DNA of 64,000 nucleotides from the IMG/VR virus record IMGVR_UViG_3300035681_000001, positions 96,001-160,000 of that record. One strand, written 5' to 3'. Positions 1 to 64,000 of the stretch are shown here, one piece after another. The position numbers were made by a program, and so were the translations under genes. Origin of the DNA: a virus. The notes beneath the pieces were generated by a model. It searched no databases, was not told where the DNA came from, and was given only the letters and a program-made list of their open reading frames with translations. Positions within the stretch are counted from its first letter, which is position 1. Each line of letters begins with the position of its first letter.

Positions 1-1034
1 GAACTAGAGTCAATAGCTTCGTAAGCATAACCAAGGATGTAGTTACCTTTGTTAGGGTTAAAGACAGCCATACCATTTACGGTAGTAGCTGTGGTAGCCG
101 TTACGTTACGAACTACATAAGCATCTTTGGTAGCTGAATGGTTAATAACCGGGGAGGTTACTAGGAGTTCAGTAACAGTATTAGCTGTACCGGTACCACT
201 ACCCACACCAGTAGCAGTAAAGATAGTACCTACAGTATTAGCGGCAGCACCTATCAGAGTAAAGTTGGTGCTACCTACACTAACAATCTCGTAACTGGTT
301 CCTACCACAAAGGAAGCGGCCGTTACGGAAGAACCTACTAACCGCAGAGAATAACCAGGGCGAATAAACGGCTTAACTACTGAGTAGTTATGACCCGTAG
401 AGTCTGCTTTATCCAACAGCACGTATTGATAAGCATCAATAGCCGCTGCAGCTGTTTCTACCTTTACTACGTTAGTAGCAGTAGAAACTGCAGTGGTACG
501 TGTGCCGGCGTCTACGTAATCAGTAACGTGCAGCTGCAAGTTAGCTCGACCGTTAAGAGTCGAGTGATTAACCTTAGTAACAGCACTTTTTACACGTTCG
601 TTTAGGTCCCTGCGAACCAAAGCAGAAGAAACGTAATTAAGCTCTACTGCTAACCCCACAGTGTAGTTAGTAGTATCAGGCAGCACAGAGGTGCTAGGGC
701 TAACACTTTCATAACCCACTACAGGCTCTAGGTCCGGATTACCTGCACCTAGATAAAAAGTAGCAGAACCGGCGGTAGACTGCGGAACAGCTCGGGCAAT
801 GGTGAAATTAGTAGCTCCTAGGACTAGAGCATCTTGAATTTCTAAAGAAGCTGCAGAAGTACTTTCACCGTAAAGACGTACGATTTCCTCCCTAGAAGAA
901 ACTTGACGCGGCTCTACAGGGCCTCGGGGAAACTCACCAATCACACCAATACGATCGCGCCACGGCCTAGTTTGTGGAGTAGGCCCGATGATTGATTCGG
1001 TGAAAGAAATATTAGGGTAGCTGAGATCTGCCAT
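1..1034 (-). CDS. Tail sheath protein, 5' part (runs off left window edge; absent from the ORF track)
   Basis: Manual translation from ATG at 1034: MADLSYPNISFTESIIGPTPQTRPWRDRIGVIGEFPRGPVEPRQVSSREEIVRLYG..., matching the sheath N-terminal pattern (YP-x-hhEE...hhG-x-x-x-RGP...S-x-x-E-x-x-x-hYG). I found no stop in this frame down to position 1. Confidence 0.8.
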   Translation of the reverse strand, partial: MADLSYPNISFTESIIGPTPQTRPWRDRIGVIGEFPRGPVEPRQVSSREEIVRLYGESTSAASLEIQDALVLGATNFTIARAVPQSTAGSATFYLGAGNPDLEPVVGYESVSPSTSVLPDTTNYTVGLAVELNYVSSALVRRDLNERVKSAVTKVNHSTLNGRANLQLHVTDYVDAGTRTTAVSTATNVVKVETAAAAIDAYQYVLLDKADSTGHNYSVVKPFIRPGYSLRLVGSSVTAASFVVGTSYEIVSVGSTNFTLIGAAANTVGTIFTATGVGSGTGTANTVTELLVTSPVINHSATKDAYVVRNVTATTATTVNGMAVFNPNKGNYILGYAYEAIDSS

Positions 1035-1125
1035 GGGCTTTCCTAGAAAGGACGTACTACGAGTTCAATGGTCAGTAAGACCCTGTCTATAAAAATACTA
1101 CGTGGGTTAAGCAAAAAGACAAATC

Positions 1126-1953
1126 TTATTTGCTGTCCTCTGTAATTATCACTTGTGGAACAGGAAAAGTATAAGGACTATCTGGCAGTGCACTAGTGCC
1201 TGAGTTGTTTAGTCCAGGTTCTTGGATGTCGTACTCAATGCACATATAAGCTGTATGAAAAACCACGTTGGATCCTTCTCGGATCCAATTACTGGTGGGG
1301 TAGTCAACGTAAAGGATATTAGGGTTACGGTGGTAAAAAGGATGCAATATAGGAATGTTTCGGATCACAAAACGTAATAACGGCATGTAATCACGTAGGA
1401 TCTCTTCACCTGGTAAGATTTGTACGTTCAGTACAGACTGTTCTGTTTGAAAGTAAACTCGATCAGGCAGCAAAGACTGCTGAGGCTCATCAGTAATCTG
1501 AACCAACTCACCGTGAGGGATGTTAGTAGTGAGGTCTGTTTGGCTTACTAAGTCAGACTTTATTTGTATAGGTGCGTTAAATACTGTGTCTTGGTAGTAA
1601 AGCTGAACTATGAGCCGTATTGTAGCTGCGACTGCAGCTTGACCTACAGCGCCTATTTGAGCAGACTTATGCTTTTCATCAAAATGCATAGATTTATCTG
1701 CTATCAACCGAGAATAAACCCCACTGCTCAGTTTATAACCTGAATGGTAAGGAAAAACAGACAGCGTCAGTCCAGGTTCTATTAGCTCTAAACCACCAAA
1801 CAACCTCCAATTTTGAATTAGTACCTGACTAGTAGGCGTAGCCTCGTTTACTATTGCCGGGTAGTAAATACCGGGGTTTTTAATCAAAGGGTGAGTAGCT
1901 ATAGCGTTAAGCAAAGCCCGACAAAGCTGCCGCTCGCTGGCATAAAGACTCAT
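1126..1953 (-). CDS. Putative neck/tail-completion protein
   Basis: 275-aa ORF between the head genes and the sheath gene in a co-oriented structural operon. The call is positional only. Confidence 0.4.
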   Translation of the reverse strand: MSLYASERQLCRALLNAIATHPLIKNPGIYYPAIVNEATPTSQVLIQNWRLFGGLELIEPGLTLSVFPYHSGYKLSSGVYSRLIADKSMHFDEKHKSAQIGAVGQAAVAATIRLIVQLYYQDTVFNAPIQIKSDLVSQTDLTTNIPHGELVQITDEPQQSLLPDRVYFQTEQSVLNVQILPGEEILRDYMPLLRFVIRNIPILHPFYHRNPNILYVDYPTSNWIREGSNVVFHTAYMCIEYDIQEPGLNNSGTSALPDSPYTFPVPQVIITEDSK

Positions 1954-3626
1954 AAGTAAAAAGGATCTTCTATGGACTTAGACTCATCTAAAATAGACTG
2001 CCACAACCTGGGGGTCGGTCTTTTTACTACGTAGGCTTGTTCTTTTTTTAATACGCCGTCTACTACACCACCAGTACCGTTCAAAGGATTTTTGACTCTT
2101 ATAGATTTAGGGTTGCTGGAGTACAAAGTAAGATCCCTCATACGGTTACCAGTAGCAGTTTCTATGTCTGCTGGTACTTCTAGTATATCTAGCACTACGT
2201 GAGTAATAACCGTAGAATTACTCCACGCTATGAGTTCTACAGCAGACGTAGGTCCGGCTGCAGTAGGAGGATCATTACGTATTAAGGCTCCGGTCACCCT
2301 AGTGTTTACATTTAGCTCAGCTAGTGCGTTGAGTAATGCTAAGGATACTTGTGAATACCTATCAGCATCTAAAGCAGCTTGTGCTTCTGGGTCTGTGTCG
2401 TACAACCTAGGAATGTCTACAGTAACCTCAGTGGCTAATTCAGCTGCACTCAACGTAGGCTGCCAAGGTTGTACCCTAAAACGCAGGTGAGCTAAATCTT
2501 CTGGTACTGTAGGTTCTTTAGAAAGTACATTCCTAAAGTAAACCACCACGGGGTCGTAGTTTTCAGCTATAGAACTAGCACTACTGAGTTTGTTGTACCG
2601 CAGCACTACCATACTGCCGTTAACCGGATAAGTATTAAGTGAGCTGCCATGGTTACCCCAAATAAAAGGTGACCGGTTTACAGGCCAATCAGGAGTAGTA
2701 TCGGGCCCTGTTAACAGTAGGATTTCAACTTTAAGGTTTATTGAGTAAGCCAGCATCCCAGGCTGCGGGTTACGTGGGTAAAAGACTAGTTGGTGGTACT
2801 GAGTAGCATTAGGGTTAATAGGATTTGTTAAGTAAGGACCAGAAAGGTCAGCCGCAGCTAGTAAAGCAGTATCTGGGTTCAAAACAATCTGAGAGTTCAT
2901 ATCGTCCGCTACTGCGTTGACTATCTGCCACGTACTAACACTACCTGTGTAGTCAGCTACCCTAGACCAACTATTAGAAACCCCAGGAACCTGCCACTCA
3001 ACCCGTAAAGTTTTACCATTAGGGATGATTAAGTCTTTAGGTTCAAAGTAAAAGCCTACTGGTAAGTCTTGCTCTGATTCAGCTGGAGTCTGTACCGCGG
3101 ACTCAGACAGCTGGTAAGTTTCTACTATACGATCTAAATCGGCTAGAGCGTTTTTCTCAATTATCTGAGCATGTTCTGCTTGTTCTTTAACCTGCGACAG
3201 CTGAGCTATCAAAGTGGCGGCAGTTAAAGCAGCAGCTACACGCCTAATACCATCACTAAACAAATTACGGTTAGCTAAGCCGGTACCAGTAGGAGCTCGG
3301 GCAGCATCATTAAACATTATTTCTTTAACTGCTGCTAAACCGCCAAAAAGAGGAAAGTTATCTTTCCTTCGTTTGGCAGCAGCCAGAATCAAAGCTATTC
3401 GAGGGTCAGCTTGGCTGGTAATTATATTAAAGATTTCTAGAGTAGTCCTTCTTTGCAAAAGCAAAGAATAGGCCCGGACCATCCGGGCCATATCAGCTAA
3501 GTCTTGAGACTCTGCTTCTAAATCAGCATCAGTTAAAGACTGAGCATCAACTGCAGGCGTACCACTACCTACTCCATCAGCTGCTGGGTAAGAAAAACGA
3601 TCAGCAAAGCTAAAAGTGGTAGCCAT
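1950..3626 (-). CDS. Hypothetical virion structural protein (558 aa)
   Basis: Long ORF with a 4-nt overlap to the next gene, within the head-neck-sheath operon. No recognised motif. Confidence 0.55.
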   Translation of the reverse strand: MATTFSFADRFSYPAADGVGSGTPAVDAQSLTDADLEAESQDLADMARMVRAYSLLLQRRTTLEIFNIITSQADPRIALILAAAKRRKDNFPLFGGLAAVKEIMFNDAARAPTGTGLANRNLFSDGIRRVAAALTAATLIAQLSQVKEQAEHAQIIEKNALADLDRIVETYQLSESAVQTPAESEQDLPVGFYFEPKDLIIPNGKTLRVEWQVPGVSNSWSRVADYTGSVSTWQIVNAVADDMNSQIVLNPDTALLAAADLSGPYLTNPINPNATQYHQLVFYPRNPQPGMLAYSINLKVEILLLTGPDTTPDWPVNRSPFIWGNHGSSLNTYPVNGSMVVLRYNKLSSASSIAENYDPVVVYFRNVLSKEPTVPEDLAHLRFRVQPWQPTLSAAELATEVTVDIPRLYDTDPEAQAALDADRYSQVSLALLNALAELNVNTRVTGALIRNDPPTAAGPTSAVELIAWSNSTVITHVVLDILEVPADIETATGNRMRDLTLYSSNPKSIRVKNPLNGTGGVVDGVLKKEQAYVVKRPTPRLWQSILDESKSIEDPFYL

Positions 3627-3636
3627 AAACCCTCAG

Positions 3637-4092
3637 TTATTTGTCAGTAACTTCGACTGAAGCCCCAGAATCTTTAGTAACCTTAGCTTTAGTCTTAGGT
3701 TTAGGAGCTGCTGTCAGTGCGTTAAGTAAAACTTCACCATCAGCAGCATTTTGTTTGTAAATGTCCTCAATAGGAGCTACTGTATTAGCCGCTAGAGTGC
3801 CATCGGTTTCGACAGTTTCTGCCGGTGGGACATACACCCCGTCTTCTTTAGAAGGTACCGTAGGCAATGTCCCGTCCGAGAAAAAACCACCAGGAACAGA
3901 CTGCTCTTGAATAGCAGGTGCTGATTCTTCTTCTAGGTGCTCAATAACGATAAATTTGTCACTGTACGGACCAGCCAGAACGGTAGCCCCATCTTCATTA
4001 GAAAGAAAGGGCCGATCGCCTGCTTCTACCTTATAGCTACGACCCGATACGAAAATCGTACACGGAGCTAGAGCTTTAAGACGATAAGACAT
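3637..4092 (-). CDS. Hypothetical protein, acidic low-complexity C-terminal half
   Basis: ORF in the structural operon. ATG at 4092 preferred over TTG at 4098. Confidence 0.55.
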   Translation of the reverse strand: MSYRLKALAPCTIFVSGRSYKVEAGDRPFLSNEDGATVLAGPYSDKFIVIEHLEEESAPAIQEQSVPGGFFSDGTLPTVPSKEDGVYVPPAETVETDGTLAANTVAPIEDIYKQNAADGEVLLNALTAAPKPKTKAKVTKDSGASVEVTDK

Positions 4093-4120
4093 GTTCAATT
4101 AGCAGGGTTAAAAAACAGAT

Positions 4121-5128
4121 TTACGGATTAGTCAGATTACCAGTAGCATTCAGCACACTACGAGCGGGCGAGAGCACGTAAATATTAGCTGCCGTTACCG
4201 GAGTGATGTTTACGGTCTTGGTACCCGTAGTACCTGTATAAGCAGCACCCAAAGTAATAACACCTGTGCTGGAGTTATAACCAGTAGCAGCTAACGTAGC
4301 ACTGTCAATTTGCAGCAAGTTAGTATTAGTAACAGAAGCTGCAAGGTCAGCCATAGTAGCCCGACTAGCTGCAGCAACAGTAACTGAAGTACTACCGTTA
4401 GTAAACGTAGCAGTTATAGCTTCAGGCAACACGTGGTAGTAAATGCTAGCAGTTACCAGCTCCAAAGAAGCAGAATCCCGCAGCAGCGCTTTAGAATTAG
4501 AAGAAACGTACGGGGGGTACTGATTCTCAATATAAATACGCTTTTCTACTTGCTCTACGGTAAAGTTAGCCGAGGCAACTTTAGCGATGTTTTCACCGCC
4601 CCAAGTACGGTTTTTACCAGACTGGGCAGGGCTAGCAGGAGCTTCGAACGAAGGGTCAATAGCACTCCAAGCTGTACCGTCATAACGGTAAAAAGCGGTG
4701 GCGGAGAAGTACTCACTGTAGTCAACAACTGAACAATAAGCATCACCTGCAGCTACTGCATCGCCGTTCAAACGAGTAGTAGGAGCCGAACCACCCAACA
4801 CTACTGGAATTAGTGCACGGGTAGGATTAAGGTAAACCCTACGGTTAGTAAAACCATCAGGAGCGCTAGTGGAAGGTGCTACGGACACGTTAACGCTGCT
4901 ACCCAAAGTAGCAAGCTGACCATCAAGGTAAGCAGTACCTGCTGAAAAACTTACGGTAACTGCTTGAGGGGTAGCTGAAGGGGCAGTAGCTACTAAGGAC
5001 CAACTAGCTACTAGACCAGAGTTAACAGAAGAATAGGGGTAATAAGAAAGACCACCCTGACGACCAGTAGGGTAAAGGTCCTTCCAAAACCTGAAGCCGG
5101 GAGCGCCGGTAATAGGAACAGTAGGCAT
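4121..5128 (-). CDS. Putative head decoration/minor capsid protein
   Basis: Immediately downstream of the major capsid gene; Thr/Ala/Gly-rich beta-type composition. Confidence 0.45.
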   Translation of the reverse strand: MPTVPITGAPGFRFWKDLYPTGRQGGLSYYPYSSVNSGLVASWSLVATAPSATPQAVTVSFSAGTAYLDGQLATLGSSVNVSVAPSTSAPDGFTNRRVYLNPTRALIPVVLGGSAPTTRLNGDAVAAGDAYCSVVDYSEYFSATAFYRYDGTAWSAIDPSFEAPASPAQSGKNRTWGGENIAKVASANFTVEQVEKRIYIENQYPPYVSSNSKALLRDSASLELVTASIYYHVLPEAITATFTNGSTSVTVAAASRATMADLAASVTNTNLLQIDSATLAATGYNSSTGVITLGAAYTGTTGTKTVNITPVTAANIYVLSPARSVLNATGNLTNP

Positions 5129-5160
5129 CTAGAGTCTCCGTAAAAGGTCAGGTTAAATGA

Positions 5161-6483
5161 TCAGAATGTACCGTAGTTGACGTTAGCCTCAAGGATCAGC
5201 GAGCTGGTGAGGTCATTAGGTTCACAAACAGTCAAGTTAGCAATCCAATGGGGGTACACAGCAAAAGGCAAGAACGCGTCACCCATTTGCATAACCCGAC
5301 CCGGAGGAGAAGGAGGTGCAGCATCAGGGCTGGTACGCATATAAATGCCAGCAGTACCGTCAGGCGCTTCACCCACGCAGTGTTGAGTCATACCCAAAGA
5401 AGCACCACCACCTTGCATATCACGAGGAGCTACCAGCGCTACTTTGTTAGCAGGCCAGTAAACTTTGATGGTGTTAGTAACAGGATCACGGTACAAACCG
5501 TTAATCTCTCGAATACGCAAACCAGCAATAGAAGTCAGGCGACCACCTGGACCAAAAGTAGCCCAACCAGCAGGCAGAGCACCTTGAGAAGCACCGACTG
5601 CTGCATTACCTGCTACCGAACCAGCTTGGTTAAGTACCATCAAACCAGGTAGACCTTGGTAAGCCTTAAGGTACTCGTTAGTAGACTGAATAACAGTCAG
5701 CAACTGAGGAGACATAACAATCTCCGTAAAACGGTTTTTGTTAGTCAGCTCTAGGTATTGAGCAATCAGTTGAATACAACGAATGATGTTAGCTCGGGGG
5801 TGAGTCCAAGGTACACCAAAGCGATCATCCGAAGAAGTAAAGAAAGCAGCTTCGGTACGACCTGCATCATTAACCAAAGCGGTAGCTGCAGTATAAGAAG
5901 TACCAGCAATAGTTTGAGTAGCACCAGCAGCTACTGCACCATTCCAGCCTTTATAGCTAAAGAAATTCTGGGCCGGGATATTGGTACTTACGTTAATACT
6001 TACACCAGTACGAGGATCAGTGTAGTTAATACCACCCAACAGAGTCTTGGAACGGAAAAGCTCCTTAACGCGCATGTGGCGGTTAACGAGCTTCTGAACC
6101 CGACGAGACACAATCTCAGCAGGTGACCACTGTTGATTTACAGTGCCCGGCTGGCGAAGTTGGTTAATAAGAGCTTGTTCGATAAAGTCTTCTTCCCGCA
6201 CTGAAGCAGGAGTTACGCGCATCGAACGAGTCCGGTCGGGCTCTACAAAACCACCACCAGGAACACCAAAACGAACAATAGGCATAATGCCCAGACCTTC
6301 GATGATCTGTTCGATCACGATAGTCCGTTCGTTAATAGTAGTATCTGGGAAAAGGTCTTGTAGGCCACCAATTTCCACAGTCTCAAAAGATCGCGCCAGC
6401 ATAGTCAGCTGCAGCGAACCTAGAGAAGGAATATCACCTGTATACGCGTAAGGAGTAGTCTCAGCCTGAAACTCTAGAGCCAT
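5161..6483 (-). CDS. Major capsid protein (HK97 fold, lambda gpE/Mu-like family)
   Basis: 440 aa, directly after the protease/scaffold gene. Contains LFP...TIVIEQ...G-hMPhV and a terminal 'FLPFAVYPHWIANLTV' segment typical of gpE-like capsids. Confidence 0.8.
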   Translation of the reverse strand: MALEFQAETTPYAYTGDIPSLGSLQLTMLARSFETVEIGGLQDLFPDTTINERTIVIEQIIEGLGIMPIVRFGVPGGGFVEPDRTRSMRVTPASVREEDFIEQALINQLRQPGTVNQQWSPAEIVSRRVQKLVNRHMRVKELFRSKTLLGGINYTDPRTGVSINVSTNIPAQNFFSYKGWNGAVAAGATQTIAGTSYTAATALVNDAGRTEAAFFTSSDDRFGVPWTHPRANIIRCIQLIAQYLELTNKNRFTEIVMSPQLLTVIQSTNEYLKAYQGLPGLMVLNQAGSVAGNAAVGASQGALPAGWATFGPGGRLTSIAGLRIREINGLYRDPVTNTIKVYWPANKVALVAPRDMQGGGASLGMTQHCVGEAPDGTAGIYMRTSPDAAPPSPPGRVMQMGDAFLPFAVYPHWIANLTVCEPNDLTSSLILEANVNYGTF

Positions 6484-6513
6484 TTGTTTGCCTCGAAGGG
6501 ATTAAATAGAAAA

Positions 6514-7533
6514 TCAGACTTGAGCAGCCCGAGCTTGGTTAGCAGCTATAATATGAGCATAAGGGTTTTCTTCAGCAACTCCAGCCGAATCTGCCGCAGA
6601 TTCTTGAGAACCTTTAGGCTCGCTATAAACTTGCTTGTTATCGCTAGACAAAGTACGAAGCAGACCCATTACCTGCTCAGCCTGAGGCTCAGAAAGTACT
6701 TCTTGACGAAGCATTTCAGAATACTTTTCTTTAACAGGAGCAGCTAGGTTCAGCGAAGACACTTCAGACAAACGCTGATCCAAAGCCTGAGCTTTCAGAC
6801 GAGCACGGGTTTGAGCTAGTTCAGTTTTTGTACCTTCCAGTTCACCTCGAAGGGTTTCTACTGCAGTTACTAGTTCAGTAAACTTTTCGAGATCAACTGC
6901 ACTAGCAGCGACCTGAACCGGAGCAGTTTCAGTGGCCATAACATCAGAATCAGGGTTAGCTAAAACAGAAACGGCAAACAGCGTAGGGGCTGTGCCATCA
7001 GACTCAGAGAACTGTAGGTGTTCCCCAGCCTCTACACGAGGCATACGAGTCAAGAACGGTGTGTTAGTAAGTGCAGCACCTACTAATAGAGTACCAATAG
7101 ATTCGCCAGTTTCTTTAGAGTTTGCATCACGCACAATCTCTGCAGAAGAATAGCGGAACTTCCCTTGCTTCGTGTTTTGAAAGGCCTCGTCGTCTACCGG
7201 TTCATATTCCCCAAAAAGGGTATCTGATTCTTGGTAGAGCTTATTCAAAAAGGCAACTGCCGGAGCACCACCTACAGTACTACGATCAGTAGGGTGACCT
7301 AGGTATAGAGGAGGCTCATAACCCGTTACTCGTGCATTCCAGTTACTTTGTATTTGGTCAAAGTCTTTCTGAGAAAAAGTAACCTGACCGTATTGGGGGT
7401 GCACCCACTCTCCCATAACAGCAATAGGTACTCGGATGTACCGATTACCCTTTGAATCGGAAGATTCAGAGAGCTCCCATCTGCGGTTATAAGGTAGCGG
7501 AAATTGATTCATTGGAATCTTCATCTCATACAC
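6514..7533 (-). CDS. Prohead protease/scaffold (Mu gp32 / I-protein-like)
   Basis: LYLGH (catalytic His region), FRYSSAE (catalytic Ser region), 'LVGAALTNTPFL' motif, then a C-terminal coiled-coil scaffold. Confidence 0.8.
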   Translation of the reverse strand: MYEMKIPMNQFPLPYNRRWELSESSDSKGNRYIRVPIAVMGEWVHPQYGQVTFSQKDFDQIQSNWNARVTGYEPPLYLGHPTDRSTVGGAPAVAFLNKLYQESDTLFGEYEPVDDEAFQNTKQGKFRYSSAEIVRDANSKETGESIGTLLVGAALTNTPFLTRMPRVEAGEHLQFSESDGTAPTLFAVSVLANPDSDVMATETAPVQVAASAVDLEKFTELVTAVETLRGELEGTKTELAQTRARLKAQALDQRLSEVSSLNLAAPVKEKYSEMLRQEVLSEPQAEQVMGLLRTLSSDNKQVYSEPKGSQESAADSAGVAEENPYAHIIAANQARAAQV

Positions 7534-7578
7534 AAATGTAAGGGCAAACGAAAGGAAAAAACAAGAGGTATTTTTGGA

Positions 7579-8400
7579 TCAACCAAAAGCCTTAGTTACT
7601 GAACCATGCTTTGCTCTGTATTTCGATACGTACTTCTGACGAGTGTACTCCAAAGCCATAGCAGAATCAGGGTTACTAAACCTAGTTACAGTCATGTCTC
7701 TAGCTTCACTATATAACTCAGGGTCTGCAAAAACTAGGGGTTGAGGGTTAATAACTACTGGAGCTGGTACTACTGGAGCAGGTTCACTAGGTAGCGATAC
7801 AGCTGTAGTAGCAGGTAGTTCAGTCGCTGGTGCCGGTGCCGGTGCTACTGGCGTAGGCACTACCTGTGGTGCTACAACTGGTTGAACTGGAACTACAGGT
7901 TCAGTTAGAACTTCAGTAGGCTTAGTTTCTAACTTGTTTAACAGCTCGTTGGCAGAATCAGAAAAAGCTTGGTTGGGCACTACACCAGCATCAGGCTTTA
8001 CTGATCCGTAAAGCTCAAAAGCACTACACGTATAACCTGAGCTACAAGGAAAGTCAAACTTGGTGCAGTAGCCTGCACGATCTCTACCGTAAGATTCACC
8101 ATAACTAGTCTCAAAATAGTGGCACTTGGCGCAACTCTTAGAAGGACCGTAATCGCTAGGAAGAGAACCTACCGGGTTACAGCAGCTAAATTTCCGTAGA
8201 GTTTCCTGAGACATAACACGTTGAGACATAATAGGTGTCGAGGGAGGTACCACCTCAGAAAACTGCTGGGGAGGTGCTACTTGAGGTTGTGAGTAAATAC
8301 CTGCTGTAGGTGAACCACCAAAAATAGGTTCTATAGCAGACCCGGTACTCGCAGCAGTTAGTCGAGTACTCTGATTGATAAAATCGTTCAGTAAATCCAA
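7579..8400 (-). CDS. Hypothetical protein with Cys cluster and Pro/Val-rich linker
   Basis: CAKCHYF...GYCTKFDFPC...YTCSAF cluster, PVV/PA linker, small helical C-terminal domain. Confidence 0.55.
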   Translation of the reverse strand: MDLLNDFINQSTRLTAASTGSAIEPIFGGSPTAGIYSQPQVAPPQQFSEVVPPSTPIMSQRVMSQETLRKFSCCNPVGSLPSDYGPSKSCAKCHYFETSYGESYGRDRAGYCTKFDFPCSSGYTCSAFELYGSVKPDAGVVPNQAFSDSANELLNKLETKPTEVLTEPVVPVQPVVAPQVVPTPVAPAPAPATELPATTAVSLPSEPAPVVPAPVVINPQPLVFADPELYSEARDMTVTRFSNPDSAMALEYTRQKYVSKYRAKHGSVTKAFG

Positions 8401-8476
8401 AGGACGTTAGCCGCATTACTCTAACTTACCTTACACTACACCAGAAAAACAAAGAACACCCAATGAGGAAAAAACA

Positions 8477-9058
8477 ATGCACACCCCCAGACTAATAGCA
8501 GTAAGGACAGAGCTAAATGAAGCTCTGAAAAAAGTTAAAGAAGTTACTTTTTCAGCAGCTGAAGACTGTTTGTACATAAACCAAAAAAAGTTACCTCTAA
8601 ACGCTCCAGCCTTAAAGGATCCAGCATTTGTCAAACGCTGGGCTCTAGCTCGCATCCTACTAAATGAACCTGTCCTGAATGAAGAAAAACTAGTTGCTTC
8701 AGCGTGTATAGAACAAATAATAGAAACACAAGTAGACCGGGCACTTATAAAACAAGGTTTTGTAAGGTGGACTTGTTGGGGTAAAGCTAGGTCTTTAGAC
8801 CTAAAAGAAGCGCCTGCAGAACTTTGGTTGGTAGCAGCCAAAGCACTACAAGAAGGGTACGTACTTAAAGAAGCTGTAGGTTCGCACTTTTGGGTAACAG
8901 CCCCTTCGGGCCTACAGCATGTAACTACTTTTAGGGAGTGTAACTGTGTAGAATTCTCAAGGCGGCATGAATGTGTACACCACCAACTTGTTCTTGCAGC
9001 CCAAGCTAAGAGGAGCTTATTCCTCCAACACCAATTAATTGAACAATGCTTCCTATGA
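8477..9058 (+). CDS. SWIM zinc-finger protein
   Basis: C-terminal 'ECNCVEFSRRHECVHH' fits the SWIM pattern CxC-xn-CxH, preceded by a beta-strand segment (FWVTAPSG). Confidence 0.7.
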   Translation: MHTPRLIAVRTELNEALKKVKEVTFSAAEDCLYINQKKLPLNAPALKDPAFVKRWALARILLNEPVLNEEKLVASACIEQIIETQVDRALIKQGFVRWTCWGKARSLDLKEAPAELWLVAAKALQEGYVLKEAVGSHFWVTAPSGLQHVTTFRECNCVEFSRRHECVHHQLVLAAQAKRSLFLQHQLIEQCFL

Positions 9059-9660
9059 TTAGCGCAGAAGCTCTTAGCTTACTGAAACCTAGAATTGTAG
9101 AAATTGAACCTGGCTGGGCTCCTAGACCAGCTAACCAAGGTGATGTCGGGGCGGACTTAAAGCTGTATATAGAACCCGGAGAAGAAGAATACTACTGTGA
9201 CTGTGTATTAACTCCTAATTTAGTAGTTGATGGAAAACTAGTAGAAGACTACTCTGCCGCTCAAACTTTAATAGATACTAGTCGTATCGTAGTCTTGCAA
9301 CCTGGCCAAACTAGGATCTTCAATGCGGGCTTTAAGATTGCCGTAAATGCCGTTGCTAGTCTCGCACCTCTTATTCCTGTCTACTACATAGTTAGTCGTT
9401 CTGGGTTATCCACCAAGTTCAAAGTATCTGTCACCAATCGTCCAGGTGTTATAGATCCCGTAACGTATAGAGGTTGGGTAAAAGTCTCGCTGGAAAACAC
9501 CGGTGTGTGCACCCACGTTTTTACGCACGGTGCAAGAATCGCTCAAGGTATTTTACAGTTAGTAATTGACCAGTCTTACTGGTCACCGGAAGAACTAATC
9601 GTAGAATCTTTAGAAGAAACTGTTCGTGGTACCGGCGGCTTCGGGTCCACAGGGGTGTGA
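9046..9660 (+). CDS. dut: Trimeric dUTPase
   Basis: All five motifs present: GADL, SRSG, GVID(PVT)YRG, RIAQ, RGTGGFGSTG. Confidence 0.95.
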   Translation: MLPMISAEALSLLKPRIVEIEPGWAPRPANQGDVGADLKLYIEPGEEEYYCDCVLTPNLVVDGKLVEDYSAAQTLIDTSRIVVLQPGQTRIFNAGFKIAVNAVASLAPLIPVYYIVSRSGLSTKFKVSVTNRPGVIDPVTYRGWVKVSLENTGVCTHVFTHGARIAQGILQLVIDQSYWSPEELIVESLEETVRGTGGFGSTGV

Positions 9661-9661
9661 G

Positions 9662-10126
9662 ATGTCAATAGAATTCATTAAAAAAGAAGGATTGGGTGAC
9701 ACCTGGGCTGAGTACCAAACCAGGTTTCCGTCACTACCAGAGTTTTACTTCAAAACTCTGCAATATCCTACTAGCTGCTCTAAAGCCGAGGAGCTAGTAA
9801 GACTAATCCAACTTGAAATGAATTCTATTGATGCTCAATTCATAGAACGTCGAGTAGAACTGGAAACAGTAAACACAGCCCAAAAAGACTCAGTTACCGC
9901 AGAACACGAACGGTGGAAACTAAAAGCCTTAAGGGCAGTGAGGATGAAAGCTGCACAAATACAAATACTGCAAGCTTGGATAGCAGATAACTCAAAAACC
10001 CACGAAAGCCGCTTTACACAACTTGAGTCTGAGTTATCTGCTTTACGTAAGGCCTTACTAAAGCTGGTATCGTCAGTAGAAATCTCAGACTCAACTTATT
10101 GTGAAATTATTAAGCTGCTGGCTTAG
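9662..10126 (+). CDS. Hypothetical coiled-coil protein
   Basis: ATG at 9662 directly after the dut stop; heptad-like helical content. Confidence 0.6.
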   Translation: MSIEFIKKEGLGDTWAEYQTRFPSLPEFYFKTLQYPTSCSKAEELVRLIQLEMNSIDAQFIERRVELETVNTAQKDSVTAEHERWKLKALRAVRMKAAQIQILQAWIADNSKTHESRFTQLESELSALRKALLKLVSSVEISDSTYCEIIKLLA

Positions 10127-11567
10127 CTGGCAACCTAGCTTGACGATTAGGCATACTATTTCCAGTAGGACGACCTCTACCACCCGTACCGCCCTTACCT
10201 GTTTCATCAGCACCAGGTTTAGGTAGTAAAGGATTAATAACTACCTGTTGAATAAATCGCAAATCATCAGCATCCATCTTACGATCTGACAACCTAACCA
10301 TCTGCCTAACCATGTCCCAATCTTGCGGGTTAGTAGGGTTTAGGTAACCAGTATCAGTAAGACCTTTAACCATTTGCATGGTAGCCACGCGGTCTTCGGG
10401 ACGATCTGAATAAACCCTAGTAAAAGTAGGGGGTATCTTTGCAGAAGCTCTGCTGAAGTTCCACTCTACTAACGGCATCATTACTTTACGCAACACCACT
10501 GAGGTTAAGTTCCGGCGGTGAGAATCTAGAGCATTGTAGTAAGCTTCCATGCGGCGCTCTTTAGCTTCAGGGTCAGCTTTACTATTAGCTGCTTGGTGAT
10601 CTGAAATTAAGAAATAAGGCAGAATGTGTTTGGTTGACTCTTGGTCGGTATAGGCAATAGCATCTAAGAAAGTAGTTCCTACGTTATCAAACAACGGAAC
10701 TGAATTTACTGTAGGTTTGTTTTCTGGGCTCTGCTGAGGCAAAAACAGAAACTCAGGAGGACCTTCGATGTTCTCTAGTTGCTCCCTAACTAGATCCAAA
10801 GTAGTAATAGGTTTTTGTTCACCAGTAGAAACGTCCAGCCGTTTTTCAGGTAACTCGTAACTAGGGATAGAAATAGAAGTCATACGGGACCCAGTTTTAT
10901 CCAACGCGGCGCCCATCATGTCAATAATGGCTTCTTTTAAGCGATACCACTTGTAACTAGGAGCTATCAACGATCGACCGTAATAATTACCGTAGTCAGA
11001 CTCATTAGCTAAATAAAGGGTCTTCCACAGCGGCAGCTTTACTTCAGCTTGCAACGGGTTCAAACCTACTTGGTAAAAACCTGATTTATGGTAACCATCC
11101 ATAGTAGGCTTACCCTCTGTCAATCGCCCGTGCTTGTCTGGGTAAATCAAGCACGTTGAAGGGTGGTAGGTTAGCAAGTCATGCAAATACAACTGCCCAA
11201 ACTTGAGATCAAACATTACCTCCGTAAGAGAATATCCAGCCCAAAAGCTAGTGTGCTGGATAGTAGACAAACAGTTCTGCCAAGACCTACCGTGTTCGTC
11301 TTCTAGTTGTTTTATGTTGTCGTTTAGAAATTCAGCTATTTCTGGATCAGGGTGAGTTAGTTCACCAATAGTCCCTACTATGGAATTAACTTGTGTGTGC
11401 AGAGCAGTTTTGATAGTTAAGTCTTGTCTCCACATTCTTTCATAAAGCCTTAGCCTAGCTATTAAAGGTCGGCGTATAGCATCTGTTAAAGAAAAGCTGC
11501 CTAGTTGTGCAAACTTACCCCGAGCTGCACTCTTAGACAAATAACTTAGATCTCCAGATACAGGCAT
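10110..11567 (-). CDS. Portal protein (DUF935 / Mu gp29-like)
   Basis: LYERM..D..IKTAL, GYSLTEV, YGNYYGRSLI, ALDKTG motifs; 485 aa. Confidence 0.85.
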   Translation of the reverse strand: MPVSGDLSYLSKSAARGKFAQLGSFSLTDAIRRPLIARLRLYERMWRQDLTIKTALHTQVNSIVGTIGELTHPDPEIAEFLNDNIKQLEDEHGRSWQNCLSTIQHTSFWAGYSLTEVMFDLKFGQLYLHDLLTYHPSTCLIYPDKHGRLTEGKPTMDGYHKSGFYQVGLNPLQAEVKLPLWKTLYLANESDYGNYYGRSLIAPSYKWYRLKEAIIDMMGAALDKTGSRMTSISIPSYELPEKRLDVSTGEQKPITTLDLVREQLENIEGPPEFLFLPQQSPENKPTVNSVPLFDNVGTTFLDAIAYTDQESTKHILPYFLISDHQAANSKADPEAKERRMEAYYNALDSHRRNLTSVVLRKVMMPLVEWNFSRASAKIPPTFTRVYSDRPEDRVATMQMVKGLTDTGYLNPTNPQDWDMVRQMVRLSDRKMDADDLRFIQQVVINPLLPKPGADETGKGGTGGRGRPTGNSMPNRQARLPAKPAA

Positions 11568-12118
11568 TAGTTAAAAGCGCGGTGCATAGACTCGTTGGCT
11601 CTACCAAAGTTTAAATTAGACCCTACATTCATAGAATCTAACTTAAACTGTTGTTCTTTTTCCTGTTGAGCACGACGAACACGTTCAGCGTGCTCAGTGG
11701 TTTCTTTTAGTATCGCATCCATAATAACAGTTGGGTAGCCATATTGTTCAACCCACCAATCACTACCCAACCAGTCCTTCAAGCATACTGACCCACCTAA
11801 AGCTGTAAATTCACGTATACGGTATTTATTAGTGTAGTGCTGTAAGTGCTCTAGCTTTACTAGTTCTTTGTCCAAAATAAACTGGTTGTATTCTTGTTCT
11901 GTCCAACCAGACCAGGGGCCGAAGCCCCACCAGTCTGGGTGAACTGAAGTAGCTCCGTAAGTAGCTCCGTAGTAGTCAAACTCTAAAGATTGAGGTACTG
12001 GAGGTACGTAGTTTAAGTAAGGTATCAGTCCTGAGTTACTACCAAGGCTGAGCGAGTAGTACCTTTCGCTTTTGATTCTGGTTTCACTGACCCACCGCGC
12101 CGACCTAACTGCTTTCCC
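11567..12118 (-). CDS. Tail assembly chaperone GT extension (-1 frame product)
   Basis: The 11567..11875 ORF stays open upstream to a G GGA AAG heptamer at 12118-12112. It has no ATG in that extension and is closed by a -1-frame TAA at 12127-12125. Confidence 0.75.
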   Translation of the reverse strand, partial: GKAVRSARWVSETRIKSERYYSLSLGSNSGLIPYLNYVPPVPQSLEFDYYGATYGATSVHPDWWGFGPWSGWTEQEYNQFILDKELVKLEHLQHYTNKYRIREFTALGGSVCLKDWLGSDWWVEQYGYPTVIMDAILKETTEHAERVRRAQQEKEQQFKLDSMNVGSNLNFGRANESMHRAFN

Positions 12119-12792
12119 AGGGTCTTAGCTGACTCAGTTTGAGCATCATCAATAGTAAACATATTGATGAAAATCAAGTTAGCAACTTGAACATCCATAA
12201 TAGGCAGTGGATCTAAAATAGCCACTGGGTCTTTTTTAGCAGTACGATCAATTTCTACTCCATCAATATGCGTGATGCAAATCGACATCAGCATTTCTTC
12301 CAAAGAACACCCGTTAGTTTCAGGACCTTGGTGACTGCGATCAGCAGACATCTGAGTACCAGTGTTGGGCCTAGTAAAAGTTACTGTATGTAAGTTAGAA
12401 GGCAAAAAGTCTTTAGCTAGGGTGTAACTAAGAGTAGGGGCACCCAACGCAAGGTTTTGTGCTTGTTGTCTAGCCACTCGTGCTTCAGCAGGAGACATAA
12501 AGTAACCTTCCATAAAAGCAATCAGCAGAAACTGTTTGTCTTCAATGCTGAGGTTGCTAAGCCGGTCGATTACATCCCGAGCGTTATTATCAAATTCTTT
12601 ACCGTTAACACCTACAAAAGAAAGAGCAAACAGCAGTTCTTCTACGCTGTAACCTGGTGAAGGCTGATTCTGACCAGGGTAAGGATAACGCTTGCGGGCT
12701 TCTCTCCAATCCCCAAAAGTCGGTTCCTTGAGTAGGATAGAGAAAGACTTAGAAGGAATCTGATCCTTCTCAATGGTAATCAGCTCGGTCAT
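12025..12792 (-). CDS. Tail assembly chaperone (gpG-like, two internally repeated domains)
   Basis: Repeats 'LKEPTFGDWREA..YSVEELLFALSFVGVNG' and 'FTRPNTGTQMSA..CSLEEMLMSICITHIDG'. Slippery GGA-AAG (Gly-Lys) near the 3' end; adjacent to the giant gene. Confidence 0.75.
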   Translation of the reverse strand: MTELITIEKDQIPSKSFSILLKEPTFGDWREARKRYPYPGQNQPSPGYSVEELLFALSFVGVNGKEFDNNARDVIDRLSNLSIEDKQFLLIAFMEGYFMSPAEARVARQQAQNLALGAPTLSYTLAKDFLPSNLHTVTFTRPNTGTQMSADRSHQGPETNGCSLEEMLMSICITHIDGVEIDRTAKKDPVAILDPLPIMDVQVANLIFINMFTIDDAQTESAKTLGKQLGRRGGSVKPESKAKGTTRSALVVTQD

Positions 12793-12853
12793 GTTCAATT
12801 TGGTTAGTTTAGGGGCCTAGACCCTACCTAATCATACACCTCTAATTTACTGA

Positions 12854-15800
12854 ATGAACCCAGAAGAAAACCTAGATCTAAATGACGAACTAGACTCTGA
12901 GCTAGGGGAACTAGGTGGCGAGGATTCAGTAAAAGACCAAATAGCAGACGAGCTAGAAGGTAAGCACGATATTGCTGACGGTGACCACCAAAGCTCAGTC
13001 AAAGAATTCTTTCGTATTTACGACATTAAGGCTGGTGATCCTTTTAAAGCCGTAGAACTAGAAAGTACTGCATTCTTAGAAAAGGTAACAGCGCAAGAAC
13101 TACAAAATGTCAATCGGCTTAATAAACAAGAAGATCAACGAGCAGCAATTAATAAAACTCTAGAGACGTACCGAGAAGCACAGTCACAAATCACACAGCT
13201 GCAAGGTAACCGCTTAAGACAGTCACTGACTGCTTACGGTCACGCTATAACAGAACGCAGCGGAGGTTACATAGGACCTCAAACAGGCCTAACGTTCAGG
13301 GCTAGAACTGAAGACTATTTAGCCTTTAGTAGATCACTAGGTACCAGCCGGCTGGATATGGCTGTGTTCCAAGTACAAAACCAAGAACTACTAGGTGGTT
13401 TTTTGCGCGGTGGTGTGCGGAAATTGCAAATAACCACTCAACTAGATGAACCTATCGCGGCCTCTAGTGAAAGTGTTAGTAAGTGGTACGAAAACGAAAA
13501 ACAGAGATTTGGTATTACAGGGCCTAACGAAGTACTAGCCAGTGCTTTTAGGAATAGCCCACACTTAGGCCGAGCTGAAGTAACTGTGAGTGGTAGTTAT
13601 ATTAAAAAACCCAACGACACCCAACGCGGCTTGATGCACGCCAAAATAGCTGCTTTGTATGAAGGAGACGAGACAAACCAAAAACTAGTAGGTGCTTTTA
13701 TAGGCACACAAAACTTTACTAGAGCTCTAGCCAACACACGTACTGAAGAAGAAACTCTGTTTATCTCCTTAAAAGGAGATCAAAAGTATCTTGACGGTCA
13801 AGATCAACTAGAACGAGGTCGCGCACTGATCAGACAAAGAATAGCTAACGAGATAGCACTAGTTACTGAAGGAATCAGAGAAAACTTTACTGAAGCTCGT
13901 ACTAGTAGGCAACTAACCACAGACATAGACCGCAAACTGCAAAGAAGAAACGTAAGCTACGGTACGCACGTGTTGCCAGTAATAGGCGAGATGCTCAGTA
14001 CCGCTGTTACTGAAAAGAGACACGTGCTGTTGAATATGCAATATATAGAAAAGTTCTTAGCTGCTGAAGGAGAACACGAAGGTAAAATCTACGGCAGCTT
14101 AGCCACACTAGCCGCCGAAGGTCGCTTAACAGTAGCTGTCTCTGAGACCAGCTTAGCTAAAGGTACAGGCTATTACTCTTTAATGGACCAAGTAAGAAAA
14201 GATACGGTCAACAACACCTTAATACAAACACTGCTACAAAAAGATGCTTTTGCAGTGCTACCAACCAGGTTCTTACACACTAAAAGCATTGCTATTTTTG
14301 GAGACTCAACGCTAAGTAACTTAGTTGAGTACGGTATAGGCTCACAAAACCTTAGTGAAGAAAAATACACCTCCGCAGAATTAAACTTTGAAACTTGGGT
14401 CCGGTTAACTCAAGGTGGTCTGCCAGGAGACCTGGAAGACGAACTAACTGCGTTGGGAGTACACAGGTCTAGTGGTCAACTAGCAGCTACAGCTAGAACT
14501 CGCTCGCAACTATATGTAGACCGCATGGGGTCTGCTGCACAAGTAGCAAACTTAATAGACAAATTGGGTGAAATGGGTGGAGCCGATACACATTTGTTTG
14601 ACACACTAGAACCTGGAAAAAGGTTTAAATACAACGTTAGGTATAAGACTCCCAGCTTGATTCCAAACCTAGCCCAAAACTCAGCCCGATCAATAGCTGA
14701 AAAGGCTATGTCTGGTGTAGATATCTACCTACCTAGTGCTAACAACTACCGCTTGAGCGCGACCATAAGTGAAGAATATACTCACGACCTTAAAAGAAAA
14801 ATGCCGGTGGTTTACCTAAACACCGGCAACCGTATCATCACAGGTGCTATCTATCGTATAGCACGAGACCTAGAAGGTCAGGTTATGCTGCCTAACGGCA
14901 AAATAGCTAAAGCTGGAGACACCATAAAACTTGGTGCTCTAGAGGTATTCCAAAGTTTTATTGAAACCGTAATCAAAGCCACTGAGTACGAACGTAACTA
15001 CCGAGCGCCGGTACTGGTACTTAGGTCCATGGGTGTTGAAAAGCTAAGTCGATTTATTGACTCAGTACCTGGAGACCCGCAGGGTAAAAGAGACTTACTG
15101 TACCAACTACTAAGTCCAGAAAATAAAGGACAGCAAGCGCAAGGTTCACTAGAAGCTATACGACTATTACAATCCGTAATACGAGCTGACCCTACCGGCC
15201 GACTGCAGCGGATGGAAGCCGGGTTTGTGTCTACTGGTATTAGAAACGTAGTATCAAATATCTCAGCTAGTTTCTTACAACCACACGAAGAACTTTACTC
15301 AGGTGGGCACCTGACAGCAATCATGCCTATATTTGGCATGGACAATACCATATTCAGTAAGCACTTTAGTGGTAACTCCGGCACCGCTTTACTAAACCCT
15401 TACAAGCTGTCTCACTACGACTTAATAAACACCGGCGGGTTGGATTTATTCCGTGGAGTACAAGATTCTACTCAAATACGTACTACTAACTGGCAAGACC
15501 TAGAAGGAGGGTTGTACCACTCAGAAGGCGGCCCTACCAAAGTAACTGACATAGCCCAGTTCATCAGATCTACTAAAAATATGGCTGTTATTAATGAACA
15601 GTCGTTAAGAGAGTCTCAAGCGTTAGGGTTGACCAGCAACATACAGCTCACACCTGGTACTAATTTATACGTGATGCCTTACGGCAAGGCAGAACAAATT
15701 TCCGCTCGCTTGAAAAACAAAAAATCAGAACGGGTACTGCTAGAACCTAGTGACGAGCTGCTGAAATTCATACAACAAGGAGGCCGGAATGCTAATAACT

Positions 15801-18800
15801 TAATCCAAAACAACAACTTAATCAGAAATGCAGTTTCAGTAGACTTACCACCTGAGCAATTTGCTATCTATCGTCAGATCCTGGCAGAACAAAGAGGTGA
15901 TACTCAAAAAACTCTAGAAATACTACGTGAAAGGCAATCCAACCCTTTAACTGCTATGCAAGGGTTGTTAGGTGCTAGTCAGTATCAAAAAGTACTGATC
16001 TCAGCCGGTTTTAGTATGCAGTCTGATTTCTCGTACTTTAATGAAAAGTATCTAGACAGACCCTTAGTAGACCAAACCATAAAGTCTTACTCTTTTAGCA
16101 GCGATAACGTAGGCTCAGCTTTAACGCTAGCCAGACAAGCTAAAGAAAAACTCCGTAAGGGTACTATATTCCTAGCCGAGGACATAGACCTAGAAGATTA
16201 CTCTAGGCTAGTAGGAGGAGAAAGCTATTCCGACGCTTTTGTAAAAGCGTACCTAGTTAAAAGCGAAAGTACTTATTCGTGGGGTGAAAACGTAGATGCA
16301 GAAACCAGAAAACAACTGAACAAAATGGTGTTTGTGGATCTTACTGATCCTGCAAAACCCATACTAAAACTTAAAAAGGGTGTTTACTACAACGACAGCC
16401 AAGAAATACTGGGTCTACAAAAGATCGGTAAAATGAACTCTACTTCTCTAACCTTTACCATTGACGGCCTAGAGGTACAAAGCAGAGAAAACCGCAAGCT
16501 CAGAACCTTCACTCTACCGCTGGATAACTCAGCTATTTCTCGTCGAGCTCACCGATCTATAGCTGTGTTAAAAGAAGATGCTATGGTCAGCCAACAAGGA
16601 CCCAACGTACGATTAGAAGCTACTTACAGTACGTTGCTGTTTGGTCAAACCGGGATGCGTACGATAGGAGCCAAAGGTCCTATCTATTCCGTGATGGAAA
16701 GTTTCTTTGAAGGACTAGCTAAAAACAGAGGTTGGGATAACAGCGCTGTAGCAGTAATAAACCCTAGTCAGATCAAAGACTATAACTTCGGAGACGGGTT
16801 CTCTAAGCTGTCTGATAAAAACCACTTTTTAAGAACTGGTGCAGCTGACGCTGACCAACTAGAGTACTTTAGGCAAGGTCTGCAATACCTAATAGACACT
16901 GGTAGGAACACTGAAAAAAACCTACTAGCACGTGGCGGCCCACTAAAGTGGGGTTGGGACATATATGAACTTTTAGGAGACTTAGAGCTTAACGAAATAC
17001 AACAAATCACCACTGAACAAGCTGCAGAAAAACTCAAAAGAGTACAGCAGTTTAGTGCAAAAATCTATGGTAACAAAAACTACTTCCAAGGCGGAGCCAT
17101 AGTATCTAACACATTAACTCGCGGTCTGAGCATACTAGCCACAGTTAGCTCTCAAGCTGAAGACATCGCCACGCAAAAAGAACTGTATTTAAGTAGAAAA
17201 AAACCGGGTGCACTAGAAACAGAAATAAACTACGACAGTGTGGCACTACAAGAATACCTCTATGACTCGCAGAACCCTCGTAACCGCACTAGGGAATCCC
17301 AAGCTTTGATCTTTGGTATAAATCTAAGGAACTTAAGAGAAAACGAATTAGCGGCAGCTTTCCAATTAATGGAAGCTACGTATGGTAACAACATAATGCT
17401 ACGAGCAAACATAGACTTGAGTTTCAGCCGGATTGCCGTTTCGATGGGCATGAAAACTGAAACCAAACTAGAAGCTGCCTACGCAATGGCCATGACTCAA
17501 AACCAGCTAAAAGCGTACACTTACCAAAAAGGCGGCGCTGAAGGCCTGCAAGGTGCGCTGGTAATGCTGGCTCAGTTAAACAATCGTGTAGTAAGCACTG
17601 ACGCCGTAAGCAGATACTACTCATTTGCACAAGAAACAAACTTACTAGAATTTGGTCTTAAAGAAAAAGCCAAAAAGTCTAAAAACTGGAGGGATCAGTT
17701 AAGAGCCAACGCGTTTGTGGCTGCTTTTACGAGTAAGTACTCCATATACTCCAGACAAGACCTGGTTGAAATAGAAGAAGACCGACAGCGCCGAGTCAGA
17801 GAGGAACCTATCAAAAGTTTGGTAGACGAATTTGAAAGAGGATTGTACAGGGACATAATCCCTAAAACTGAGCTGCTAACTGCACCTACTAACATTCTGT
17901 TAAACAGAATGGAAACCTATGGCGGCATCATGAGTTCTGGAACAGTAGAGCAAGCCGCTAAAGCAATGATCGAACAGTTAAAAATAGTTAGAGGTACAGA
18001 GTTTAGAGCAGGTATGCAGCAAAATTACGGAAAATTAGAATCAGGGAAACTCACTAGTAAAAAAGCTGGTGCTAAAAGGTTTACAGAAAGTGGCAGCTTT
18101 TATAAGGAGTGGTTTTACTCAAAAGAAGCAAAATCTGATCGTTTTACTTTTACTAAAAGCATAGAAATACCATCTAATATATTCTCTCCAAAAGGGCTAA
18201 GTGAAAACTTTTTGCAATATGCAGGGTCTTTTATAGAAGAACGGTTAGGTAAAGGAAACCTACTTAAAATTACGAATTATGTCCAACTGCTAGATACTAT
18301 AAAAAAAGCAGAAACTACTCCAAGCGGGTCGCTAACATTCAAAAGTTACTACGAAAAACGCTTCAGAGAAACTTTTGATACTCCAGAGACCTTAGAGTAC
18401 TACACAAACCTAATAACTAAAAGCCGGGAACGCATTTCTAGTAACGATGGCTCAGAATACCTAGAATCCATGCGCTCCCTGGCTCTTTATGCAAAAAAAG
18501 ACTCAACACTAATGCGCACCGTACAGCAATCTCAGTTGCTGCACCTACCTATGTTAGAAATGACTGGTAGCGGTGACTCGCTAAGGTACCACCTGTCAGA
18601 TCAAGTAGTAAGTGGTGCCAGGTACGGTCTGGACATCCTAGAGCAAATTAGCTTAGTGTTCCACGGCTACAGCTCAAACATTTTAATAGAACAGCGTAAT
18701 CTACAGTCTTACTTAACAGAAGCCATCCGCAGTGGGTTGCTAAAGAAAATAACTCAAGGGATCCAGCAAGGAGAGGCTTACCAAGGCTTAGACCTAAATG

Positions 18801-21800
18801 CTAAAGAAGTAGAACTCTATCAAAACCTAGTAAACACTTTAGGTAGTACGCCGCAAAGCATTCAAACACTGTTTGAAGCTAAAGACGTAATGCGTCAAAG
18901 TGAAGGCGACCGCCTCAAGATGTCAGGTACTACCTTTGTAGGTATTAACAGTGCCTTAGTAGCTGTTAAGGACTTGATATTAGGTGACCAAATCGAGCAT
19001 GTTTTTAACACTGGAGGCACCAAAGGTACTGAAGGGTTAGCTCAAACTTTAATAAAAGAACTAAACGCAACTAGCAAACGCGCTCAAGAAGCTACAAACC
19101 AAGCTCTAGCCATAAAAAGACTGTACTTAGTCGACAGCGGCTTTAGTGACCTACCTACCGAACAAAGCTTTAAAACACAAAGCAAAGCACTAAAAGAAAT
19201 AGCAAGCGAATGGAAAACAGCCGGTAAAGATAAAGAAGCCAGAAAAGTACACGAGCTAAGGTTCTACGAAACTATGCTAGGTCTGAGTGCCGGAGACCTA
19301 AGTACAGAAGAAAAACTAAAAACCCACACTGAGAAATTGTCGTCACTATACAGAGTAGCTAATGCAGTTCGTACTGGCGCACCTTACGGCATAGCACAAG
19401 ACTCAGCTTTGATTCCAGTACAAGTCAAGGGTTTAGACGCTTTAAAAACCGCTGGTACCACTACTGGTACGTTGTTGCAGCCAGGCAGGCACAACACCAC
19501 AGCTATGATCAGCTCTAGTTTGTCGTATATGTTTACGCAACTAGGAGACTACGACGGGGATACTTTCCAAGTAGCTTTTCCTGCAATAGTACAAGAACTA
19601 GCTAAAATAAAACTTACTCAAAACAAATTAGCCAGCCTAAAACCAGGTACCGAGGCCTTTAAAAACACTTCAACAGACCTAGTTGATTTACAAAAACAAC
19701 ACACTGAAGCCATAAATGCACTTACTGGACACCTGCAGAACATCGCAGAAATGCAAAAATCTGCGCTGCAGCGGTTTAGTTCACGTTACTACGGCTTCGA
19801 TAAAGAACTACTGCGATACATGACCAATGAAGAACTGCAGCACCTTAGCTTGCAGTTCCGGGATACTATGTCAGGTTCAGACAAAGGAGCTGAGTACGTC
19901 AATGAAAGCTGGCGGCTAATCACTAGGTTAGTAAAAGCTGCTGAAGCAGTAAATCCCACTAAGCTACTTGACTACGGAACTCTATTAGAGGACTTACAAC
20001 TCACTGATGGAGAACTGAAAAAAGACCTAGCTCAGGCTTTGGACCCTGAAAAAAAGTTCACAGAAATAAACGGATTAACTGTAAGAGAGTACATAAACCA
20101 GCTGCAAATCCTTAAAAACGCAGAATTTGCAGAAACTAACGTCCGCAGCATGTTAAAAAATAGTATGGGTACTGTACTAAGCGGCGTAGAACTAGAAACC
20201 CTAGGTGCTGTAGTAGGTACTACTGGTATGGGTATGCTCGGAGTTACCTATAATTCCGTCACACCTTTGATGGAATTAGTACAAGGTCAAGAAATGGCCC
20301 AACGGGCTTTGAGTAAGCCTGAAGGTGATTCTTTGTTGCAAGGCTTAGTCAACCAAACTCAAGCAGCACTCAATACGACAGTAAAACTAGAAAAAAACCA
20401 ATTAATCAAAACACTAGACCTACAAGTAGGCATAGCCCATAATTTCTCCTTGACCACGCAGCAATTCATGCGTGATGCTGCGCTGAAGCCTAAGCAAGGC
20501 GGAGGCATACTACAGCTAGCTGCTGAATATAAGTTAAGTGAAAAGCTAAAAGAAGCTGCTAACAGTCAAACAACAGAAGAACTAAAAAGAACTGCAGTAG
20601 AACGTACTCTAAAAACTTTCATTAATACTAAAGTAGGCTCTCAACTGGGCGTAGGCAGTGCTAATAATTACAGTGCGTTCGCAGCTCTAACACTAGTAAA
20701 TGAATACTTAGGTAGTAGACTCACAGCCGAAGAAATAATAAATGATGGTATGCTAAGCAGCTACCTACAGAACAAATGGAGAGAAAACCGAGACCTAACA
20801 GCAGACCGACTAGTAGCTACCGAAATAACAAAATTACATAACCTGTTCAAAATAGACTACGTAACCAACCACATCCTAAAAGTAGACTCTAGTGTAAACG
20901 GAGGTGTACAAAGGCTAGTAGAAGTAATTAAACAGACTGCTTATGGCCAAAGTGTTAAAAATGCGGGGTACGATGACGAAGCTTACGTTAAAGGTTACCT
21001 AGACCAGCGGTTTAACAGCAAAGAATACACCGAAGGTTCAGTAGACCTACTAATACAAGGCAAACAATTTAGTCAAGAACTCCAAAAAATAGCCGCAGGA
21101 GAAAGTCCTTTAATAGGTGCTTTAGGTAAAGGTGTTTCTCAGTACCTAGCTGCAGCTACGCTGCACAACCGTAAAGGCGGAGACCAAACCGCTCGTCTTA
21201 ACTTGATGAACCAGCTAAGAACTAGTTCTGACAACTTTTACGAGAACTTTACCGAAAACGTTACTTCTAAAAAAGAAGAAACCTACAAAGCTGCTCTAGC
21301 TATAAGTGCTGTAAGTGGTCTGCTACCTATAAAAATTGCATCAGCACTTCAAAACGCTACCCCCGAGCAAAGAGGTAAGTTCTTAACTTCACCTGAAGTT
21401 CAAAATTACATAAACGCTACTTTAAGAGAGTCAGGAACCATAGCCACTGGTGTAACAGCAAACGAGCAGCAAATGCGTTTGTTAAGGCAAGTACTAAATA
21501 CTGACACTAGTGACAGCGGTACTATTCAACTTCAAGCACTATCAAGAGGTGCGGCACCTATTTCAGGTGTTGCGGAGAACCCAGAAATTGAAGCACTGCA
21601 AAGAAGCATAGACGACGTATGGGCTAAAACAGAACCTATAATGGCAGCAGAAAACCAGCAACGAATTGCAGAATCAGAAGCTCGGATAAAAACTGAAACT
21701 ACTAGGTTAGTAAAAGCTCATCGTAAGGCTGAAATATTCTCAATACTAGCTGTACCCGCATTGTTAGCTACTTTCTCAGGACAAACCCTAAAACCAGAAG

Positions 21801-22489
21801 AAATAGGCTCTATAGCCACCAACGTATTCCAAGCTGGATTGATGGCTACCAGCTTTAACAATTCAGCAGTAGGTCAGTTCTTAGCTCCTGATAAAGTAGA
21901 CGCTAAGTCCATAAAAGTCCTAGCTGAAGCTGATCGAGCTATGCAATATACCCGGTTGCGGGAGTTTGTTAGGTCTAATGAAAACCCACTAACGGGAGTA
22001 GCCCAAGCTGCTGCTTTTGAGGCTTCAGGTAGAGCTGCCAGTCATGCCGCTGCGTTGTTAATACAACGTGCAGCTCCTAGGTTAGCTGAATCAAGCGCAG
22101 GTCGAGGTACCACTGAAGTCTTAGGCGGGTTATTAGGCTTAGCTGTGAGCGGTGTATTAACCAACCGACCTATAACTGGATTAAATGAAGGCATGGGTTC
22201 AGTAGTAACCTACGCCGCTGCGGCCCTACAAAACCTACAAATTTCACTACAAGAAGCTCAAAACCGGTATATGTCTTCTTATTTAGATCCAGAAGATTCT
22301 ACTGAGATGTCCTTAAGCATATCAGGAGATACTGATTCCAGCGTTTACCCTTCAGAGCTAGAACTACAAGCTAGGACAGGCTGGGATCCCAGAGTAGAGC
22401 TCTATGATCCAGTAGCTTTTGAAGGCACTATAGATATAGAACCCCAATTACTGGGACCTGATTCCATTGAATCTATAAGCCTCGGATGA
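12854..22489 (+). CDS. Giant virion protein: N-terminal PLD-like nuclease + single-chain two-barrel RNA polymerase + hydrophobic C-terminus (putative virion RNAP, possibly tape-measure-fused)
   Basis: HAK(262-264)..GTQN(284-287) and HTK(475-477)..GSQN(496-499); MRTIGAKG(1268-1275) followed by AVINP; RTGAP(2173) upstream of QLGDYDGDTFQV (D2232/D2234/D2236); hydrophobic helices near the C-terminus; located in the tail module. Confidence 0.65.
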   Translation: MNPEENLDLNDELDSELGELGGEDSVKDQIADELEGKHDIADGDHQSSVKEFFRIYDIKAGDPFKAVELESTAFLEKVTAQELQNVNRLNKQEDQRAAINKTLETYREAQSQITQLQGNRLRQSLTAYGHAITERSGGYIGPQTGLTFRARTEDYLAFSRSLGTSRLDMAVFQVQNQELLGGFLRGGVRKLQITTQLDEPIAASSESVSKWYENEKQRFGITGPNEVLASAFRNSPHLGRAEVTVSGSYIKKPNDTQRGLMHAKIAALYEGDETNQKLVGAFIGTQNFTRALANTRTEEETLFISLKGDQKYLDGQDQLERGRALIRQRIANEIALVTEGIRENFTEARTSRQLTTDIDRKLQRRNVSYGTHVLPVIGEMLSTAVTEKRHVLLNMQYIEKFLAAEGEHEGKIYGSLATLAAEGRLTVAVSETSLAKGTGYYSLMDQVRKDTVNNTLIQTLLQKDAFAVLPTRFLHTKSIAIFGDSTLSNLVEYGIGSQNLSEEKYTSAELNFETWVRLTQGGLPGDLEDELTALGVHRSSGQLAATARTRSQLYVDRMGSAAQVANLIDKLGEMGGADTHLFDTLEPGKRFKYNVRYKTPSLIPNLAQNSARSIAEKAMSGVDIYLPSANNYRLSATISEEYTHDLKRKMPVVYLNTGNRIITGAIYRIARDLEGQVMLPNGKIAKAGDTIKLGALEVFQSFIETVIKATEYERNYRAPVLVLRSMGVEKLSRFIDSVPGDPQGKRDLLYQLLSPENKGQQAQGSLEAIRLLQSVIRADPTGRLQRMEAGFVSTGIRNVVSNISASFLQPHEELYSGGHLTAIMPIFGMDNTIFSKHFSGNSGTALLNPYKLSHYDLINTGGLDLFRGVQDSTQIRTTNWQDLEGGLYHSEGGPTKVTDIAQFIRSTKNMAVINEQSLRESQALGLTSNIQLTPGTNLYVMPYGKAEQISARLKNKKSERVLLEPSDELLKFIQQGGRNANNLIQNNNLIRNAVSVDLPPEQFAIYRQILAEQRGDTQKTLEILRERQSNPLTAMQGLLGASQYQKVLISAGFSMQSDFSYFNEKYLDRPLVDQTIKSYSFSSDNVGSALTLARQAKEKLRKGTIFLAEDIDLEDYSRLVGGESYSDAFVKAYLVKSESTYSWGENVDAETRKQLNKMVFVDLTDPAKPILKLKKGVYYNDSQEILGLQKIGKMNSTSLTFTIDGLEVQSRENRKLRTFTLPLDNSAISRRAHRSIAVLKEDAMVSQQGPNVRLEATYSTLLFGQTGMRTIGAKGPIYSVMESFFEGLAKNRGWDNSAVAVINPSQIKDYNFGDGFSKLSDKNHFLRTGAADADQLEYFRQGLQYLIDTGRNTEKNLLARGGPLKWGWDIYELLGDLELNEIQQITTEQAAEKLKRVQQFSAKIYGNKNYFQGGAIVSNTLTRGLSILATVSSQAEDIATQKELYLSRKKPGALETEINYDSVALQEYLYDSQNPRNRTRESQALIFGINLRNLRENELAAAFQLMEATYGNNIMLRANIDLSFSRIAVSMGMKTETKLEAAYAMAMTQNQLKAYTYQKGGAEGLQGALVMLAQLNNRVVSTDAVSRYYSFAQETNLLEFGLKEKAKKSKNWRDQLRANAFVAAFTSKYSIYSRQDLVEIEEDRQRRVREEPIKSLVDEFERGLYRDIIPKTELLTAPTNILLNRMETYGGIMSSGTVEQAAKAMIEQLKIVRGTEFRAGMQQNYGKLESGKLTSKKAGAKRFTESGSFYKEWFYSKEAKSDRFTFTKSIEIPSNIFSPKGLSENFLQYAGSFIEERLGKGNLLKITNYVQLLDTIKKAETTPSGSLTFKSYYEKRFRETFDTPETLEYYTNLITKSRERISSNDGSEYLESMRSLALYAKKDSTLMRTVQQSQLLHLPMLEMTGSGDSLRYHLSDQVVSGARYGLDILEQISLVFHGYSSNILIEQRNLQSYLTEAIRSGLLKKITQGIQQGEAYQGLDLNAKEVELYQNLVNTLGSTPQSIQTLFEAKDVMRQSEGDRLKMSGTTFVGINSALVAVKDLILGDQIEHVFNTGGTKGTEGLAQTLIKELNATSKRAQEATNQALAIKRLYLVDSGFSDLPTEQSFKTQSKALKEIASEWKTAGKDKEARKVHELRFYETMLGLSAGDLSTEEKLKTHTEKLSSLYRVANAVRTGAPYGIAQDSALIPVQVKGLDALKTAGTTTGTLLQPGRHNTTAMISSSLSYMFTQLGDYDGDTFQVAFPAIVQELAKIKLTQNKLASLKPGTEAFKNTSTDLVDLQKQHTEAINALTGHLQNIAEMQKSALQRFSSRYYGFDKELLRYMTNEELQHLSLQFRDTMSGSDKGAEYVNESWRLITRLVKAAEAVNPTKLLDYGTLLEDLQLTDGELKKDLAQALDPEKKFTEINGLTVREYINQLQILKNAEFAETNVRSMLKNSMGTVLSGVELETLGAVVGTTGMGMLGVTYNSVTPLMELVQGQEMAQRALSKPEGDSLLQGLVNQTQAALNTTVKLEKNQLIKTLDLQVGIAHNFSLTTQQFMRDAALKPKQGGGILQLAAEYKLSEKLKEAANSQTTEELKRTAVERTLKTFINTKVGSQLGVGSANNYSAFAALTLVNEYLGSRLTAEEIINDGMLSSYLQNKWRENRDLTADRLVATEITKLHNLFKIDYVTNHILKVDSSVNGGVQRLVEVIKQTAYGQSVKNAGYDDEAYVKGYLDQRFNSKEYTEGSVDLLIQGKQFSQELQKIAAGESPLIGALGKGVSQYLAAATLHNRKGGDQTARLNLMNQLRTSSDNFYENFTENVTSKKEETYKAALAISAVSGLLPIKIASALQNATPEQRGKFLTSPEVQNYINATLRESGTIATGVTANEQQMRLLRQVLNTDTSDSGTIQLQALSRGAAPISGVAENPEIEALQRSIDDVWAKTEPIMAAENQQRIAESEARIKTETTRLVKAHRKAEIFSILAVPALLATFSGQTLKPEEIGSIATNVFQAGLMATSFNNSAVGQFLAPDKVDAKSIKVLAEADRAMQYTRLREFVRSNENPLTGVAQAAAFEASGRAASHAAALLIQRAAPRLAESSAGRGTTEVLGGLLGLAVSGVLTNRPITGLNEGMGSVVTYAAAALQNLQISLQEAQNRYMSSYLDPEDSTEMSLSISGDTDSSVYPSELELQARTGWDPRVELYDPVAFEGTIDIEPQLLGPDSIESISLG

Positions 22490-22965
22490 CTTCAGCCCGT
22501 ACTGAAAACTTTAGCTACCAAACGTTAGCCTATATGGTAGGTAGGTCTTACGTGCTGGGCATAGGAAAAACTTCAAGCTGGGCTGTAGAAGCGGCACCAC
22601 CTAACGTGGATCCCTCAATAACTGAAGTTCCGGAGTTAGGATTGTTAATACCTGCTGCTTTAACAGCCGTTTATTGGGATCCTAACGGACTTATAAGTGT
22701 AAACGGCGTGCACTACTCAACAGCTAACAACCTAGCAGATATAACCACTAACCACGCTACTAGGCTTTTGGCTACAGCTACTTTAAGTCACAACAACCTA
22801 ACCCTAGCTAGCTACCGTGCGTTAGGATTGTATCTAGCTAGTCCTAGTGGTGTGGGCCCTTGGTTACCTGCTGCGGTGACTGCTAGGACATTAGTATACG
22901 CAACGTACCAACCACCTACTACAGTTACGGCTAATTTGACAGAAAACATAAAGCTGGTCTTCTGA
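22486..22965 (+). CDS. Putative baseplate wedge subunit
   Basis: 'YVLGIGKTSSWAVEAAPP' resembles the T4 gp8-like wedge motif; 4-nt overlap with the giant gene. Confidence 0.45.
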   Translation: MTSARTENFSYQTLAYMVGRSYVLGIGKTSSWAVEAAPPNVDPSITEVPELGLLIPAALTAVYWDPNGLISVNGVHYSTANNLADITTNHATRLLATATLSHNNLTLASYRALGLYLASPSGVGPWLPAAVTARTLVYATYQPPTTVTANLTENIKLVF

Positions 22966-23801
22966 TGCTGAACTATACAGACCAATCACTGCTGGACTAC
23001 TTCCAACCCTTAGCTGGTGAAGTTTTAAGTGCTACCACCGGTCCAGCTAGTACTCCAGCCCAGCTAAAAGCTGAAGCCGTGGCCTCGGCTGCCATTTGGG
23101 CTAAAGAATACACCACTGCTTATGACCTTACACGGCTACCACAACTAGACGCCAAAGCGCTAGCAGCTCAAGAAAAGTCCTTTGAAAAAGCTAAAATAAC
23201 AGCTCGGCAAAACAGAGATTCTGGTACCGAAGACTTTTTCAAGATCCTTTACACCAACGTAAAAGGTCAAAAGAAATCTTTCGTGTTTGCTTTGTTACCT
23301 GCCATAGACCTAAGCAGTCGGGGTGTAGGGAACTCAAACGTACCCGACCTAAAAGCTGGTGTAGTAATAAGAACTTCTATGCGTCAGAAAAACATTCCCA
23401 TACCAGGTGGTACACCCATAATTCAAACCATAGGGGTAGACAGCACTATTATGCAAGTGGTGGGGGCTTTCATCGGCAGTGAGAGAATAACTAATCCAGC
23501 TGACTCCTCACGTGGGGACCTAAGTACTATTTATACTGGCTTACAAAACCTTAGTACTGCAGAATCTTCAGAAACTAAAGCACGAGCTTTTATGTCTGAA
23601 GTTGTACACTCAGGTCGGCCGGTAGAATTCCACGCTAAGTCAGTATCCCGTACCAGTGATAACCCTAAAGCTAAAGCAGAAGGCATGGAGCTAAAATACA
23701 AAGGCGTAATAGTTAACTTCAAGTTTTATGCTGCTAGGCGTAACCGCAGCTACTACGCGATAGACTTAATCTTAAGTGAATATGACGTTAATAAAGCATG
23801 A
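22965..23801 (+). CDS. Putative tail tube initiator/baseplate hub protein
   Basis: 'IPIPGGTPIIQTIGVDSTIMQVVGAFIG' resembles tube-initiator/gpU-type proteins; position in the tail module. Confidence 0.4.
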   Translation: MLNYTDQSLLDYFQPLAGEVLSATTGPASTPAQLKAEAVASAAIWAKEYTTAYDLTRLPQLDAKALAAQEKSFEKAKITARQNRDSGTEDFFKILYTNVKGQKKSFVFALLPAIDLSSRGVGNSNVPDLKAGVVIRTSMRQKNIPIPGGTPIIQTIGVDSTIMQVVGAFIGSERITNPADSSRGDLSTIYTGLQNLSTAESSETKARAFMSEVVHSGRPVEFHAKSVSRTSDNPKAKAEGMELKYKGVIVNFKFYAARRNRSYYAIDLILSEYDVNKA

Positions 23802-24766
23802 CCTTAAACGCCCGCGCTGATTATTTATTTGGTCCGTTTGGAGGCTACGAGGGCGCCTTGGAGCTTTGGGGTCTAGAAGACCTGCAAGAAATGGTGCAAT
23901 TCTACGGATATACAGCTTACCTAACACCTAGACAAACAGTGATAGAAGTACCCGTTACTGAAGGTTCACCTCCTATCACCACTATCAAAGACGTAATAAC
24001 ACCTGTACCTAATAATTCTTGGGAAGACTACGGCTGGTTGCCCGGTACACCCATACAAATTCTTAGTCGAGATTACTCACAAATCATAGAAACCGAGCTG
24101 CAACAAATACCTTACACTGACCGTTGGTGTTGGGGTGTATCAGAAGCCCAACGAGCTTGGGTAGCTTCTAAACCTCATGGTTCTAGGTGGTGGGGCAGAA
24201 TACAAACCGCTAACGGGTTTAGGGTGTTGCAACTCTTAGTAAACCTTAAAATACCAGGAGTTGCAACACCAGAGCCGCCTGCTACCGCACCAAGTAACGA
24301 GGTAATCTTGCAGTTGGGTAACTACCCTAAGATCCGGTTGCATTTAGGGTCTACCACACTAATAAAAAGTGCCGGCGAGTACGTTTACTGGAAGCCTCAA
24401 GGTAACGAGACCTTAAGTTACGAAGCTGTACTAACCAGCCCCGGTTACGATTTAGTAGGTAAAACCCTAACCGCAGCGGATACTTTACTAGTAGCTGCAG
24501 GTTTGACCCGACAACCTAACGGTTTAATCTACACTCGCACCGGAACCACAGAACTTAAAGTTACGTTAGGAGTGTCCAATAACATAATAGTTACGTCAGA
24601 AGAAGACGCTTGGGTACCACTTAATTTGTCTGCGGTTATGGGTACGGAATCTTGGAGACTAAAACAAACCGTTACCGGTAAAGCGGTATTTGAATCTAGG
24701 TCCCGTTTAAGCGGGTTAGGTTGGACACCCGCTGCTAAGGCTAGCATCACAGCTTTAATAAGTTAA
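23798..24766 (+). CDS. Hypothetical structural (baseplate-region) protein
   Basis: 322-aa ORF, translationally coupled to the previous gene. Confidence 0.5.
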   Translation: MTLNARADYLFGPFGGYEGALELWGLEDLQEMVQFYGYTAYLTPRQTVIEVPVTEGSPPITTIKDVITPVPNNSWEDYGWLPGTPIQILSRDYSQIIETELQQIPYTDRWCWGVSEAQRAWVASKPHGSRWWGRIQTANGFRVLQLLVNLKIPGVATPEPPATAPSNEVILQLGNYPKIRLHLGSTTLIKSAGEYVYWKPQGNETLSYEAVLTSPGYDLVGKTLTAADTLLVAAGLTRQPNGLIYTRTGTTELKVTLGVSNNIIVTSEEDAWVPLNLSAVMGTESWRLKQTVTGKAVFESRSRLSGLGWTPAAKASITALIS

Positions 24767-25017
24767 CGGAACCCCAAACGTACCTTTACTTCTACTAAAT
24801 AAGTCAATAAAGCACTCAAAGCGGCTATCTGGCAGTGGTCAGGACCTACAGCTACCACGCTACTTATAATTACAATCAAGTGGTCTAAGTGGTCACCACA
24901 CGAAAGTTCATGTAAGTACTTAACGTACTGAGCTACTGTTAGGCCGCGTCGCTGGGCTGCGGCTCTAAGTGCTACAGCGGTCTGCGGATCTAAGTTGAAC
25001 GAGGGCATCAGGGGCAA
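24763..25017 (-). CDS. Small hypothetical protein, ribbon-helix-helix-like N-terminus
   Basis: 'FNLDPQTAVALRAAAQRRGLTVAQYVKYL' is RHH-like. Confidence 0.4.
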   Translation of the reverse strand: MPLMPSFNLDPQTAVALRAAAQRRGLTVAQYVKYLHELSCGDHLDHLIVIISSVVAVGPDHCQIAALSALLTYLVEVKVRLGFR

Positions 25018-25294
25018 CTAAAGAACAACTAGGGTACTGGGGTTCTAGCAAAGCAGTCCAAGCTTTAGTACCGTCATCACTAAGAGAAAGTACAGCAGAA
25101 GACTGCACCACTACACCTGGGTAATGAAAATACAACGCTTCAGAGTCCTTAGTAACAGACAACCCACAAGGGTGTGTTATTACTACTCGACCACCCGCAC
25201 GAGTAACGCGTAGTCTGAAAAATTGCCTTAAAAGCCAGAACATCAACCTACCAACGTAGTAACAGAACCTGGTCCGGTAACCAGACCAGCGCAT
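24965..25294 (-). CDS. Hypothetical protein (start uncertain)
   Basis: ORF between the PAAR gene and the RHH-like gene, overlapping both. Confidence 0.35.
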   Translation of the reverse strand: MRWSGYRTRFCYYVGRLMFWLLRQFFRLRVTRAGGRVVITHPCGLSVTKDSEALYFHYPGVVVQSSAVLSLSDDGTKAWTALLEPQYPSCSLVAPDALVQLRSADRCST

Positions 25295-25539
25295 GAATCA
25301 GCATCACCCACTCGTATTACCAAAGCACCCCCTATAAAAGTACAGGCGGTACTGGGATACAAACTCGTAGGGTCACCGCACACCCCTAGGTCCCCAGCTA
25401 CTACTGGTACCTTACCACTTACTAAAGTAGTAACCGACCGCCCGTACACTATGCTACCCGTAGGTGACCAAGTTCCTTCAGGAGGATGAGGACAACCCGG
25501 ACAAGTTAGCGAGTCCCCCACTAGAGCTAATGGTTTCAT
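25243..25539 (-). CDS. PAAR-like spike-tip protein
   Basis: 98 aa: 'ALVGDSLTCPGCPH', 'VSGKVPVVAGD', 'GGALVIRVGDADSC...VTGPGSVTTLVG', with Cys/His metal ligands. Confidence 0.8.
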   Translation of the reverse strand: MKPLALVGDSLTCPGCPHPPEGTWSPTGSIVYGRSVTTLVSGKVPVVAGDLGVCGDPTSLYPSTACTFIGGALVIRVGDADSCAGLVTGPGSVTTLVG

Positions 25540-26329
25540 CGCGTACCCAAAAAACCCATTCTACAAAGTAGTCTCCATCAACTATAGCAGCTAAATCTCC
25601 CTTACGACCTAAAGGCGCTTCGTAGGGACCAAACTCACCTACTACCCTTAAGTCCAACAAGTCACCAGTAGGTACCGGAGGGATACCTGTTGAGTTATAG
25701 TGAGTTTCTAAAAAGCGCTCTAGTAACACCGGATATTCACCTAGCCCAGCTTGTGGTAAACGTGAAGTATTAGCGGCACCACCTAACGACGTAACAAACG
25801 AAGGTGTTCCCGGAGCGTTGATTAAAGCAGTCACCTGAGCCCTTAAAGCGCCAACACGGTCGATACTAACTACAGACCCACCAGTAGGGTCTAGCACCAC
25901 CGGCCACCGGGCGTCCCACACTAAGTCAGAAGCTGTAGGTACGGGAATACCAGCCCAAACATACCCAGTAGTAGTACGAGTGTAGTAACCTTCAAAAGGC
26001 AACGCTAAAGGATCCGGTGGCGGGTAAACACCTCCCACTATAGGAGTAGTAACGTAAGTATACGAGTCTAAATAGAGCTCTAAGTCCACCGCATTACCTA
26101 AATGCCTAAAAGCTGCGCCGGCGGAACGAGTGTAGTTAGCTGTTAAGTAAACAGCTATGTTCTCAGGCCCTAAAGTAAATAACGGTGAATAAACTAACGC
26201 CGCAGCCATAACTGACTCAGACCGCGCCGGTACGTAAGGTAGTTGAGGGTAAATAAAACCCTCACTAACAGCCGCCAACAACCTAGAGTGTAACCCCGGC
26301 GGGTCAGTATTAATAGGGTAATAAGTCAC
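25478..26329 (-). CDS. Hypothetical virion-associated protein
   Basis: 283-aa Pro/Tyr-rich ORF co-oriented with Dps and PAAR. Confidence 0.5.
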   Translation of the reverse strand: MTYYPINTDPPGLHSRLLAAVSEGFIYPQLPYVPARSESVMAAALVYSPLFTLGPENIAVYLTANYTRSAGAAFRHLGNAVDLELYLDSYTYVTTPIVGGVYPPPDPLALPFEGYYTRTTTGYVWAGIPVPTASDLVWDARWPVVLDPTGGSVVSIDRVGALRAQVTALINAPGTPSFVTSLGGAANTSRLPQAGLGEYPVLLERFLETHYNSTGIPPVPTGDLLDLRVVGEFGPYEAPLGRKGDLAAIVDGDYFVEWVFWVRDETISSSGGLANLSGLSSSS

Positions 26330-26769
26330 GCTACCGCCGAACTAAGTAAAAACCCTAAAGAACAATGAGTCTCACTAATACCACCTAGCAAATTCATACC
26401 ACCCAACGACCGAGGGTCTGTGCTGGTGGCTAAAGCCGAATTAGCTTCGTAAACAGACTTAAGAACGGCGGTGTTAGCTGTTACTAAAGCATCCAAATAA
26501 GAACCAGCAGGTAACACACCAGTCACAGGAACCAAAGTAGTTAGTTCACTCAACAACGCCAAAGTCGCGGGCGCCCGTACACCTACACCCCTAAGGTACT
26601 CAGCCAAACGGTCTACGTTAGCATAAGACTCTTTGTAAACCCGGTCATACAACAAGTGGTGCGCGTAGAAATTAGAACCGGAGGTGTTCCAGTGCGCGTT
26701 CGAAGCCAACAACGCAAAAGAATAAACATCAGCAAACGCAGTTAACAGCTCAGACACTAGCAGTAACAC
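26326..26769 (-). CDS. dps: Dps-family ferritin-like DNA protection protein
   Basis: 'AHWNTSGSNFYAHHLLYDRVY..VDRLAEYLRGVG' fits the Dps signature HWN-x-x-G-x-x-F-x-x-x-H...D-x-x-AE-x-x-R-x-x-G. Confidence 0.9.
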   Translation of the reverse strand: MLLLVSELLTAFADVYSFALLASNAHWNTSGSNFYAHHLLYDRVYKESYANVDRLAEYLRGVGVRAPATLALLSELTTLVPVTGVLPAGSYLDALVTANTAVLKSVYEANSALATSTDPRSLGGMNLLGGISETHCSLGFLLSSAVA

Positions 26770-26905
26770 GAACGATACCAGTTTACTACGGGGCTAACCC
26801 AAAAAGAAAAAAAGAATAGCCAAAATTACGTAAAAAACCAAAACCCAAAACCCAACCCAAAACCCCCACTTAGGGTTTAAAGCCCAGAATAGGAAAACTA
26901 AGTGG

Positions 26906-27043
26906 AAAAATCCGAAATGGAAAAAATGGTGCGCGGGAAAACGTGAAATGGATTAAAGATTAAAAAATCCGAAATTTGGAAAAAATGGTGCGCAGGAAAA
27001 TCTGGTAAAAACCGAAATTTGGAAAAAATAGTGCGCGGGAAAA
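26906..27043. repeat. Three ~37-bp imperfect direct repeats AAAAA(T)CCGAAAT(TT)GGAAAAAAT(G/A)GTGCGC(G/A)GGAAAA
   Basis: Copies at about 26906-26941, 26962-27000 and 27007-27043, in the gap between the minus-strand virion genes and the plus-strand cassette array. Confidence 0.9.
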
Positions 27044-27108
27044 TTAGTCTGTTATAGGTGTAACACCCTAGCGTTTCAGTCTTAGTGACTTAATCAGGTG
27101 TTAGTACA

Positions 27109-27142
27109 CCCCCCGACAACTACCTAGTCGGGGGTTTTTTTG
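27109..27142 (+). promoter_or_regulatory. Hairpin/T-tract/G element, copy 1
   Basis: CCCCCGAC..GTCGGGGG TTTTTTT G, then GTGGG..CCCAC, GGAG; ATG at 27173. Confidence 0.8.
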
Positions 27143-27172
27143 TGGGCTTCTTACTACACCCACGGAGTTAAC

Positions 27173-27370
27173 ATGACCAAGACTGCTGTCTTGTTTGCCC
27201 TTGCAGCTCTCTTTGGAGGGCTGTTAATGGGAAGGGCTTCGGCCCCTCAACCTTTCAGTACCGAGGAAACTCGGTACTGCAAGGAATCCTTGCGTACTGC
27301 AAGGACGGAGCAAAAGCTCCGCAAGGCCTTAGTGGAGGCCTTGACTCCCTTAGGAGTTGAGGTCCAGTAA
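27173..27370 (+). CDS. Small membrane/secreted protein (cassette 1)
   Basis: GGAG RBS; hydrophobic N-terminus MTKTAVLFALAALFGG. Confidence 0.7.
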   Translation: MTKTAVLFALAALFGGLLMGRASAPQPFSTEETRYCKESLRTARTEQKLRKALVEALTPLGVEVQ

Positions 27371-27381
27371 CTAACTTAACT

Positions 27382-27408
27382 AAGCCCCCGGAAACGGGGG
27401 CTTTTTTG
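27382..27408 (+). promoter_or_regulatory. Hairpin/T-tract/G element, copy 2
   Basis: AAGCCCCCG GAAA CGGGGGC TTTTTT G, then GTGGG..CCCAC GGAG; ATG at 27439. Confidence 0.85.
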
Positions 27409-27438
27409 TGGGCTCTTTATTACACCCACGGAGTTACA

Positions 27439-27615
27439 ATGACCTTCACCATCGCCGTCTATTGCCAACCCGTTGGGGCCACCCCCCAACGGAGGGGCAG
27501 CCACAGTGCTGCCTCCTTTGAAGAGGCGGTCGCACTGGGCGACCAACTCGTGGCCAACTACCACGAGGTCCTCAATACTGAGGGCTACGAGGTGTATTGC
27601 GAACTCATTGAATGA
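27439..27615 (+). CDS. Small hypothetical protein (cassette 2)
   Basis: GGAG RBS; 58 aa. Confidence 0.7.
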   Translation: MTFTIAVYCQPVGATPQRRGSHSAASFEEAVALGDQLVANYHEVLNTEGYEVYCELIE

Positions 27616-27651
27616 GTTTGAGACCTAAGCAAGTCCAGTAAACTGCTTACT

Positions 27652-27678
27652 AAACCCCCTGTGAAGGGGGTTTTTTTG
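27652..27678 (+). promoter_or_regulatory. Hairpin/T-tract/G element, copy 3
   Basis: AAACCCCCT GTGA AGGGGG TTTTTTT G, then GTTC..GAAC. Confidence 0.8.
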
Positions 27679-27693
27679 TTCTGTTTCATTCTT

Positions 27694-27777
27694 ATGGAAC
27701 TCTTTTTTGGTTGTTTTGCTGCTAACCTAGCAGCCGCAGGGCTGCTAGCTGTTATTTACCTGAGGTGCCTTAGGTAA
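27694..27777 (+). CDS. 27-aa hydrophobic peptide (cassette 3; below the ORF-track cutoff)
   Basis: MELFFGCFAANLAAAGLLAVIYLRCLR* fills the space between elements 3 and 4. Confidence 0.55.
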   Translation: MELFFGCFAANLAAAGLLAVIYLRCLR

Positions 27778-27785
27778 ACTTTTTA

Positions 27786-27809
27786 CCCCCGGAAACGGGG
27801 GCTTTTTTG
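27786..27809 (+). promoter_or_regulatory. Hairpin/T-tract/G element, copy 4
   Basis: CCCCCG GAAA CGGGGG C TTTTTT G, then GTAC GTGGG..CCCAC. Confidence 0.8.
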
Positions 27810-27844
27810 TACGTGGGTCACCATACCCACACTGCTTCAAAGAC

Positions 27845-28006
27845 ATGGCTGATTTCCAGATCGTCATCACCCCCTGGGGTGAAGCAAAAGTGGAGGCCTT
27901 AGGGTCTCCTGTTTTGCCCGGTTACACCGGACCGTTTACCTACCCGAAAGGGTGGGTGGTTGAGGGTGCCCTCCGGCACCTGAGGAGGTTGCACTTGATT
28001 AACTAG
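27845..28006 (+). CDS. 53-aa hypothetical protein (cassette 4; below the ORF-track cutoff)
   Basis: MADFQIVITPWGEAKVEALGSPVLPGYTGPFTYPKGWVVEGALRHLRRLHLIN*. Confidence 0.6.
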   Translation: MADFQIVITPWGEAKVEALGSPVLPGYTGPFTYPKGWVVEGALRHLRRLHLIN

Positions 28007-28012
28007 TCTAAT

Positions 28013-28039
28013 AAGCCCTCGGAAACGGGGGCTTTTTTG
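28013..28039 (+). promoter_or_regulatory. Hairpin/T-tract/G element, copy 5
   Basis: AAGCCCTCG GAAA CGGGGGC TTTTTT G, then GTGGG..CCCAC GGAGG; ATG at 28069. Confidence 0.85.
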
Positions 28040-28068
28040 TGGGCCTCGTTAACACCCACGGAGGTAAC

Positions 28069-28608
28069 ATGTCTCGCACCAGCCGCGTCAACGGCCTACG
28101 CGACGGTCGTCGTGTGCCTAAAGCCCACCAGGGTTTTAGAAAGGTTCTGAGGGCCGAAGCCCTCAATCTGGATTTTCAGGTCCAGATTGAGGAGGATGGG
28201 ACAGATCACTCCTTTGAGGAGGATTGGACAGATCAGATGTACAACTGGGAGCAGTACAACTGGGAGCAGTACAAGTTATTAAACCGTGTCATTTATGACG
28301 ACGGTTTAGTAAAACTTGAGGTTGAAGCGTATATGCCTGTAAGGCAGTTATGCCTACACCTAAACTTAACTACGTGGTGGGGTAACCACTACGTAGGGAG
28401 GGATATTATTCCCCACTGCTCCATAAAAGGTGTAATCAAGGCTTTTAGAGCCTACGTTGAAGAGCTCAAGTGCAAAGAGGTAGAAATACCTTTTTGCATA
28501 TGTCCCTACGACGAAGACGGAAAAAGGGACTACCGAGTCTGTGTGTATCAGAAATTAGGGTTTGAAATAGACCCTGATGATCCAGATTTCCTAATCTTCT
28601 GGACTTGA
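28069..28608 (+). CDS. Hypothetical protein (cassette 5)
   Basis: GGAGG RBS. The C-terminal 'KRDYRVCVYQKLGF' is weakly reminiscent of a GNAT motif B. Confidence 0.7.
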   Translation: MSRTSRVNGLRDGRRVPKAHQGFRKVLRAEALNLDFQVQIEEDGTDHSFEEDWTDQMYNWEQYNWEQYKLLNRVIYDDGLVKLEVEAYMPVRQLCLHLNLTTWWGNHYVGRDIIPHCSIKGVIKAFRAYVEELKCKEVEIPFCICPYDEDGKRDYRVCVYQKLGFEIDPDDPDFLIFWT

Positions 28609-28614
28609 TTTTAT

Positions 28615-28638
28615 ACCCCCGGAAACGGGGGTTTTTTT
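28615..28638 (+). promoter_or_regulatory. Hairpin/T-tract element, copy 6
   Basis: ACCCCCG GAAA CGGGGG TTTTTTT, then AC GTAGGT-CTAGT-ACCTAC hairpin; ATG at 28672. Confidence 0.8.
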
Positions 28639-28671
28639 ACGTAGGTCTAGTACCTACACCACTAACAAACC

Positions 28672-28890
28672 ATGGCTATCTGCAAAACCTACTGGTCCCA
28701 AGTTTCTGCTTGGGCAGAAACCCTAATATGGAAGGGGGAGGTAAAGCTCCCTACTTCATATTCAGCTGCCTTGTTAAAGGCAGACCTGCTAGTTGCTTTA
28801 AAGCAATTAGCGGGCGAGAGCCCAGTTAAGTACCGCCTGCAAAGGCGGAGGGCGCCTTACCTGCACTTTGTGCTGGAAATAAGGCGGTAA
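28672..28890 (+). CDS. Small hypothetical protein (cassette 6)
   Basis: 72-aa ORF between elements 6 and 7. Confidence 0.65.
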   Translation: MAICKTYWSQVSAWAETLIWKGEVKLPTSYSAALLKADLLVALKQLAGESPVKYRLQRRRAPYLHFVLEIRR

Positions 28891-28899
28891 TCTAACTTT

Positions 28900-28937
28900 C
28901 CCCCGGAGGGTGCCCCTGCACTCCGGGGGCTTTTTTG
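28900..28937 (+). promoter_or_regulatory. Hairpin/T-tract/G element, copy 7
   Basis: CCCCCGGAG..CTCCGGGGG C TTTTTT G, then GTG-C-TTAGC AATTCA GCTAA-CAC. Confidence 0.8.
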
Positions 28938-28977
28938 TGCTTAGCAATTCAGCTAACACTTAAGCCCTCGGAGGGTC

Positions 28978-29073
28978 ATGGTCAAATCTACTTTCGGCAA
29001 CTTTATAGCCGTACGTCGCCGTGAGCGGCGTAAGAAGCTGTGGGCTACCTTTAAGAGGTGGTTGCGCAAGTAA
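28978..29073 (+). CDS. 31-aa basic peptide (cassette 7; below the ORF-track cutoff)
   Basis: GGAGG RBS; MVKSTFGNFIAVRRRERRKKLWATFKRWLRK*. Confidence 0.6.
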   Translation: MVKSTFGNFIAVRRRERRKKLWATFKRWLRK

Positions 29074-29081
29074 CTGCCTTT

Positions 29082-29103
29082 AACCCCTACGGGGGTTTTT
29101 TTG
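29082..29103 (+). promoter_or_regulatory. Hairpin/T-tract/G element, copy 8
   Basis: AACCCC TACG GGGG TTTTTTT G, then GTGGG..CCCAC GGAGG; ATG at 29134. Confidence 0.85.
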
Positions 29104-29133
29104 TGGGCTATCGTTAACACCCACGGAGGTAAC

Positions 29134-29400
29134 ATGTCGAGACTACAGCACCGCTTCGCAGCACGGGCTTACAACCTGTGCTGCGAGGCGGAAGCCTACG
29201 GTTTCGTCAATTCGGGCTGGTTACCACCGGCTCGACTTGACGACGACCACCTCCAGGTGTGGGTTGCAACGCTTTTAGGGCGCTGCAACCACTTAGCAGA
29301 GTTCTTGCTAAGGGCTACTCTGGTTTATCCAGAGGCAGCACACACCCTTAACCGGGTACGTCGGCTGGTCAAAGACTACCGACGTGGCCACTTAGGTTAA
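29134..29400 (+). CDS. Small hypothetical protein (cassette 8)
   Basis: GGAGG RBS; 88 aa. Confidence 0.7.
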   Translation: MSRLQHRFAARAYNLCCEAEAYGFVNSGWLPPARLDDDHLQVWVATLLGRCNHLAEFLLRATLVYPEAAHTLNRVRRLVKDYRRGHLG

Positions 29401-29402
29401 CT

Positions 29403-29428
29403 AAAACCCCCGTAAGGGGGTTTTTTTG
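29403..29428 (+). promoter_or_regulatory. Hairpin/T-tract/G element, copy 9
   Basis: AAAACCCCC GTAA GGGGG TTTTTTT G, then GTGGG..CCCAC; ATG at 29459. Confidence 0.85.
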
Positions 29429-29458
29429 TGGGCCTCGTTAACACCCACTAAGCTAACC

Positions 29459-29833
29459 ATGTTCAACCTATTCCGTGCCGTTGCCGCTGATGCCTCCACC
29501 CCCATGGAAGCAATTAGTGCGCAACAGCAGCAGGACACTGTTGCTACCGAGGTCGCGTTGAAAGACGCGACTAAGATCAAGCAACAGGCAATGCTGCTAC
29601 GCAACGCAGCTGCAGACGCAAAACGTCTGCGGTTAGAGTTGCGCAAAGCCGAAAGGGTACAGGCTGAAGCCTGTGCTGAATTAGTTGCTGCTGAGGCAGA
29701 GGTTCTGGCTCTTCTTGATAGAGGGTTGGATAATCTTACTTTGGAGCCCCAAGGGACTCCAGAACCACAGGTCCCAGAACCTCAGTTGCAATTTGTAGCT
29801 GAAGACTTTCCTGCCCCGCCTGCACTGCCTTAA
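29459..29833 (+). CDS. Coiled-coil protein, paralog A (cassette 9)
   Basis: Shares 'STPMEA..LKDA..KQA.LLRNAA.DAKRLR.EL.KA..VQAEACAELV.AE' with the next gene. Confidence 0.75.
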   Translation: MFNLFRAVAADASTPMEAISAQQQQDTVATEVALKDATKIKQQAMLLRNAAADAKRLRLELRKAERVQAEACAELVAAEAEVLALLDRGLDNLTLEPQGTPEPQVPEPQLQFVAEDFPAPPALP

Positions 29834-29847
29834 TTAAGTAATCAACT

Positions 29848-29874
29848 AAGCCCCCGGAAACGGGGGCTTTTTTG
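29848..29874 (+). promoter_or_regulatory. Hairpin/T-tract/G element, copy 10
   Basis: AAGCCCCCG GAAA CGGGGGC TTTTTT G, then GTGGG..CCCAC; ATG at 29905. Confidence 0.85.
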
Positions 29875-29904
29875 TGGGCTCCGTTAACACCCACTGAGCT
29901 AATC

Positions 29905-30282
29905 ATGTTCAACTTTCGTGCCCGTGCTGCCAAGCCTACTTCCACCCCCATGGAGGCAGTGCTTGCTCAGCAAGCGGCAGATGCTGCCGGTACTGAAGCC
30001 GCGTTGAAAGACGCGGTTTCAGTAAAGAAGCAGGCCGTGTTGCTTCGCAATGCGGCAGTAGACGCAAAACGTCTGCGGGTTGAGCTATTAAAGGCTCAAA
30101 AAGTGCAGGCTGAGGCTTGTGCTGAACTGGTCTTAGCAGAGCAAGAGGTATTTGATCTTCTTAACGGAGGGTTGGATGCTCTTACTCTGCAGCAACCAGA
30201 GCAGCCAATGCCAACGCCGCCTCCACTGCCAGTGATCCAACCACTAGCAGTGGAGGACTACTTCCCTCCTAAACTTAACTAA
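29905..30282 (+). CDS. Coiled-coil protein, paralog B (cassette 10)
   Basis: Paralog of 29459..29833. Confidence 0.75.
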   Translation: MFNFRARAAKPTSTPMEAVLAQQAADAAGTEAALKDAVSVKKQAVLLRNAAVDAKRLRVELLKAQKVQAEACAELVLAEQEVFDLLNGGLDALTLQQPEQPMPTPPPLPVIQPLAVEDYFPPKLN

Positions 30283-30294
30283 AATTAAGTAACT

Positions 30295-30319
30295 AAGCCC
30301 CTTAACGGGGGCTTTTTTG
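30295..30319 (+). promoter_or_regulatory. Hairpin/T-tract/G element, copy 11
   Basis: AAGCCCCT TAAC GGGGGC TTTTTT G, followed by a structured non-coding unit instead of an ORF. Confidence 0.8.
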
Positions 30320-30430
30320 TAAGCTTTAGCTTAACCAATAAGAGCCGTTGCTCTGGCTGTGTATCGCACAGGTTGGTTAAGTTAAAGCTGCACCCCCTAA
30401 ACGTGCTAGCACATACGGGGGAAACTACTA
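30319..30430 (+). ncRNA. Candidate structured small RNA (three-way junction plus 3' hairpin) occupying cassette 11
   Basis: AGCTTTAGCTTAACCAA (30322) pairs with TTGGTTAAGTTAAAGCT (to 30389; one G-U pair), enclosing AGAGC-CGTT-GCTCT and CTGTG-TATCG-CACAG. A CCCCC..GTGCTAGCAC..GGGGG hairpin follows. Confidence 0.55.
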
Positions 30431-30471
30431 CTACTTATTAGTACACGGGGGCAAGTTTATAACCTTAACGT

Positions 30472-30496
30472 ACATCCGGAAACGGGGGTTTTTTTG
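30472..30496 (+). promoter_or_regulatory. Hairpin/T-tract/G element, copy 12 (weakened left arm)
   Basis: ACATCCG GAAA CGGGGG TTTTTTT G, then CCTGGC AATTCA GCTAGG; ATG at 30527. Confidence 0.75.
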
Positions 30497-30526
30497 TCCT
30501 GGCAATTCAGCTAGGCGTTAACACCC

Positions 30527-32368
30527 ATGGTTAAAATGACCCGCACCCGCCGCCAAGCAACTGCAGCTAAGGCTGCACGCATCAAAGCCTCCCAAGTTAA
30601 AAGTGCACGTCGTGCACTCCAGTTGCAATTTGACTACTACAACTTTGAATTAGTAACTGCAGGCAAAGCTGCGGTTGCATGGAACGAATCTGGAAAAGCT
30701 ACACCTATAAAATTTGTTACCGGTACCGGTACCAGCCAAGCTTCTGGTTGGTACCAAGAAGCTTGTACCAAAGCTGCTGCGGTAGCAGCGGAAGCTGTTG
30801 CTAGAACAGCACGTAAAACTGAACAAGCGGCACGTGCTCCTTGGGAGCAGCTTTGGGTGCTGCTTAAAGCTCAATATGGGCTGCAATTCAGTATTACTGC
30901 TGCTGAGTGGGAATCCCGGCAGTTAGATGCTGCTAAAGCTAAAGCTTTAGGACTTAGGTCTCCTAAACTTTCAAAAGCCCTAGTAGCTTTAGGGGTACCT
31001 ACCTCAGAAGTCTCCTTATTGTTAGGAGCTACTAAAACGGCGGTAACAGCTGCCGCAACTAACACAGACACTTGGGTGTCTAGTGATCTTAAAGACCTGT
31101 GGGATCAAGGCAATTCTAAACACTACTCAAGCTGTCAAGCTACTGACAGCCGTGCGGCTTGGGGTGGTGATACAAATTGGTGTGACATAGCTGCAGAAAC
31201 TAAGCACCTAGGTCAGCACCTGTTCTTATGGCTAATAGGCCAGAGGATGTCCATAGATGGCACCGGTTTTACGGCACGTGCTAAATTACGCGTGCTGTAT
31301 TATGACGAGGAGGCTACCGAGATAGCTGGTCTTTACATAGACCGCCCTTACGGAGCAGCGAGTACGTTAAAAGCTGGGTTAGCTCAGCTAGCTGAGTGGT
31401 GGGCTACTCGCAGCCACACTCCTATCTTTATGCCCACTACGTGGGAACGCCGAGACGGTGCCGGCAATGACTTTCAGTACCAATATGGTGGGCTACACGA
31501 GGAAAAACTATATTCACCCTCATCAACCTCAGGCTACCAGGACACCTGCACGCAGGGTGCCGGACCTTACGACTTTATGGTGCCAGTAGCACAACACGGC
31601 AGCCTTATACGGCGTGCTTTTACCGCACGTCCCAAAGAAGGTAACGTGTACCTACTGCCCCTAGCAGCAGTTAAGTACAACCCTCAAACTGATAAGTTTA
31701 CGGTACCTAAAGTGGCTACTAGGTCAGCACGGAGGCCTATTACGGAATCCTACCGCTATGTACGTAGTTTAGCTGTCAGCCTTGGGCTAACCGACTTTAA
31801 ATATGTTGGACAACAAGGAGTCGGCTATGGCACTCCTACCACTATTTACCAAGCAGGTAGTTATAAGTTTTTCGTCAACAAGAACTTAATACAACTAACT
31901 GATGACATGGGCCACACTACATACTGTGAGTGGGAAGAAGGAAGGCTGACAGTAAAAGAAGGTAATGTAGAATTAGGCTTAGTAATATCACAATCCTTAC
32001 CTTACGATTATAACGCTTCAGAGCGGTCCTTAACGGTATCAGCAGAAGAGTATTGGTGTCCAGATGTAGTCCGGGACTATGGATTTATGAAAGCTGAAGA
32101 ACTACCTTATACGCACGATAGTAAAGAACTTAGAGTGGTATCAGAGACTGGGGATTTTGAACTAGCAATAGAGCTACAGTACACCTGTAGTCCTGGACTA
32201 CTAGTAGTAGTACACGAGCCCATAGGATGGTATAAAGCAGTGGCTTTAGATAAAAGTAATATATCAGCTAATGTAGGTCACGTCTACATTAAAGACCACG
32301 AAGATTTTCTAGTGTATCATAAGCTTTTATGGGCAGAAAAGGATATTTTGTGGTGGAACTATAGATAG
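30527..32368 (+). CDS. Large hypothetical early protein (613 aa)
   Basis: Basic N-terminus; central 'SSDLKDLWDQGNSKHYSSCQ' and 'KLRVLY..YIDRPYG'. Function not assigned. Confidence 0.75.
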   Translation: MVKMTRTRRQATAAKAARIKASQVKSARRALQLQFDYYNFELVTAGKAAVAWNESGKATPIKFVTGTGTSQASGWYQEACTKAAAVAAEAVARTARKTEQAARAPWEQLWVLLKAQYGLQFSITAAEWESRQLDAAKAKALGLRSPKLSKALVALGVPTSEVSLLLGATKTAVTAAATNTDTWVSSDLKDLWDQGNSKHYSSCQATDSRAAWGGDTNWCDIAAETKHLGQHLFLWLIGQRMSIDGTGFTARAKLRVLYYDEEATEIAGLYIDRPYGAASTLKAGLAQLAEWWATRSHTPIFMPTTWERRDGAGNDFQYQYGGLHEEKLYSPSSTSGYQDTCTQGAGPYDFMVPVAQHGSLIRRAFTARPKEGNVYLLPLAAVKYNPQTDKFTVPKVATRSARRPITESYRYVRSLAVSLGLTDFKYVGQQGVGYGTPTTIYQAGSYKFFVNKNLIQLTDDMGHTTYCEWEEGRLTVKEGNVELGLVISQSLPYDYNASERSLTVSAEEYWCPDVVRDYGFMKAEELPYTHDSKELRVVSETGDFELAIELQYTCSPGLLVVVHEPIGWYKAVALDKSNISANVGHVYIKDHEDFLVYHKLLWAEKDILWWNYR

Positions 32369-32389
32369 AAATTCTAAGTTAGCTTTACC

Positions 32390-32417
32390 AGCCCCCTCTT
32401 AGGAGGGGGCTTTTTTG
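32390..32417 (+). promoter_or_regulatory. Hairpin/T-tract/G element, copy 13
   Basis: AGCCCCCTC TTAG GAGGGGGC TTTTTT G, then GTCTTAGC AATTCA GCTAGGAT. Confidence 0.85.
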
Positions 32418-32454
32418 TCTTAGCAATTCAGCTAGGATTTTCGCCTCGCAAAAC

Positions 32455-33030
32455 ATGTTCGAGACTACTCGCATTGAACAGCTTGTAAAGAGCACAGACT
32501 ACCGCTTTTACATTCAGGACCACCACAACGTTTTGGTGTGGTGCTTGGGGCAAGGAGAAGACTCAGATACTAGTTACGGTGGTGAGTCTTTAGAGTCTGC
32601 CTTAGAATGCTATAACGCTAGTTTAAAAGCTGAATGGCAACCTACCCAAGCTCTTAGCTTGCTGGCCAGCGACGTACAGCTGGTACGAATGGATTTACCA
32701 ATAAACACAGCGTATCAATCGGAGATAGATTTTCTCCTAAACCTGGAGAGTATAATAGGTACTGAGATGATGAAGGAAGATAATGAACCTGCGGCTGCTT
32801 TTAAGAAAACTCATCGTATTGAAGCTGCCGCTGTCGCGTTGCAAAGAGGTAAAGTTGTAAGGGTCCGCAAAGGAGACTTAGGTTCAAAAGTAGGTACAGA
32901 ATTACAAAGACTTAAAGTAGAAATTGAGAGGCTCCTTGTTAACAATGAGTCAAGTAACGTTGAAGATAAATGGAGGCTAAGCATAGCTCCTAGCCAAGGT
33001 GATTATCTATTGAGAGCCCGCCGCGTTTGA
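32455..33030 (+). CDS. Hypothetical protein (cassette 13)
   Basis: 191-aa ORF between elements 13 and 14. Confidence 0.7.
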   Translation: MFETTRIEQLVKSTDYRFYIQDHHNVLVWCLGQGEDSDTSYGGESLESALECYNASLKAEWQPTQALSLLASDVQLVRMDLPINTAYQSEIDFLLNLESIIGTEMMKEDNEPAAAFKKTHRIEAAAVALQRGKVVRVRKGDLGSKVGTELQRLKVEIERLLVNNESSNVEDKWRLSIAPSQGDYLLRARRV

Positions 33031-33041
33031 GTAGTTAAATT

Positions 33042-33068
33042 AAGCCCCCTTAACCGGGGGCTTTTTTG
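33042..33068 (+). promoter_or_regulatory. Hairpin/T-tract/G element, copy 14
   Basis: AAGCCCCC TTAACC GGGGGC TTTTTT G, then GTGC-TTCG-GCAT. Confidence 0.85.
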
Positions 33069-33125
33069 TGCTTCGGCATAGTGGTACCTAGCGCACTATA
33101 AAATGCTGGGTTTGCCTCAAAAAAA

Positions 33126-33653
33126 ATGAGCTCCACTAAAGATGCAGTCAAAGCCACCATTAAGTGGTTGGTTACAGAAACACCCAACCAGCCCCCGTGC
33201 TGGGTTAGGGCCACAGCCGCAGTAGTAGCACTGTTGGCTACTTACGGCATTTTAGCTTATGAGTTTATTGCTGAAGTCTGGTCCTTAGGAGTAGAAGGCT
33301 TATATGACCTAAACGATATACTGGCCGAACATTGGGTTAGCTGGTGGTGCCCTGGTTACGTAAAAGCAATAGAAACTCCAGTAAAACCTACGGTTGAGGT
33401 TACTACTAAATTTGTGGTAAAAGCTGTGGTAAAAGCTATAGAAACCGTAGTAGTAAGTGAAGTAAGTGAAGTAAGTGAAGTAAGTGAAGTAGCTACAGTA
33501 GAAACCAAGTTAGCTGAAGTAGCTGAAGTAGCTGAAGTCAAGGCAACAGCTCCCGCACCTACTGAAATCTTAGGAGAAATGGTAGATATTTTTAGTGTGA
33601 GTGCTACGCCTAACCGGGCTACTCGCCGCCGCCGCAGCCGCACCACTAAGTAA
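33126..33653 (+). CDS. Membrane-anchored low-complexity protein
   Basis: One hydrophobic segment; (VSE)4 and (AEV)3 repeats encoded by 9-nt tandem repeats; Arg-rich tail. Confidence 0.65.
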   Translation: MSSTKDAVKATIKWLVTETPNQPPCWVRATAAVVALLATYGILAYEFIAEVWSLGVEGLYDLNDILAEHWVSWWCPGYVKAIETPVKPTVEVTTKFVVKAVVKAIETVVVSEVSEVSEVSEVATVETKLAEVAEVAEVKATAPAPTEILGEMVDIFSVSATPNRATRRRRSRTTK

Positions 33654-33830
33654 TCTCTCAGCGCCGGCCGGACAGGCGCTATACAAATTAGATCACACCT
33701 ACTAGTAGGGCCGGCAGCTGTGTTAAGGGACTATGAAATGAGTTACCTAGACAGTCCAGCTACAAGTCTTGCACGTGCTAGTGCAAGACTTGAAACACTC
33801 ACCCAACCCCCTCAACTCACCAACCCCCTC

Positions 33831-36800
33831 ATGAACACCGCCACCACAGCAAAAAACAAAGAAAACCAAAAAGGTAACGAAAAGACCATGCCCCAAGTGG
33901 TATTCAAGTTCTACCACCACGAGGTTAATCCAGAAGCCACCAAAGTGGCAATTCTGGCGCCAGGCCATGCTGCTGGTCCGGTGAACGCTAATGTGCCAGT
34001 TAACTTTGATACCGGCCACCTGGACAAGGCATGGGATACCATGAACCTACAAGGGGTCAACCGCCGTATTGACTGGCAAGGTACTCGCCTGGGTGCTGGA
34101 TCTGCTCAGTTCCGCGAAACTGACGGTAGTTTTAGTCCGGTAGTGTGGTCCTCGACACCCCGCACACGTAACTTGCGTGCGCCGGTGCAACTACTGTTGG
34201 CAACTTTAGTGGGAGGTCAACCTGATTGGGTAACGGGTGCGGTACCTTCTGGAAACGATGCTGCTATTCGGCAGCACGTAGCGGCAGCTATAGCTGCAGG
34301 TAAGTCACATGACTACTCGCAACACGGCTTCAGTTTGGAAGCCTACGTGTCTTTGAGTGAGATCCTAGCTCAACCTGGAGCTATACACCCTGTAACTGGA
34401 GCACCTACCGGGCGGCATTGGTTTGGTGTAATAGGTCAAGTTTACTCCATGGATACTTGTACCACTGGCGGTGCAGTACAAACGCGCTACAACTGTAGTG
34501 CATTTGATTTGTATTACTTGCCAGAGCCTGAATTCGGGCACAGTTCTTTAACACCACTCGACCCTTACGGTAAGTTAAATTTGTACGAGTCTTTGACTTA
34601 CGTACCCGAAGCCAAGGTGCTGCCCACTACTACGGTGGTGCTGCCTGCCGTACCTACGGCAGTACCTACTGCCGTACCTACTGCCGTAGGTAGTACCACA
34701 GTGTCAACTGCTGACACGCGTCGGTACTGGAATAGCTTTGGTATTCACGGTCTGCAGGTGCAGGAAATAACAGTAGATTCAGTAGTCCACGACTTTGATC
34801 TGATCAATAATTTTGAGGGCTGGAGTGAAATCCAATCTTTATTCCGTCTAGACGGCAGCGCGGCAGCTGCTGCAGTAACCGTTGCTGATGCAGCGCGGTA
34901 TTGGGTGTCCAAGAAGATGTATGGGAGTTACCAAAAAATAGGCGACCTAGCAGCCTACGAATGGACTGTTGCAGACTTGAAAGACTTGATCGAAATCATT
35001 GTAAAAGTGGGTACCAGCCGTGGCCTTGACGCTGACCACTTACCCTGTTGGTCTGGTGAGATGCTGCAGTTTGGGGCCGGCGGTCCTGCCTTTAAGGTGC
35101 TAGATAAGCGTATATATGACTACCGTGGGCGGTTGTTGCAAAACGTAGTAGAGCTAAAGGTTAGCTCCCACGTAAACGAATCAGGTCGGATGGAGTATAC
35201 CCTAGATGGTCTCCAGCAGGTCTCCAGTGCTACCCAGCTGCTTAAGTTGGTGTATTTCGGCTACTTGCCGCTATTAGCTCAGTCCATTACACAAGTAATG
35301 GACGCACTACCTGCAAACTTTAGTGAGTTTTGTAGGAATGCCTGGGTAGGAGCTAACCTAGTTAGTTGGTCGAAAGACCAAGTACTAGAACAAAACTCCG
35401 CCGCACGGCTGCGGATGGATAACTGCTATCCGATGACTATACGTCAGCCATATAGCCCGTTGAGCGGATCCTATTGGGTTCGCCTTAACGAAGACGGCCG
35501 CTTTGCGGCTAACTTAGTTAGCCACTACGAGAAACAAATCCGGTACTCCTCCAAAGAGTGTTCGGATTTGTTTAAAGAAGCCATTCGAGTAGCTTACCGT
35601 GAAGGTGGTCTAGACTACCGCTTTGACAAAAAGCTGTTAGTTGGTGGTGGCTTAGGTGCTGTAAACTGCCGGCTGTTGGCAGCTAATGACCCTGCAGCTT
35701 TTGCTGCTTTGCAGGCTAAGTTTGGGGTTACTGAGAGCTCAGTGCTATCTGGCACCCTGAAACTAGCTAAGGGTCTAAAGCGGCTGTTTTTGTCAATGGC
35801 ACAATCAGTGCCTGTCAAAGGTGCACTCCCAGCTGGGTTCTTGTTTAGAGGCCAAGAGTCTCCTGTGGAAGGGTTTTTGGCAGCAGTAGCATTAGCACCT
35901 ACTGTGGTGTTTACACCCGGTATGTCTGCCAGCGTAGGTGCTAAACCTGTAGCTGAAGTACGTAAGACCGTTAGGAATTACGTATTGCACTCTTTTGGCA
36001 CTGAACCTGAGTTCTTGATGGGCTTAGGGTGTGCTATCAAGCCTAACAACGTAGTTACTGAAACTACGCTGGGGATCACCCGTTATACGCTGGTAAGACC
36101 CACACCCATCAAGCCTAATGATTTACTGATACAAGTCGCTAACCCTAGTGGCTCAGTAAATGATGTAGTAAACACCTCTACATTTGAGGGTGATCTACAG
36201 TGGCTGGAATGGCAAGTCGTTCCTAGTATGCTGCCAGGGCAGACAGAGCTTAAACTCAGTTGGGAATTCCTAACTTACGAGAGCGATATGAAAGCTCGCT
36301 CGATTGCTAAAGCGCTGCTGGTAGACGTTAATCCAGACGTAATATTCGCTCATAATAAAGACCTAGGTGATGTAGACATCATCCACTTCCAAGACTCTTT
36401 GAAGGTGGATTTGTGGTGGTCTTACCTGATGTGTGCTGGGACTACCTTACGTTACAACTGGGATAAGCCTGAAGTAGCAGAACTCCGCCGGTTGGCGGTA
36501 GCCATTAACTCTAGGTTTGGGTTTGCAGCCTTTCAAGGCATACTAATAGACCCCGTGCATATAGCACTAGGTCACTACGACGCGTTCCAAGCTGAGTTCC
36601 GTAGGCTTTTCAGTCGGCCATTGTGGTTTAAGTTCGCTCAACTAGCCGAGTTCGGGCGTTTGTTATATGACATGCACCAGTCAGACCAATACGAACGGGT
36701 GGACTTGGGTGACGGTTACGAAAGTTACGTCACTAAAGGTGCTGACCCTAACGCACCAGACACCAACATCACCTCTTTTGTGGTGGAGTCCGGTACCGTC

Positions 36801-39800
36801 ACCGAAATCTGGCAGCGCGGGATGTGTCTAGTAGGCACTGAAACCTGCCCGGTTTATAACGTGGAACTCTTCGAGTCTACTACACCTAAAGAAAACGTAG
36901 GTGAGTCCTGGCAGTTCCCTTCAGAGCTGCGTGCACTGCAGTCCATCACCAGCAATGGTGTAAACCCTAAAGCGTTGGATGAGCTCACCAACACGATAAA
37001 AGCAGACATCCTGCCTAATTTGGCTATGGCTAAAATCCTGGAAGGGATGGCTAGCGGTAGTCTACTCGGAGGTAAGCGCACCATAGCAGTAGAAGCTGCA
37101 GCCGACGGGCACTACCAAGTATCTACTGCAGTGCACGCCCGGTTGCAGCAAATAGTAGCAGAACTAGGTGTAAACCTAGCCGCACCCGCAGAAGCTTTTG
37201 AAAAGCTGTCTGTAAGACTAAAAGACGTAGTCTTTACCTTTAAGGTGTCTGGCAAAGAGACCAGCATTTGGCTTCCTGCATTGTGGGAACTCAATAAGCT
37301 GCGTTCTACCAACGAGTCTGGGCAAACTTTGTCCAGTGTGTTCTACCGTTATTTCTTAGTGCCGCTGTGTCTCAACAACCACGTTGAAGCTGCAGTAGTA
37401 ATAAGACTTCGCGGTCAGCTTAGTTCGTTGTTGTACTCTAGCGAAACACCTAAGCTGCTGAAAGGCCGCACTAAAATAGGTGGTCGCCGTGTAGGTTTAC
37501 CTTGTATCCCCATAAGTGAAACTTGGGTGTTGTATTCAGATGACCCGAGTTCTGAGTACCAAAACGCACTGCAGTATTGCCGGCGTGCATCGTTAAACCT
37601 AGAAATAGGCCTTAACGACCACTTGGTCGGTTACAACTCACGTGCACCACTAGCAGCTGGCTGGTTGTCTAAACTGCGTGTGATTACACCTGCAGAAAAC
37701 ACCAGTAACTATTGGCAACTGAGCCCTTACTATTTGGGTATCAGTCCAGTAGCGCTGTACATAGACGGTGGTGATTGTGACGGTGACTCAGGCTATTGGG
37801 CTGAACAAGGACCTGAGTTTGAGAGTGAAATCCTGGACTACCAAACCGTTATAAATATCCGCAATGCGGGTATGGATGGCGACTGTCGGTATACAGGTAG
37901 TTACGCTTACGCGCACTACACGCGTAAGGATTGGGCTAAAGCTACCGTAACTATGTCTTCGGGAGTTATCAGTGGGTGTGTAATGACAGAAGAGCAGTAT
38001 TGCTCTTATAACGTCGGTGCACACATCGTACAACACGAAGCTGTCGGGTCCAGCTATAAGCTGTACATGCTAGGTGAACACTTGATTGACTGTGCTCAAG
38101 CTTATGAAAAACTAGGCATTGAGTGTGAGTTGTTGAAGCCCTTTATGGGTGCTCTAGCACCTAGTTTGGTGCTGATACTGGCAGAAATCTACGAGACTAT
38201 TCTCGGCGGTTTTACTCCAGAAGCACTGGAGTTGTTTGAAAGCTACCTCAAACCGGCTATCAAACAAGGTAAGCCTATCGCACTTAAGCAGCTTACTGAT
38301 TTTCGTAAGTTGCTGGAGCGCTTTGGAGCTAACTCTTTAAGAGCTGAGGAAATCCTAAAGTTGATCAATGTGATCTCTTTAGTAGCTGCCAGTGAAGTCA
38401 ACGGGTATCTGTCCCGTGAATACACTGGTTGGGATGGCCTAGCTTTAAGTGCAGCTCATGTTGTATTCGAGCTGGGTCGCGGTCGCTTTCACGGTATGTC
38501 AGCCTTTACTAAAGGTCAAATGCCTCAAACGCGTCAAGCGTTAGGGCAAAAAGCCGCACTAGTTAAGTTCTACGAACTGCTGCTAGGTGGACTGCAGACT
38601 AACCGTGAGTTGTACCACCGCTTATCGGAGACTTCTTCAGTAATAGGTTGCGGTAGGGTGCTGTTCAAGCACCTGCACGTAGAACTCGGGTTGATTAGTT
38701 CTAATTATCCCTGGTTGCGTCCAAACCTAACAGAACTGCAATGGCTTCCAGAAGTCTTTGAGCAGTTTAAGTGCTGTCAGCTTGCACCAGCTACTACCGA
38801 ACTTACTGAGACTACAACCGAAATTACAGTTGAAGCTACTACTGTAGCTACACCTGAACCTACTACTGCTACTACTACTAAACCTATTACAGTTCAAGTT
38901 ACACCGGAACCTACGTCAGCCGCACTACTTGAAACACTAAAGAAAAGTGTTTTATTTGAGCTTTGTGCTGAGCGTGGTCTTACAGTAGCCAAAAAAGCTA
39001 CCAAAGAGCAGTTGGTAAGCGCTTTACTAACTGACCCTAACGGACCACCCTCAGAGGCTTTAGTTATTGAGGTTTCACAAGACCCGGCAACTAAAGCTCT
39101 GAAGCAACGTATTGCTGAACTAGAAGCTCAAGTTGCCCAACTGGAGGCTCAAGTTACGCAAGACCCAGAAGATCCTGAAGAGCCACTCGCTGTAGTGTCT
39201 AAACCTAAACCGGACCCCAAACCTGATTCAGGTGCTGGGACAAGCGAACCCACCACACCCATTGCACCCGCTACCATGTCCGCTACATCAACGGCAGTCA
39301 ACGTACCTGCAGGTATGCCGGCTGACCTAACACCTTCTCAGATTAGAGCGTTTGAGTTGTTTCAACAAGGCCACAATTTGGTCATCACTGGAGCAGCAGG
39401 TACAGGTAAAACCTACCTTAGTAACTTGCTTAGGGAATACGCCCTTAAGAAAAACTACAAACTAGTAGTAGTAGGTTCCACAGGCACTTCGGTACTAAAT
39501 ATCAAAGGTGACGGCACCCTTAACTCCGTATTTGGGTTGGGTCTAGGTTTTAGTGGTAAACGCCCTTCGGGGCTAGAGGCCGACAGTTTACTAGCTGCTT
39601 CCAGAAGATCCCAGATTTGTAACGAGTACTTAGCGCTTACTGATGAAGCTGGTTTGATAATACTGGTAGACGAAGTAAGCATGGTAGATACTAAACTAGC
39701 TCGCCTAACGTGGGATATCACAGCACTACAAAACCACCCTACTCAGTGGGTGTTGATAGGCGATCCAGGACAGTGTACTCCTCCAGGAGGAGAGCTGTTC

Positions 39801-40679
39801 TTTAAGGATTCTACGTTGGACTATGAAGACTACACTGAACCGTATGAGTCTTTGCTAAAAATCGGTGATTTTAAATGCGTAGCCTTAAAAGAAGTCGTAC
39901 GTCAAGCTAACGATCCTGCTTTTTTAGCAGATCTAAACGACTTGCGAGTAGGTAAGACCCCAGGTTTAGTACTAAGAGAGCGCTTTGTGGCGTCTATTAA
40001 AGGATTACCGGAGCAAGCTATACACGCTTATTACAACAACGCAGACGTTGCTTTACACAACCGTAAGGGTACTGAACAACTTATTGCTGCCGGTGCTGAG
40101 TCTAGGGTATACCATGCCACGGTAAGAAAAATAAGTTCTGGGGCTCCTGATTGGCCCGCACAATTCAGCCCTATTGAGCCTCAAATGACACTGGCTATTG
40201 GTATGCCAGTAATGGTACGTAAGAACCTAAAAGCAGCAGATAGAACTTTACTAGCGTCTAACGGCACCACTGGTGTGGTAATAAAACTAAATCCAGATTC
40301 AGTGGTGCTAAAACTGAAAAACGGTAAAACTATCACTATCTCCCAACAAGAACTAGACGGCCCTAAAGACGGTAAAGGTCGTGATCTAGGTAAATACAAA
40401 CAACTGCCCTTGCACCCAGCGTTTGCCATTACCGGGCATAAGCTGCAAGGTCTAACCCTAGACGAACCTTTGGTGGTACACCTCTACCAAAGCGGCAGGT
40501 ACGGTCAAAGAGCAATCAATACTGCAGGCTGGTTGTACGTAGTATGCTCCAGAGTTACAGAAGCTCGACATTTATACTTTGCAGTAGGAGATGCTGATCC
40601 AACCGTAGTGTTTAATTGGTTCCTGAGTGGCAACCGAGTTGATCAGTCAGCGCTGGAATGGCTTCAGAGCCTGGAATAA
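33831..40679 (+). CDS. Two-barrel RNA polymerase-like protein fused to a SAP/HeH-like motif and a C-terminal Pif1-family (SF1B) helicase
   Basis: Numbering from 33720: MKARSIAKALL (K858/R860/K864), then DVDIIHF; KLLKGRTKIGGR..GLP; NSRAPL (R1308); LGISPVALYIDGGDCDGD (D1352/D1354/D1356). Helicase motifs: GAAGTGKT (1891-1898), LVDEVSM, IGDPGQ, LKEVVRQAND, AITGHKLQGLTLD, YVVCSRV. ATG 33831 (C/A-rich leader) or 33888 is preferred over 33720. Confidence 0.8.
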   Translation: MNTATTAKNKENQKGNEKTMPQVVFKFYHHEVNPEATKVAILAPGHAAGPVNANVPVNFDTGHLDKAWDTMNLQGVNRRIDWQGTRLGAGSAQFRETDGSFSPVVWSSTPRTRNLRAPVQLLLATLVGGQPDWVTGAVPSGNDAAIRQHVAAAIAAGKSHDYSQHGFSLEAYVSLSEILAQPGAIHPVTGAPTGRHWFGVIGQVYSMDTCTTGGAVQTRYNCSAFDLYYLPEPEFGHSSLTPLDPYGKLNLYESLTYVPEAKVLPTTTVVLPAVPTAVPTAVPTAVGSTTVSTADTRRYWNSFGIHGLQVQEITVDSVVHDFDLINNFEGWSEIQSLFRLDGSAAAAAVTVADAARYWVSKKMYGSYQKIGDLAAYEWTVADLKDLIEIIVKVGTSRGLDADHLPCWSGEMLQFGAGGPAFKVLDKRIYDYRGRLLQNVVELKVSSHVNESGRMEYTLDGLQQVSSATQLLKLVYFGYLPLLAQSITQVMDALPANFSEFCRNAWVGANLVSWSKDQVLEQNSAARLRMDNCYPMTIRQPYSPLSGSYWVRLNEDGRFAANLVSHYEKQIRYSSKECSDLFKEAIRVAYREGGLDYRFDKKLLVGGGLGAVNCRLLAANDPAAFAALQAKFGVTESSVLSGTLKLAKGLKRLFLSMAQSVPVKGALPAGFLFRGQESPVEGFLAAVALAPTVVFTPGMSASVGAKPVAEVRKTVRNYVLHSFGTEPEFLMGLGCAIKPNNVVTETTLGITRYTLVRPTPIKPNDLLIQVANPSGSVNDVVNTSTFEGDLQWLEWQVVPSMLPGQTELKLSWEFLTYESDMKARSIAKALLVDVNPDVIFAHNKDLGDVDIIHFQDSLKVDLWWSYLMCAGTTLRYNWDKPEVAELRRLAVAINSRFGFAAFQGILIDPVHIALGHYDAFQAEFRRLFSRPLWFKFAQLAEFGRLLYDMHQSDQYERVDLGDGYESYVTKGADPNAPDTNITSFVVESGTVTEIWQRGMCLVGTETCPVYNVELFESTTPKENVGESWQFPSELRALQSITSNGVNPKALDELTNTIKADILPNLAMAKILEGMASGSLLGGKRTIAVEAAADGHYQVSTAVHARLQQIVAELGVNLAAPAEAFEKLSVRLKDVVFTFKVSGKETSIWLPALWELNKLRSTNESGQTLSSVFYRYFLVPLCLNNHVEAAVVIRLRGQLSSLLYSSETPKLLKGRTKIGGRRVGLPCIPISETWVLYSDDPSSEYQNALQYCRRASLNLEIGLNDHLVGYNSRAPLAAGWLSKLRVITPAENTSNYWQLSPYYLGISPVALYIDGGDCDGDSGYWAEQGPEFESEILDYQTVINIRNAGMDGDCRYTGSYAYAHYTRKDWAKATVTMSSGVISGCVMTEEQYCSYNVGAHIVQHEAVGSSYKLYMLGEHLIDCAQAYEKLGIECELLKPFMGALAPSLVLILAEIYETILGGFTPEALELFESYLKPAIKQGKPIALKQLTDFRKLLERFGANSLRAEEILKLINVISLVAASEVNGYLSREYTGWDGLALSAAHVVFELGRGRFHGMSAFTKGQMPQTRQALGQKAALVKFYELLLGGLQTNRELYHRLSETSSVIGCGRVLFKHLHVELGLISSNYPWLRPNLTELQWLPEVFEQFKCCQLAPATTELTETTTEITVEATTVATPEPTTATTTKPITVQVTPEPTSAALLETLKKSVLFELCAERGLTVAKKATKEQLVSALLTDPNGPPSEALVIEVSQDPATKALKQRIAELEAQVAQLEAQVTQDPEDPEEPLAVVSKPKPDPKPDSGAGTSEPTTPIAPATMSATSTAVNVPAGMPADLTPSQIRAFELFQQGHNLVITGAAGTGKTYLSNLLREYALKKNYKLVVVGSTGTSVLNIKGDGTLNSVFGLGLGFSGKRPSGLEADSLLAASRRSQICNEYLALTDEAGLIILVDEVSMVDTKLARLTWDITALQNHPTQWVLIGDPGQCTPPGGELFFKDSTLDYEDYTEPYESLLKIGDFKCVALKEVVRQANDPAFLADLNDLRVGKTPGLVLRERFVASIKGLPEQAIHAYYNNADVALHNRKGTEQLIAAGAESRVYHATVRKISSGAPDWPAQFSPIEPQMTLAIGMPVMVRKNLKAADRTLLASNGTTGVVIKLNPDSVVLKLKNGKTITISQQELDGPKDGKGRDLGKYKQLPLHPAFAITGHKLQGLTLDEPLVVHLYQSGRYGQRAINTAGWLYVVCSRVTEARHLYFAVGDADPTVVFNWFLSGNRVDQSALEWLQSLE

Positions 40680-40751
40680 ACCTAGCTCACGTAGCGGTCA
40701 TATTAGAGTAACTTAGCGTAGCAGTCATAACTTAAAAAGTATTAAGTTAAA

Positions 40752-40793
40752 CGTCCCAGCGTCTCCTACCTGAGGGGGCGCGGGGGGGTTTTT
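40752..40793 (+). terminator. Probable intrinsic terminator after the RNAP-helicase gene
   Basis: GC-rich imperfect stem ending in GGGGGGG TTTTT. Confidence 0.55.
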
Positions 40794-40983
40794 AAAAAAG
40801 TAAAACGGGCGCCTCGTTTTTGCAAATGTCTCAAAAAAGCAAAGCACCTGTCAGTCCAATACTGGCAGCTTTAAATAAGGTGGAGGTCCTCAAGACCCCG
40901 CCCAAAGCTTAGTTTTTGAGCCTTATCCAAAAAAGGATAGGGCTCGTCCACCAACCCCACTCAACTCAACGCAACCTCCTACT

Positions 40984-41382
40984 ATGACTGTTTACCTGAT
41001 GAACACAACCGTCATCCCCTCGGGAACAGACGGTATCTGGGAAACTCGGGCTCTACCTGTAGAGGCAGCCCGCCTAAATCTTAAGGACTGGGTTTCCGCT
41101 GTGGGGCATGACTCCACAGCGGAGATTATGTCTGAGCTACTCGGGGTAGACATACCCGTCAACCGGGTAGCCGTTAAGCCCGTCCCCGGCGACCGACTGC
41201 TCTGTTTTAAGTTGAAGGGCCGCGCACCAGAAGGTGTTGTGCTCGATCGCCAGCAGCTTGAAAAAATCGGATACGAATGGGTCCTCATGACCTATCACGG
41301 TACGGTTGGCGCAGCGATCGACGCTGCCTTCAAAGACGTAGATAACTACATCATGGCGGTGAGGACTCACCCTCACCTATGA
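40984..41382 (+). CDS. acrIII-1: AcrIII-1 family ring nuclease (DUF1874), anti-type III CRISPR
   Basis: SAVGH(42)DSTAEIMSELLGVDIPVNR(61)...GDRLLCFKLKGR(80)APE(83)G. The H-R-R-E spacing of +19/+19/+3 is identical to that recalled for SIRV1 gp29 (H47/R66/R85/E88). Confidence 0.9.
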   Translation: MTVYLMNTTVIPSGTDGIWETRALPVEAARLNLKDWVSAVGHDSTAEIMSELLGVDIPVNRVAVKPVPGDRLLCFKLKGRAPEGVVLDRQQLEKIGYEWVLMTYHGTVGAAIDAAFKDVDNYIMAVRTHPHL

Positions 41383-41522
41383 ATGGCCAGCCGGGAGCCT
41401 GTCCCGGCAACTCCCCACTGCCAATTACAATCAAGCCACAGGACAACTTCCGCTCTATTGGGGGCTCAACTTTTTGCTCAATTTGCAGTAAGTCATTTTG
41501 ATAAAACTGAAAACTGGGACGT

Positions 41523-41957
41523 ATGTCCTATAGAACCACAACCCTAAACCACCTCATGTATTTCACTGAATCGCTACTAAGCTTCAATACAGAAAAACTA
41601 CTAGACCTAAGTAAACATTATCAACGACTGGCATCTCAAACCTCCTACGACGACTTAAGAACATTTCAGGCTTTCAAAAGGGCCAAGCTTGAAATTGATT
41701 GCGAAATAGCTAAGCGTAAAACCCGCCCAACCTACACGCGCTTAACTGACTACCGTACCGGCGAGCCAATCTACTTTGACTCTTCAGTAGTTCCTTTAGT
41801 GGTAAAACAGGAGAAAGACCCTGGTTACCACTACACATTAGTAGTAACTAATCACGGTAGTTACTCCGTTAGAGAAACCGCAGCAGAAGTACTATCAGCT
41901 AGCGGATGCAGTATTTATACACCAGCTCCACGCTGGACAGCAAAAATAGCACCTTAA
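41523..41957 (+). CDS. Hypothetical protein, paralog of 43129..43704
   Basis: Shared blocks FQA.KR.KL.IDCEI..R and HYT...T.H..YSV.ETA.EVL...PAPRWTAKIA. Confidence 0.7.
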   Translation: MSYRTTTLNHLMYFTESLLSFNTEKLLDLSKHYQRLASQTSYDDLRTFQAFKRAKLEIDCEIAKRKTRPTYTRLTDYRTGEPIYFDSSVVPLVVKQEKDPGYHYTLVVTNHGSYSVRETAAEVLSASGCSIYTPAPRWTAKIAP

Positions 41958-41977
41958 ACCACTCACCCCTTACACCC

Positions 41978-42202
41978 ATGAAACTATTCAGCTGCTACAA
42001 CTGTGGTGTAGTACTAGACCCCAAAGTTCTTGCTTGGCCTACTAAACACTTCGACTACTCCAGACAACCTAGATACTCTGGGGATCTCAGTCCATGTGGA
42101 AGGCTAGTAGCAGTGGGGCCGGAGGGCGACTTAAGATGGAAACCTACCCTACCCTGCCCTGTTTGCCAAAACCCCCTAACTGAACCTGGAGCCAATGACT
42201 AA
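41978..42202 (+). CDS. Small zinc-finger protein
   Basis: CYNC...CPVC; ATG 41978 follows a C/A-rich leader. Confidence 0.65.
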   Translation: MKLFSCYNCGVVLDPKVLAWPTKHFDYSRQPRYSGDLSPCGRLVAVGPEGDLRWKPTLPCPVCQNPLTEPGAND

Positions 42203-42413
42203 CCTACCACCACCCGCGACTTGGGGATACATACGCTGGCATAGCAAGCTAACTAGAAGAGAAGGTGGTTGCAACTACCCAATAGCCAACCCTGCCGAGA
42301 AAGTTGCTCAGTTAAATTCGTCAAAGCCTACACTAGAGCACTGGTATATCCCTGTATCAGTAACCCTCCCCTCACCTAGCCAATGGACTTCACCCACCCC
42401 ACAAACGAAGTAA
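42195..42413 (+). CDS. Small hypothetical protein
   Basis: Coupled overlaps with both neighbours. Confidence 0.5.
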   Translation: MTNLPPPATWGYIRWHSKLTRREGGCNYPIANPAEKVAQLNSSKPTLEHWYIPVSVTLPSPSQWTSPTPQTK

Positions 42414-42803
42414 ACCTCGAATATCAAAATGGCAATAAGTACTCAATTGATAAAGAAGGAAATTTAATATACCGTAAGTTTGAAAACGGCGACCAAGAAT
42501 GGTACGAAGGCGCAAAGCTGATTCGTAAAAAAATATGCAAATGGCAGAGAGAAATCTTATTGTTCCGCTGGTACCGTAACCTACCAACAGACTGAACAGA
42601 AGTTGGAGATTTGGTATGACGAGGGACGTATGGAAACTCGTCGTAGGTATCCTAACGGCGATGAAGAGTGGTATGACAAGTTCCATAGGGAAATAAGATC
42701 AGTTTCAGAAGGCCTTACAAAAGAATATACCTACGACGCAGATGGCTACCGTAGAGCCGTAAATCTAAAATACAAGCAAGTTTCTCCTAAGGCCCTGTTC
42801 TGA
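42383..42803 (+). pseudogene. NG-x-x-EWY repeat protein split by a +1 frameshift in an A7 run
   Basis: Removing one A at 42527-42533 joins 42383..42595 to 42603..42803 and restores four units: YQNGNKY, FENGDQEWY, YANGREKSY, YPNGDEEWY. Confidence 0.7.
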
Positions 42804-42820
42804 AACCTTAAAACCCTAAA

Positions 42821-43117
42821 ATGAACACTCCTGAACTAACGTGGGAATCTCGGCAAACCAGATATAGTAATACAGTTAAAACCTACAGAGATGACGGCCT
42901 TTGGTTAGCAGTACGTTTTAAAATCAATCAAGGTTGTTTGTCCTCTTCTGTTAAGACATACAAAACCGACACTTTACTAAACGAAATAAACCTTGATATG
43001 GGTAAGTTTAGTTCTGACGAAGGGGCCAAACTTTTCGCCCAGTTTGCAGTAAGTCATTTTGATAAAACTGAAAACTGGGACGTATGTCCTAACTTAAAAG
43101 TCATTAGTATCTACTAA
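42821..43117 (+). CDS. Hypothetical protein
   Basis: 98-aa ORF whose 3' end is duplicated at 41461-41530. Confidence 0.65.
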   Translation: MNTPELTWESRQTRYSNTVKTYRDDGLWLAVRFKINQGCLSSSVKTYKTDTLLNEINLDMGKFSSDEGAKLFAQFAVSHFDKTENWDVCPNLKVISIY

Positions 43118-43128
43118 CCCACACTCTC

Positions 43129-43704
43129 ATGGATTCTTACGAAGAGACCTTCCACAACTTGATCAAAGATGTGCCCTTAGAAGAGCTACAAGAACTCAGC
43201 AAAAGAGGACAGATTGTAGCTCACGCAGCTCGCGACAATTCAACGTTTCAAGCTGCTAAAAGAACCAAGCTCAGGATTGACTGCGAAATAGGTCGGCGTA
43301 GAGCCCAATCAGTTGCAGTATCTGACTTCCCACGTGCAGTATCTCACCTCCCACATTCCATGAACAACTCCACTATTACTGATTCCCGGGACCAAATGTT
43401 ACAGCAGCCTACGAACTCTGAAGCTCTCAAAAAAACCGAGCCAGTCAACGGGAGTAGACCTCAACCTACAGCACCTTACGTGTGTCTGACAGAGTACGCC
43501 ACTGGAGAGCTTATGTATTGTGACTTTGCAGCAGATCAGCCGTTAATGATAAGAACTATAAGAGCTCCTAACTACCATTACACGCATATTATGACAGCCC
43601 ACGCTGAATACAGCGTTAAAGAAACGGCAGATGAAGTGCTGTTAGCTACCGGGCGGGGTAGCTTTAGACCAGCTCCACGCTGGACAGCAAAAATAGCACG
43701 TTAA
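43129..43704 (+). CDS. Hypothetical protein, paralog of 41523..41957 with an internal insertion
   Basis: See the paralog entry. Confidence 0.7.
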   Translation: MDSYEETFHNLIKDVPLEELQELSKRGQIVAHAARDNSTFQAAKRTKLRIDCEIGRRRAQSVAVSDFPRAVSHLPHSMNNSTITDSRDQMLQQPTNSEALKKTEPVNGSRPQPTAPYVCLTEYATGELMYCDFAADQPLMIRTIRAPNYHYTHIMTAHAEYSVKETADEVLLATGRGSFRPAPRWTAKIAR

Positions 43705-43739
43705 GTCACTACCCACCTACTAACCTACACTCTAGACTC

Positions 43740-43928
43740 ATGAACCCTAACCCCACCACCGCTACCTACCTAAAATGCTCGATGTCTAACTCTGCCATCA
43801 CACTAGCAAAAAAGTGGGAACGCAAGGGTTTTAACCTACGGGTTAAACTCCTCAAACTAAACACCACCACCCAATGGCATCTCCTTACTGGGAACCCACA
43901 GACCAAGGTTCAGACCGAGAAGACCTAG
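43740..43928 (+). CDS. Small hypothetical protein
   Basis: ATG after a C/A-rich leader. Confidence 0.45.
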   Translation: MNPNPTTATYLKCSMSNSAITLAKKWERKGFNLRVKLLKLNTTTQWHLLTGNPQTKVQTEKT

Positions 43929-44055
43929 GTCTAGTCGAACTGTTAGAAGAAACTGCCGGAGATCTCCGGCAAGCTTTGCTCGGTTTGATGAATAAACAGG
44001 AGGAATAAAAAAAGAAAAGCGCCAGGCTGGGTAACCACTCAGCCTGGTCAACACT

Positions 44056-44310
44056 ATGGAACCTTTAGAACTCACGCTAACCCAAAAGTTTGAACTAGAA
44101 AAGTACCAACGGATCATTAGGGAAACCGAAGACCTAGCAGGCCTTAAGAGCCTAGCGGAGACTTTATTTCAAGCTTGGCAGTCACAAAAAGCAGCCACTC
44201 AGTGGCTAATGCGCCAAAACCTCAGCAGACAAACTTATGTCAGTAGCTTGCCCACCGCGCCCACCACGCCCGCCGAGCCCCTACCCGCCCAGCCCACCCA
44301 ACCCACCTAA
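44056..44310 (+). CDS. nblA: NblA-like phycobilisome degradation adaptor
   Basis: 'PLELTLTQKFEL' matches the NblA N-terminal P-h-x-LSLEQ-x-F motif; two amphipathic helices in about 56 aa, ending 'KAATQWLMRQNL'; then a Pro-rich tail. Confidence 0.6.
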   Translation: MEPLELTLTQKFELEKYQRIIRETEDLAGLKSLAETLFQAWQSQKAATQWLMRQNLSRQTYVSSLPTAPTTPAEPLPAQPTQPT

Positions 44311-44324
44311 ACGGTAAACGTTAA

Positions 44325-44405
44325 GGGGGTATGGTGGAACAGCAGACACGCTTGGTTTAGGTCCAAGTGCCGAAAGGTGTGCAGGTTCAAGTCCTGTTAC
44401 CCTCA
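44325..44405 (+). tRNA. trnL: tRNA-Leu (anticodon TAG)
   Basis: Acceptor GGGGGTA/TACCCTC; anticodon arm CTTGG-TTTAGGT-CCAAG; long variable arm; T arm GCAGG-TTCAAGT-CCTGT; CCA not encoded. Confidence 0.95.
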
Positions 44406-44410
44406 CTACA

Positions 44411-44743
44411 ATGCCTAAAACTGATAACCGCCACATGTCTCGGGATTTTACCGGAGACATCTCTGAGTTAGACGACCAGCACCTCAAAAACGTCCTAAAC
44501 CTGCACTTACGGTCTATCGCCACAGCAGGTTATGAAAACTCCTTAAACCGAGTGTGGGTGCTGCCGCCTTACTTAGCAGAAGCCCGGAAACGTAACCTAA
44601 AGTTTCCATCTAAAGGGGCATTCCCTGAAATCATTAGTCGCATAGACAATGAAGACTGGGAGTGGGAATTCGAGTCGTTAGGCCGGGCAGATGCCTACGA
44701 GTTTGAAGAATTCTATGGTATTACCTCTTACGTAGACCTTTAA
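44411..44743 (+). CDS. Hypothetical protein
   Basis: 110-aa ORF directly after the tRNA. Confidence 0.6.
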   Translation: MPKTDNRHMSRDFTGDISELDDQHLKNVLNLHLRSIATAGYENSLNRVWVLPPYLAEARKRNLKFPSKGAFPEIISRIDNEDWEWEFESLGRADAYEFEEFYGITSYVDL

Positions 44744-45070
44744 AACTAGTGGATCGAACGCTGGTTAAACTTAGGCAACCTGAGGGGGTTGGGGCTAAGT
44801 TTAAACTCCCAGATCGGATTAACTCAAAATAAAGAGGCCCTTTAAGCTGCGGCCATAATACCGCAGCAGTTCTGTGAAACCGGATACCGGCACTAGCAGA
44901 CTTGGTAGAGCCTTACTGCCACCGAGTCCACTACCACTGAGTCCACTACCACCAACCGTTGCAGGTTGGTGGTAACACTCTAGGTTGCACTTGTTAGTAC
45001 TTTGAAAAACAAAGGAAAGCACACGGTCACAAGACCACCTAAAAAACCAAAAAGCCAAAAAACCAAAACC

Positions 45071-46024
45071 ATGACTACTACTAACGCCAACACTGCCACT
45101 GCTGCCGCAACTCAAGCTCAAGCCGTCGCTGCTGGGTGTAAACGGTCGCAACCTTATGCTTTCTTCGTGAAAGAGGTCGCAAAGGATGAAAATCTCGCTC
45201 GTTGCGTACCAGCGTGCTTCAAAGCACAGGCCCAAAAAGGTGCTTCATGCTTTTCGCTGTCTAGCGAAGACATAACCCAGCGTCGTTTCTCGATCGTCAT
45301 CAACGATCCGACGTTGATGCAACCGGAAATGGGAATGCTGCTGGACGACGAGACCAAAGCTAGTTTCTCGGAACTCCCGCTTAGTGCAACTGCACCTGGT
45401 AACAGGTACGCATATTTGCAAGCCAAAGTGTTGGAGCACTACAAACAAGCCTTTCAAGCCGGCAACAACCCGTACACCGGCGTGAAGCTGAAGTTGCACC
45501 TTAGTGCAATTATGGACTCACAAGGCAAAATGGTGATTCAAGTTCCTGGTGCTAAAGAGTTGCCTGAGGGTACCGGTTGGCTTAAGGGCTTTAAATCAGC
45601 CACTCTTCTGGTGGGCCCTGAATACGTAGAGCAAGGGCTTTTCTCTCTAGAGGAGTACCACGGGCTGCACGAATACGCCACTTTGGCGGGTCTTATTACC
45701 CAACTCGACGGTACCCGTTACAGCTCAGTAAACGCCAAGCAGCGTCAGTATCTAACCCCTAAACCAGGGGTTGAGGCTACATTTCAGTTCCAGATGGTTC
45801 CTAGGCTAAATCCTACCAGTAACGTTTACGTGCCTGGCCTAGCCGACATCCGTTGGTTTGGATTCATGGTAGTTGGTCTCAATAGCGGCGGTCTCGCACA
45901 AGAAACCGCACGCCCGGCAACCACAGCTCCTCAGGAAACTGCTGACCTGCCCCCACTGCCTCCCCTGCCCGTACCTACTACTGCCCCGGTACCTACTACC
46001 GAGGACGAGGACATTAAGTTCTAA
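45071..46024 (+). CDS. Putative single-stranded DNA-binding protein
   Basis: Flexible Pro/Thr linker ending in an acidic tail with a terminal aromatic residue (TEDEDIKF), the typical SSB C-terminal pattern; A-rich leader; followed by a terminator. Confidence 0.5.
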   Translation: MTTTNANTATAAATQAQAVAAGCKRSQPYAFFVKEVAKDENLARCVPACFKAQAQKGASCFSLSSEDITQRRFSIVINDPTLMQPEMGMLLDDETKASFSELPLSATAPGNRYAYLQAKVLEHYKQAFQAGNNPYTGVKLKLHLSAIMDSQGKMVIQVPGAKELPEGTGWLKGFKSATLLVGPEYVEQGLFSLEEYHGLHEYATLAGLITQLDGTRYSSVNAKQRQYLTPKPGVEATFQFQMVPRLNPTSNVYVPGLADIRWFGFMVVGLNSGGLAQETARPATTAPQETADLPPLPPLPVPTTAPVPTTEDEDIKF

Positions 46025-46050
46025 AAAGCCTAGCTTAAAGCAGCTTAACC

Positions 46051-46076
46051 AGCCCCCTTAACCGGGGGCTTTTTTT
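46051..46076 (+). terminator. Intrinsic terminator (same hairpin as element 14, without the following G/hairpin)
   Basis: AGCCCCC TTAACC GGGGGC TTTTTTT AAAT. Confidence 0.8.
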
Positions 46077-46151
46077 AAATAACCGGGAGCTTTTTTAAAC
46101 AAACAAAGGGGCTCACTAAAAAAAGCAAAGCACTCGGTAAAGAAAAAACCA

Positions 46152-46670
46152 GTGAACCCTACACGCTTTCGAGGCACTGTACTGACAACGGAATTCGTCC
46201 CTAAGTTGGACGAAAACCTTAGTTCGGCTCGGCAGTGTAATATGCCCGTACGAGCCCTACGGCTCCGGTTGTCAGTAACACACGCCCAACCTGAAACTGA
46301 ATCTCCTGAGGGAGATTGGTACGAGATTAGGGAGCCCGGTTACCCTGATATCATAGTAGATCAACTAGTAGGCTACACCCCCGGACAAATCCACCTCTGG
46401 GCTGGGCCTGAAGAATCCCGCTACGGCGGTAGTTATGACTTTGACCTAGAAGCCGCTACTGAAGTATGGGTTTGGTCACCTAATGATACCCCTAAAGTTA
46501 AATACATTAGCTATAACTGTCCACGACGTAGCTCCCGAGAAACCGGTAGTCGGGTGTTGCATCAATTTACATACCCAAACGTGTTTCAGCGAGTGGAGCA
46601 ATCACTAGCACTAGCTCCCCCTAACGTTGAAAAATGCGTAATGCCGCTGCCGCTGCCGCTGCCGGTTTAG
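46152..46670 (+). CDS. Hypothetical protein
   Basis: 172-aa ORF, GTG start. Confidence 0.55.
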   Translation: MNPTRFRGTVLTTEFVPKLDENLSSARQCNMPVRALRLRLSVTHAQPETESPEGDWYEIREPGYPDIIVDQLVGYTPGQIHLWAGPEESRYGGSYDFDLEAATEVWVWSPNDTPKVKYISYNCPRRSSRETGSRVLHQFTYPNVFQRVEQSLALAPPNVEKCVMPLPLPLPV

Positions 46671-46900
46671 GTGTTTTACTGGCATTACCCGCATGGTTCT
46701 TAAAAGACTCATCGAACCTCAGTAAAAAAGCGTACCGCTACGAAGGCCCGTATGTAATAACACGGGCCTTTCCTAACCGTACCTACACCGTGCGGGTCTC
46801 CAACCAACTCGTAACAGTCAGTTCACTAACACCACTACCACCCACTGGCATCGCAGTAATCACCAATGACGGCTTCGCTAAAACTATTAGTAGGCGCTAG
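46634..46900 (+). CDS. Small signal-peptide/membrane-anchored protein
   Basis: Hydrophobic N-terminus followed by a small beta domain. Confidence 0.55.
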   Translation: MRNAAAAAAAGLGVLLALPAWFLKDSSNLSKKAYRYEGPYVITRAFPNRTYTVRVSNQLVTVSSLTPLPPTGIAVITNDGFAKTISRR

Positions 46901-47219
46901 TATCGGACTTATCGTACTCGCGTTGCTTAACCCACCACCACCCACCGCCACCACCACTTATGCTACACGTGCTACTGTTATCAGCTCCACTACCCCCGGT
47001 AACTACATTAGTACGCCCGGTGGAGTGCTGGCCATTAATGACCGGCTCGCTGTTGGTTCTACTTGGACTAACGTTAAGGTTACTGCCGGCAGATTCTCCG
47101 GCACGCTAGTCCGTGGGGCTGGCGGGAACGTATGCCGCAGTCTTTTAAGCCCCGAGGCCAGGAGGAGTACCCTTTATCGTGATAAAGAAACCGGTACGTA
47201 CGGGGTACTAGAATGCTAA
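46866..47219 (+). CDS. Small signal-peptide/membrane-anchored protein
   Basis: Hydrophobic N-terminus followed by a Thr-rich beta region. Confidence 0.55.
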   Translation: MTASLKLLVGASIGLIVLALLNPPPPTATTTYATRATVISSTTPGNYISTPGGVLAINDRLAVGSTWTNVKVTAGRFSGTLVRGAGGNVCRSLLSPEARRSTLYRDKETGTYGVLEC

Positions 47220-48250
47220 TATTTATCCCACTAGGTTTAATAGCCGTATTTACAGGTGCTCATGGAATCGGGTCCAGTTACCTAGCAGCCGCCTTAGCAC
47301 TAGGAGTTTGTAATTGGGTAGGTCTCAGCCCTACTGATACTACTTCTATAACGGTAGGTTGTTACTTGTTAAACCTACTAGCTGGTGCAGCTCATGAATT
47401 TGGTGGCACGTCTTCAGATGCAGCTTTGGCACTAGGGGCCTATACCCCGGAACCCGTACCGGTAAGGATACTGCAGTGCAGTAATTGGAAAGCCGCCGCG
47501 TTAGGCATAAGTGCGTGCTTGCCTATAGGTAACCCACCTCACCTAATGGGTGTAGGCGGGTTGGTGCTGGCGGGTATATTACTACTACTAGTACGTAAGC
47601 TCAGCACCGGCGTGTTGGTAGTGGTAGTAGCTTCCGGAGTGTTATACGCTATAGCGTGGCACTTGGTAGCACCTACTAGTACCCTAGCTTCACTAGGGTT
47701 AATAGCTGGGTTGTTCGTACCTAGCTTATTGTGGCCCGGACCTGCACGCCCCACCGACCCAGAAACTTACCCTAACCCGCTAGGTGTATTAGCCGCTGGG
47801 TTTTACAGTTGGATAACTCCTGGTTTCACTACTGGTCTGGCTACTACTACGTTGTTAAACCCTACTATTTACCGCCCAGCAGTAACAGCTGTAATCGGCG
47901 GGGCTATAGAAGGTTGGAACCTACAGCTAATAGAACGCGGCGGGGAATCTAGTAAAACCCCACTAGGTAACTTACTAGGTACTCAACTAGAACCGTGCCA
48001 CGGCATGATTCTACTAGCGGTGACGTTAGCCTTGGTAACTTTCTTTTTCCCTATAGGGAATAGATTCGTACCGCACGCCAGGTGGGTTTCCATAGGGTCT
48101 TTAATAACCCAATCCGTGTTGACCACTGGGGTAATAGGAACCTTAACGTTCCTAGTAGCCGGGGTGTTAGCTCGTTACCTACAAACACTAGTACCGGGTT
48201 CAGAAGAAACCCGCAGTTTAGCTTTCCTAATCCCCGTAGCTACTAGCTAG
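47213..48250 (+). CDS. Polytopic membrane protein (TctA/DUF112-like, tentative)
   Basis: Many Gly/Leu/Ala-rich hydrophobic segments. 'LAAGFYSWITPGFTTGLA' resembles TctA G-x-x-PG helices. Confidence 0.55.
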   Translation: MLIFIPLGLIAVFTGAHGIGSSYLAAALALGVCNWVGLSPTDTTSITVGCYLLNLLAGAAHEFGGTSSDAALALGAYTPEPVPVRILQCSNWKAAALGISACLPIGNPPHLMGVGGLVLAGILLLLVRKLSTGVLVVVVASGVLYAIAWHLVAPTSTLASLGLIAGLFVPSLLWPGPARPTDPETYPNPLGVLAAGFYSWITPGFTTGLATTTLLNPTIYRPAVTAVIGGAIEGWNLQLIERGGESSKTPLGNLLGTQLEPCHGMILLAVTLALVTFFFPIGNRFVPHARWVSIGSLITQSVLTTGVIGTLTFLVAGVLARYLQTLVPGSEETRSLAFLIPVATS

Positions 48251-48571
48251 CCGGGGGTTTTTTGACGTAACAGCCTTTAACCTACTAGTACCTACCTAAG
48301 CTAGTGACCCTAACACCGTACGTGGAGTTAAAACTCACCTAGCGCGGCAACCTTAGTGACTACCCAGCTAGGTAGTACCGCGCCCGTTAAAGGTACTAGG
48401 TGACCACTAAAGTGTGACACTTGATAAACCGGCACTAAAAACTTGATTTTTACCTTTGCTCTTTTTTTACTTTACGTGCGTAAAAAAGATGCTAGTATTA
48501 GTCAAGGGGACACCCCTGCTAATTACCTACCGACTACACTACCAGCTTCACTACCAAGGGCTAGACCGAAT

Positions 48572-48704
48572 TCCCACAGCACCTAGAGCACCCACAGCAC
48601 CGTACCGAATTACGTTTAGTAAGACATCCCAAAGCGAATCCCACGGCCAGAGCGAATTCCGACCTAAAGCGAAACCCACGGCCAGAGCGAATTACGTTTA
48701 GTAA
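48572..48704. repeat. Interleaved direct repeats in the non-coding gap
   Basis: CCCACAGCACC x2; CGAATTACGTTTAGTAA at 48606 and 48688; AAAGCGAA(T/A)CCCACGGCCAGAGCGAATT at 48631 and about 48667. Confidence 0.85.
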
Positions 48705-48826
48705 AACCTGAAACGACCCCCACTGAGCCTAAAAACACCTGCTAGGCAGGGTAGCTTTTAACTAGTATTTACTAAGACCTAACTAACAGACTTTACTAAA
48801 TACCAGTTAAAGGTTAAAATTTTTAG

Positions 48827-48880
48827 GGTAACAGCCCGGATAGGATAATATTTTTTTGAGGTAACAGCCCGGATAGGATA
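48827..48880. repeat. Exact 21-bp direct repeat GGTAACAGCCCGGATAGGATA x2
   Basis: Copies at 48827-48847 and 48860-48880, separated by an AT-rich spacer. Confidence 0.9.
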
Positions 48881-49931
48881 CTGTGTAGTAGTATGCTTTA
48901 AGGTGTGGGCTGTGTAAGCCCTAAAACCTGCTTTTACTTAAAGTTTTCGTCTAAGTCCTTTAAGGGGCTTATTTTTTTTGAGTGGTGTTTTCTTATTTAA
49001 AGCCGGTAAACCGGCTACTGTAAGTTTAGCTCCTTATTACCCTGCTACCTACTCTCTAGTTACTCAGTTAATCCTAAACCTTACCTATGCTAAGGTTTTA
49101 CCCTGCGGCTTTCTGCGCTTCTAGTCAGTATTATTCCCGGCCGCCGGGTCCTACCGTTTCACAGTCAGTTTTTAGCACCGGTTTTTACTACGAGTACCAC
49201 CCCAAGCAGCTATCACGACGACTAAGAAAGATTTTTTGAACTTTTTACCAGTATCACTTCATTAACTATTGAATGGCTAAAGTCAGCCCGCCCTAGGGTT
49301 CCTAGGCACGCGTCAACTACTAGTACCACCTCACTTACTTCCCCTAATGAAAACCCCAGGCTCTTTTGACCTTAACTTTTTTGGCCGGCGCTGAATTTGT
49401 TGCATCTCATGATGAATCTGGCCTAAGGTTAGGTCTTTCTAAGCCCGATTAACAACTACACCCTGAAATTAAAGTACCGCCTGAGGTAGATTGTTACTAC
49501 GATAACGGTAAGATTAACGCTTTTATGGACTTTTTAAATCAAACCTGACCTCACCGCTCATGACACTTTACTGCTATCGAGTCACCACCAAAGCTGGTAC
49601 TTTTGACGTAATGGCCGCCACACCAGCAAAAGCTATTAGCCAGGCTTTTTACCTTGCTAACACCCGACGGCCGCCGGTAGTCATTTCTTGTCTGCAAATG
49701 GGAGAATGGTAGGTTTGGAAGGACGGTAAATCAACTCAACCTGCTTACCCAACTTACTTTAAACAGCTCGCATCACCGTTTATCTCCAACCCGATGAAAC
49801 TATTCCTGAAGCTCTATTTAGAGTTTTAGGAATAGCACCATCCGAGAAAACAGTCCTTCCGCCAGGTATTGGTATTATTGGGAGCAACCTACGCTCCACA
49901 CGCATTACCCCTCCGCACATTTTTGAGAATC

Positions 49932-50216
49932 ATGACCTACCCACTTGATAAGTCTGGAAATGAAACCTGCATTCTTTTTCAAGGATCATGGAACGTAAAG
50001 GATGGAATAGCATCCTTTACCTCCTCGCTAACAAACACCATTAGTAGATACAACCGACAAGCTCTGGAGCTTGCTATTCAAAACGTAAAAAATACTCGCT
50101 CGTCGTACAAAACTTACGATGCCTATATAGCTAGCTTGTTTCATTTTCAGAGCGGATTGTCAATGCTTAATGCCCGCACTGGCCTGAAACTGAGCAGTAC
50201 CGCTGTCAAGTGTTAA
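49932..50216 (+). CDS. Hypothetical protein
   Basis: ATG 49932 preferred over TTG 49869. Confidence 0.55.
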   Translation: MTYPLDKSGNETCILFQGSWNVKDGIASFTSSLTNTISRYNRQALELAIQNVKNTRSSYKTYDAYIASLFHFQSGLSMLNARTGLKLSSTAVKC

Positions 50217-50743
50217 ACATGAAAGTAATCACAAAAAGCCGAAGATCGGGCAAAACAACCGAACTATTAAAGCTCGCTCAAAACTCTCAATATGCTTTTG
50301 TGTGTTGTGATTTACATGAATACCACAGAATAAAAGCGCTGCAGCCTAATATTCCTTTGTTTACGTTTAACGAGCTAAAACGCCAAGCGTGCAAAGGTTA
50401 TAAGATTAAGGGATTTGTTATTGACAATGCCGACCTGTGTATTCCTAATACAATTTGGACTGATAACTGGGAGGATGCTCAGACAGAGCTGATTGAATTG
50501 TCGGCAAAACACTGGAAATATATCTCTGTCTGTGAGCATTCTCAAGCTTACTCCATAGCTACAAAAGCAAAAGAGTTAGGCTATAACATTCCTTTTCCTG
50601 TTTTGCATAACGAACGCTGCCACGTCAAACCAACACTGTTTTTCGATCCAGAAAAGTACTTGCAAAAGATTGCCGGCGGACCCATTGAGTATGTGACTAC
50701 TTCTAGTGTTAACACTTGTTACCTAACACTGCCACATCTCTAA
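50210..50743 (+). CDS. Small P-loop NTPase-like protein
   Basis: 'SRRSGKTT' Walker A and 'VIDNAD' Walker B-like segment. Confidence 0.6.
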   Translation: MLNMKVITKSRRSGKTTELLKLAQNSQYAFVCCDLHEYHRIKALQPNIPLFTFNELKRQACKGYKIKGFVIDNADLCIPNTIWTDNWEDAQTELIELSAKHWKYISVCEHSQAYSIATKAKELGYNIPFPVLHNERCHVKPTLFFDPEKYLQKIAGGPIEYVTTSSVNTCYLTLPHL

Positions 50744-51492
50744 TGAGCGTCACCTTTTTGCTGCAAGTAGGTCCTGTAATGACCTCAGAAAAAGTGATTT
50801 GTGTCTTTTCTAACTATTCCTATAAGTTCTGTAAGTATGAAGACCTAAAGAAAATACCCACTAGCCGGCGCTTTGAGTACGTACCGGTAGGTTCTGTAGA
50901 GTGGACCTGTGCTTATTGTCAACACGTAGGTATTACCCTACCACCTAGCATTTCATACCTTGGCGACTCACACTTACACCGTAAGGTCCGTAAAGGGCAG
51001 TACCACGAAGCTGGTATCGACGAATTTGTAAAACCTGTACAAACCAAGATCTTTACGGGTAACCTTAAGCGGGCTTTAGTAACTGAACAACCGCTAATTG
51101 ATCCTAACACTGAAGTCTGGATTTCTGAACCGGTAACATTCGAGTCAGAATTCCGGTTCTATATACACGACTATGCACACGGACCTGAAATCAAAGGGTG
51201 GGCTAGGTATGACGATCTTTCAATAGACAACCCAGACCCAGACCACGAATTAGTAAGGCGTATTGCTGCAGAACTACACTCCAGCCTAGGACCTGGAGCG
51301 TATTCAATTGACATCGGGTGGCGACCTGACCTACAACGCTACACTTTAGTAGAACTTAACGATGGGTGGTCATTAGGGTACTATGCTGGTATGCACAGCC
51401 CTACTAGGCAACAATACGCCGACATGCTAGTTGACCGCTGGCTGCAGATTCTCCTACAACTGCCCTTAAACAAAGTAAACCACGGACTCTAA
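50743..51492 (+). CDS. ATP-grasp protein, R2K clade (DUF4343-like)
   Basis: 'FVKPVQTKIFTG', 'VWISEPVTFESEFRFYI', 'AYSIDIG', 'LVELNDGWSLGYY'. Confidence 0.75.
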   Translation: MSVTFLLQVGPVMTSEKVICVFSNYSYKFCKYEDLKKIPTSRRFEYVPVGSVEWTCAYCQHVGITLPPSISYLGDSHLHRKVRKGQYHEAGIDEFVKPVQTKIFTGNLKRALVTEQPLIDPNTEVWISEPVTFESEFRFYIHDYAHGPEIKGWARYDDLSIDNPDPDHELVRRIAAELHSSLGPGAYSIDIGWRPDLQRYTLVELNDGWSLGYYAGMHSPTRQQYADMLVDRWLQILLQLPLNKVNHGL

Positions 51493-51553
51493 ATGAACGA
51501 CTGTTGGAGTTGCACTCATTTAGAAAAAGAACACATTCAACCACTAGCTAAAA

Positions 51554-54077
51554 ATGGCGCACCTTAAACCCGTCAAAGAACTTAAAAAGTTAGACCTCTA
51601 CTTTCAGCACTTGGAGTCAATAGACTCCATGATAACTAGTATTGATGAGTTTAAAGCATCACTAATCCAGTTTAAAGAAGAAGGATGGGAAGGTAATGAG
51701 TGGGATGGTTCACTAGGTAGCCTTTACAAATTTCACTGGGTAGAAGATGAAGAATATGACCGAGCAATCACTTTAGCCCTACAAAACAAACCTAGCTGGG
51801 ATGAAGCTCCAGAAGACGCAGAATCTCTAGCTATTGCTATTTGGGATTCTGACTACCAATACCAGTGGGTGTGGTTTTATCACCGAGACCCTATAGATAC
51901 CGTTTTTGCTGAAAACCGACCTACAAGTAAAAAATGACTGACGATCCTAGACCTCAAGCAGCACAACGAATTGCAGATGCTTTCTATTGTAAAGTCCCAC
52001 CAAACTACCAACAAGGAGGACTTAGCGCTGCCCTTCGTCAATTAATTGAAGAATGTGCATGAGGTGAAAACAAACAGAGTTTTTTTGTCTGTAAGAGACA
52101 TTGTTGACATTATCACTGAACTGGAATCGAAAAGACTACTTAACGAAATCTACCAAGAAGCAAAGCAGATCTACGAATCTCGTCTCAGCTGGGGAGAAAA
52201 GTATCATTTGATTTTTTCCGAGAGGATTTCCAAACAAACATCATTTAGTTGGTGTGATCCAGACACATCATACAAAGATGATGTAACCGCATACATGGAC
52301 GGATTTGATTACTACATGGTGAATCAAAATGACTAATCTCCTAGTGACCCTAAATGCTTATCAAGCCCTAATACTATGTTGGGGTATTGCAGTCGCACTT
52401 AACCTACTACCTCAATGAAAACAACCGGCCGCATACCACTTCCAGAATATCAAACTGAACCAAAGGTTTACACTCTTCAAATCACTGAAAAGCAGGTCCA
52501 AGCACTTAAAAAAGCAACAGACCTGCTAATGAGAGTTCAACTGGGTCAGTGGAGAGAAATCACAGACCACCTGCCTCTAAAACAACCAATTGATTATGCT
52601 GAGCTTCATCAACACCTAGACCTTATTGGTAGGATTTTATCTGTTTACCTAATTGATTCAATTGATGGTTATGGTTCATCATTAGGTGTTGGGCACAAAA
52701 AACTTCCAGAGTCTAATAGCATCCTTTATGACCTTCATTGCATACTTCGCCGGCAACTCGCCGTTGAGAGAGCAGTTGAAAGCGGTCAGATTGAAAATGA
52801 AAATGTTCCTAGGAGTCAAATGCCTTGCGGTGTAGATTTTGATACTCCTTACCATTGGGGGTCTGAACCGTTAGCAAAAATTGAGAGAAGATCCAATGAA
52901 AAGACTATTTGAATTTCTATTTCCCGCAGGAGCAAAATGAAAGCTTATAAAGTTGAGTTACTGATAGTAGATTCAGAAAACGTAGGTGAACAGGAGATTG
53001 TACACTCACTTCAGAGTGTAAGGTACTTGTACCCCACCGTAAAATCCATACAAGCTAGAGACATTGGGTACTGGCATGACGACCACCCTCTAAACCAAGG
53101 CGATGAAAGCTACTATCAAAAGTTGTTTAAAGACCCTTTAAGTATGAAATGAAATTTTATTATGTGGAGTGGGATGACTATTCTTTTCATGAAATTGAAG
53201 GCGAATATGTTGAAGTTTCACGAAAATTTCAACATAGAGGTAAATATGCTAAACTTGAAGGGTTAAAAAAACCTGTACCAATTGATTATGATTCTCTTTC
53301 TATAATTCATCCAAATTATAGTTCAAGTCTGGAAAAGTTAAGAAATGAAGTAATTGAATGGGTAGAAGGTCATATACTATATCACAAATATCACTTAGAG
53401 CAAACTGAAAAGACACTTGGTGAAATTAAAAATAGTCTAGAATGCCTAGAAAGAAGGACTAAGCACCTCTTTGAGGTGTTTCCTCAAAAACTACATCATG
53501 AACCCAAACCTACACTTCAAGAATTTACACCATGAGCACACTACACCTCAGCGCTTCCAGAGAAGTTTACACAAAATCTGGCAAGAAGGACACTCAAACA
53601 AAGTTCATTGATCTTCTTCAAACTCCGACTGAAATCACTTATAAAATCTTAGAGTCCGGTACTTTTGAAGAGCAATTAGACGCTTATTGTAAGTGGTCTG
53701 AGCAACAAGAAGCTGAACGGGCAACAGACGAACACTACCCAGACGACTGGATGGAAATCTACGATAGTGAGATTCGATCTAAGGAATCTTACTTAACTTT
53801 TGATATTGACATTGAACGGCATACGGCTTCAGGATACTCAGCCGAAGTTTACGATAACCTTACAATCTTAAGGGTAGTGCTTAAAGGTGAACCTGAGTTT
53901 GATGAAATCTTGAGTCAAAAAGATAAGGATATGGCTTTTATACACCACAACGAAGCCCAGAATCATATCGGTGTAGGTTATCGTTTAGTGGTAGAAGCTA
54001 CAAATTCAGCCTCAGTTCGCAAGCAAATTTCCGCAATGCGGAGAGACGATTATGAATTGGAGTTCTTTGCTATGTAA
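51554..54077 (+). other. Run of small hypothetical CDS (51554..51937, 52046..52336, 52415..52912, 52937..53152, 53149..53535, 53532..54077)
   Basis: Co-oriented, tightly packed ORFs with coupled overlaps; no recognised motifs. Confidence 0.6.
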
Positions 54078-54130
54078 GCAAAAAGTAATCTTGAAACTAG
54101 CACATCAAACTACTTCAATCGGAATTTACA

Positions 54131-54296
54131 ATGCCAGTGACAACTGCTTACAACATCTACACTGAAGAAGACAATCAAGCAGACGGCGACCACGAGGGAG
54201 TGGTTCAGTACGTCAAATAGTTACACTCAAACCAGACCTTTTGAAGACTGGTATGAAGACGCTGAGCTAGTGGTAGTCTCCTGCAGGCCCTTGTAG
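54131..54296 (+). pseudogene. Small ORF with an internal TAG
   Basis: MPVTTAYNIYTEEDNQADGDHEGVVQYVK*LHSNQTFEDWYEDAELVVVSCRPL*, with TAG at 54218-54220. Confidence 0.4.
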
Positions 54297-54359
54297 GAAC
54301 ACCGCTTGACACTAAAGCGTACCTCTAATTTCACTAACCCCACTAACCTCACTAACCTA

Positions 54360-55022
54360 ATGACCACGAGGCCTTCCACAATCGACCAGCTACTTGATTA
54401 CTGGCCAGGAAACATTCCCTTTAAGACAAAACTAGTTAGCGATGACGGTTGCATGTGCGCCCAGGCTCAGGCGCTGTATTTTCTGGGAAATCTGACTGAT
54501 GATGAAATCCGCGCCATGGGTCAAGCCGACGCTGATAGGCGAGTTGCCAAACTGTTTGGGATTAGCCTTGCTCACTCGGTCTTGCTGCGCATTGTAAACG
54601 ACGGGCAAAAGGGTGCGCCTTCTAGTGTAATTAGAAATCCGGAACAAGTTTTAGGAGATCAAGCGCACGCTGTCCTTGCGTTTTGGCGGCATCTTGATGG
54701 TATAACGCCAGCAGCCTGGGCACCAGTCAAGGCAGCAACCGAGGCAGCAGCCGAGGCAGCAACCATAGCCAAAAGAACAGCTGAGGCAGCAGCTGAGGCA
54801 GCAGCCGGGGGAACAGCCAAGGTAGCAGCCTGGGGAGCAGCCATGGCATCAGCCATGGTAGTACCCAGCTCAAGACCCAACGCAGCAGCCTACGCTTCCA
54901 ACGAGATCCAGGGCGCTGCTGTTATGTGTGCAAACAATAAACCGTTTTTCTATTTGCCGCTATTTGGGTTTTCAGATCCACAAGCGGTAATTGATGCTTC
55001 TGAGACCAATACCACTTGTTAA
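54360..55022 (+). CDS. Hypothetical protein with Ala-rich repeats
   Basis: 'GCMCAQAQ' motif; AAEAAA repeats; ATG 54360 after CACTAAC repeats. Confidence 0.65.
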   Translation: MTTRPSTIDQLLDYWPGNIPFKTKLVSDDGCMCAQAQALYFLGNLTDDEIRAMGQADADRRVAKLFGISLAHSVLLRIVNDGQKGAPSSVIRNPEQVLGDQAHAVLAFWRHLDGITPAAWAPVKAATEAAAEAATIAKRTAEAAAEAAAGGTAKVAAWGAAMASAMVVPSSRPNAAAYASNEIQGAAVMCANNKPFFYLPLFGFSDPQAVIDASETNTTC

Positions 55023-55183
55023 CTAATGAAATATGAACAGCAACTGGCAGCTATTTTTCAAATCCACGCAGTTCCTGAAAAGGTACAAATAGAGCTTAGA
55101 GCTCTATTTAAGAAAAGTAACCGCGAGTCCTTTCACCAAGGTTGGGCAGAGTGTGACACAAACAGGTCATACGATTAACCAAC

Positions 55184-55228
55184 CCCACTAATCCCACTAA
55201 TCCCACTAATCCCACTAATCCCACTAAT
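55184..55228. repeat. Tandem 9-mer CCCACTAAT x5
   Basis: Ends 3 nt before ATG 55232. Confidence 0.95.
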
Positions 55229-55231
55229 CCA

Positions 55232-56005
55232 ATGACTGACACTCCCACCGAATTTGATGAAATCCTACCAGCAGAAGCTGTATCAATCAAACTACTAAAA
55301 ATCCCAGCAGGTAGCTTTTTAATGGGCTCTCCACCAGAGTCAAACTCAGATTATGAAAAACCTCAACACCTAGTAACTCTAGAGTCTTTCTGGCTTTCTC
55401 AAATACCTATTACTCAAGCCCAATGGTCTATAGTAGCAAACTGGCCGACCGTAAACGTACCCCTCAAACCAAACCCTTCTTATTTCAAGGGACCAAATAA
55501 GCCTCTAGAGCAAGTAAGTTGGGAGGATGCGATCGAATTTTGTAATCGCCTGTGCCAGCGCACTGGCCGCTATTATAGTTTACCTAGCGAGGCACAATGG
55601 GAATATGCTTGCCGAGCTGGCACCACCACTCCTTTCCACTTTGGCGAAACGATCAGCTCTGAGTTGGCAAATTACAATGGAAATTACACCTATGGTAAGG
55701 GTCAAAAAGGGGTTTATCGCAAACAAACCACCAACGCCGGCAGCTTCCCCGCCAATGCCTGGGGGTTGCACGACATGCATGGCAACGTGTGGGAGTGGTG
55801 CGCTGATCACTGGCATGACAACTATAACGGAGCACCAGCAGATGGTAGCCCGTGGACTAACGACACTAATTATGTAGGAACTAGGCTGCTGCGCGGCGGC
55901 TCGTGGAGCAGCAACCCCGGGATCTGCCGCTCGGCTTACCGCAGCAGCTCCCCCCCGGGCTTCCAGCTCGGCAATGTGGGGTTCCGCGTCTGTTGCCTCC
56001 CCTAA
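55232..56005 (+). CDS. FGE-sulfatase (C-type lectin fold) protein with a DGR-like variable region
   Basis: IPAGSFLMGS, P.EQVSWEDA.EFC, YSLPSEAQWEYACRAGT, NAWGLHDMHGNVWEWC, RGGSW..CRSAYR..GFRV. Confidence 0.92.
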   Translation: MTDTPTEFDEILPAEAVSIKLLKIPAGSFLMGSPPESNSDYEKPQHLVTLESFWLSQIPITQAQWSIVANWPTVNVPLKPNPSYFKGPNKPLEQVSWEDAIEFCNRLCQRTGRYYSLPSEAQWEYACRAGTTTPFHFGETISSELANYNGNYTYGKGQKGVYRKQTTNAGSFPANAWGLHDMHGNVWEWCADHWHDNYNGAPADGSPWTNDTNYVGTRLLRGGSWSSNPGICRSAYRSSSPPGFQLGNVGFRVCCLP

Positions 56006-56039
56006 GATCAAGTTTTGCCTTTAGCTCTCAAAAGCAATT

Positions 56040-56466
56040 ATGACAGCCTTGCCAACGACGAAAGCTACCTAAAGCTTTGATTAGCTACTGGTCTTTCTTT
56101 AATTCAACGGCTCCGCTTAACCCAATCCACCAAGATTTTTTACATCCGGAGTACGCAGTGTCTCTCAATTTTGAACCAAACCCTACTGTTGCAGGGTTTA
56201 ATAGCATTCCTTAAGACGAGAAGAAAGACTTAAGCGATGATCAACTACGTGAAAGGACCACCCGCAACTTTGCGGGTGATACTGTGGAAATAGCAAAACT
56301 AACTGGCGATGCTACCGCCGCTCAGCCTTTTATTGAGCGGCGCAAGGTAGTTGTTCCCTGGTTGCTAGAGTTTGCTGTTCAAGCCGCTAATAACGGTTTT
56401 CCTCGTGCTGCTGGAAAGTTGACGTTAGCTGCCCAACTTTTGGGCGAGCGTCTGGACTCTGAATAA
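56040..56466 (+). pseudogene. Degenerate ORF (probable frameshift near the 5' end plus an internal TAA)
   Basis: Frame reads ...PKALISYWSFF...GFNSIP*DEKKDLSDDQLRERTT...LDSE*, with TAA at 56212-56214. Confidence 0.35.
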
Positions 56467-56612
56467 GCTAAAGCCCTCAACACAGTATTTCACTTAACGT
56501 TAGGCTAGCAGTTCAGGCAGCTTATGTGTTGTGCCCAGCAACTTTCGAGGCTGGCACAAGCGTTTTTGGTTACTGAAATTTAACTTAAACCCCACCACTC
56601 CAACTACTTCAA

Positions 56613-56891
56613 ATGACTGTAACTTCAGCTGGCGTTAATTCAACAGCTCACGCCAACTACATTAAATTGCAGACGCAGGCCTGGGATGACGCCGCGAAAG
56701 CTTGGTTTGCAGCCGCAGGCGAGCTTCGGGCTTTGCTTCAACACAAGGGTGAAGATTACCCCGAAAACAGCGAATGGCTAGACATGCGAAATCGTGGAGT
56801 CTACGCCTTGGTACAGAAAGCTGTTTTGTTAGAGACGGTAGCCAAAGGTAATCCCTCAGAGTACATCTGGCGGGCAAAGATAGCATCGTAA
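56613..56891 (+). CDS. Hypothetical protein
   Basis: 92-aa ORF after a C/A-rich leader. Confidence 0.55.
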   Translation: MTVTSAGVNSTAHANYIKLQTQAWDDAAKAWFAAAGELRALLQHKGEDYPENSEWLDMRNRGVYALVQKAVLLETVAKGNPSEYIWRAKIAS

Positions 56892-57046
56892 CTGCAGCAA
56901 TTTATCAAAAGTTGGCCTGTTTCGGCGATTTGCCAACATTCCTGATCGAGAGACGACAACTGCCTATCAAAATAGGCAGTTGCGAGTCCTAACACCACGA
57001 CCCACCGGAGTCTATCCGGTAACTATTCATTTTTACATCAAGTACC

Positions 57047-58261
57047 ATGCAATTTTTCACCACCAATGGCGTTCCGGTCAAAGCTTGGACTGATGGAGTA
57101 CCAGTCGAAGACAAAGCTATGCAACAGCTAAATGCTCTCGCTTCGATGCCTTTTGTTTACAAACATATTGCCGCAATGCCTGATGTTCACTGGGGACTTG
57201 GTGCAACAATAGGCTCCGTAATCGCTACCAAAGGGGCTGTAATTCCTGCCGCCGTTGGCGTTGATATTGGCTGCGGCATGTCTGCTCAGCGGACTACATT
57301 AACCGCTAGCGATTTGCCTGACGACTTAGGGACGCTCAGGTCTGCCATCGAGGCTGTAATTCCTCATGGTCGCACAGATAACGGCGGCCCAAATGATCGG
57401 GGCGCTTGGGGGAACGCTACCCGTACAGCTGAAGCTGCAATGCAAATACTGCAGCCGGGACTTGATGGCATTACTTCCAAGCATCAGGCAATTAGCAAGG
57501 CAGCTCAACGTGCAGTCTTGCACGCTGGTACGCTCGGAGGCGGCAACCACTTTGTTGAGATTTGCCTTGACGAAGATCAAAGAGTTTGGATTATGTTGCA
57601 CAGCGGGAGTCGTGGTGTTGGCAACAGGATTGGCACCTACTTTATCGAGAAAGCTCGTAAAGAGATGGAGCGATACTTCATCAACCTCCCCGACAAAGAC
57701 CTTGCATATTTAGTAGACGGTAGTGAGCTGTTTGGCGACTATGTTCAAGCAGTCGGCTGGGCGCAAGATTACGCCATGGCCAATAGGTCGTTAATGATGG
57801 ACGCAGCTTTACACGTATTAAAACAAGCTGTGCCGAAACCATTTGCTTGTGACTGCAGTGCAGTTAACTGTCATCACAACTATGTATCCAGGGAGCGTCA
57901 TTTTGGCTCTGACGTACTACTTACTCGCAAGGGAGCCGTATCTGCCAAAGAGGGTGAGCTGGGGATTATTCCTGGCAGTATGGGAGCAAAATCATTTATC
58001 GTGAAAGGCAAGGGCAATCGCGAATCATTTTGCTCCTGCTCTCATGGAGCTGGTCGTAAGATGGGCCGAAATGAAGCCAAGAAGCGTTTTACGATTGAGG
58101 ATCACATTGCTGCCACTGCCGGCATTGAATGTAGAAAGGATCTCAATGTAATCGACGAAACACCGGCAGCATATAAAGATATTGATGCCGTTATGGCGGC
58201 ACAGGCTGATCTGGTTTCGGTGGTTCACACGCTTAAACAGGTTGTTTGTATTAAAGGGTAA
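57047..58261 (+). CDS. rtcB: RtcB RNA ligase (3'-phosphate/5'-OH)
   Basis: MPDVH, VGVDIGCG, GTLGGGNHF, HSGSRG, HHNY, RKGA, PGSMG, SHGAGR and DE.P.AYK are all present. Confidence 0.97.
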   Translation: MQFFTTNGVPVKAWTDGVPVEDKAMQQLNALASMPFVYKHIAAMPDVHWGLGATIGSVIATKGAVIPAAVGVDIGCGMSAQRTTLTASDLPDDLGTLRSAIEAVIPHGRTDNGGPNDRGAWGNATRTAEAAMQILQPGLDGITSKHQAISKAAQRAVLHAGTLGGGNHFVEICLDEDQRVWIMLHSGSRGVGNRIGTYFIEKARKEMERYFINLPDKDLAYLVDGSELFGDYVQAVGWAQDYAMANRSLMMDAALHVLKQAVPKPFACDCSAVNCHHNYVSRERHFGSDVLLTRKGAVSAKEGELGIIPGSMGAKSFIVKGKGNRESFCSCSHGAGRKMGRNEAKKRFTIEDHIAATAGIECRKDLNVIDETPAAYKDIDAVMAAQADLVSVVHTLKQVVCIKG

Positions 58262-58492
58262 CTCAACTCACAGCCCACCAAAGCCCATCTGCTAACTATC
58301 CCAGCGCTATTAAAACCCATGAAAGACTCCAAGCAGTTGCATTGGAGTACCCTTTACCTTTAACTGCAAACTGCTGAGACCTACGTCGGTAATATAGTCA
58401 ATATACCTGCCGGCGTAGGCTACTAGTAATCAACTCAAGTTTGGCCTACCAAAACACAAACAAAGTAAATCACAAGAAGACCAAAGGCTCTT

Positions 58493-58819
58493 ATGTCTCC
58501 AAAGCTTAAACCTCTAATCTACCTCGCTGCTGCAATTGGCGGTATTGCCTTAATTTGGGGTGTCGGCTTTTTAAGCCTCGGCTATTATTCTTTCTTTGCT
58601 CCTAAACAACAAGCTGTTGAACGGCAAGTTTTTGAATATAGCCCGTCAGCTATAAGGGGCAGTATTCAAGACATCCGCCGCTACTATGCTGAGTACTTAG
58701 CAACCCAAGACCCAGCACAACGTGCTGCTTTAGCCATTTTGATCACCACAGCATACGATCAAATCCCACCTGACCGTCTAAGTTTAGAAATCCAAAACAT
58801 CTACGACAAAGTAAAATGA
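58493..58819 (+). CDS. Membrane-anchored hypothetical protein
   Basis: N-terminal TM helix; translationally coupled to the lipoprotein gene. Confidence 0.7.
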   Translation: MSPKLKPLIYLAAAIGGIALIWGVGFLSLGYYSFFAPKQQAVERQVFEYSPSAIRGSIQDIRRYYAEYLATQDPAQRAALAILITTAYDQIPPDRLSLEIQNIYDKVK

Positions 58820-59310
58820 AAAAGCTCGTCGCCTTAGCAGCACTGTTATTGCCTTTAACTGCTTGTGGGACACCTACTGCAGATTCTACCGACCAAAAAA
58901 ACCAAGAAGTCCTTCAAGCTGAATCAGTTCGTCAGGTAGGACTACCTAAAATCAAAAACTTTACTGTTAAAAAGCAGCTCAGAAGAATCCAAGAAGCAGT
59001 AGACCAAGCTAATTTGCTGACCTACTCATACACCAAGTCAGACCACACCGGAAAACTGGTGTGGTTTTGTGACTCAGTCGGTTATACAGTATCATCTGCT
59101 GTTCAATTTACTAATCCCAGTAAGGTAGTTTACGACACCAACGGCCCGGTAGTAGTCCCTCAAGCAGATCCTGATGGTACGTTTAGGCCTACTTCTGCTG
59201 AAGGTAGCTGGGTTTTCTGTATACATAACGGAAAAGCAAAGCCCGTTTACTCAGAAGAACGCATTAGTACTTTCCCATACCGCAGAGCTGAAATTCTAGG
59301 AAGCTATTAA
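58816..59310 (+). CDS. Putative lipoprotein
   Basis: MKK + hydrophobic core + lipobox LTA-C. Confidence 0.75.
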   Translation: MKKLVALAALLLPLTACGTPTADSTDQKNQEVLQAESVRQVGLPKIKNFTVKKQLRRIQEAVDQANLLTYSYTKSDHTGKLVWFCDSVGYTVSSAVQFTNPSKVVYDTNGPVVVPQADPDGTFRPTSAEGSWVFCIHNGKAKPVYSEERISTFPYRRAEILGSY

Positions 59311-59374
59311 TAAAGGTAGCCGTTAAGAGTACTGCCACCTTTACGTACGACCCGCAATCAAAGCTACACCAACT

Positions 59375-60852
59375 ATGACTAACGCCATCCAAAAGCTAAT
59401 TGCAGACGACTCTTGGGCAGCTACTTTTCAAACTCTTAGACAGTACCGTAGCGCCTTACTAGAAGCACTTGCAGAAGCACCTACTACTACCCCAAAAACA
59501 GATGACGAAATCCTAGAATTTCTGGAAGAATTTCAACTGGAAAACCAACCATTACAGATTGAAGGAGATCTAGAAAGAAGTAGAGATGGTAAATTATGCT
59601 GGGTTATTGATCAAGAAATTGATGCTACAGATGCAGTTTTATACCTAGCCCGTTATGCTGTCGGCTCTTCAACAGGATCAATACTTCAACCTATAAAAGT
59701 TAAGTTTTTTCAAGACAAGAATCTACAAATTGAAGCTTGTAATCGCAAGTGTACTCATTTTGTGATTGTAAAATACGAGGGTTCGTATTACAACCGTCAA
59801 AATGAAAGATTCCTAAGTAAAAATGGTATCTGGGAGCCAAATACTGGTAATTATGAAGTGTTTCTAGAGAAATTTAGTTGGCCTACTGTACGAGAAGCTC
59901 GTCAAGCCTTAGAAGACTTTTTCCCACCAAGCCCTGTACCATTAACTTACGGACAACAAGCAGCCAGAATTACTGAACTCGAAACACAACTCCGCGCCGC
60001 ACATGCCAACCACCCTAACAGTTAACCTCACGTATTTCAAAAGCTCTGGGAAGTATTATGATCAGGGCTCTTATGAAGTTGATGCTTCAGTGTATTTACA
60101 TCAAATCTGGGACCAAGTTAAACAGCTTCGTGATACTGGTCGACTTCCTGGACTACACGACGGAGCTAGCAACTATAACATCTTAATAAACGTTCCTGGT
60201 CACCCTGCTGAACACCCTCACCTTTTAATGCAATGACACGTCGCAGAGAAATCAGAGAGTACGCTAAAGACCATACTGGTCAGGTCATAGAAAATGACCT
60301 TGAAGAAGAGCCATCAGACCTTAAAAGGCTTATTGAGACCCTAGAATCATTTTTGAGCCAAGGGTACACCTCACGTCAGGTCGATGTTTACCATACATTT
60401 AACGGAAACGCCGTTGCAAGAATAAAGTACTACAAAACCAGACAAGAAACAGATGAGGAAATTAAAGAGCGTGTAGAAGAAGAAAACAAACGAAAAAGAC
60501 GACTTGAAAACAGACAAAAAGTTATTGATGGTCTAACACCTGAACAGAAAGAGGCTCTAAACCTAACATGATCAACACAATCTACATCAGTCCCTACACC
60601 ATAAACCTAGAGCATATAGCTGCAATTAAAGACGCCCAGTACTATACTAAAGATTCTACAATAAAATTTGATATAGTGCTGATTAGTGGTGCTATACTCA
60701 AAATTGATCTAGGTGAGGCGGATGAAACAGCACTAGAGTTACAAAAAGAGTTTATTAGTTGGGTAATTGACAGTTGGAAAGCAGGTGAGTGCTTGTCTGT
60801 CACTTATAAAAAACAGTTTGCTACTCTAAAGTGGACTAAACACACTAGTTAA
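59375..60852 (+). other. Run of hypothetical CDS (59375..60025, 60003..60236, 60233..60571, 60568..60852)
   Basis: Co-oriented coupled ORFs. Confidence 0.6.
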
Positions 60853-60857
60853 TCTTC

Positions 60858-60937
60858 GGGGGCGTAGGAGAACGGCAGATCCAACAAACTTAAAATTTGT
60901 AGCTTCGGCATTGCGGGTTCGAATCCCGCCGTCCCCA
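60858..60937 (+). tRNA. trnL: tRNA-Leu (anticodon TAA), intronless
   Basis: Acceptor GGGGGCG/CGTCCCC; anticodon arm ACAAA-CTTAAAA-TTTGT; variable arm; T arm GCGGG-TTCGAAT-CCCGC; CCA not encoded. Confidence 0.93.
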
Positions 60938-61013
60938 CTGTTTACCTAATGACCTTGTTAGTAAAAATTGCACTAACAGTATAACCAGACTTTACCACGC
61001 CACTAGTTCTTAA

Positions 61014-61277
61014 ATGATCTACACTACACTTCAAGTTATTGCTTGGATAACACAGATATTGGTCATTGGGACTTTAATAAACCTATTAGCTCAAACCGCA
61101 GCTGACTGGGTCTTCAGCTACTTTGATAAGTTGTACGACCGCATTTATTGGCACCAGGCCAAACGTTTGTGGATAATACTGACCTTAAGAAACTATTGCA
61201 GCACTCTAACTTATATTTTTTTGCTGGTAGTACCCATAGTAACCTGCCTACTGCACCTTAAAAACCATTGGCCATGA
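61014..61277 (+). CDS. Small membrane protein
   Basis: Two hydrophobic segments. Confidence 0.55.
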   Translation: MIYTTLQVIAWITQILVIGTLINLLAQTAADWVFSYFDKLYDRIYWHQAKRLWIILTLRNYCSTLTYIFLLVVPIVTCLLHLKNHWP

Positions 61278-61627
61278 CTACAGACCCACACCTTTACCGA
61301 ATAATAGACTACCACTACGAGAACGCCTACGTACTACCCACCAGCACGACCCTAATAACTGTACAACACCTACAAATAGTAAAAACTACGAGGTGTGGTG
61401 TGTGGGTTAGGAAGCCAGACTTTTCACTTCGATGGGTTTCTAATAGTTCTACCAAGAGGTACGCCTGGCCTACTGAAGCTGAGGCTTGGGAATCCTTTAA
61501 AGCACGCAAAGCCAAGCAGCTAGCTATTTACCAAAATAAACTAGCTCAAGCAACCGTAGCTTTTGAACTAGCAAAATTACCAGACACACTAAAAGACCTA
61601 ATAAAGAAAAACACCCGTAGCTTTTGA
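61268..61627 (+). CDS. Hypothetical protein truncated by a 61-bp tandem duplication
   Basis: See the repeat at 61554-61677. Confidence 0.6.
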   Translation: MAMTTDPHLYRIIDYHYENAYVLPTSTTLITVQHLQIVKTTRCGVWVRKPDFSLRWVSNSSTKRYAWPTEAEAWESFKARKAKQLAIYQNKLAQATVAFELAKLPDTLKDLIKKNTRSF

Positions 61628-61677
61628 ACTAGCAAAATTACCAGACACACTAAAAGACCTAATAAAGAAAAACACCC
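61554..61677. repeat. Exact 61-bp tandem duplication
   Basis: CCGTAGCTTTTGAACTAGC...AAGAAAAACAC at 61554-61614 and 61615-61675. Confidence 0.95.
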
Positions 61678-61755
61678 CTAGCCGTAATACTACTTTGGAG
61701 CTTCAGTGGGAAGCTGACCCACCGTACCCACGTAGCTTAAACACTCAAAAAATGC

Positions 61756-62156
61756 TTGATCCAGGTTTCCATAACACACTACACCTCTACTAAAATGAGT
61801 TACCTTGTGGTCAAAGCTACTGTTTATTTTTTGTGGTTTTTAGTAAACCTGTGGGTCAGCTGCAGGCTTTGCTTCTTGATTGCCTACAAAACTATGTATG
61901 GCCACAACACTAAGTTACTAGAGCTATTAGCCTACAGTATCTGGGTAGGGTGGGTAGTAGTAGTGTTCTTATAGCCCTAACTAGTGTGATGTTGTACTTT
62001 GTAATTAGTACCTGCTTTTTGTGTCTAAATTTGTTGGCTGCTCGGCAGCTTTACGGTACCTTAAAGCGGTTTGTTAAGAACGACAACCTAGCTAAAAGTT
62101 ATACGCTGTGGCTGCTAGGTGGTTGCTACTTTTTGGTAGTGTTGGTATTTAGGTAA
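61756..62156 (+). other. Two small hydrophobic ORFs (61756..61974, 61950..62156)
   Basis: TM-like segments; starts uncertain. Confidence 0.45.
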
Positions 62157-62157
62157 C

Positions 62158-62670
62158 ATGGAACGTTTTGTTTACTCAGATCCGCATTTTGGTCATCGCA
62201 AAATCGTAGGGTTTACGTTACTAGACGGCAGCCCTATGAGACCTTGGGGTACTTTAGAAGAAATGCATGAAGCCCTAGTAGCTAACTGGAATTCTGTAGT
62301 TACTAAAAACGACCGCGTGTTGGTTGTAGGTGATGTGGTGTGGGACCTACCTACTTTACCTATCTTAAAACGGCTAGCAGGTATCAAAACCTTAATACGC
62401 GGTAACCACGACGTATTTCCAGCTCGCAAGTACTTGGATTACTTTGAAGACGTTTTAGGTGTTCTAAAAAAAGGAAACCGGCTGTTCAGTCACTATCCTG
62501 TACACCCAGATTCAATTTCATATTCCATCCAACAAAACATCCACGGGCACTTACATGAAAAAGTAGTGTGTCTACCTGACGGCTCACCAGACCCACGATA
62601 CTTTAACGTTTCGGTCGAGCGTATCAACTACACACCTTTGAGTTGGGACCTTTTACCTAAAATCCAATGA
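62158..62670 (+). CDS. Calcineurin-like metallophosphoesterase
   Basis: SDPHFGH, VGD, RGNHD, FSHYP, HGHLH. Confidence 0.92.
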   Translation: MERFVYSDPHFGHRKIVGFTLLDGSPMRPWGTLEEMHEALVANWNSVVTKNDRVLVVGDVVWDLPTLPILKRLAGIKTLIRGNHDVFPARKYLDYFEDVLGVLKKGNRLFSHYPVHPDSISYSIQQNIHGHLHEKVVCLPDGSPDPRYFNVSVERINYTPLSWDLLPKIQ

Positions 62671-63239
62671 CGCAGTTGCCTACCAAAACCCTAAATACAG
62701 AACAACCAACACCAAAAACACAAGCACGTTTAGTAATCTTAAGCAGACTGTTATCGTGTCCTACTATAACAGGCCGCTGGTCCAACACTTCAGCTACTAA
62801 TAAACCAGTAGTAGGAGATCTTGTTTCACTAAGCTGTGCGCCTCCTTCTAAATACTATGTGTCTTGGCTTCGAGATTTTGACCTTAAAAATGATTGGCCC
62901 CGGTACTTACTAGAAAGCATTGAAGACGGTGAGCTTTCTTGGTGAAGTAACGTCAATATCAGCATCTATAGCCGAGAAATTGCCTGCAACCCTTCATGGC
63001 AGTGGGATGATGAGCAGTTCGCTTTTAATAACCGGTGGCTTCAAGTTTGCCGGGATAATAACGCTTACGACATTTTAGGTTGTGAGCCTGTATTTAACAA
63101 CAAAACAGTTTTGTTGACCACACGCATTCGTTGGACACAAAACAAATCTGCTCGGTTATTTCCAAATTGGAAAACAGTTACCAACACGCAAATGGATGAC
63201 TGGTATAAAGAATGCAAACAACAGTACGTATCAACTTAG
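62667..63239 (+). pseudogene. Hypothetical gene with an in-frame TGA (nonsense mutation or readthrough)
   Basis: GELSW*SNVNISIY... continues open for 97 codons after TGA at 62943-62945, with no separate start near the stop. Confidence 0.6.
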
Positions 63240-63343
63240 CTGTGCTTGGTCCAGAGCCCAGCACTAGTACCTACTAGTGCTGCATCTTTTATAAAACCTA
63301 CTTACACGTAGGTAAACACTGTAATTTACCTCTCACTACCAGC

Positions 63344-63766
63344 ATGTTCGCTTTAATCGAAACTAAAGGCGCTACTCACATAGCAGTCTGCATTCCAAGA
63401 GAAAATGCAGATAAATCAATTCCTGCTATCGTTGGCTTGTTTGAAGACAACACAAAATTTATTCAGAAAGGCTTCTCAGAACTAAGTGTCTGTAAGCCTA
63501 ACATTACCATAGTGCTAGGTCAAGTACTTACTTTTGAGAACTACCAAAACGAAATGGTAGTAACTATACCGGACAGCAACACTGTTTTTGAAGGCTACGA
63601 CCCCCTAACACCTGAAGTGTTGTTATCAAATAAAAAAGCAATAGAAGCAAAAGACCAAGAAATCGCACGCTTGAGAGCTGAACTGACTTTGACAGAAAAC
63701 AGACTAGCTAGGGCAAAAGACGAACTAGCTTCAGCAGGTTTAACAACAGGAATCCTAGCTAACTAA
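63344..63766 (+). CDS. Hypothetical protein with C-terminal coiled coil
   Basis: 140-aa ORF, followed by a CCGGCACTG/CAGTGCCGG hairpin. Confidence 0.65.
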   Translation: MFALIETKGATHIAVCIPRENADKSIPAIVGLFEDNTKFIQKGFSELSVCKPNITIVLGQVLTFENYQNEMVVTIPDSNTVFEGYDPLTPEVLLSNKKAIEAKDQEIARLRAELTLTENRLARAKDELASAGLTTGILAN

Positions 63767-63830
63767 ATACTAGAACCTCCGGCACTGTTTCCAGCAGTGC
63801 CGGTTTAACTACACTCACCTAACCAAGCTC

Positions 63831-64000
63831 ATGGAACTGCTTGTTTGGAACAAACTGGTCATAATGTTGTCGTTGTATATACCGCTTAACGTAGTTCCTA
63901 TAGAACTAGCTCGAACCATAAAATCAAACTCCCAACACCCTTTGGTGGCTGTGCTGCTAAACACCATAGTAGTATTGATCGCCGTAGGTAGCTTTAACAC
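63831..64000 (+). CDS. Small membrane protein (runs off right window edge)
   Basis: MELLVWNKLVIMLSLYIPLNVVPIELARTIKSNSQHPLVAVLLNTIVVLIAVGSFN..., after a C/A-rich leader. Confidence 0.5.
   Translation, partial: MELLVWNKLVIMLSLYIPLNVVPIELARTIKSNSQHPLVAVLLNTIVVLIAVGSFN

Follow-up and report, generated by a model that had tools for sequence, protein, structure and literature searches.

The window, which is the whole 64,000-nucleotide stretch of DNA analysed here, comes from the 189,763 bp (~190-kb) genome of a cyanobacterial myovirus, and we read its genes as a set that is conserved in a lineage of cyanomyoviruses related to Ma-LMM01 (Fukuivirus-like). A scan of all six frames of the genome for D.DGD found two such strings only, one in each of two giant open-reading frames on the plus strand. 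ORF1 (P0001; 12854–22489, 3211 aa), a candidate virion-associated two-barrel RNA polymerase (RNAP) with a PLD-like N-terminal region and C-terminal hydrophobic segments, carries DYDGD at residue 2232, and ORF2 (P0002; 33720–40679, 2319 aa, likely start ATG 33831), with a two-barrel polymerase-like core and an SF1B helicase, carries DCDGD at residue 1352. Three genes co-oriented with ORF1 and syntenic in relatives come next (159, 278 and 322 aa; 22486–24766, plus strand), the 159-aa gene after ORF1 being weakly baseplate-wedge/tail-fibre-network-like (PF25691, E 2.4e-5, below the curated cut-off), followed by a minus-strand cluster (24763–26769) with a PAAR-motif protein, the PAAR match being in the syntenic genes of L004 and L005, and a ferritin-like protein (PF00210, 1.1e-6). 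The baseplate-like and PAAR genes agree with the initial annotation, which placed ORF1 in the tail module, but ORF1 is divergent from the portal and head genes, and sheath and baseplate-wedge genes lie upstream on the opposite strand. That annotation also described a self-contained phage transcription system, which is contradicted by a phage-encoded sigma-70-family gene with regions 1.2, 2, 3 and 4; host core RNAP is therefore used for part of the programme. In the Ma-LMM01 study, sigma-70-like promoters were assigned to all three expression classes (PMC5780444).

In both giants the DxDGD triad, an R-x-P-like motif upstream and an earlier basic motif occur in the order first described, and are conserved in homologues. 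The triad is invariant across 9 homologues of ORF1 and 9 of ORF2, and changes little, if at all, at identities as low as 20–28% in both families. The ORF1 family comprises 24 giant homologues of 3000–5400 aa, over which the motifs are at least 90% conserved. Its beta-like motif (16652–16777, plus strand) reads G-M-R-T-I-G-A-K-G-P, 27 residues, V-I-N-P-S-Q-I-K, with G1267, M1268, R1269, K1274, G1275, P1276, P1304, Q1306 and K1308 invariant in alignment A1, and stands side by side with G-R-H-G-N-K-G-V, 24 residues, V-L-N-P in E. coli beta. The beta'-like catalytic segment (19370–19582, plus strand) reads V-R-T-G-A-P ... I-P-V-Q-V-K-G ... L-G-DYDGD-T-F-Q-V-A-F-P and includes the conserved R-x-P motif R2173-TGA-P2177; across 24 sequences its R and G are invariant, while conservation of P, G, D, D, G, D and Q is 90% or higher, and in the motif comparison DYDGDTFQVAFP is set against DFDGDQMAVHVP of beta'. 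The context of R-x-P, 35–59 residues upstream of DxDGD, parallels that in E. coli beta', P23-45 gp64 and gp96, and phi14:2 gp66. Further downstream, a near-invariant Q-Q-F-M-R-D-A-A-L-K-P-K block (20459–20494, plus strand) is possibly trigger-loop-like when compared by eye with T-Q-L-T-M-R-T-F-H of beta'. At the level of motifs, ORF1 may thus be an RNA polymerase.

The N-terminal region of ORF1 contains two HKD-type motifs of the PLD superfamily (13637–14350, plus strand; H262-x-K264...G-T-Q-N287 and H475-x-K477...G-S-Q-N499). Both follow HxK...G(S/T)xN, lie ~200 aa apart, are invariant in alignment A1 and are found in most homologues, one of which (P0009) scores 26.8 bits on PF13091 (PLDc_2), just under the cut-off of 27. 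ORF1 itself has no match in Pfam (PLDc_2 included), PHROG or PDB by sequence. Its AlphaFold model (pLDDT 68) is nearly all helical and leaves out residues ~1230–1320, the site of the best beta-like motif; fold searches with it returned helical-repeat and coiled-coil noise only, and the Atlas features lean weakly to tape-measure proteins. The structural check proposed in the initial annotation thus found no barrels in ORF1, but model confidence falls below 50 exactly at both motif regions.

The corresponding motifs in ORF2 are an earlier basic K858-A-R-S-I-A-K864 and N1306-S-R-A-P1310 upstream of DCDGD. Directly before the invariant K858-A-R860-S-I-A-K864 lies a beta domain (aa 745–854; 35952–36311, plus strand) which is modelled with confidence and matches the RNAP beta flap/wall, and the beta'-like catalytic segment N-S-R-A-P ... 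W-Q-L-S-P ... G-G-DCDGD (37635–37787, plus strand) gives a weak match to a double-psi barrel. The model as a whole is poor (pLDDT 53, below 50 at the DCDGD loop); its best Foldseek matches in the PDB are RNAPs (AR9 nvRNAP, QDE-1 and many Rpb2/beta chains), but all are sub-threshold (E 0.008–0.16). The C-terminal ~430 aa, with Walker A/B and SF1B motifs, are a Pif1/Dda-type SF1B helicase domain (aa 1853–2285; 39276–40574, plus strand; phrog_325 9.5e-46, PF13604 3.5e-11, PF05970 1.1e-8), with Pif1 helicases in the PDB at 1e-14 to 1e-21 (best by profile), although here the helicase is fused to a 1700-aa polymerase-like region. A polymerase of the two-barrel type, joined to a Pif1/Dda helicase, is the probable identity of ORF2, with moderate backing from structure and motifs. 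Our literature search, which was aimed at phage two-barrel and virion RNAPs, returned no description of an equivalent fusion. A distant ORF2 homologue carries NADAR, AlkB-like (2OG-Fe(II) oxygenase) and DUF4326 domains between core and helicase, an arrangement that is compatible, too, with a role in DNA repair or anti-defence.

Profile searches linked neither giant to known polymerases. The motif segments had no RNAP family match in Pfam at E ≤ 10, PDB profile searches gave no link to any RNAP family, hhalign found no similarity to phi14:2 gp66, and the ORF1 and ORF2 families showed no mutual similarity. At the profile level, the comparison with gp66, gp64, gp96 and cellular RNAP that had been proposed came out negative: hmmsearch of sub-profiles against beta, beta', gp64, gp66 and gp96 returned nothing above shuffles. 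Similarity to RNAP families is largely missing from established viral two-barrel enzymes as well, gp64 among them (PMC10770324).

Between the two giants lies an array of 14 composite elements (27100–33067), confirmed as annotated, all on the plus strand and ending in ORF2. Each consists of a GC hairpin, a T6-7 tract, a second hairpin starting from G, a Shine–Dalgarno sequence and an ATG, with one small gene per unit, and the final unit contains a 175-aa gene and ORF2. The hairpin, T6-7 and G portions occupy 27130–33067. GT directly follows the T-tract in 13 of the 14, the distance from T-tract to ATG is precisely 31 nt in half of them (7/14; range 31–58 nt), and in 79% and 69% of copies, vs. 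5–21% in controls, the second hairpin begins at nt 1–3 past the T-tract. All 14 fit the intrinsic-terminator form (a GC-rich stem-loop, then at least five T); terminator-like sites are in excess (37 vs. 15.7 ± 4.5 in shuffles) and sigma-70-like promoters depleted (3 vs. 11.9 ± 3.3). The elements therefore look like intrinsic terminators, each with a 5' hairpin directly after it, and either initiation or processing could generate an RNA 5' end at the G. Here and in L005 the series opens with an element that precedes the first array gene. Upstream of the array are three tandem ~40-nt repeats (..CCGAAATTTGGAAAAAATGGTGCGCGGGAAAA..; family D12; 26905–27044, plus strand), a candidate promoter/operator region, for which L005 has a GGAAAA-rich equivalent, and Ma-LMM01 has 6.7 x 42-bp repeats adjoining gp064. 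Equivalent arrays are present in L005 and also in Ma-LMM01 and MaMV-DC, where they are confined to the genes leading into gp064/ORF65L. A hairpin and T-run also occurs 3' of the ORF2 stop codon (40760–40793, plus strand).

The SSB-like gene that was said to follow lies 4.3 kb and ~12 small genes past ORF2 (340 aa; 45002–46024, plus strand; likely start ATG 45071), with a further hairpin/T7 copy after it (46040–46076, plus strand). Its product has a basic core, a Pro-rich linker and an acidic ...EDEDIKF end, that is, an SSB-type linker and acidic aromatic-ended tip (...PPLPPLPVPTTAPVPTTEDEDIKF). The linker and acidic end are kept in close homologues, and homologues end in EDEDVKF, AEDIRF or AEDIAF. 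The acidic tip is present, but the protein has no Pfam, PHROG or PDB match, PF00436 (SSB) matches nothing in the genome, and the Atlas structural lead to the SSB family reaches a TM of 0.26 only. The SSB call, drawn from the C-terminal tip, is accordingly a weak one.

New here is that both giants have remote homologues in two cultured phages of Microcystis, Ma-LMM01 and MaMV-DC, gp064/ORF65L for ORF2 and gp080/ORF82L for ORF1, all annotated as hypothetical proteins, which qualifies the earlier statement that the combination was not known in a cyanophage myovirus. Identity is ~22–25%; ORF1 matches ORF82L/gp080 by blastp at 1e-7, the relatives having DFDGD and, in ORF82L, QQMLRDAIKPK, and the ORF2 core matches ORF65L by Foldseek (1.6e-7) and hhalign (9e-5). 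We infer from its length (839, half of 1677) that BFVD entry A0A075BUT7 is ORF65L. MaMV-DC ORF65L shows the beta'-like pattern more sharply (QRTP..(38)..VNPLLWQAANEGDADGD). Synteny of the pair is conserved or mirrored in relatives, and Ma-LMM01 and MaMV-DC share, in mirrored order, the head module, the PAAR cluster and the hairpin/T-tract cassette array; gp064 adjoins the cluster gp054–gp063, defined as early by RNA-seq (PMC5780444). They differ in that gp064 and ORF65L (~1675 aa) lack the helicase, ORF82L gave no HKD match with the pattern used, and the T-tract is followed by CCTTCTAGTG rather than GTGGGC. In Ma-LMM01 and MaMV-DC a sequence-conserved C(C)TT(C/T)T(A/G)GTG comes after the T-tract. 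Both giants co-occur wherever contigs are long (205-kb and 181-kb contigs, record G001, MaMV-DC and Ma-LMM01). Both are rare, with ~20 cluster representatives for ORF1 among 1.8 billion and 7 for ORF2 in 5.8 billion clustered sequences.

The closest known arrangement is that of Thermus phage P23-45, in which gp96 is a tape-measure-fused virion RNAP and gp64 a non-virion RNAP (PMC10770324). There too, two very divergent single-chain two-barrel RNAPs (candidates in our phage) occur in one tailed phage, one a giant structural-module protein and the other encoded among early genes; gp64 has DYDGD and gp96 DFDGD, with R-x-P ~40 residues upstream, and both are barely recognisable by sequence. However, sequence similarity is undetectable, the structural-module protein here, at most a putative tape measure, has PLD-type motifs, the second protein includes a fused SF1B helicase, and our phage, a myovirus of a cyanobacterial host, also has a sigma factor. 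The giant virion-type gp66 of crAss-like phage phi14:2 (PDB 6VR4) likewise lies in a structural module and has a DxDxD motif, in the grammar Y-R-I-P ... G-S-DFDID-K-M-Y-V-M-L-P as against V-R-T-G-A-P ... L-G-DYDGD-T-F-Q-V-A-F-P in ORF1, but it has no PLD motifs, is not similar to ORF1 by hhalign or hmmsearch, and ORF1 has no fold match. Coliphage N4, with a giant injected RNAP, small GC-rich hairpin promoters just upstream of +1 and SSB cofactors (PMC4496689), is an analogy only: its enzyme is T7-like and not two-barrel, its hairpins have 5–7 bp stems and 3-nt loops with no T-run whereas ours are built like terminators, and no member of an SSB family turned up here.

We give a little less than an even chance to a joint reading in which ORF2 is a helicase-fused two-barrel polymerase, ORF1 an ejected protein with RNAP motifs, the array a series of double-hairpin units, and the sigma factor works with host RNAP. 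ORF2 would be a highly diverged nucleotide polymerase with two barrels in a single chain and DNA-dependent RNA synthesis as its most likely activity, with the flap/wall domain and K-x-R-x3-K in a beta-like half and NxRAP...QLxP...DxDGD in a beta'-like half, a low-complexity linker joining this core to the 5'-3' helicase, which may track the non-template strand in the direction of the polymerase and open DNA or clear obstacles ahead. ORF1, a giant of the structural operon with a two-HKD PLD-type domain, RNAP-like motifs in order (R....KG ... NP; RxGAP; DYDGD; QQxxRD) and hydrophobic C-terminal segments, would be carried in the virion, be ejected and, if active as a polymerase, may transcribe the first genes, as in P23-45 and crAss-like phages. 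With an intrinsic-terminator-type hairpin and a second hairpin from the first G past each T-tract, the array would be cut into one-gene units whose mRNAs carry protective hairpins at 3' and 5' ends, the 5' ends arising either from a fresh start of transcription at the element or from a cut within the U-tract. Observed here are the helicase domain, the conserved motifs, the elements with their structure, the synteny and the homologues; we infer polymerase activity, a location in the virion and which enzyme transcribes which genes.

It is unlikely, though with a sizeable chance, that only ORF2 is a polymerase and ORF1 a giant ejection or tape-measure-type structural protein, its PLD (phospholipase/nuclease) region attacking envelope or DNA and its DYDGD block a metal site unrelated to RNA synthesis. 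The all-helical core model, in which the confidently placed helices allow a barrel hardly any space around the 2014 motif, speaks for this, as do the helical fold matches, the tape-measure-like Atlas leads, the conserved HKD pairs, the hydrophobic C-terminal segments and the structural-operon position. Yet four RNAP-like motifs stand in canonical order and are conserved across 24 widely diverged sequences, beta' and gp66 have DbDGD plus x3-V-x2-P as their signature, the model omits the best beta-like region, and P23-45 shows that tape-measure protein and RNAP can be combined in one protein (PMC10770324). We regard it as quite improbable that neither giant is an RNA polymerase, with ORF2 a helicase-centred DNA-processing, repair or anti-defence protein and the DxDGD strings convergent acidic metal sites: the missing profile-level similarity, the sub-threshold structural matches, the extra domains of the distant ORF2 homologue and the phage sigma factor would fit this, but RNAPs are enriched among the best ORF2 fold matches in two independent searches, the flap-like domain sits directly N-terminal to the K/R motif as in beta and Rpb2, the NxRAP...QLxP...DxDGD spacing resembles beta' (more sharply in ORF65L), and known viral two-barrel RNAPs are equally invisible to sequence searches, as is stated for P23-45 gp64 by its authors (PMC10770324). 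Least probable of all is that ORF2 is a two-barrel enzyme of replication rather than of gene expression, acting as primase-helicase or as a DNA polymerase of PolD type that moves together with its own 5'-3' helicase. The Pif1/Dda fusion does resemble primase-helicase architectures, archaeal PolD also has a two-barrel core (PMC7708050), and QDE-1, one of the Foldseek matches, copies single-stranded DNA; against this, the phage genome already encodes a DnaG-type primase and a family A DNA polymerase, the Ma-LMM01 and MaMV-DC homologues lack the helicase, and ORF2 ends an early-type cassette array next to the early cluster, outside the replication module.

For the array, the initial annotation had proposed that each hairpin/T-tract/G element is a phage RNAP promoter of N4-like kind, with termination and re-initiation at every unit. 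The first element precedes the first gene here and in L005, where there is nothing to terminate; the gap from T-tract to ATG is short, sigma-70-like promoters are depleted, the G is exactly where the 5' hairpin starts, Ma-LMM01 and MaMV-DC have a conserved sequence past the T-tract, and the hairpin centre lies ~15 nt before the G, compared with a hairpin centred at -11 in N4 (PMC4496689). Nevertheless the elements have the classic build of intrinsic terminators, an RNase cutting the U-tract between the two hairpins could equally give a 5' end at the G, and the three tandem repeats upstream could hold the real promoters, so that we consider the promoter proposal unlikely while leaving it a substantial share of our expectation.

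There are few phage single-chain two-barrel RNAPs (YonO, crAss gp66, P23-45 gp64 and gp96), and they matter for the question of how cellular RNAPs arose; if both of our readings are true they would add two further families, both rare, one fused to a helicase and the other to a PLD-type domain. The double-hairpin punctuation of the cassettes would be a compact way, designed by nature, to insulate expression units of one gene each. The boldest version, that Ma-LMM01-type cyanomyoviruses run an unnoticed dual two-barrel RNAP programme (one enzyme PLD-fused and injected along with the DNA, the other, helicase-fused in our phage, made from the array) with a terminate-and-restart array, whose terminator hairpin/T-tracts double as start signals for the following unit, and sigma with host RNAP for a further class, we hold to be distinctly unlikely as a whole. 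In the Ma-LMM01 transcriptome study, no transcription factor of the phage was identified and the timing of the three stages went without an explanation (PMC5780444), and as this cultured, bloom-relevant phage has remote homologues of both giants, the timing question is directly testable with gp064 and gp080.

ORF1, a giant protein of 3211 aa (12854-22489, plus strand), and ORF2, a second giant of 2319 aa (33720-40679, plus strand; the true start is probably the Met encoded at 33831, where homologues begin), each carry a DxDGD motif, DYDGD at aa 2232 of ORF1 and DCDGD at aa 1352 of ORF2, and D.DGD was found nowhere else in six frames of the whole genome. The initial annotation had noted this motif together with an upstream R-x-P and an earlier basic motif in both ORFs, an arrangement that was borne out and is conserved in homologues: the DxDGD blocks are invariant in the homologue alignments of both families (that of ORF1 is at least 90% conserved across 24 relatives at 20-30% identity), the conserved R-x-P motifs are R2173-T-G-A-P in ORF1 and N-S-R1308-A-P in ORF2, and the conserved basic motifs are G-M-R1269....K1274-G-P...N-P1304 and K858-A-R-S-I-A-K864, respectively. 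Printed side by side, both giants show the same motif grammar as E. coli beta', P23-45 gp64 and gp96 and phi14:2 gp66, namely a hydrophobic run and R-x-P, followed after 35-59 residues by G/A-DbDGD and x3-V-x2-P, with the catalytic segment reading DYDGDTFQVAFP in ORF1, DFDGDQMAVHVP in beta' and DFDIDKMYVMLP in gp66. The beta-like block of ORF1 is MRTIGAKGP, 27 residues and VINP, against GRHGNKGV, 24 residues and VLNP in E. coli beta. This block, at aa 1267, was preferred because it is closer to beta (R....KG, 27 residues, NP), and another candidate, the GDRLKMSG block at aa 2012, was dropped, though its R2014 is also invariant.

Homologues of both giants are few and every one is a giant: seven for ORF2 plus one in IMG/VR, and eight for ORF1 plus 15 further cluster representatives among 1.84 billion. 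In a distant 4182-aa homologue of ORF2 (L003:6356-18901, in a 155,913 bp IMG/VR contig), the polymerase-like core is separated from the helicase by NADAR, 2OG-Fe(II) oxygenase (AlkB-like) and DUF4326 domains, and the genome of this homologue also has a 3992-aa ORF1-like gene. The distant relative G001 carries both giant genes. Sequence searches of Pfam, PHROG and PDB gave no match for either giant except the C-terminal Pif1/Dda helicase of ORF2 (aa 1853-2285), and Megablast and tblastn against 50,697 phage records matched this helicase part only. By hhalign the ORF1 and ORF2 families showed no similarity to each other, and alignment A2 had no significant similarity to phi14:2 gp66; four short motif segments matched nothing in Pfam at E ≤ 10, and hmmsearch with five sub-profiles against E. 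coli beta, beta', gp66, gp64 and gp96 returned nothing above shuffles (200 each). Profile methods linked neither giant to RNAPs, and they have likewise missed accepted viral family members (PMC10770324).

The AlphaFold2 model of ORF2 (aa 481-1680, nine sequences) is poor, with a pLDDT of 53 and the DCDGD loop below 50. It has a beta-flap/wall-like domain which stops four residues short of K858; in beta and Rpb2 structures the flap/wall likewise precedes the GDK..RHG.KG motif. In Foldseek against PDB this model best matched AR9 nvRNAP, QDE-1 and a large number of Rpb2/beta chains, with E-values of 0.008-0.16, none of which reaches the level of a safe match. We regard ORF2 as likely to be a two-barrel polymerase, and a polymerase-helicase is plausible; a replicative role is less necessary because the phage has its own DnaG-type primase and family A DNA polymerase. 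A Thr/Pro/Glu-rich low-complexity linker (aa ~1690-1850, 38800-39150) holds a short LFELCAERGLTVAKKATKEQLVSALL stretch resembling a SAP/HeH DNA-binding motif, with no Pfam match.

The model of ORF1 (aa 1860-2720, 24 sequences; pLDDT 68) is nearly all helical and falls below 50 precisely at the motif regions, fold searches with it returned helical noise only, and the modelled stretch does not reach the preferred beta-like motif at aa 1267; the support for ORF1 is therefore at the level of motifs. An Atlas feature search with aa 1990-2600 yielded nothing beyond weak tape-measure-like leads, and a complex prediction of aa 1190-1400 with aa 2150-2330, the putative barrel packing, scored 0.00, which weighs neither way. 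The pair of two-barrel RNAPs proposed in the initial annotation is partly supported, and ORF1 is a candidate whose polymerase reading we favour slightly. ORF1 further carries a pair of HKD-type motifs that are invariant (H262xK...GTQN287 and H475xK...GSQN499), and Pfam PLDc_2 was just under the cut-off in one ORF1 homologue only.

The source record (189,763 bp, 96% complete, of which bases 96001-160000 are analysed here) is that of a myovirus, with a tail sheath gene at genome 93999-97034 (minus strand), a baseplate wedge gene at genome 83371-84456 (minus strand) and major head protein, protease and portal genes at window 5161-11567 (minus strand). The head protein shares ~30% identity with its counterparts in Microcoleus phage My-WqHQDG, Ma-LMM01 and MaMV-DC, so the virus is distantly related to the Fukuivirus group. 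The genome encodes RecA, family A DNA polymerase, DnaG-type primase and SNF2 and DEAD-type helicases. It also encodes a 640-aa sigma-70-family protein outside the window (genome 7696-9618, plus strand; L008:7696-9618), with regions 1.2 and 2 at aa 20-144, regions 3 and 4 at aa 464-607 and ~320 aa inserted between regions 2 and 3, so that the description of the transcription system as self-contained was wrong. The 340-aa protein (45002-46024) that had been called SSB-like has only three homologues and no family match. A Pro-rich linker and an acidic end (...EDEDIKF) are conserved in it and are like SSB tails; an SSB is a lead suggested by these features. Elsewhere in the genome, neighbouring prokaryotic E2 family D (weak) and ThiF/E1-like genes lie at 26978-28854 (plus strand; L009:11978-13854), and 51939-52763 (plus strand; L010:16939-17763) has a strong match (E 5e-70) to RlaP, a DNA polymerase beta family nucleotidyltransferase of an RNA repair pathway. 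Three more very large ORFs, all on the minus strand, encode 4148 aa (63328-75774; three PHROGs families of unknown function matched in a scan against PHROGs only), 2261 aa (16929-23714) and 1712 aa (10764-15902), the latter two with no Pfam family at E ≤ 0.001.

The array of 14 elements, each a GC hairpin followed by T6-7 and G, was confirmed at 27130-33067, its first element lying upstream of the first gene and downstream of three tandem ~40-nt repeats. GT follows the T-tract in 13 of the 14 copies, and the next ATG, where there is a following start of at least 40 aa (11/14 copies), lies 31-58 nt from the T-tract, the distance being exactly 31 nt in seven. A perfect-stem scan found 17 such hairpins genome-wide, 10 of them within this 6-kb stretch, and in k-mer enrichment no non-coding word of the genome was more enriched than the element, which is the dominant non-coding repeat. 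The elements fit a terminator consensus (37 terminator-like sites vs. 15.7 ± 4.5 in shuffles), whilst sigma-70-like promoters are depleted (3 vs. 11.9 ± 3.3). A second hairpin, its pairing kept and its sequence variable, begins at most 3 bases after the T-tract in 11/14 copies here and 9/13 in L005, a relative with an equivalent array, compared with 5-21% in controls. This pattern points to an RNA 5' end at or near the G after the T-tract, which would arise by initiation or by U-tract cleavage between the two hairpins; a promoter role is a hypothesis.

Other repeats and small units were also observed. A ~130-nt unit between two elements (27677-27808), with no ORF of at least 40 aa, may encode a small RNA or micropeptide, and at least five tandem copies of a 9-nt unit (AGTAAGTGA with variants) lie at 33452-33539 within the 175-aa gene preceding ORF2. 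Downstream of ORF2, duplicated gene segments at 41460-43720 (families D6, D10, D11 and D14; 1561-1747 nt apart, 74-93% identical) point to small genes that are paralogous. Across the whole genome there are 12 copies of the word ACCTAAAGCA/TGCTTTAGGT (e.g. 75798-75807, 107794 and 161963), one of them a short distance upstream of the minus-strand ORF of 4148 aa.

Both giants have remote homologues in the cultured Microcystis phages. The best viral match of the ORF2 model was a MaMV-DC protein piece (E 1.6e-7, probability 1.0), judged by its length to be the second half of the 1677-aa ORF65L (gp064 in Ma-LMM01), and hhalign of the ORF2 family with ORF65L gave E 9e-5 with the motifs aligned one to one. 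ORF65L reads QRTPMG, 38 residues and then VNPLLWQAANEG-DADGD, closer still to the LNRAP...QLHPLVCAAYNA-DFDGD of beta'. ORF1 matched MaMV-DC ORF82L (3560 aa; Ma-LMM01 gp080) by blastp at 1e-7 over the DFDGD and QQMLRDAIKPK blocks, and ORF1 to gp080 was the sole match when all window ORFs at 22-48 kb were compared by blastp with Ma-LMM01 gp054-gp080. Gene order is mirrored: head module, divergent giant gene, PAAR cluster, small-gene array and polymerase-like gene. The genes before gp064/ORF65L carry 6-9 copies of a hairpin, T5-6 and C(C)TT(C/T)T(A/G)GTG, in which, by eye, the sequence after the T-tract pairs back with its 3' arm overlapping the Shine-Dalgarno sequence, and no copies occur at 1-99 kb of MaMV-DC outside the genes leading into ORF65L. 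Between gp064 and gp063-gp054, Ma-LMM01 43271-43551 (L023:13272-13552) holds 6.7 perfect 42-bp tandem repeats, whose position is analogous to that of the ~40-nt repeats upstream of the array (three copies, window 26905-27044), though the two are unrelated in sequence.

Taken together, the observations of the initial annotation were largely right and its interpretation is partly supported. P23-45 has a known pair of virion and non-virion two-barrel RNAPs, and the present candidate pair would be of the same kind with unusual fusions. In Ma-LMM01, gp054-gp063, which directly follow gp064 and the repeat block, are early genes by RNA-seq, and the same study identified no phage transcription factor and described temporal control as unexplained (PMC5780444). 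Ma-LMM01 therefore offers a clear experimental route to the polymerase question.

Follow-up and report, generated by a model that had tools for sequence, protein, structure and literature searches.

A 3,211-aa protein encoded by a Ma-LMM01-like cyanophage is plausibly a PLD-headed, tail-associated two-barrel RNA polymerase of the virion, a reading that we hold, from its sequence, to be evenly balanced between right and wrong. Its gene is an uninterrupted reading frame of 3,211 codons in the window, by which we mean the whole 64,000-nucleotide stretch analyzed here (positions 96,001 to 160,000 of IMG/VR record IMGVR_UViG_3300035681_000001). The best-conserved block of the protein is an acidic loop of the type found at the active site of cell-type RNA polymerases, so phages that have been described as lacking a polymerase may inject their own. 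The features of the locus are as follows, numbered from the first letter of the window.

10110-11567, minus strand: Mu-like portal gene, a conserved neighbor of the giant gene
11567-12798, minus strand: chaperone-pair candidate, a divergent 257-aa reading frame carrying a slippery G GGA AAG in phase (12112-12118 of the plus strand)
12854-22489, plus strand: giant reading frame, 3,211 aa with 0 Cys, of a family of 3,000- to 4,500-aa phage proteins
13241-15013, plus strand: N-terminal PLD-like region (aa ~130-720) with two HKD-type half-sites
13637-13714, plus strand: HKD half-site 1, H262-x-K264...GTQN287
14276-14350, plus strand: HKD half-site 2, H475-x-K477...GSQN499
15677-15733, plus strand: strongly conserved block PYxKxEQISxRLKNxxSxR (aa 942-960)
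16652-16798, plus strand: candidate beta-like barrel motif, G1267-x-R1269-xxxx-K1274-G1275-P1276, then AVINPSQIKDYNFGDG (aa 1300-1315)
18893-18943, plus strand: block R2014-Q-xxx-GDRLKMSG2025-TTFVG, with R2014 and G2025 invariant
19370-19384, plus strand: RTGAP, an invariant R-x-G-x-P 59 aa upstream of the Asp triad
19544-19582, plus strand: acidic loop GDYDGDTFQVAFP, with invariant G-D-[YF]-D-G-D (D2232, D2234, D2236)
20204-20494, plus strand: near-invariant blocks LGxxxGxTGxGLLGxTYNxxxP (aa 2451-2471) and QQFMRDAALKPK (aa 2536-2547)
21293-22174, plus strand: three C-terminal hydrophobic helices (aa 2814-2832, 2961-2979, and 3085-3107)
22486-24766, plus strand: three genes with overlapping starts and stops, the first BW3TFN-like (baseplate wedge) and matching a PHROG "virion structural protein"
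25243-25539, minus strand: PAAR-motif protein, the spike tip of contractile machines (Pfam PF05488, 27.1 bits)

The three-Asp metal-loop motif of the DxDGD or NADFDGD type, a hallmark of two-barrel RNA polymerases, is present as GDYDGD at aa 2231-2236. An initial annotation of this DNA had placed the triad D2232/D2234/D2236 in an acidic loop, and translation agrees, with a small offset in the nucleotide positions: DYDGD (aa 2232-2236) lies at 19547-19561, the annotated 19544 is that of G2231, and the 15-mer quoted there spans 19529-19573. Variation of the triad among homologs would have counted against the annotation, but we observe GD[YF]DGD to be invariant in every homolog covering the region at 20 to 30% identity, and also in Ma-LMM01 gp080, at the edge of what HMMs can detect, and the giant protein of Microcoleus phage My-WqHQDG, and the block has the top conservation score of the entire protein (4.3). 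RTGAP, for which a parallel to NRAP had been proposed, was found where it had been reported. R2173, G2175, and P2177 are invariant upstream of the triad in about 20 giant relatives (gp080 instead has RSPPP), but the arrangement is R-x-G-x-P at 59 aa, whereas known two-barrel enzymes have R-x-P at 35 to 39 aa before the triad. In the sequence records of four real two-barrel polymerases, a hydrophobic strand is followed by RxP, 35 to 39 aa, and DxDGD, with V at DGD+4, P at +6/+7, and a KG that precedes a hydrophobic stretch closed by [SND]P. The motif flanks in the 3,211-aa protein resemble these, and it shares with beta' and phage phi14:2 gp66 an R-x(1-3)-P after a hydrophobic strand, V at DGD+4, and P at DGD+7.

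The other candidate barrel is marked by GxRxxxxKGP at aa 1267-1276. Both MRTIGAKG (16655-16678) and the subsequent AVINP (16751-16765), which had been likened to the KG motif of the second barrel, are present as described. G1267, R1269, K1274, G1275, P1276, K1308, and G1315 are invariant in the giant relatives, with R replacing K1274 in gp080. After the invariant K-G-P comes a hydrophobic stretch with NP at its end, a pattern shared with beta and with gp64 and gp96 of Thermus phage P23-45, and the region parallels GRHGNKGV...IVLNPLGV of rpoB, LKLKGP...ILLSP of gp64, and GLKGTVIVDP of gp96. A second barrel immediately upstream of aa 2010, which is the layout of gp96, was rejected because no K-G of the protein other than K1274-G1275 is invariant. 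Approximately 960 aa lie between the two candidate barrels, exceeding any known single-chain enzyme.

Several further blocks were compared with the cellular subunits. In the aa 942-960 block, P942, Q948, R952, N955, and R960 are invariant; the block looks by eye like PFxEHDDxxRALMGxNMQRQ of the beta subunit, and its best PSSM match in rpoB/rpoC lies elsewhere and is not significant. By eye again, the R2014-G2025 block is similar to beta' FRQNLLGKRVDYSGRSVI in the first half of the catalytic barrel; that motif was verified at aa 344 of rpoC, and the PSSM scan did not put the block there. Further along the chain, G2455, G2458, G2463, Y2466, P2471, Q2536, Q2537, R2540, D2541, K2545, and K2547 are invariant. 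The blocks at aa 2451-2471 and 2536-2547 bear a visual resemblance to the trigger loop and to LFEARRPK, and the conserved aa 2334-2341, 2451-2471, and 2536-2547 have a likeness, also by eye, to the bridge helix and trigger loop. Among all of these, only the block at aa 2543 was placed by the PSSM scan at the rpoC position expected for it (aa 1147, p=0.04). When the 24 best-conserved blocks were scanned as PSSMs against E. coli rpoB and rpoC, two landed on the sites predicted by eye, and most of the parallels to beta/beta' motifs are thus without statistical support.

The family is one of distant members. Approximately 20 giant relatives of 3,000 to 4,500 aa were collected, with identity down to 20%, and further word-based homolog searches added a single one (P0021). 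The 3,211-aa protein itself has no Pfam or PHROGs match and no phmmer match in PDB, and tblastn with aa 1000-2500 found no match in 50,697 phage records. The family HMM reaches Ma-LMM01 gp080 (3,562 aa, GDFDGD) with an E value of 4e-50 and also links the My-WqHQDG giant, with portal-side synteny shared as well; the link to Ma-LMM01 was obtained solely via this HMM and the My-WqHQDG protein.

At the N terminus, H262, K264, Q286, and N287 of the first HKD half-site and H475, K477, and N499 of the second are nearly invariant in the family. In support of an N-terminal PLD domain, Pfam PLDc_2 matches 4 of 12 relatives (best E value, 4.9e-6), although not the 3,211-aa protein itself. One relative, P0016, has a faint precomputed PLDc_2 match. 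As in the PLD (HKD) superfamily, there are two HxK...G[ST]xN half-sites, here about 210 aa apart, whereas the spacer from K to G[ST]QN is longer than in canonical HKD enzymes. Simple paralogy with the other giant PLD protein of this genome was dropped because the likeness is confined to the HKD site. At the opposite end, the hydrophobic C terminus annotated at about 21730-22165 is borne out and corresponds to the peaks at aa 2961-2979 and 3085-3107; the hydrophobic 19-mers of this region have Kyte-Doolittle peaks of 1.33 to 1.77, and the region is conserved across the family.

The genomic context supports the tail or virion setting that had been proposed. In the divergent chaperone candidate, the -1 frame is open for 181 codons and reaches the portal start, giving the pair the look of a G/GT-type tail assembly chaperone. 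All five distant loci have a heptamer (GGGAAAG or AAAAAAG) in the same phase, 26 to 35 codons before the stop, with a -1 frame open for 180 to 193 codons past it. On the downstream side, the ATG of the next gene (22486) overlaps the TGA of the giant gene (22487-22489), and two further genes overlap likewise, in line with the translational coupling noted earlier. In the window, the BW3TFN baseplate match of the first of these genes is subthreshold (24.8 bits versus a cutoff of 27), but BW3TFN matches are recorded for the neighbors of the giant gene in relatives, with conserved downstream synteny. A PAAR gene is also near the giant gene in relatives. In addition, we find 0 Cys in approximately 70,000 residues of family members, versus a genome average of 1.0%; among the cytoplasmic enzymes of the same phage, the helicase protein has 28 Cys and the terminase-like protein 22, and the sheath (1,011 aa) has 1. 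The chaperone pair, the baseplate and PAAR genes, the C-terminal helices, and the absence of Cys together indicate that this is probably a virion protein, tape-measure-like or ejected.

Fold and profile searches did not recover a polymerase. Two AlphaFold2 models built from 18 to 20 sequences (aa 1849-2699, mean pLDDT of 62; aa 1160-2345, mean pLDDT of 58) consist mostly of long helices; both have a pLDDT below 50 at every candidate motif, including aa 2009-2059 and 2157-2243, and contain no barrel. Foldseek against PDB gave helical-repeat noise only and no polymerase, and VIA-align against 48,161 chains gave helical-hairpin matches to aa 2235-2300 only and no polymerase. In ESM-Atlas, the nearest named clusters for aa 1880-2320 include tape-measure families (0.83 to 0.84, to be taken as a lead only), and aa 1160-1345 yield a weak beta-helix lead (scores of ≤0.90, low recognition). 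HMMs of aa 1990-2570 and aa 780-1345 found no polymerase among all PDB sequences. Using hhalign, family sub-alignments were compared with gp96, gp64, gp66, rpoB, and rpoC, as single sequences and as profiles of about 36 proteobacterial sequences, and no alignment was significant (P ≥ 0.04); against gp96, P was at least 0.16 and the matches fell outside the polymerase part. Pfam and PHROGs gave 0 polymerase matches for 12 family members. When the two candidate barrel regions were modeled as a complex, the partner fold had low confidence. In favor of the two-barrel reading, the genome has no other polymerase candidate, with no further D[FY]DGD reading frame and no PF00623 match. The two-barrel reading of the initial annotation thus retains its invariant motifs and polymerase-like flanks but not a polymerase recovered by structure or profile, and with models of such low confidence at the motifs we regard it as a good but unproven hypothesis.

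The same negative searches would be expected if the protein were a giant component of the virion, of the tape-measure or ejection type, with the PLD region as its sole enzyme and with GDYDGD as a metal (Ca2+/Mg2+) site in another fold, an alternative that we take seriously while judging it to fall short of an even chance. GDYDGD would then be a structural site or the center of a different nucleotidyl-transfer or hydrolytic activity. The long helices of the models match tape measures, as do the ESM-Atlas leads, and the chaperone and baseplate context accounts for the gene without a polymerase. Ca-binding FG-GAP/VCBS loops, moreover, resemble GD[FY][DN]GD. However, the loop here is single rather than repeated and is the best-conserved element of a protein that drifts to 20% identity, it accompanies other invariant Arg, Lys, Gly, and Pro motifs typical of an enzyme center, and the sequence on either side of it reproduces that seen in four validated polymerases.

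A two-barrel polymerase (RNA or DNA) made after infection, remaining cytoplasmic and neither packaged nor injected, has a parallel in P23-45, which has the nonvirion two-barrel enzyme gp64 as well. We consider it improbable, since the gene lies inside a structural module with late-type neighbors and the tail chaperone pair adjacent, and since the protein has C-terminal hydrophobic helices and lacks Cys, which likens it to the sheath and not to the cytoplasmic enzymes of the phage. By our own estimate from residue frequencies, D[FY]DGD is expected in about 0.3% of proteins of this length, and a chance match of no particular function in a long reading frame could thus be imagined; the motif is invariant in every relative, gp080 and the Microcoleus phage protein among them, which already refutes this and leaves it an almost negligible probability.

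In the two-barrel reading, the giant Cys-free protein would be carried in or with the contractile tail and would have three parts: a PLD-type phosphodiesterase at the N terminus, a highly diverged core of the two-barrel, cell-type RNA polymerase class, and, at the C terminus, a helical part that acts on membranes. Within the core, the GxRxxxxKGP/INP barrel (~aa 1170-1320) would face the RxGxP...GDYDGD barrel (~aa 2010-2245). Upon infection, the protein would exit with the DNA, its C-terminal helices would enter the host membrane, and the core, with D2232/D2234/D2236 binding catalytic Mg2+, would transcribe the first genes of the incoming genome with no need of the host polymerase. Such host-independent early transcription is modeled on P23-45 gp96, for which it was shown; here we infer the barrel folds, virion packaging, ejection, and RNA synthesis. 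More generally, Ma-LMM01-like (Fukuivirus-type) phages and a broader clade of uncultured 125- to 205-kb phages might inject a PLD-headed, tape-measure-associated, single-chain two-barrel RNA polymerase that transcribes a compact early cluster, a proposal that we advance tentatively, as one somewhat below even probability. In the window, this cluster may be the terminator-punctuated array of small genes at 27 to 33 kb.

Papers on these cyanophages describe no encoded RNA polymerase and entirely host-dependent transcription (PMC9927357). In Ma-LMM01, the early genes are grouped in a single 5.8-kb cluster, the infection leaves host transcription untouched, and what sets the temporal classes is described as open, which suits an injected polymerase; the same paper assigns sigma70-like promoters to each of the three gene classes, which speaks against one (PMC5780444). 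An injected polymerase would explain this three-phase program without any effect on host transcription and would answer how the temporal classes arise. Among contractile-tailed phages other than the jumbo phiKZ-like group, it would be the first virion polymerase of the two-barrel type, with its barrels at the spacing of a beta-beta' fusion; next to gp66 and gp96, it would stand as a third and independent line of giant two-barrel polymerases that are injected. It would further demonstrate the tape-measure fusion in a myovirus and give studies of the minimal two-barrel core a highly diverged enzyme to work with. With Ma-LMM01 and the MaMV phages available as cultures, the hypothesis is directly testable. 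Should the loop not belong to a polymerase, this is still a conserved, Cys-free, PLD-headed giant virion protein in phages of bloom-forming cyanobacteria.

The closest cultured counterpart, Ma-LMM01 gp080 (a "hypothetical protein" with orthologues in MaMV-DC, DH01, DL, and CH), is a collinear distant homolog, too distant to be reached by tblastn from the 3,211-aa protein. It has GDFDGD at aa 2537, QQMLRDAIKPK, the HKD half-sites, and 1 Cys, and its gene is placed as in the window, diverging from those of the portal and the major head protein; belonging to a cultured phage, it is experimentally accessible. With E. coli rpoB/rpoC, the protein shares by eye the order GRHGNKG/LNP, RQNLLGKRVDYSGRS, NRAP, NADFDGDQMAVHVP, and LFEARRPK (positions verified in the E. 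coli sequences), and the spacing of the candidate barrels is of the order of a beta-beta' fusion; hhalign and PSSM comparisons are nonsignificant except for the Asp loop and the ARRPK block, and there is no Pfam RNA_pol match. Neurospora QDE-1, which carries DYDGD, and gp66 of the crAss-like Cellulophaga phage phi14:2 are both single-chain two-barrel enzymes. The latter, a virion protein of 2,180 aa whose gene lies among those of further giant virion proteins, has P at +7 past the triad, as does the 3,211-aa protein, but it differs in having DFDID, in belonging to a podovirus-like phage, and in lacking a PLD domain, a chaperone neighbor, and any profile similarity.

The nearest analog is P23-45 gp96, a 5,002-aa two-barrel RNA polymerase of the virion that is fused to the tape measure protein of the tail (PMC10770324). 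Both proteins are giant and encoded in the virion module, and in both a DxDGD loop, which is DFDGD in gp96, was recognized by motif alone. They also share an RxP-type motif before the triad, V at DGD+4, a KG with a hydrophobic run to [DN]P, hydrophobic or membrane segments later in the protein, and adjacent tail assembly genes. The chaperone pair here is, however, divergent and not upstream on the same strand, and the candidate barrels are separated by about 960 aa versus about 230 aa in gp96. In addition, gp96 belongs to a siphovirus and has an N-terminal polymerase and a metallopeptidase, whereas the 3,211-aa protein is from a myovirus and has its PLD domain first. Neither gp96 nor gp66 shows a similarity to other polymerases that sequence methods can detect, and both were themselves recognized only via DxDxD (PMC10770324), which sets a precedent for a polymerase of this kind that matches no profile.

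The phage record (189,763 bp; estimated completeness, 96%), of which bases 96001-160000 form the window, belongs to a myovirus, a distant relative of Microcystis phage Ma-LMM01. The tail sheath gene is cut by the window's left edge; next come a tube-like gene and then a baseplate wedge gene. The giant ORF reads open over 3,211 codons, and its TGA is overlapped by the ATG of the next gene; directly 3' lies a gene with weak BW3TFN similarity, and after it two further genes that also overlap. All peptides quoted in the initial annotation are present in the giant protein, as are the hydrophobic C-terminal helices (aa 2814-2832, 2961-2979, and 3085-3107), and the observation is confirmed, with the start of one 15-residue peptide moved by a few codons (true span, 19529-19573). 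The main features are as follows:

5161-6483, minus strand: major head protein, sharing ~30% identity with its counterparts in Ma-LMM01, MaMV phages, and Microcoleus phage My-WqHQDG
10110-11567, minus strand: Mu-like portal
11567-12798, minus strand: 257-aa ORF carrying G GGA AAG in phase, 5' of the giant gene and divergent from it
12854-22489, plus strand: giant ORF
16655-16678, plus strand: MRTIGAKG
16751-16765, plus strand: AVINP
19370-19384, plus strand: RTGAP
19547-19561, plus strand: DYDGD (aa 2232-2236)
25243-25539, minus strand: PAAR protein

A small plus-strand island (8477-10126) that includes a dUTPase gene (9046-9660) separates the head genes from the portal gene, both on the minus strand; relatives have the same island. 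A minus-strand trio (25243-26769), comprising the PAAR protein, a 283-aa ORF, and a ferritin-like protein, is conserved beside the operon of the giant gene. The window further encodes an RtcB RNA ligase (57047-58261, plus strand; Pfam E 3e-128), a protein with an FGE-sulfatase-type domain (55232-56005, plus strand; Pfam E 1e-53), and a 2,319-aa ORF (33720-40679, plus strand) in which a long N-terminal part without an assigned domain precedes a helicase domain of the PIF1/AAA_30 type at the C-terminus (aa ~1870-2080).

Exhaustive and word-based searches recovered only ~20 relatives of the giant protein, all unannotated and, apart from some fragments, 3,000 to 4,500 aa long, on contigs of 125 to 205 kb. 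They are collinear with it from end to end, and the neighborhood of portal, chaperone pair, giant gene, BW3TFN-like gene, and PAAR gene is kept. The family HMM also matches Ma-LMM01 gp080 (3,562 aa; E 4e-50, five collinear segments), with GDFDGD at aa 2537, and the My-WqHQDG giant protein (E 4e-30), which is truncated at the start of its record and contains GDFDGD as well; both genes adjoin portal and head genes. Direct tblastn with the giant protein recovered neither. An alignment of 12 members at 21 to 30% identity retains only ~60 invariant columns, which cluster in the two HKD half-sites (H262/K264/N287 and H475/K477/N499) and as follows:

P942...R960
G1267/R1269/K1274/G1275/P1276
R2014/G2025
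R2173/G2175/P2177
G2231/D2232/D2234/G2235/D2236
G2455...P2471
Q2536...K2547

Most of them persist in gp080. The block around the Asp loop (GDYDGD) has the top conservation score of the whole protein, and its triad, D2232/D2234/D2236, is conserved in homologs, being invariant among the 12 members and matched in gp080.

Cysteine is absent from the ~70,000 residues of the giant protein and its homologs P0002-P0021, against a genome average of 1.0%; gp080 has one in 3,562 aa and the My-WqHQDG giant none in 2,623. Within the same phage, the helicase-bearing ORF of 2,313 aa contains 28, the terminase-like ORF 22, and the sheath one. In the 257-aa ORF, the -1 frame is open for 181 codons. Across five loci (the window and those of relatives L004, L005, L009, and L011), whose giant proteins share merely 21 to 30% identity, the heptamer-bearing ORF beside the giant gene measures 252 to 277 aa, and all five keep GGGAAAG or AAAAAAG in the same phase, 26 to 35 codons ahead of the stop, with 180 to 193 open codons in the -1 frame. 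The ORF at 11567-12798 (minus strand) thus probably encodes a G/GT-type tail chaperone pair. G/GT tail assembly chaperones act on tape measure proteins, and the conserved signature argues that the giant protein belongs to tail assembly. Divergence of the pair from its presumed client gene is unusual. Taken together, the lack of cysteine, the position in the structural module, the chaperone neighbor, and the C-terminal hydrophobic helices lead us to favor a protein that is carried in the particle and probably ejected, rather than an enzyme of the cytoplasm. The giant protein may or may not serve as the tape measure: the tube gene of the main tail module is followed by a 643-aa ORF, and a separate tail-length protein is mentioned for MaMV-DH01 (PMC9927357).

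The protein carries two PLD-type (HKD) half-sites, H262/K264/N287 and H475/K477/N499. Pfam PLDc_2 is matched by 4 of the 12 family members (best E 4.9e-6), which supports an N-terminal PLD domain at the family level. This domain is separable from the core, since homolog P0011 (locus L006) lacks the region and keeps the remainder, including GDYDGD. Outside the window, a second giant ORF of 4,148 aa (G000:C1:63328-75774, minus strand, equal to L017:329-12775, minus strand) has zero cysteines; its HKD site, HAKAGVIDSKLFSGSYN, is a textbook one, matched by Pfam PLDc_2 at aa 205-335 (E 8.9e-16), so that the phage has two giant cysteine-free PLD-headed proteins. This ORF shows no DxDxD motif and, outside the HKD site, no similarity to the giant protein's family.

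Motifs were compared with Thermus phage P23-45 gp96 and gp64, phi14:2 gp66, and Escherichia coli beta and beta', each taken from its own record. In the validated enzymes, a hydrophobic strand and R-x-P are followed after 35 to 39 aa by [GAVS]-D-[FY]-D-[GI]-D; counted from the Asp triad, position +4 is V and position +6 or +7 is P. In the giant protein, 59 aa separate R-T-G-A-P from G-D-Y-D-G-D-T-F-Q-V-A-F-P, where V again occupies +4 and P occupies +7, but RxGxP stands in place of RxP. In beta, gp64, and gp96, the other barrel has K-G ahead of a hydrophobic run to [SND]-P; here, an invariant K-G-P is followed 26 aa further on by AVAVINP. An invariant K-G occurs only once in the protein, which supports the position given to the KG motif in the initial annotation. 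Two AlphaFold2 models contain no barrel and have pLDDT below 50 at every candidate motif. Further beta/beta'-like blocks were seen by eye in the right order (RQxxxGDRxxxSG; the trigger-loop-like G-x-T-G-x-G-L-L-G-K-T-Y-N; and RDAALKPK, compare FEARRPK), but in an unbiased PSSM scan the predicted sites were reached by the Asp loop and by the ARRPK block alone, and the additional blocks are therefore leads only.

The two-barrel virion RNA polymerase reading of the initial annotation is partly supported, by motif conservation and tail context. No polymerase was recovered with Foldseek, VIA-align, HMM-versus-PDB, hhalign, or Pfam, and the ~960 aa between the candidate barrels and the RxGxP spacing count against the reading. 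The main rival, which we consider a real possibility short of an even chance, is that the same virion protein holds an acidic metal site of a non-polymerase kind. P23-45 gp96 and phi14:2 gp66 were themselves discovered solely via DxDxD, other similarity being undetectable (PMC10770324). On balance, the best reading, to which we give roughly even chances, is a two-barrel RNA polymerase that is headed by a PLD domain, associated with the tail, and injected.

Elsewhere in the genome, no further D[FY]DGD ORF and no PF00623 match was found, and MaMV-DH01 is described as encoding no RNA polymerase (PMC9927357). Ma-LMM01 leaves host transcription unchanged and expresses its early genes from a single 5.8-kb block of ten small ORFs; its authors report sigma70-like promoters for all classes, yet call temporal-class control unexplained (PMC5780444). 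The plus-strand run of small genes at 27300-33100, which may correspond to the early cluster gp054-gp063 of Ma-LMM01, holds 24 terminator-like hairpin and T-tract sites versus 8 expected, located between the genes and many near-identical (AAGCCCCCGGAAACGGGGGCTT TTTTGTGGGC), and fewer sigma70-like sites than expected. If an injected polymerase is indeed encoded here, it would resemble the P23-45 gp96 kind, as a new variant.

Follow-up and report, generated by a model that had tools for sequence, protein, structure and literature searches.

A 6-kb array in the genome of an uncultured phage (189,763 bp, from which a 64,000-nt window was analysed) places a hairpin and a T-tract at the boundaries of a row of small units, and raises the question of whether such an element only ends the unit upstream or also begins the next one. 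A preliminary description had listed 14 copies of a hairpin followed by T6-7 and a second hairpin, and had proposed that each both terminates the upstream gene and acts as an N4-like promoter or a processing site, with the G after the tract as an RNA 5′ end. The observation itself is confirmed and was extended to 75 distinct copies from 9 loci in seven related uncultured phages (74 copies measurable; polymerase gene identity among the relatives sampled, 36-66%), while the interpretation is partly supported, with the promoter role putative. Each boundary element consists of a terminator hairpin and the covarying leader hairpin of the next small early gene, with zero spacing between them. Our leading reading, to which we give slightly less than an even chance, is that transcription of each unit stops at U7 and that a phage polymerase begins again at the purine that follows.

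Anatomy and specificity of the array

All 14 elements lie on the + strand within 6 kb, and a recount of the dinucleotide after the T-tract gave GT in 13, as first described, and AC in copy 6. The C5/G5-type stem reported before every unit is present as hairpin 1 in all 14 copies, but its 5′ arm is degenerate in copy 12.

26904..27110, + strand: array head, three tandem repeats of ~40 nt, then a conserved non-coding block of ~70 nt into element 1
27111..27163, + strand: element 1, hairpin 1 (8-bp stem, 9-nt loop), T7 ending at 27141, hairpin 2 GTGGG..CCCAC; 5′ of the array's first gene
27382..27429, + strand: element 2, hairpin 1 (GAAA loop), CT6 ending at 27407, hairpin 2 GTGGG..CCCAC
27652..27700, + strand: element 3, hairpin 1 (GTGA loop), T7 ending at 27677, hairpin 2 GTTC..GAAC
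27786..27835, + strand: element 4, hairpin 1 (GAAA loop), CT6 ending at 27808, GTAC, then hairpin GTGGGT..ACCCAC
28013..28059, + strand: element 5, hairpin 1 (T-G wobble, sense strand), CT6 ending at 28038, GTGGG..CCCAC
28615..28657, + strand: element 6, hairpin 1, T7 ending at 28638, AC (AC-type start), GTAGGT..ACCTAC
28900..28959, + strand: element 7, long hairpin 1 (outer stem 9-bp), CT6 ending at 28936, hairpin GTG-CTTAGC..GCTAA-CAC
29082..29124, + strand: element 8, hairpin 1 (UACG loop), T7 ending at 29102, GTGGG..CCCAC
29404..29448, + strand: element 9, hairpin 1 (GUAA loop), T7 ending at 29427, GTGGG..CCCAC
29848..29894, + strand: element 10, hairpin 1 (GAAA loop), CT6 ending at 29873, GTGGG..CCCAC
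30295..30318, + strand: element 11, hairpin 1 and CT6 ending at 30318; the non-coding unit is next
30461..30516, + strand: element 12, weakened hairpin 1 (5′ arm CATCC), T7 ending at 30495, hairpin GTC-CTGGC..GCTAG-GC
32390..32438, + strand: element 13, hairpin 1, CT6 ending at 32416, GTCTTAGC..GCTAGGAT including two G-U wobbles
33042..33094, + strand: element 14, hairpin 1, CT6 ending at 33067, GTGC-UUCG-GCAT or a longer stem GTGCT..AGCGC
27173..33653, + strand: thirteen ORFs, one per unit, starting at 27173, 27439, 27694, 27845, 28069, 28672, 28978, 29134, 29459, 29905, 30527, 32455 and 33126
30319..30495, + strand: ORF-less structured RNA unit, stem of ~20 bp, z = -3.1, compensatory changes at 6 pairs

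The composite of hairpin 1, T-tract and hairpin 2 is absent from the rest of the 189,763-bp genome. Just four further + strand sites in that genome have a comparable hairpin and T-run, and the GT-plus-hairpin continuation was found at none of them. With 14 copies in 6 kb against none in the rest of the 190 kb, this specificity supports a restart at each element.

Several array ORFs are kept in relatives, between which whole units are inserted, deleted or duplicated exactly at element boundaries. The ORF-less unit is likewise bounded exactly by two elements, beginning at the G after T-tract 11 and stopping at terminator 12, and is conserved in L053, L055 and L061. Such autonomy of the units argues for a restart, as does element 1, which stands 5′ of the first gene without an upstream + strand gene to terminate (likewise in L018 and L061). 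Boundary-exact exchange is also what would be seen if the repeats were recombination substrates that mainly serve cassette shuffling, as in the PeSL cassettes of T4-type phages (PMC2839356), with the transcriptional features secondary. This we consider highly improbable: recombination needs sequence identity, yet hairpin 2 stems covary and hairpin 1 loops drift. Structure and 7-nt spacing are kept while sequences change, which points to selection for the RNA fold and makes shuffling a by-product.

RNA signatures on both sides of the tract

Hairpin 1 with its U7 is a predicted intrinsic terminator acting at the RNA level, in line with the role that its loops had suggested. Its mean stem energy is -14 kcal/mol, tetraloops occur in 53 of 74 copies, GNRA or UNCG loops are enriched (31 of 74), and G-U wobbles are commoner on the sense strand (15 versus 4 on the other strand). 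Loops range from 3 to 11 nt with free sequence and stem lengths vary too, so the fixed distance to the start is kept only by the stem base: in 70/74 copies the distance from the last G of the G-run to the start is exactly 7 pyrimidines. The start dinucleotide is always purine-pyrimidine (GT in 63 and AC in 12 of the 75 copies), and no further upstream motif common to divergent relatives was found. Both this geometry and the terminator signatures favour a restart at the purine; counting against it, all conservation 5′ of the start is also compatible with a plain terminator.

Hairpin 2, the conserved stem of the 5′ leader, is under selection as a structure and has its anchor at the first base that follows the T-tract. 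The described fold-back from or near this base holds: in 9 of the 14 window copies, 5 or more uninterrupted pairs form a stem starting exactly at the first post-tract base, compared with a mean of 0.39 and a maximum of 4 in 2000 shuffles. Copies 4, 7 and 12 have a closing stem of 3 pairs, a bulge and an inner stem, and at copy 11 the ORF-less RNA opens with a long stem, roughly 20 pairs. The G-to-ATG distance of 30-31 nt stands for seven window copies (1, 2, 5, 8, 9, 10 and 12). In copy 3 the GTTC..GAAC hairpin 2 is present, but the copy is followed only by a 27-aa ORF, the ATG of which lies inside that hairpin.

That structure is conserved while sequence changes is weakly shown within the window because six of its hairpins 2 have identical GTGGG/CCCAC arms; it emerges strongly with the relatives. 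With them, the second stem, which begins at the start purine, covaries over 29 arm pairs; pair 1 is always G-C, whereas covariation is free at pairs 3-5. Stems reach 5 bp or more in 61% of 36 representatives, compared with 19% after arm swaps (control maximum 39%). Wobbles again favour the sense strand (17 versus 6 on the antisense strand), loops are 6 to 13 nt with sequences unrelated between classes, and the 3′ end of hairpin 2 lies 9-10 nt upstream of the AUG in 28 of 51 copies. Anchoring and covariation lend further weight to a restart at this base, and the most economical reading of the post-tract purine is that it would be an RNA 5′ end, as had been suggested for the G.

Such an end could instead be made by cleavage. 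One primary transcript would run from the head region through hairpin-U signals that the polymerase ignores, and an endonuclease, for example RNase E, would cut the U-tract to leave products stabilised by a 3′ and a 5′ hairpin. A single-stranded U-tract flanked on both sides by stable stems offers an RNase E-type enzyme a good target, hairpins 1 and 2 alike carry RNA-level signatures, and a hairpin 2 abutting the tract would give a short 5′ overhang wherever the tract is cut. The single upstream promoter required could lie in the conserved head block and its three tandem repeats, a possibility that also counts against restarts, but no promoter of known type was seen in the block. Moreover, a pure U6-7 on a G/C stem at a fixed 7 nt is a hallmark of intrinsic termination that cleavage does not need, the invariant purine-pyrimidine is given no role, and a terminator-ignoring polymerase is an unsupported assumption. 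Processing also has a precedent in T7 early mRNA, which is cut at intercistronic RNase III sites, a gene-by-gene punctuation that yields monocistronic RNAs with terminal hairpins; those sites, however, are double-stranded substrates without U-tracts and are not terminator-like. On balance, we regard read-through with processing as rather unlikely.

Antitermination seems more doubtful still. Here the elements would stop transcription from a single upstream promoter until a phage factor confers terminator resistance, and hairpin 2 would be a leader that controls translation, affects the stability of the mRNA or loads a factor, marking no RNA end. A candidate factor exists in the 31-aa peptide (ORF 28978-29073), whose arginine-rich RRRERR motif resembles the RNA-binding arm of lambda N; several array proteins begin with an Arg-rich MSRTxR, and the fixed position of hairpin 2 before the AUG would suit a leader. 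However, element 1 is upstream of all genes, the candidate factor's included, so nothing would be made before the factor exists. Fourteen terminators far exceed the number in known circuits, the diversity of hairpin 2 loops makes one RNA-binding protein unlikely, and exact anchoring at the first non-T base is left unexplained.

Promoters and polymerases

In agreement with the earlier claim that no sigma70 promoter fits after the tract, no sigma70-like site was found in any intergenic gap of the array, and the 20-kb region holds 7 such sites versus 18.4 expected. The phage does encode a polymerase of its own, as judged from a structure model.

33720..40679, + strand: gene for a 2319-aa protein, last gene of the last unit, predicted two-barrel RNA polymerase and helicase

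The centre of this protein (about aa 800-1600) models as a two-barrel RNA polymerase domain (pLDDT 86, pTM 0.81) with GRRV, NSRAP and GGDCDGD motifs, and its C-terminus (aa 1870-2285) is a Pif1/Dda-type helicase; the protein is thus a two-barrel polymerase fused to a Pif1-type helicase. The top structural matches are all two-barrel RNA polymerases: QDE-1 (Z 10.2 across 335-380 residues), Pol II, ASFV and bacterial beta-prime (Z 9.0-9.4) and phage P74 gp62 (Z 9.1). The GRRV, NSRAP and GGDxDGD motifs are unchanged across homologues. The virion module encodes a second giant protein of 3211 aa, a candidate virion polymerase with conserved motifs such as the putatively metal-binding GDYDGD and no sequence or profile match. 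The phage also carries a sigma70-family gene, which means that the core polymerase of the host has a part at some stage. Absence of host-type promoters and presence of an own polymerase both favour restarts, and the elements are probably read by a phage polymerase and not by the host sigma70 holoenzyme. Against this stands the sigma70-family gene; moreover, the 2319-aa polymerase is encoded last and hence cannot start the programme unless packaged, and the 3211-aa protein is a candidate from conserved motifs only.

A true N4-type promoter, with hairpin 1 extruded on the template strand of supercoiled DNA, bound by a virion polymerase and followed by A7 as a ruler, is very unlikely. N4 early promoters have a 5-7 bp hairpin and then four template A residues as a ruler to +1 (PMC4496689), and the array recalls them in its short G/C hairpin, homopolymer spacer and following start; the giant protein in the virion module, with its conserved metal-binding motif, would fit as well. 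However, N4 has three promoters, a 4-nt spacer and a template-strand DNA hairpin with conserved stem bases and a 3-nt loop of specific purines, unlike the freely varying loops of hairpin 1. The sense-strand G-T wobbles become A-C mismatches on the template strand, and N4 uses a T7-type polymerase, a domain detected in neither giant protein, the verified polymerase being two-barrel. None of N4's distinguishing features was matched, and the label "N4-like" was dropped.

Proposed stopping and restarting at each element

The data show how the elements are built, that this anatomy is conserved and covaries, that it bears signatures of RNA, that sigma70 boxes are missing and which fold the polymerase has. 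What we infer is that transcription terminates in the array, that the purine is an RNA 5′ end, that RNA synthesis starts there, and which polymerase is at work. Hairpin 1 and seven U would end the upstream unit and leave its RNA with a hairpin-protected 3′ end. The next RNA would start at the purine immediately after the T-tract, its 5′ end made by re-initiation at every element, and would fold at once into a 5′-terminal stem-loop that shields it from 5′-end-dependent RNases. As the stem base is 9-10 nt upstream of the start codon in half of the copies, a short stretch would stay open for the ribosome to land on. Without restarts, passage through fourteen strong terminators one after another would let hardly any transcription reach the last gene, which is essential. 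Given that the G-run, 7-nt pyrimidine tract and purine-pyrimidine are the sole conserved DNA that could be a start signal, terminator and start signal would overlap.

Junctions of non-segmented negative-strand RNA viruses, which consist of a U7 gene end, a short intergenic sequence and a gene start, work similarly: U7 ends a gene, the polymerase restarts a few bases on, and one RNA is made per gene. Those viruses differ in their RNA template, RNA-dependent polymerase, polyadenylation by stuttering and lack of hairpins; the likeness is one of working only, and there is no evolutionary link.

Among DNA phages, the PeSL (promoter-early stem-loop) cassettes of T4-type phages (Arbiol et al. 2010, PMC2839356; Comeau et al. 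2014, PMC4122927) are also composite elements that recur between the genes of an early, ORFan-rich region, in which a terminating poly-G/poly-C stem-loop precedes the next gene's signals, overlapping the promoter in some classes, and gene-plus-cassette units are swapped between relatives. However, PeSLs are about 100 bp and contain a consensus sigma70 promoter with -35/-10 boxes, which the array lacks, whereas the array abuts tract and leader hairpin with zero spacing, in a phage that is not T4-like and has its own two-barrel polymerase. In the Thermus phage P23-45, a two-barrel polymerase from the virion reads pre-early genes, among them that of a second polymerase, which have promoters of their own and a conserved terminator motif (PMC10770324). 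The array phage resembles it in a suspected giant virion polymerase of the two-barrel type, a row of short early genes with a conserved terminator motif and, in our reading, start signals of their own, and the presence of a second two-barrel polymerase gene among these genes. In P23-45, an AT-rich promoter motif and a 26-nt terminator motif are separate and experimentally mapped (PMC10770324), whereas here start and stop signals would overlap, are known from sequence alone, and the second polymerase forms one protein with a helicase.

By analogy, the P23-45 precedent supports restarts in the array. Since the stop hairpin adjoins the next gene's leader hairpin without a spacer, stop signals may double as restart points, and the array is best explained as consecutive early transcription units, each complete in itself, in a family of uncultured cyanophages with its own two-barrel RNA polymerase or polymerases.

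Genomic setting of the array

The virus contig is a single sequence of 189,763 bp with an estimated completeness of 96%, of which bases 96001–160000 form the window. Its major head protein is approximately 30% identical to the counterparts in Microcystis phage Ma-LMM01 and a Microcoleus phage, which marks it as an uncultured cyanophage distant from all cultured ones. Minus-strand virion genes lie to the left of the array, followed on the plus strand by a 3211-aa ORF with three smaller genes, and then by a short block on the minus strand, with a ferritin-like gene among its members. At the strand switch (26770–27110) a row of small plus-strand genes begins, which closes with a 2319-aa ORF. The features discussed here are as follows, in window coordinates unless marked as genome.

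12854–22489 (+), 3211-aa ORF of the virion module
26833–26865, telomere-like (AAAACCC)n run of about five copies in the divergent intergenic region
26904–27046 (+), three tandem copies of a ~40-nt repeat (AAAAATCCGAAATTTGGAAAAAATGGTGCGCGGGAAAA type), directly ahead of the array
27040–27110, conserved ~70-nt non-coding block after these repeats, containing the palindrome GGTGTAACACC
27111–33653 (+), array of 14 elements and small genes
28978–29073 (+), Arg-rich 31-aa peptide with RRRERR
29459–29833 and 29905–30282 (+), two neighbouring paralogous genes of 124 and 125 aa
30319–30495 (+), ORF-less unit
33452–33538 (+), in-frame 9-nt tandem repeats (AGTAAGTGA, 4.4 copies; TAGCTGAAG, 3.1 copies) within the last small unit's 175-aa gene
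33720–40679 (+), gene of the 2319-aa protein
41440–41522 and 43060–43110 (+), duplicated stretch of ~55 nt (TTGCAGTAAGTCATTTTGATAAAACTGAAAACTGGGACGTATGTCCTA), the first copy at the start of the 41523 gene, the second ahead of the 43129 gene
55187–55231 (+), CCCACTAAT in five tandem copies, immediately ahead of the ORF starting at 55232
Genome 7972–8127 (+), outside the window and far from the array, sigma70 region-2 domain within a 649-aa open frame
Genome 49444–49467 (+), outside the window, lone leader-type hairpin (GTGGGC..CCCCAC) without a G/C-stem hairpin ahead of it, with TTT before it and a Shine-Dalgarno sequence and ATG after it

The (AAAACCC)n run lies upstream of the minus-strand operon and reads, on that strand, as G3T4 repeats with TTTTTTAC at their end. 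It has no conserved counterpart in L018, a related 3.9-kb metagenome contig. The ~40-nt repeat is threefold in L018 too and partial in L061, another related uncultured phage sequence. The repeats and the non-coding block at the head of the array could be a promoter, an operator or an origin.

Geometry and covariation of the elements

Each element combines a hairpin with a G/C stem (hairpin 1), a T-tract and an abutting second hairpin (hairpin 2). All 14 elements of the preliminary description were found again, all on the plus strand, and each has a C-run/G-run stem followed by T6 or T7, with a C preceding the run when it is T6. The stem is not of the intact C5/G5 type in every copy, as had been claimed, given that copy 12 has a degenerate 5' arm. 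As described, GT follows the tract in 13 of the 14 copies (AC in the other one), and the first post-tract base lies 30–31 nt from the ATG in seven. The second stem does begin right after the tract: at least five uninterrupted pairs start from the first post-tract base in 9 of the 14 copies, compared with a mean of 0.39 copies, and never more than 4, in 2,000 shuffles. In copies 4, 7 and 12 a short closing stem leads through a bulge to an inner stem, and a long stem starts at copy 11. The composite is confined to the 6-kb array. Four hairpin/T-run lookalikes occur on the same strand in the rest of the genome, all four lacking the GT and hairpin continuation, and exact 10-mer enrichment across the genome revealed no additional promoter-like motif.

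The ORF-less unit corresponds to a conserved structured RNA of ~175 nt that extends from the G after one T-tract to the next terminator; its features are a long terminal stem and a CCCCCUAAACGUGCUAGCACAUACGGGGG domain that is likewise conserved. Three relatives also have this RNA. It has no Rfam match, and an Rfam search of 26500–33800 gave no significant match. The paralogous genes of 124 and 125 aa each have their own element, a tandem cassette duplication that is represented by a single longer homologue in the relatives.

An exact-pattern scan identified the same layout in L018, where a ferritin-like gene and three tandem repeats are followed by small genes, each with an element ahead of it. 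Five further short contigs were reached through homologues of a 179-aa array protein, and long syntenic contigs through homologues of the 2319-aa protein (19 proteins, 28–66% identical). The long contigs share the order giant ORF, minus-strand PAAR and ferritin-like genes, array and giant helicase-fusion gene, and between relatives whole units are inserted, lost or duplicated at elements. No relatives of the array or of the polymerase domain were found among cultured phages in DNA and protein searches, and protein-pattern scans of viral contigs with a 613-aa protein and the 2319-aa protein gave no match.

The element set comprises 75 distinct copies from nine loci, of which 74 are measurable for tract and loop. 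Exactly seven pyrimidines lead from the last G of hairpin 1 to the next base in 70 of 74 elements, and the post-tract dinucleotide is always purine-pyrimidine (GT in 63, AC in 12). It had been proposed that the structure of hairpin 2 is kept while its sequence changes. Within the window this shows only weakly, with little true covariation, because six of the second hairpins there have identical sequence; with the relatives included it holds, in the form of 29 different arm pairs across the 75 elements (for example GTGGG/CCCAC, GTCTGG/CCAGAC, GTCCGG/CCGGAC, GTGCAG/CTGCAC, GTCAGG/CCTGAC, GTAGGT/ACCTAC and GCTGGC/GCCAGC). Pair 1 is G-C throughout, and pairs 3 to 5 vary freely with complementarity kept. 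In a set of 36 representatives that differ in their 5' arms, anchored stems of at least five pairs form in 61%, compared with 19% in arm-swapped controls (maximum 39% in 1,000 trials). Covariation was counted from the stem ends; a MAFFT alignment set 5-bp and 6-bp stems out of register, and a structure-pair counter was therefore left unused. The seven-pyrimidine geometry and the covarying arms indicate that the structure of hairpin 2 is under selection, as is its flush position at the T-tract. The distance from the end of hairpin 2 to the AUG is 9–10 nt in 28 of 51 copies.

Probable termination and proposed restart between units

A stable G/C stem followed by a U-run, on the coding strand and after a stop codon, is the textbook intrinsic terminator. 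Hairpin 1 has stems of 5–12 bp, a mean folding energy of −14 kcal/mol and, directly after every stem, a run of T5–7 on the coding (+) strand, past the stop codons. Its loops range from 3 to 11 nt with 38 different sequences and are tetraloops in 53 of 74 cases; GNRA/UNCG loops, which had been taken to favour a terminator role at the RNA level, account for 31 of 74, far above chance, and so bear that argument out. A crude comparison of sense and antisense folding energies was uninformative and was replaced by a symmetric wobble count, in which either G-T or A-C is allowed as the tolerated pair. Wobbles on the sense strand outnumber those on the other strand by 15 to 4 in hairpin 1 and by 17 to 6 in hairpin 2, so both look like sense-strand (RNA) structures. 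Judged from sequence, hairpin 1 with U7 very likely terminates transcription. Outside the array, for instance near 46064, this type of stem is found as an ordinary terminator that lacks the GT-hairpin extension. A bidirectional terminator was rejected because the opposite strand has no T-run.

With fourteen terminators in series, virtually no transcript would reach the last unit, home of a very large conserved protein. Element 1 precedes the first gene, with no upstream plus-strand gene to terminate, and the same is true in L018 and L061. The units behave as autonomous modules: they come and go whole between relatives, and one of them carries a structured RNA in place of an ORF. That no sigma70 promoter follows the tract agrees with our scan, which found no sigma70-like site in any array gap and 7 such sites in the surrounding 20 kb, where 18.4 are expected. 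A sigma70 promoter overlapping the element was rejected because a start at the purine puts the −10 position on the G-run, GGGGG(C/T), and a −10-like reading of the TTAACAC or TACTACAC loop ends because the invariant final T is missing and the loops differ by hairpin class. We also discarded RNase P-like substrates (stems too short, ACCA after only some), integron attC sites (no R boxes, no integrase) and the idea that contigs of short public assemblies that stop at elements reveal RNA ends, given that repeats break assemblies there.

The strict U-tract argues for real termination, which makes a restart necessary, and the invariant purine-pyrimidine pair fits a start site; together these points favour initiation. 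We tentatively propose, at slightly below an even chance, that every unit is a separate RNA with its 5' end made by initiation at the purine. Hairpin 1 and U7 would end one RNA, the next purine would begin the following one, and hairpin 2 would serve as a 5'-terminal protective leader on each unit's RNA. Read-through followed by cleavage in the U-tract is less likely. Less probable still is antitermination, with hairpin 2 as an internal leader: the Arg-rich 31-aa peptide is conserved in L053, a related uncultured phage sequence, and its RRRERR is the same core as in the RNA-binding arm of lambda N, but for a system of the lambda N/nut type the loops of hairpin 2 do not resemble boxB, and all genes lie behind the first terminator.

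A promoter role of the element, as initiation at the purine would involve, is plausible. The most specific form of it is a long shot: the element may be one signal with two functions, stop and start, read by a phage two-barrel RNA polymerase. RNA would be released in the U-tract, a new chain would start at the next purine without a sigma-type promoter, and the 5' hairpin would form at once and peel the new RNA off the template. In that case a DNA phage would have an equivalent of the gene junctions known from negative-strand RNA viruses.

Predicted phage polymerases and comparable known systems

The 2319-aa protein has a C-terminal Pif1/Dda-type helicase and, upstream of it, the beta-prime-barrel-like motifs LLKGRTKIGGRRV, NSRAP and GGDCDGD; GGDxDGD, NSRAP and GRRV are invariant in its homologues. 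A model of residues 800–1600 from a 25-sequence alignment reached a pLDDT of 86 and a pTM of 0.81, an earlier one from five sequences being unusable (pLDDT 50). The Foldseek top list for this model consists almost entirely of two-barrel RNA polymerases, at weak E-values. Structural re-alignment gave Z 10.2 with QDE-1 over 335–380 residues, Z 9.0–9.4 with the largest subunits of cellular, ASFV and bacterial polymerases, and Z 9.1 with phage P74 gp62. On this modelled fold we accept the protein as a predicted single-chain two-barrel RNA polymerase (QDE-1/crAss/YonO-like) joined to a helicase. At least 55 representatives of the family, 1100–4500 aa long, come from metagenomes and none from cultured phages; a protein atlas gave no usable match for the polymerase.

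The 3211-aa protein contains an invariant GDYDGD (aa 2232), R-G-P and KGP motifs as well as two HxK..N (HKD/PLD-like) motifs near its N-terminus, and its motifs are kept in homologues down to 27% identity. These conserved motifs by themselves make it a candidate virion polymerase. It gave no match at the sequence level, none in a profile comparison with the polymerase family and only weak tape-measure-like matches in the protein atlas. Neither giant protein has a Pfam RNA_pol match, and PDB-sequence profile searches with both families returned none. A genome search with PF00940 (T7-type polymerase) found no match, but its controls gave none either. The sigma70 region-2 domain in the 649-aa frame (E = 2.6e-18) suggests that the phage also redirects the host core polymerase at some stage. 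It is plausible that the array itself is read by a phage polymerase, by analogy with Thermus phage P23-45 (PMC10770324). The modelled fold brings a phage-encoded two-barrel polymerase, as in the programmes of P23-45, crAss-like phages and YonO, to this virus too.

Among known systems, the PeSL cassettes of T4-type phages come closest. They join a terminator and a promoter in one unit, have poly-G/C stems, flank ORFans and mediate shuffling; in some classes the promoter and the stem-loop overlap (PMC2839356, PMC4122927). The array elements likewise join a stem-loop terminator to signals for the next gene, are repeated between ORFans and mark shuffling breakpoints, but they lack the sigma70 promoter (−35, −10 and AT-rich upstream region) that defines PeSL. 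The N4-like label of the preliminary description has to be dropped. N4 early promoters have a stem of 5–7 bp and a 3-nt loop with specific purines and are used on the template strand (PMC4496689), whereas the loops here are 3–11 nt, mostly 4, with 38 sequences, and the wobbles lie on the sense strand, a bias that argues against a template-strand DNA hairpin function. Only the geometry of hairpin, spacer and start is common to both. What stands out against known cassettes is the zero spacing between terminator and leader, together with the lack of a recognisable promoter.

Support is good both for a terminator role and for a structured leader. T4-like phages have cassettes of terminator, promoter and leader in which a promoter can normally be read; in the present family the first base of each structured leader directly adjoins the preceding stop signal, and the element matches no known type of promoter. 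As start sites, the elements would amount to a minimal promoter for a polymerase class that has received little study, and to a new mode of overlap between the signals for stop and start. As processing sites, they would be a compact, portable module guarding both mRNA ends. Either way, 75 natural variants with strict geometry provide a ready-made mutational series.
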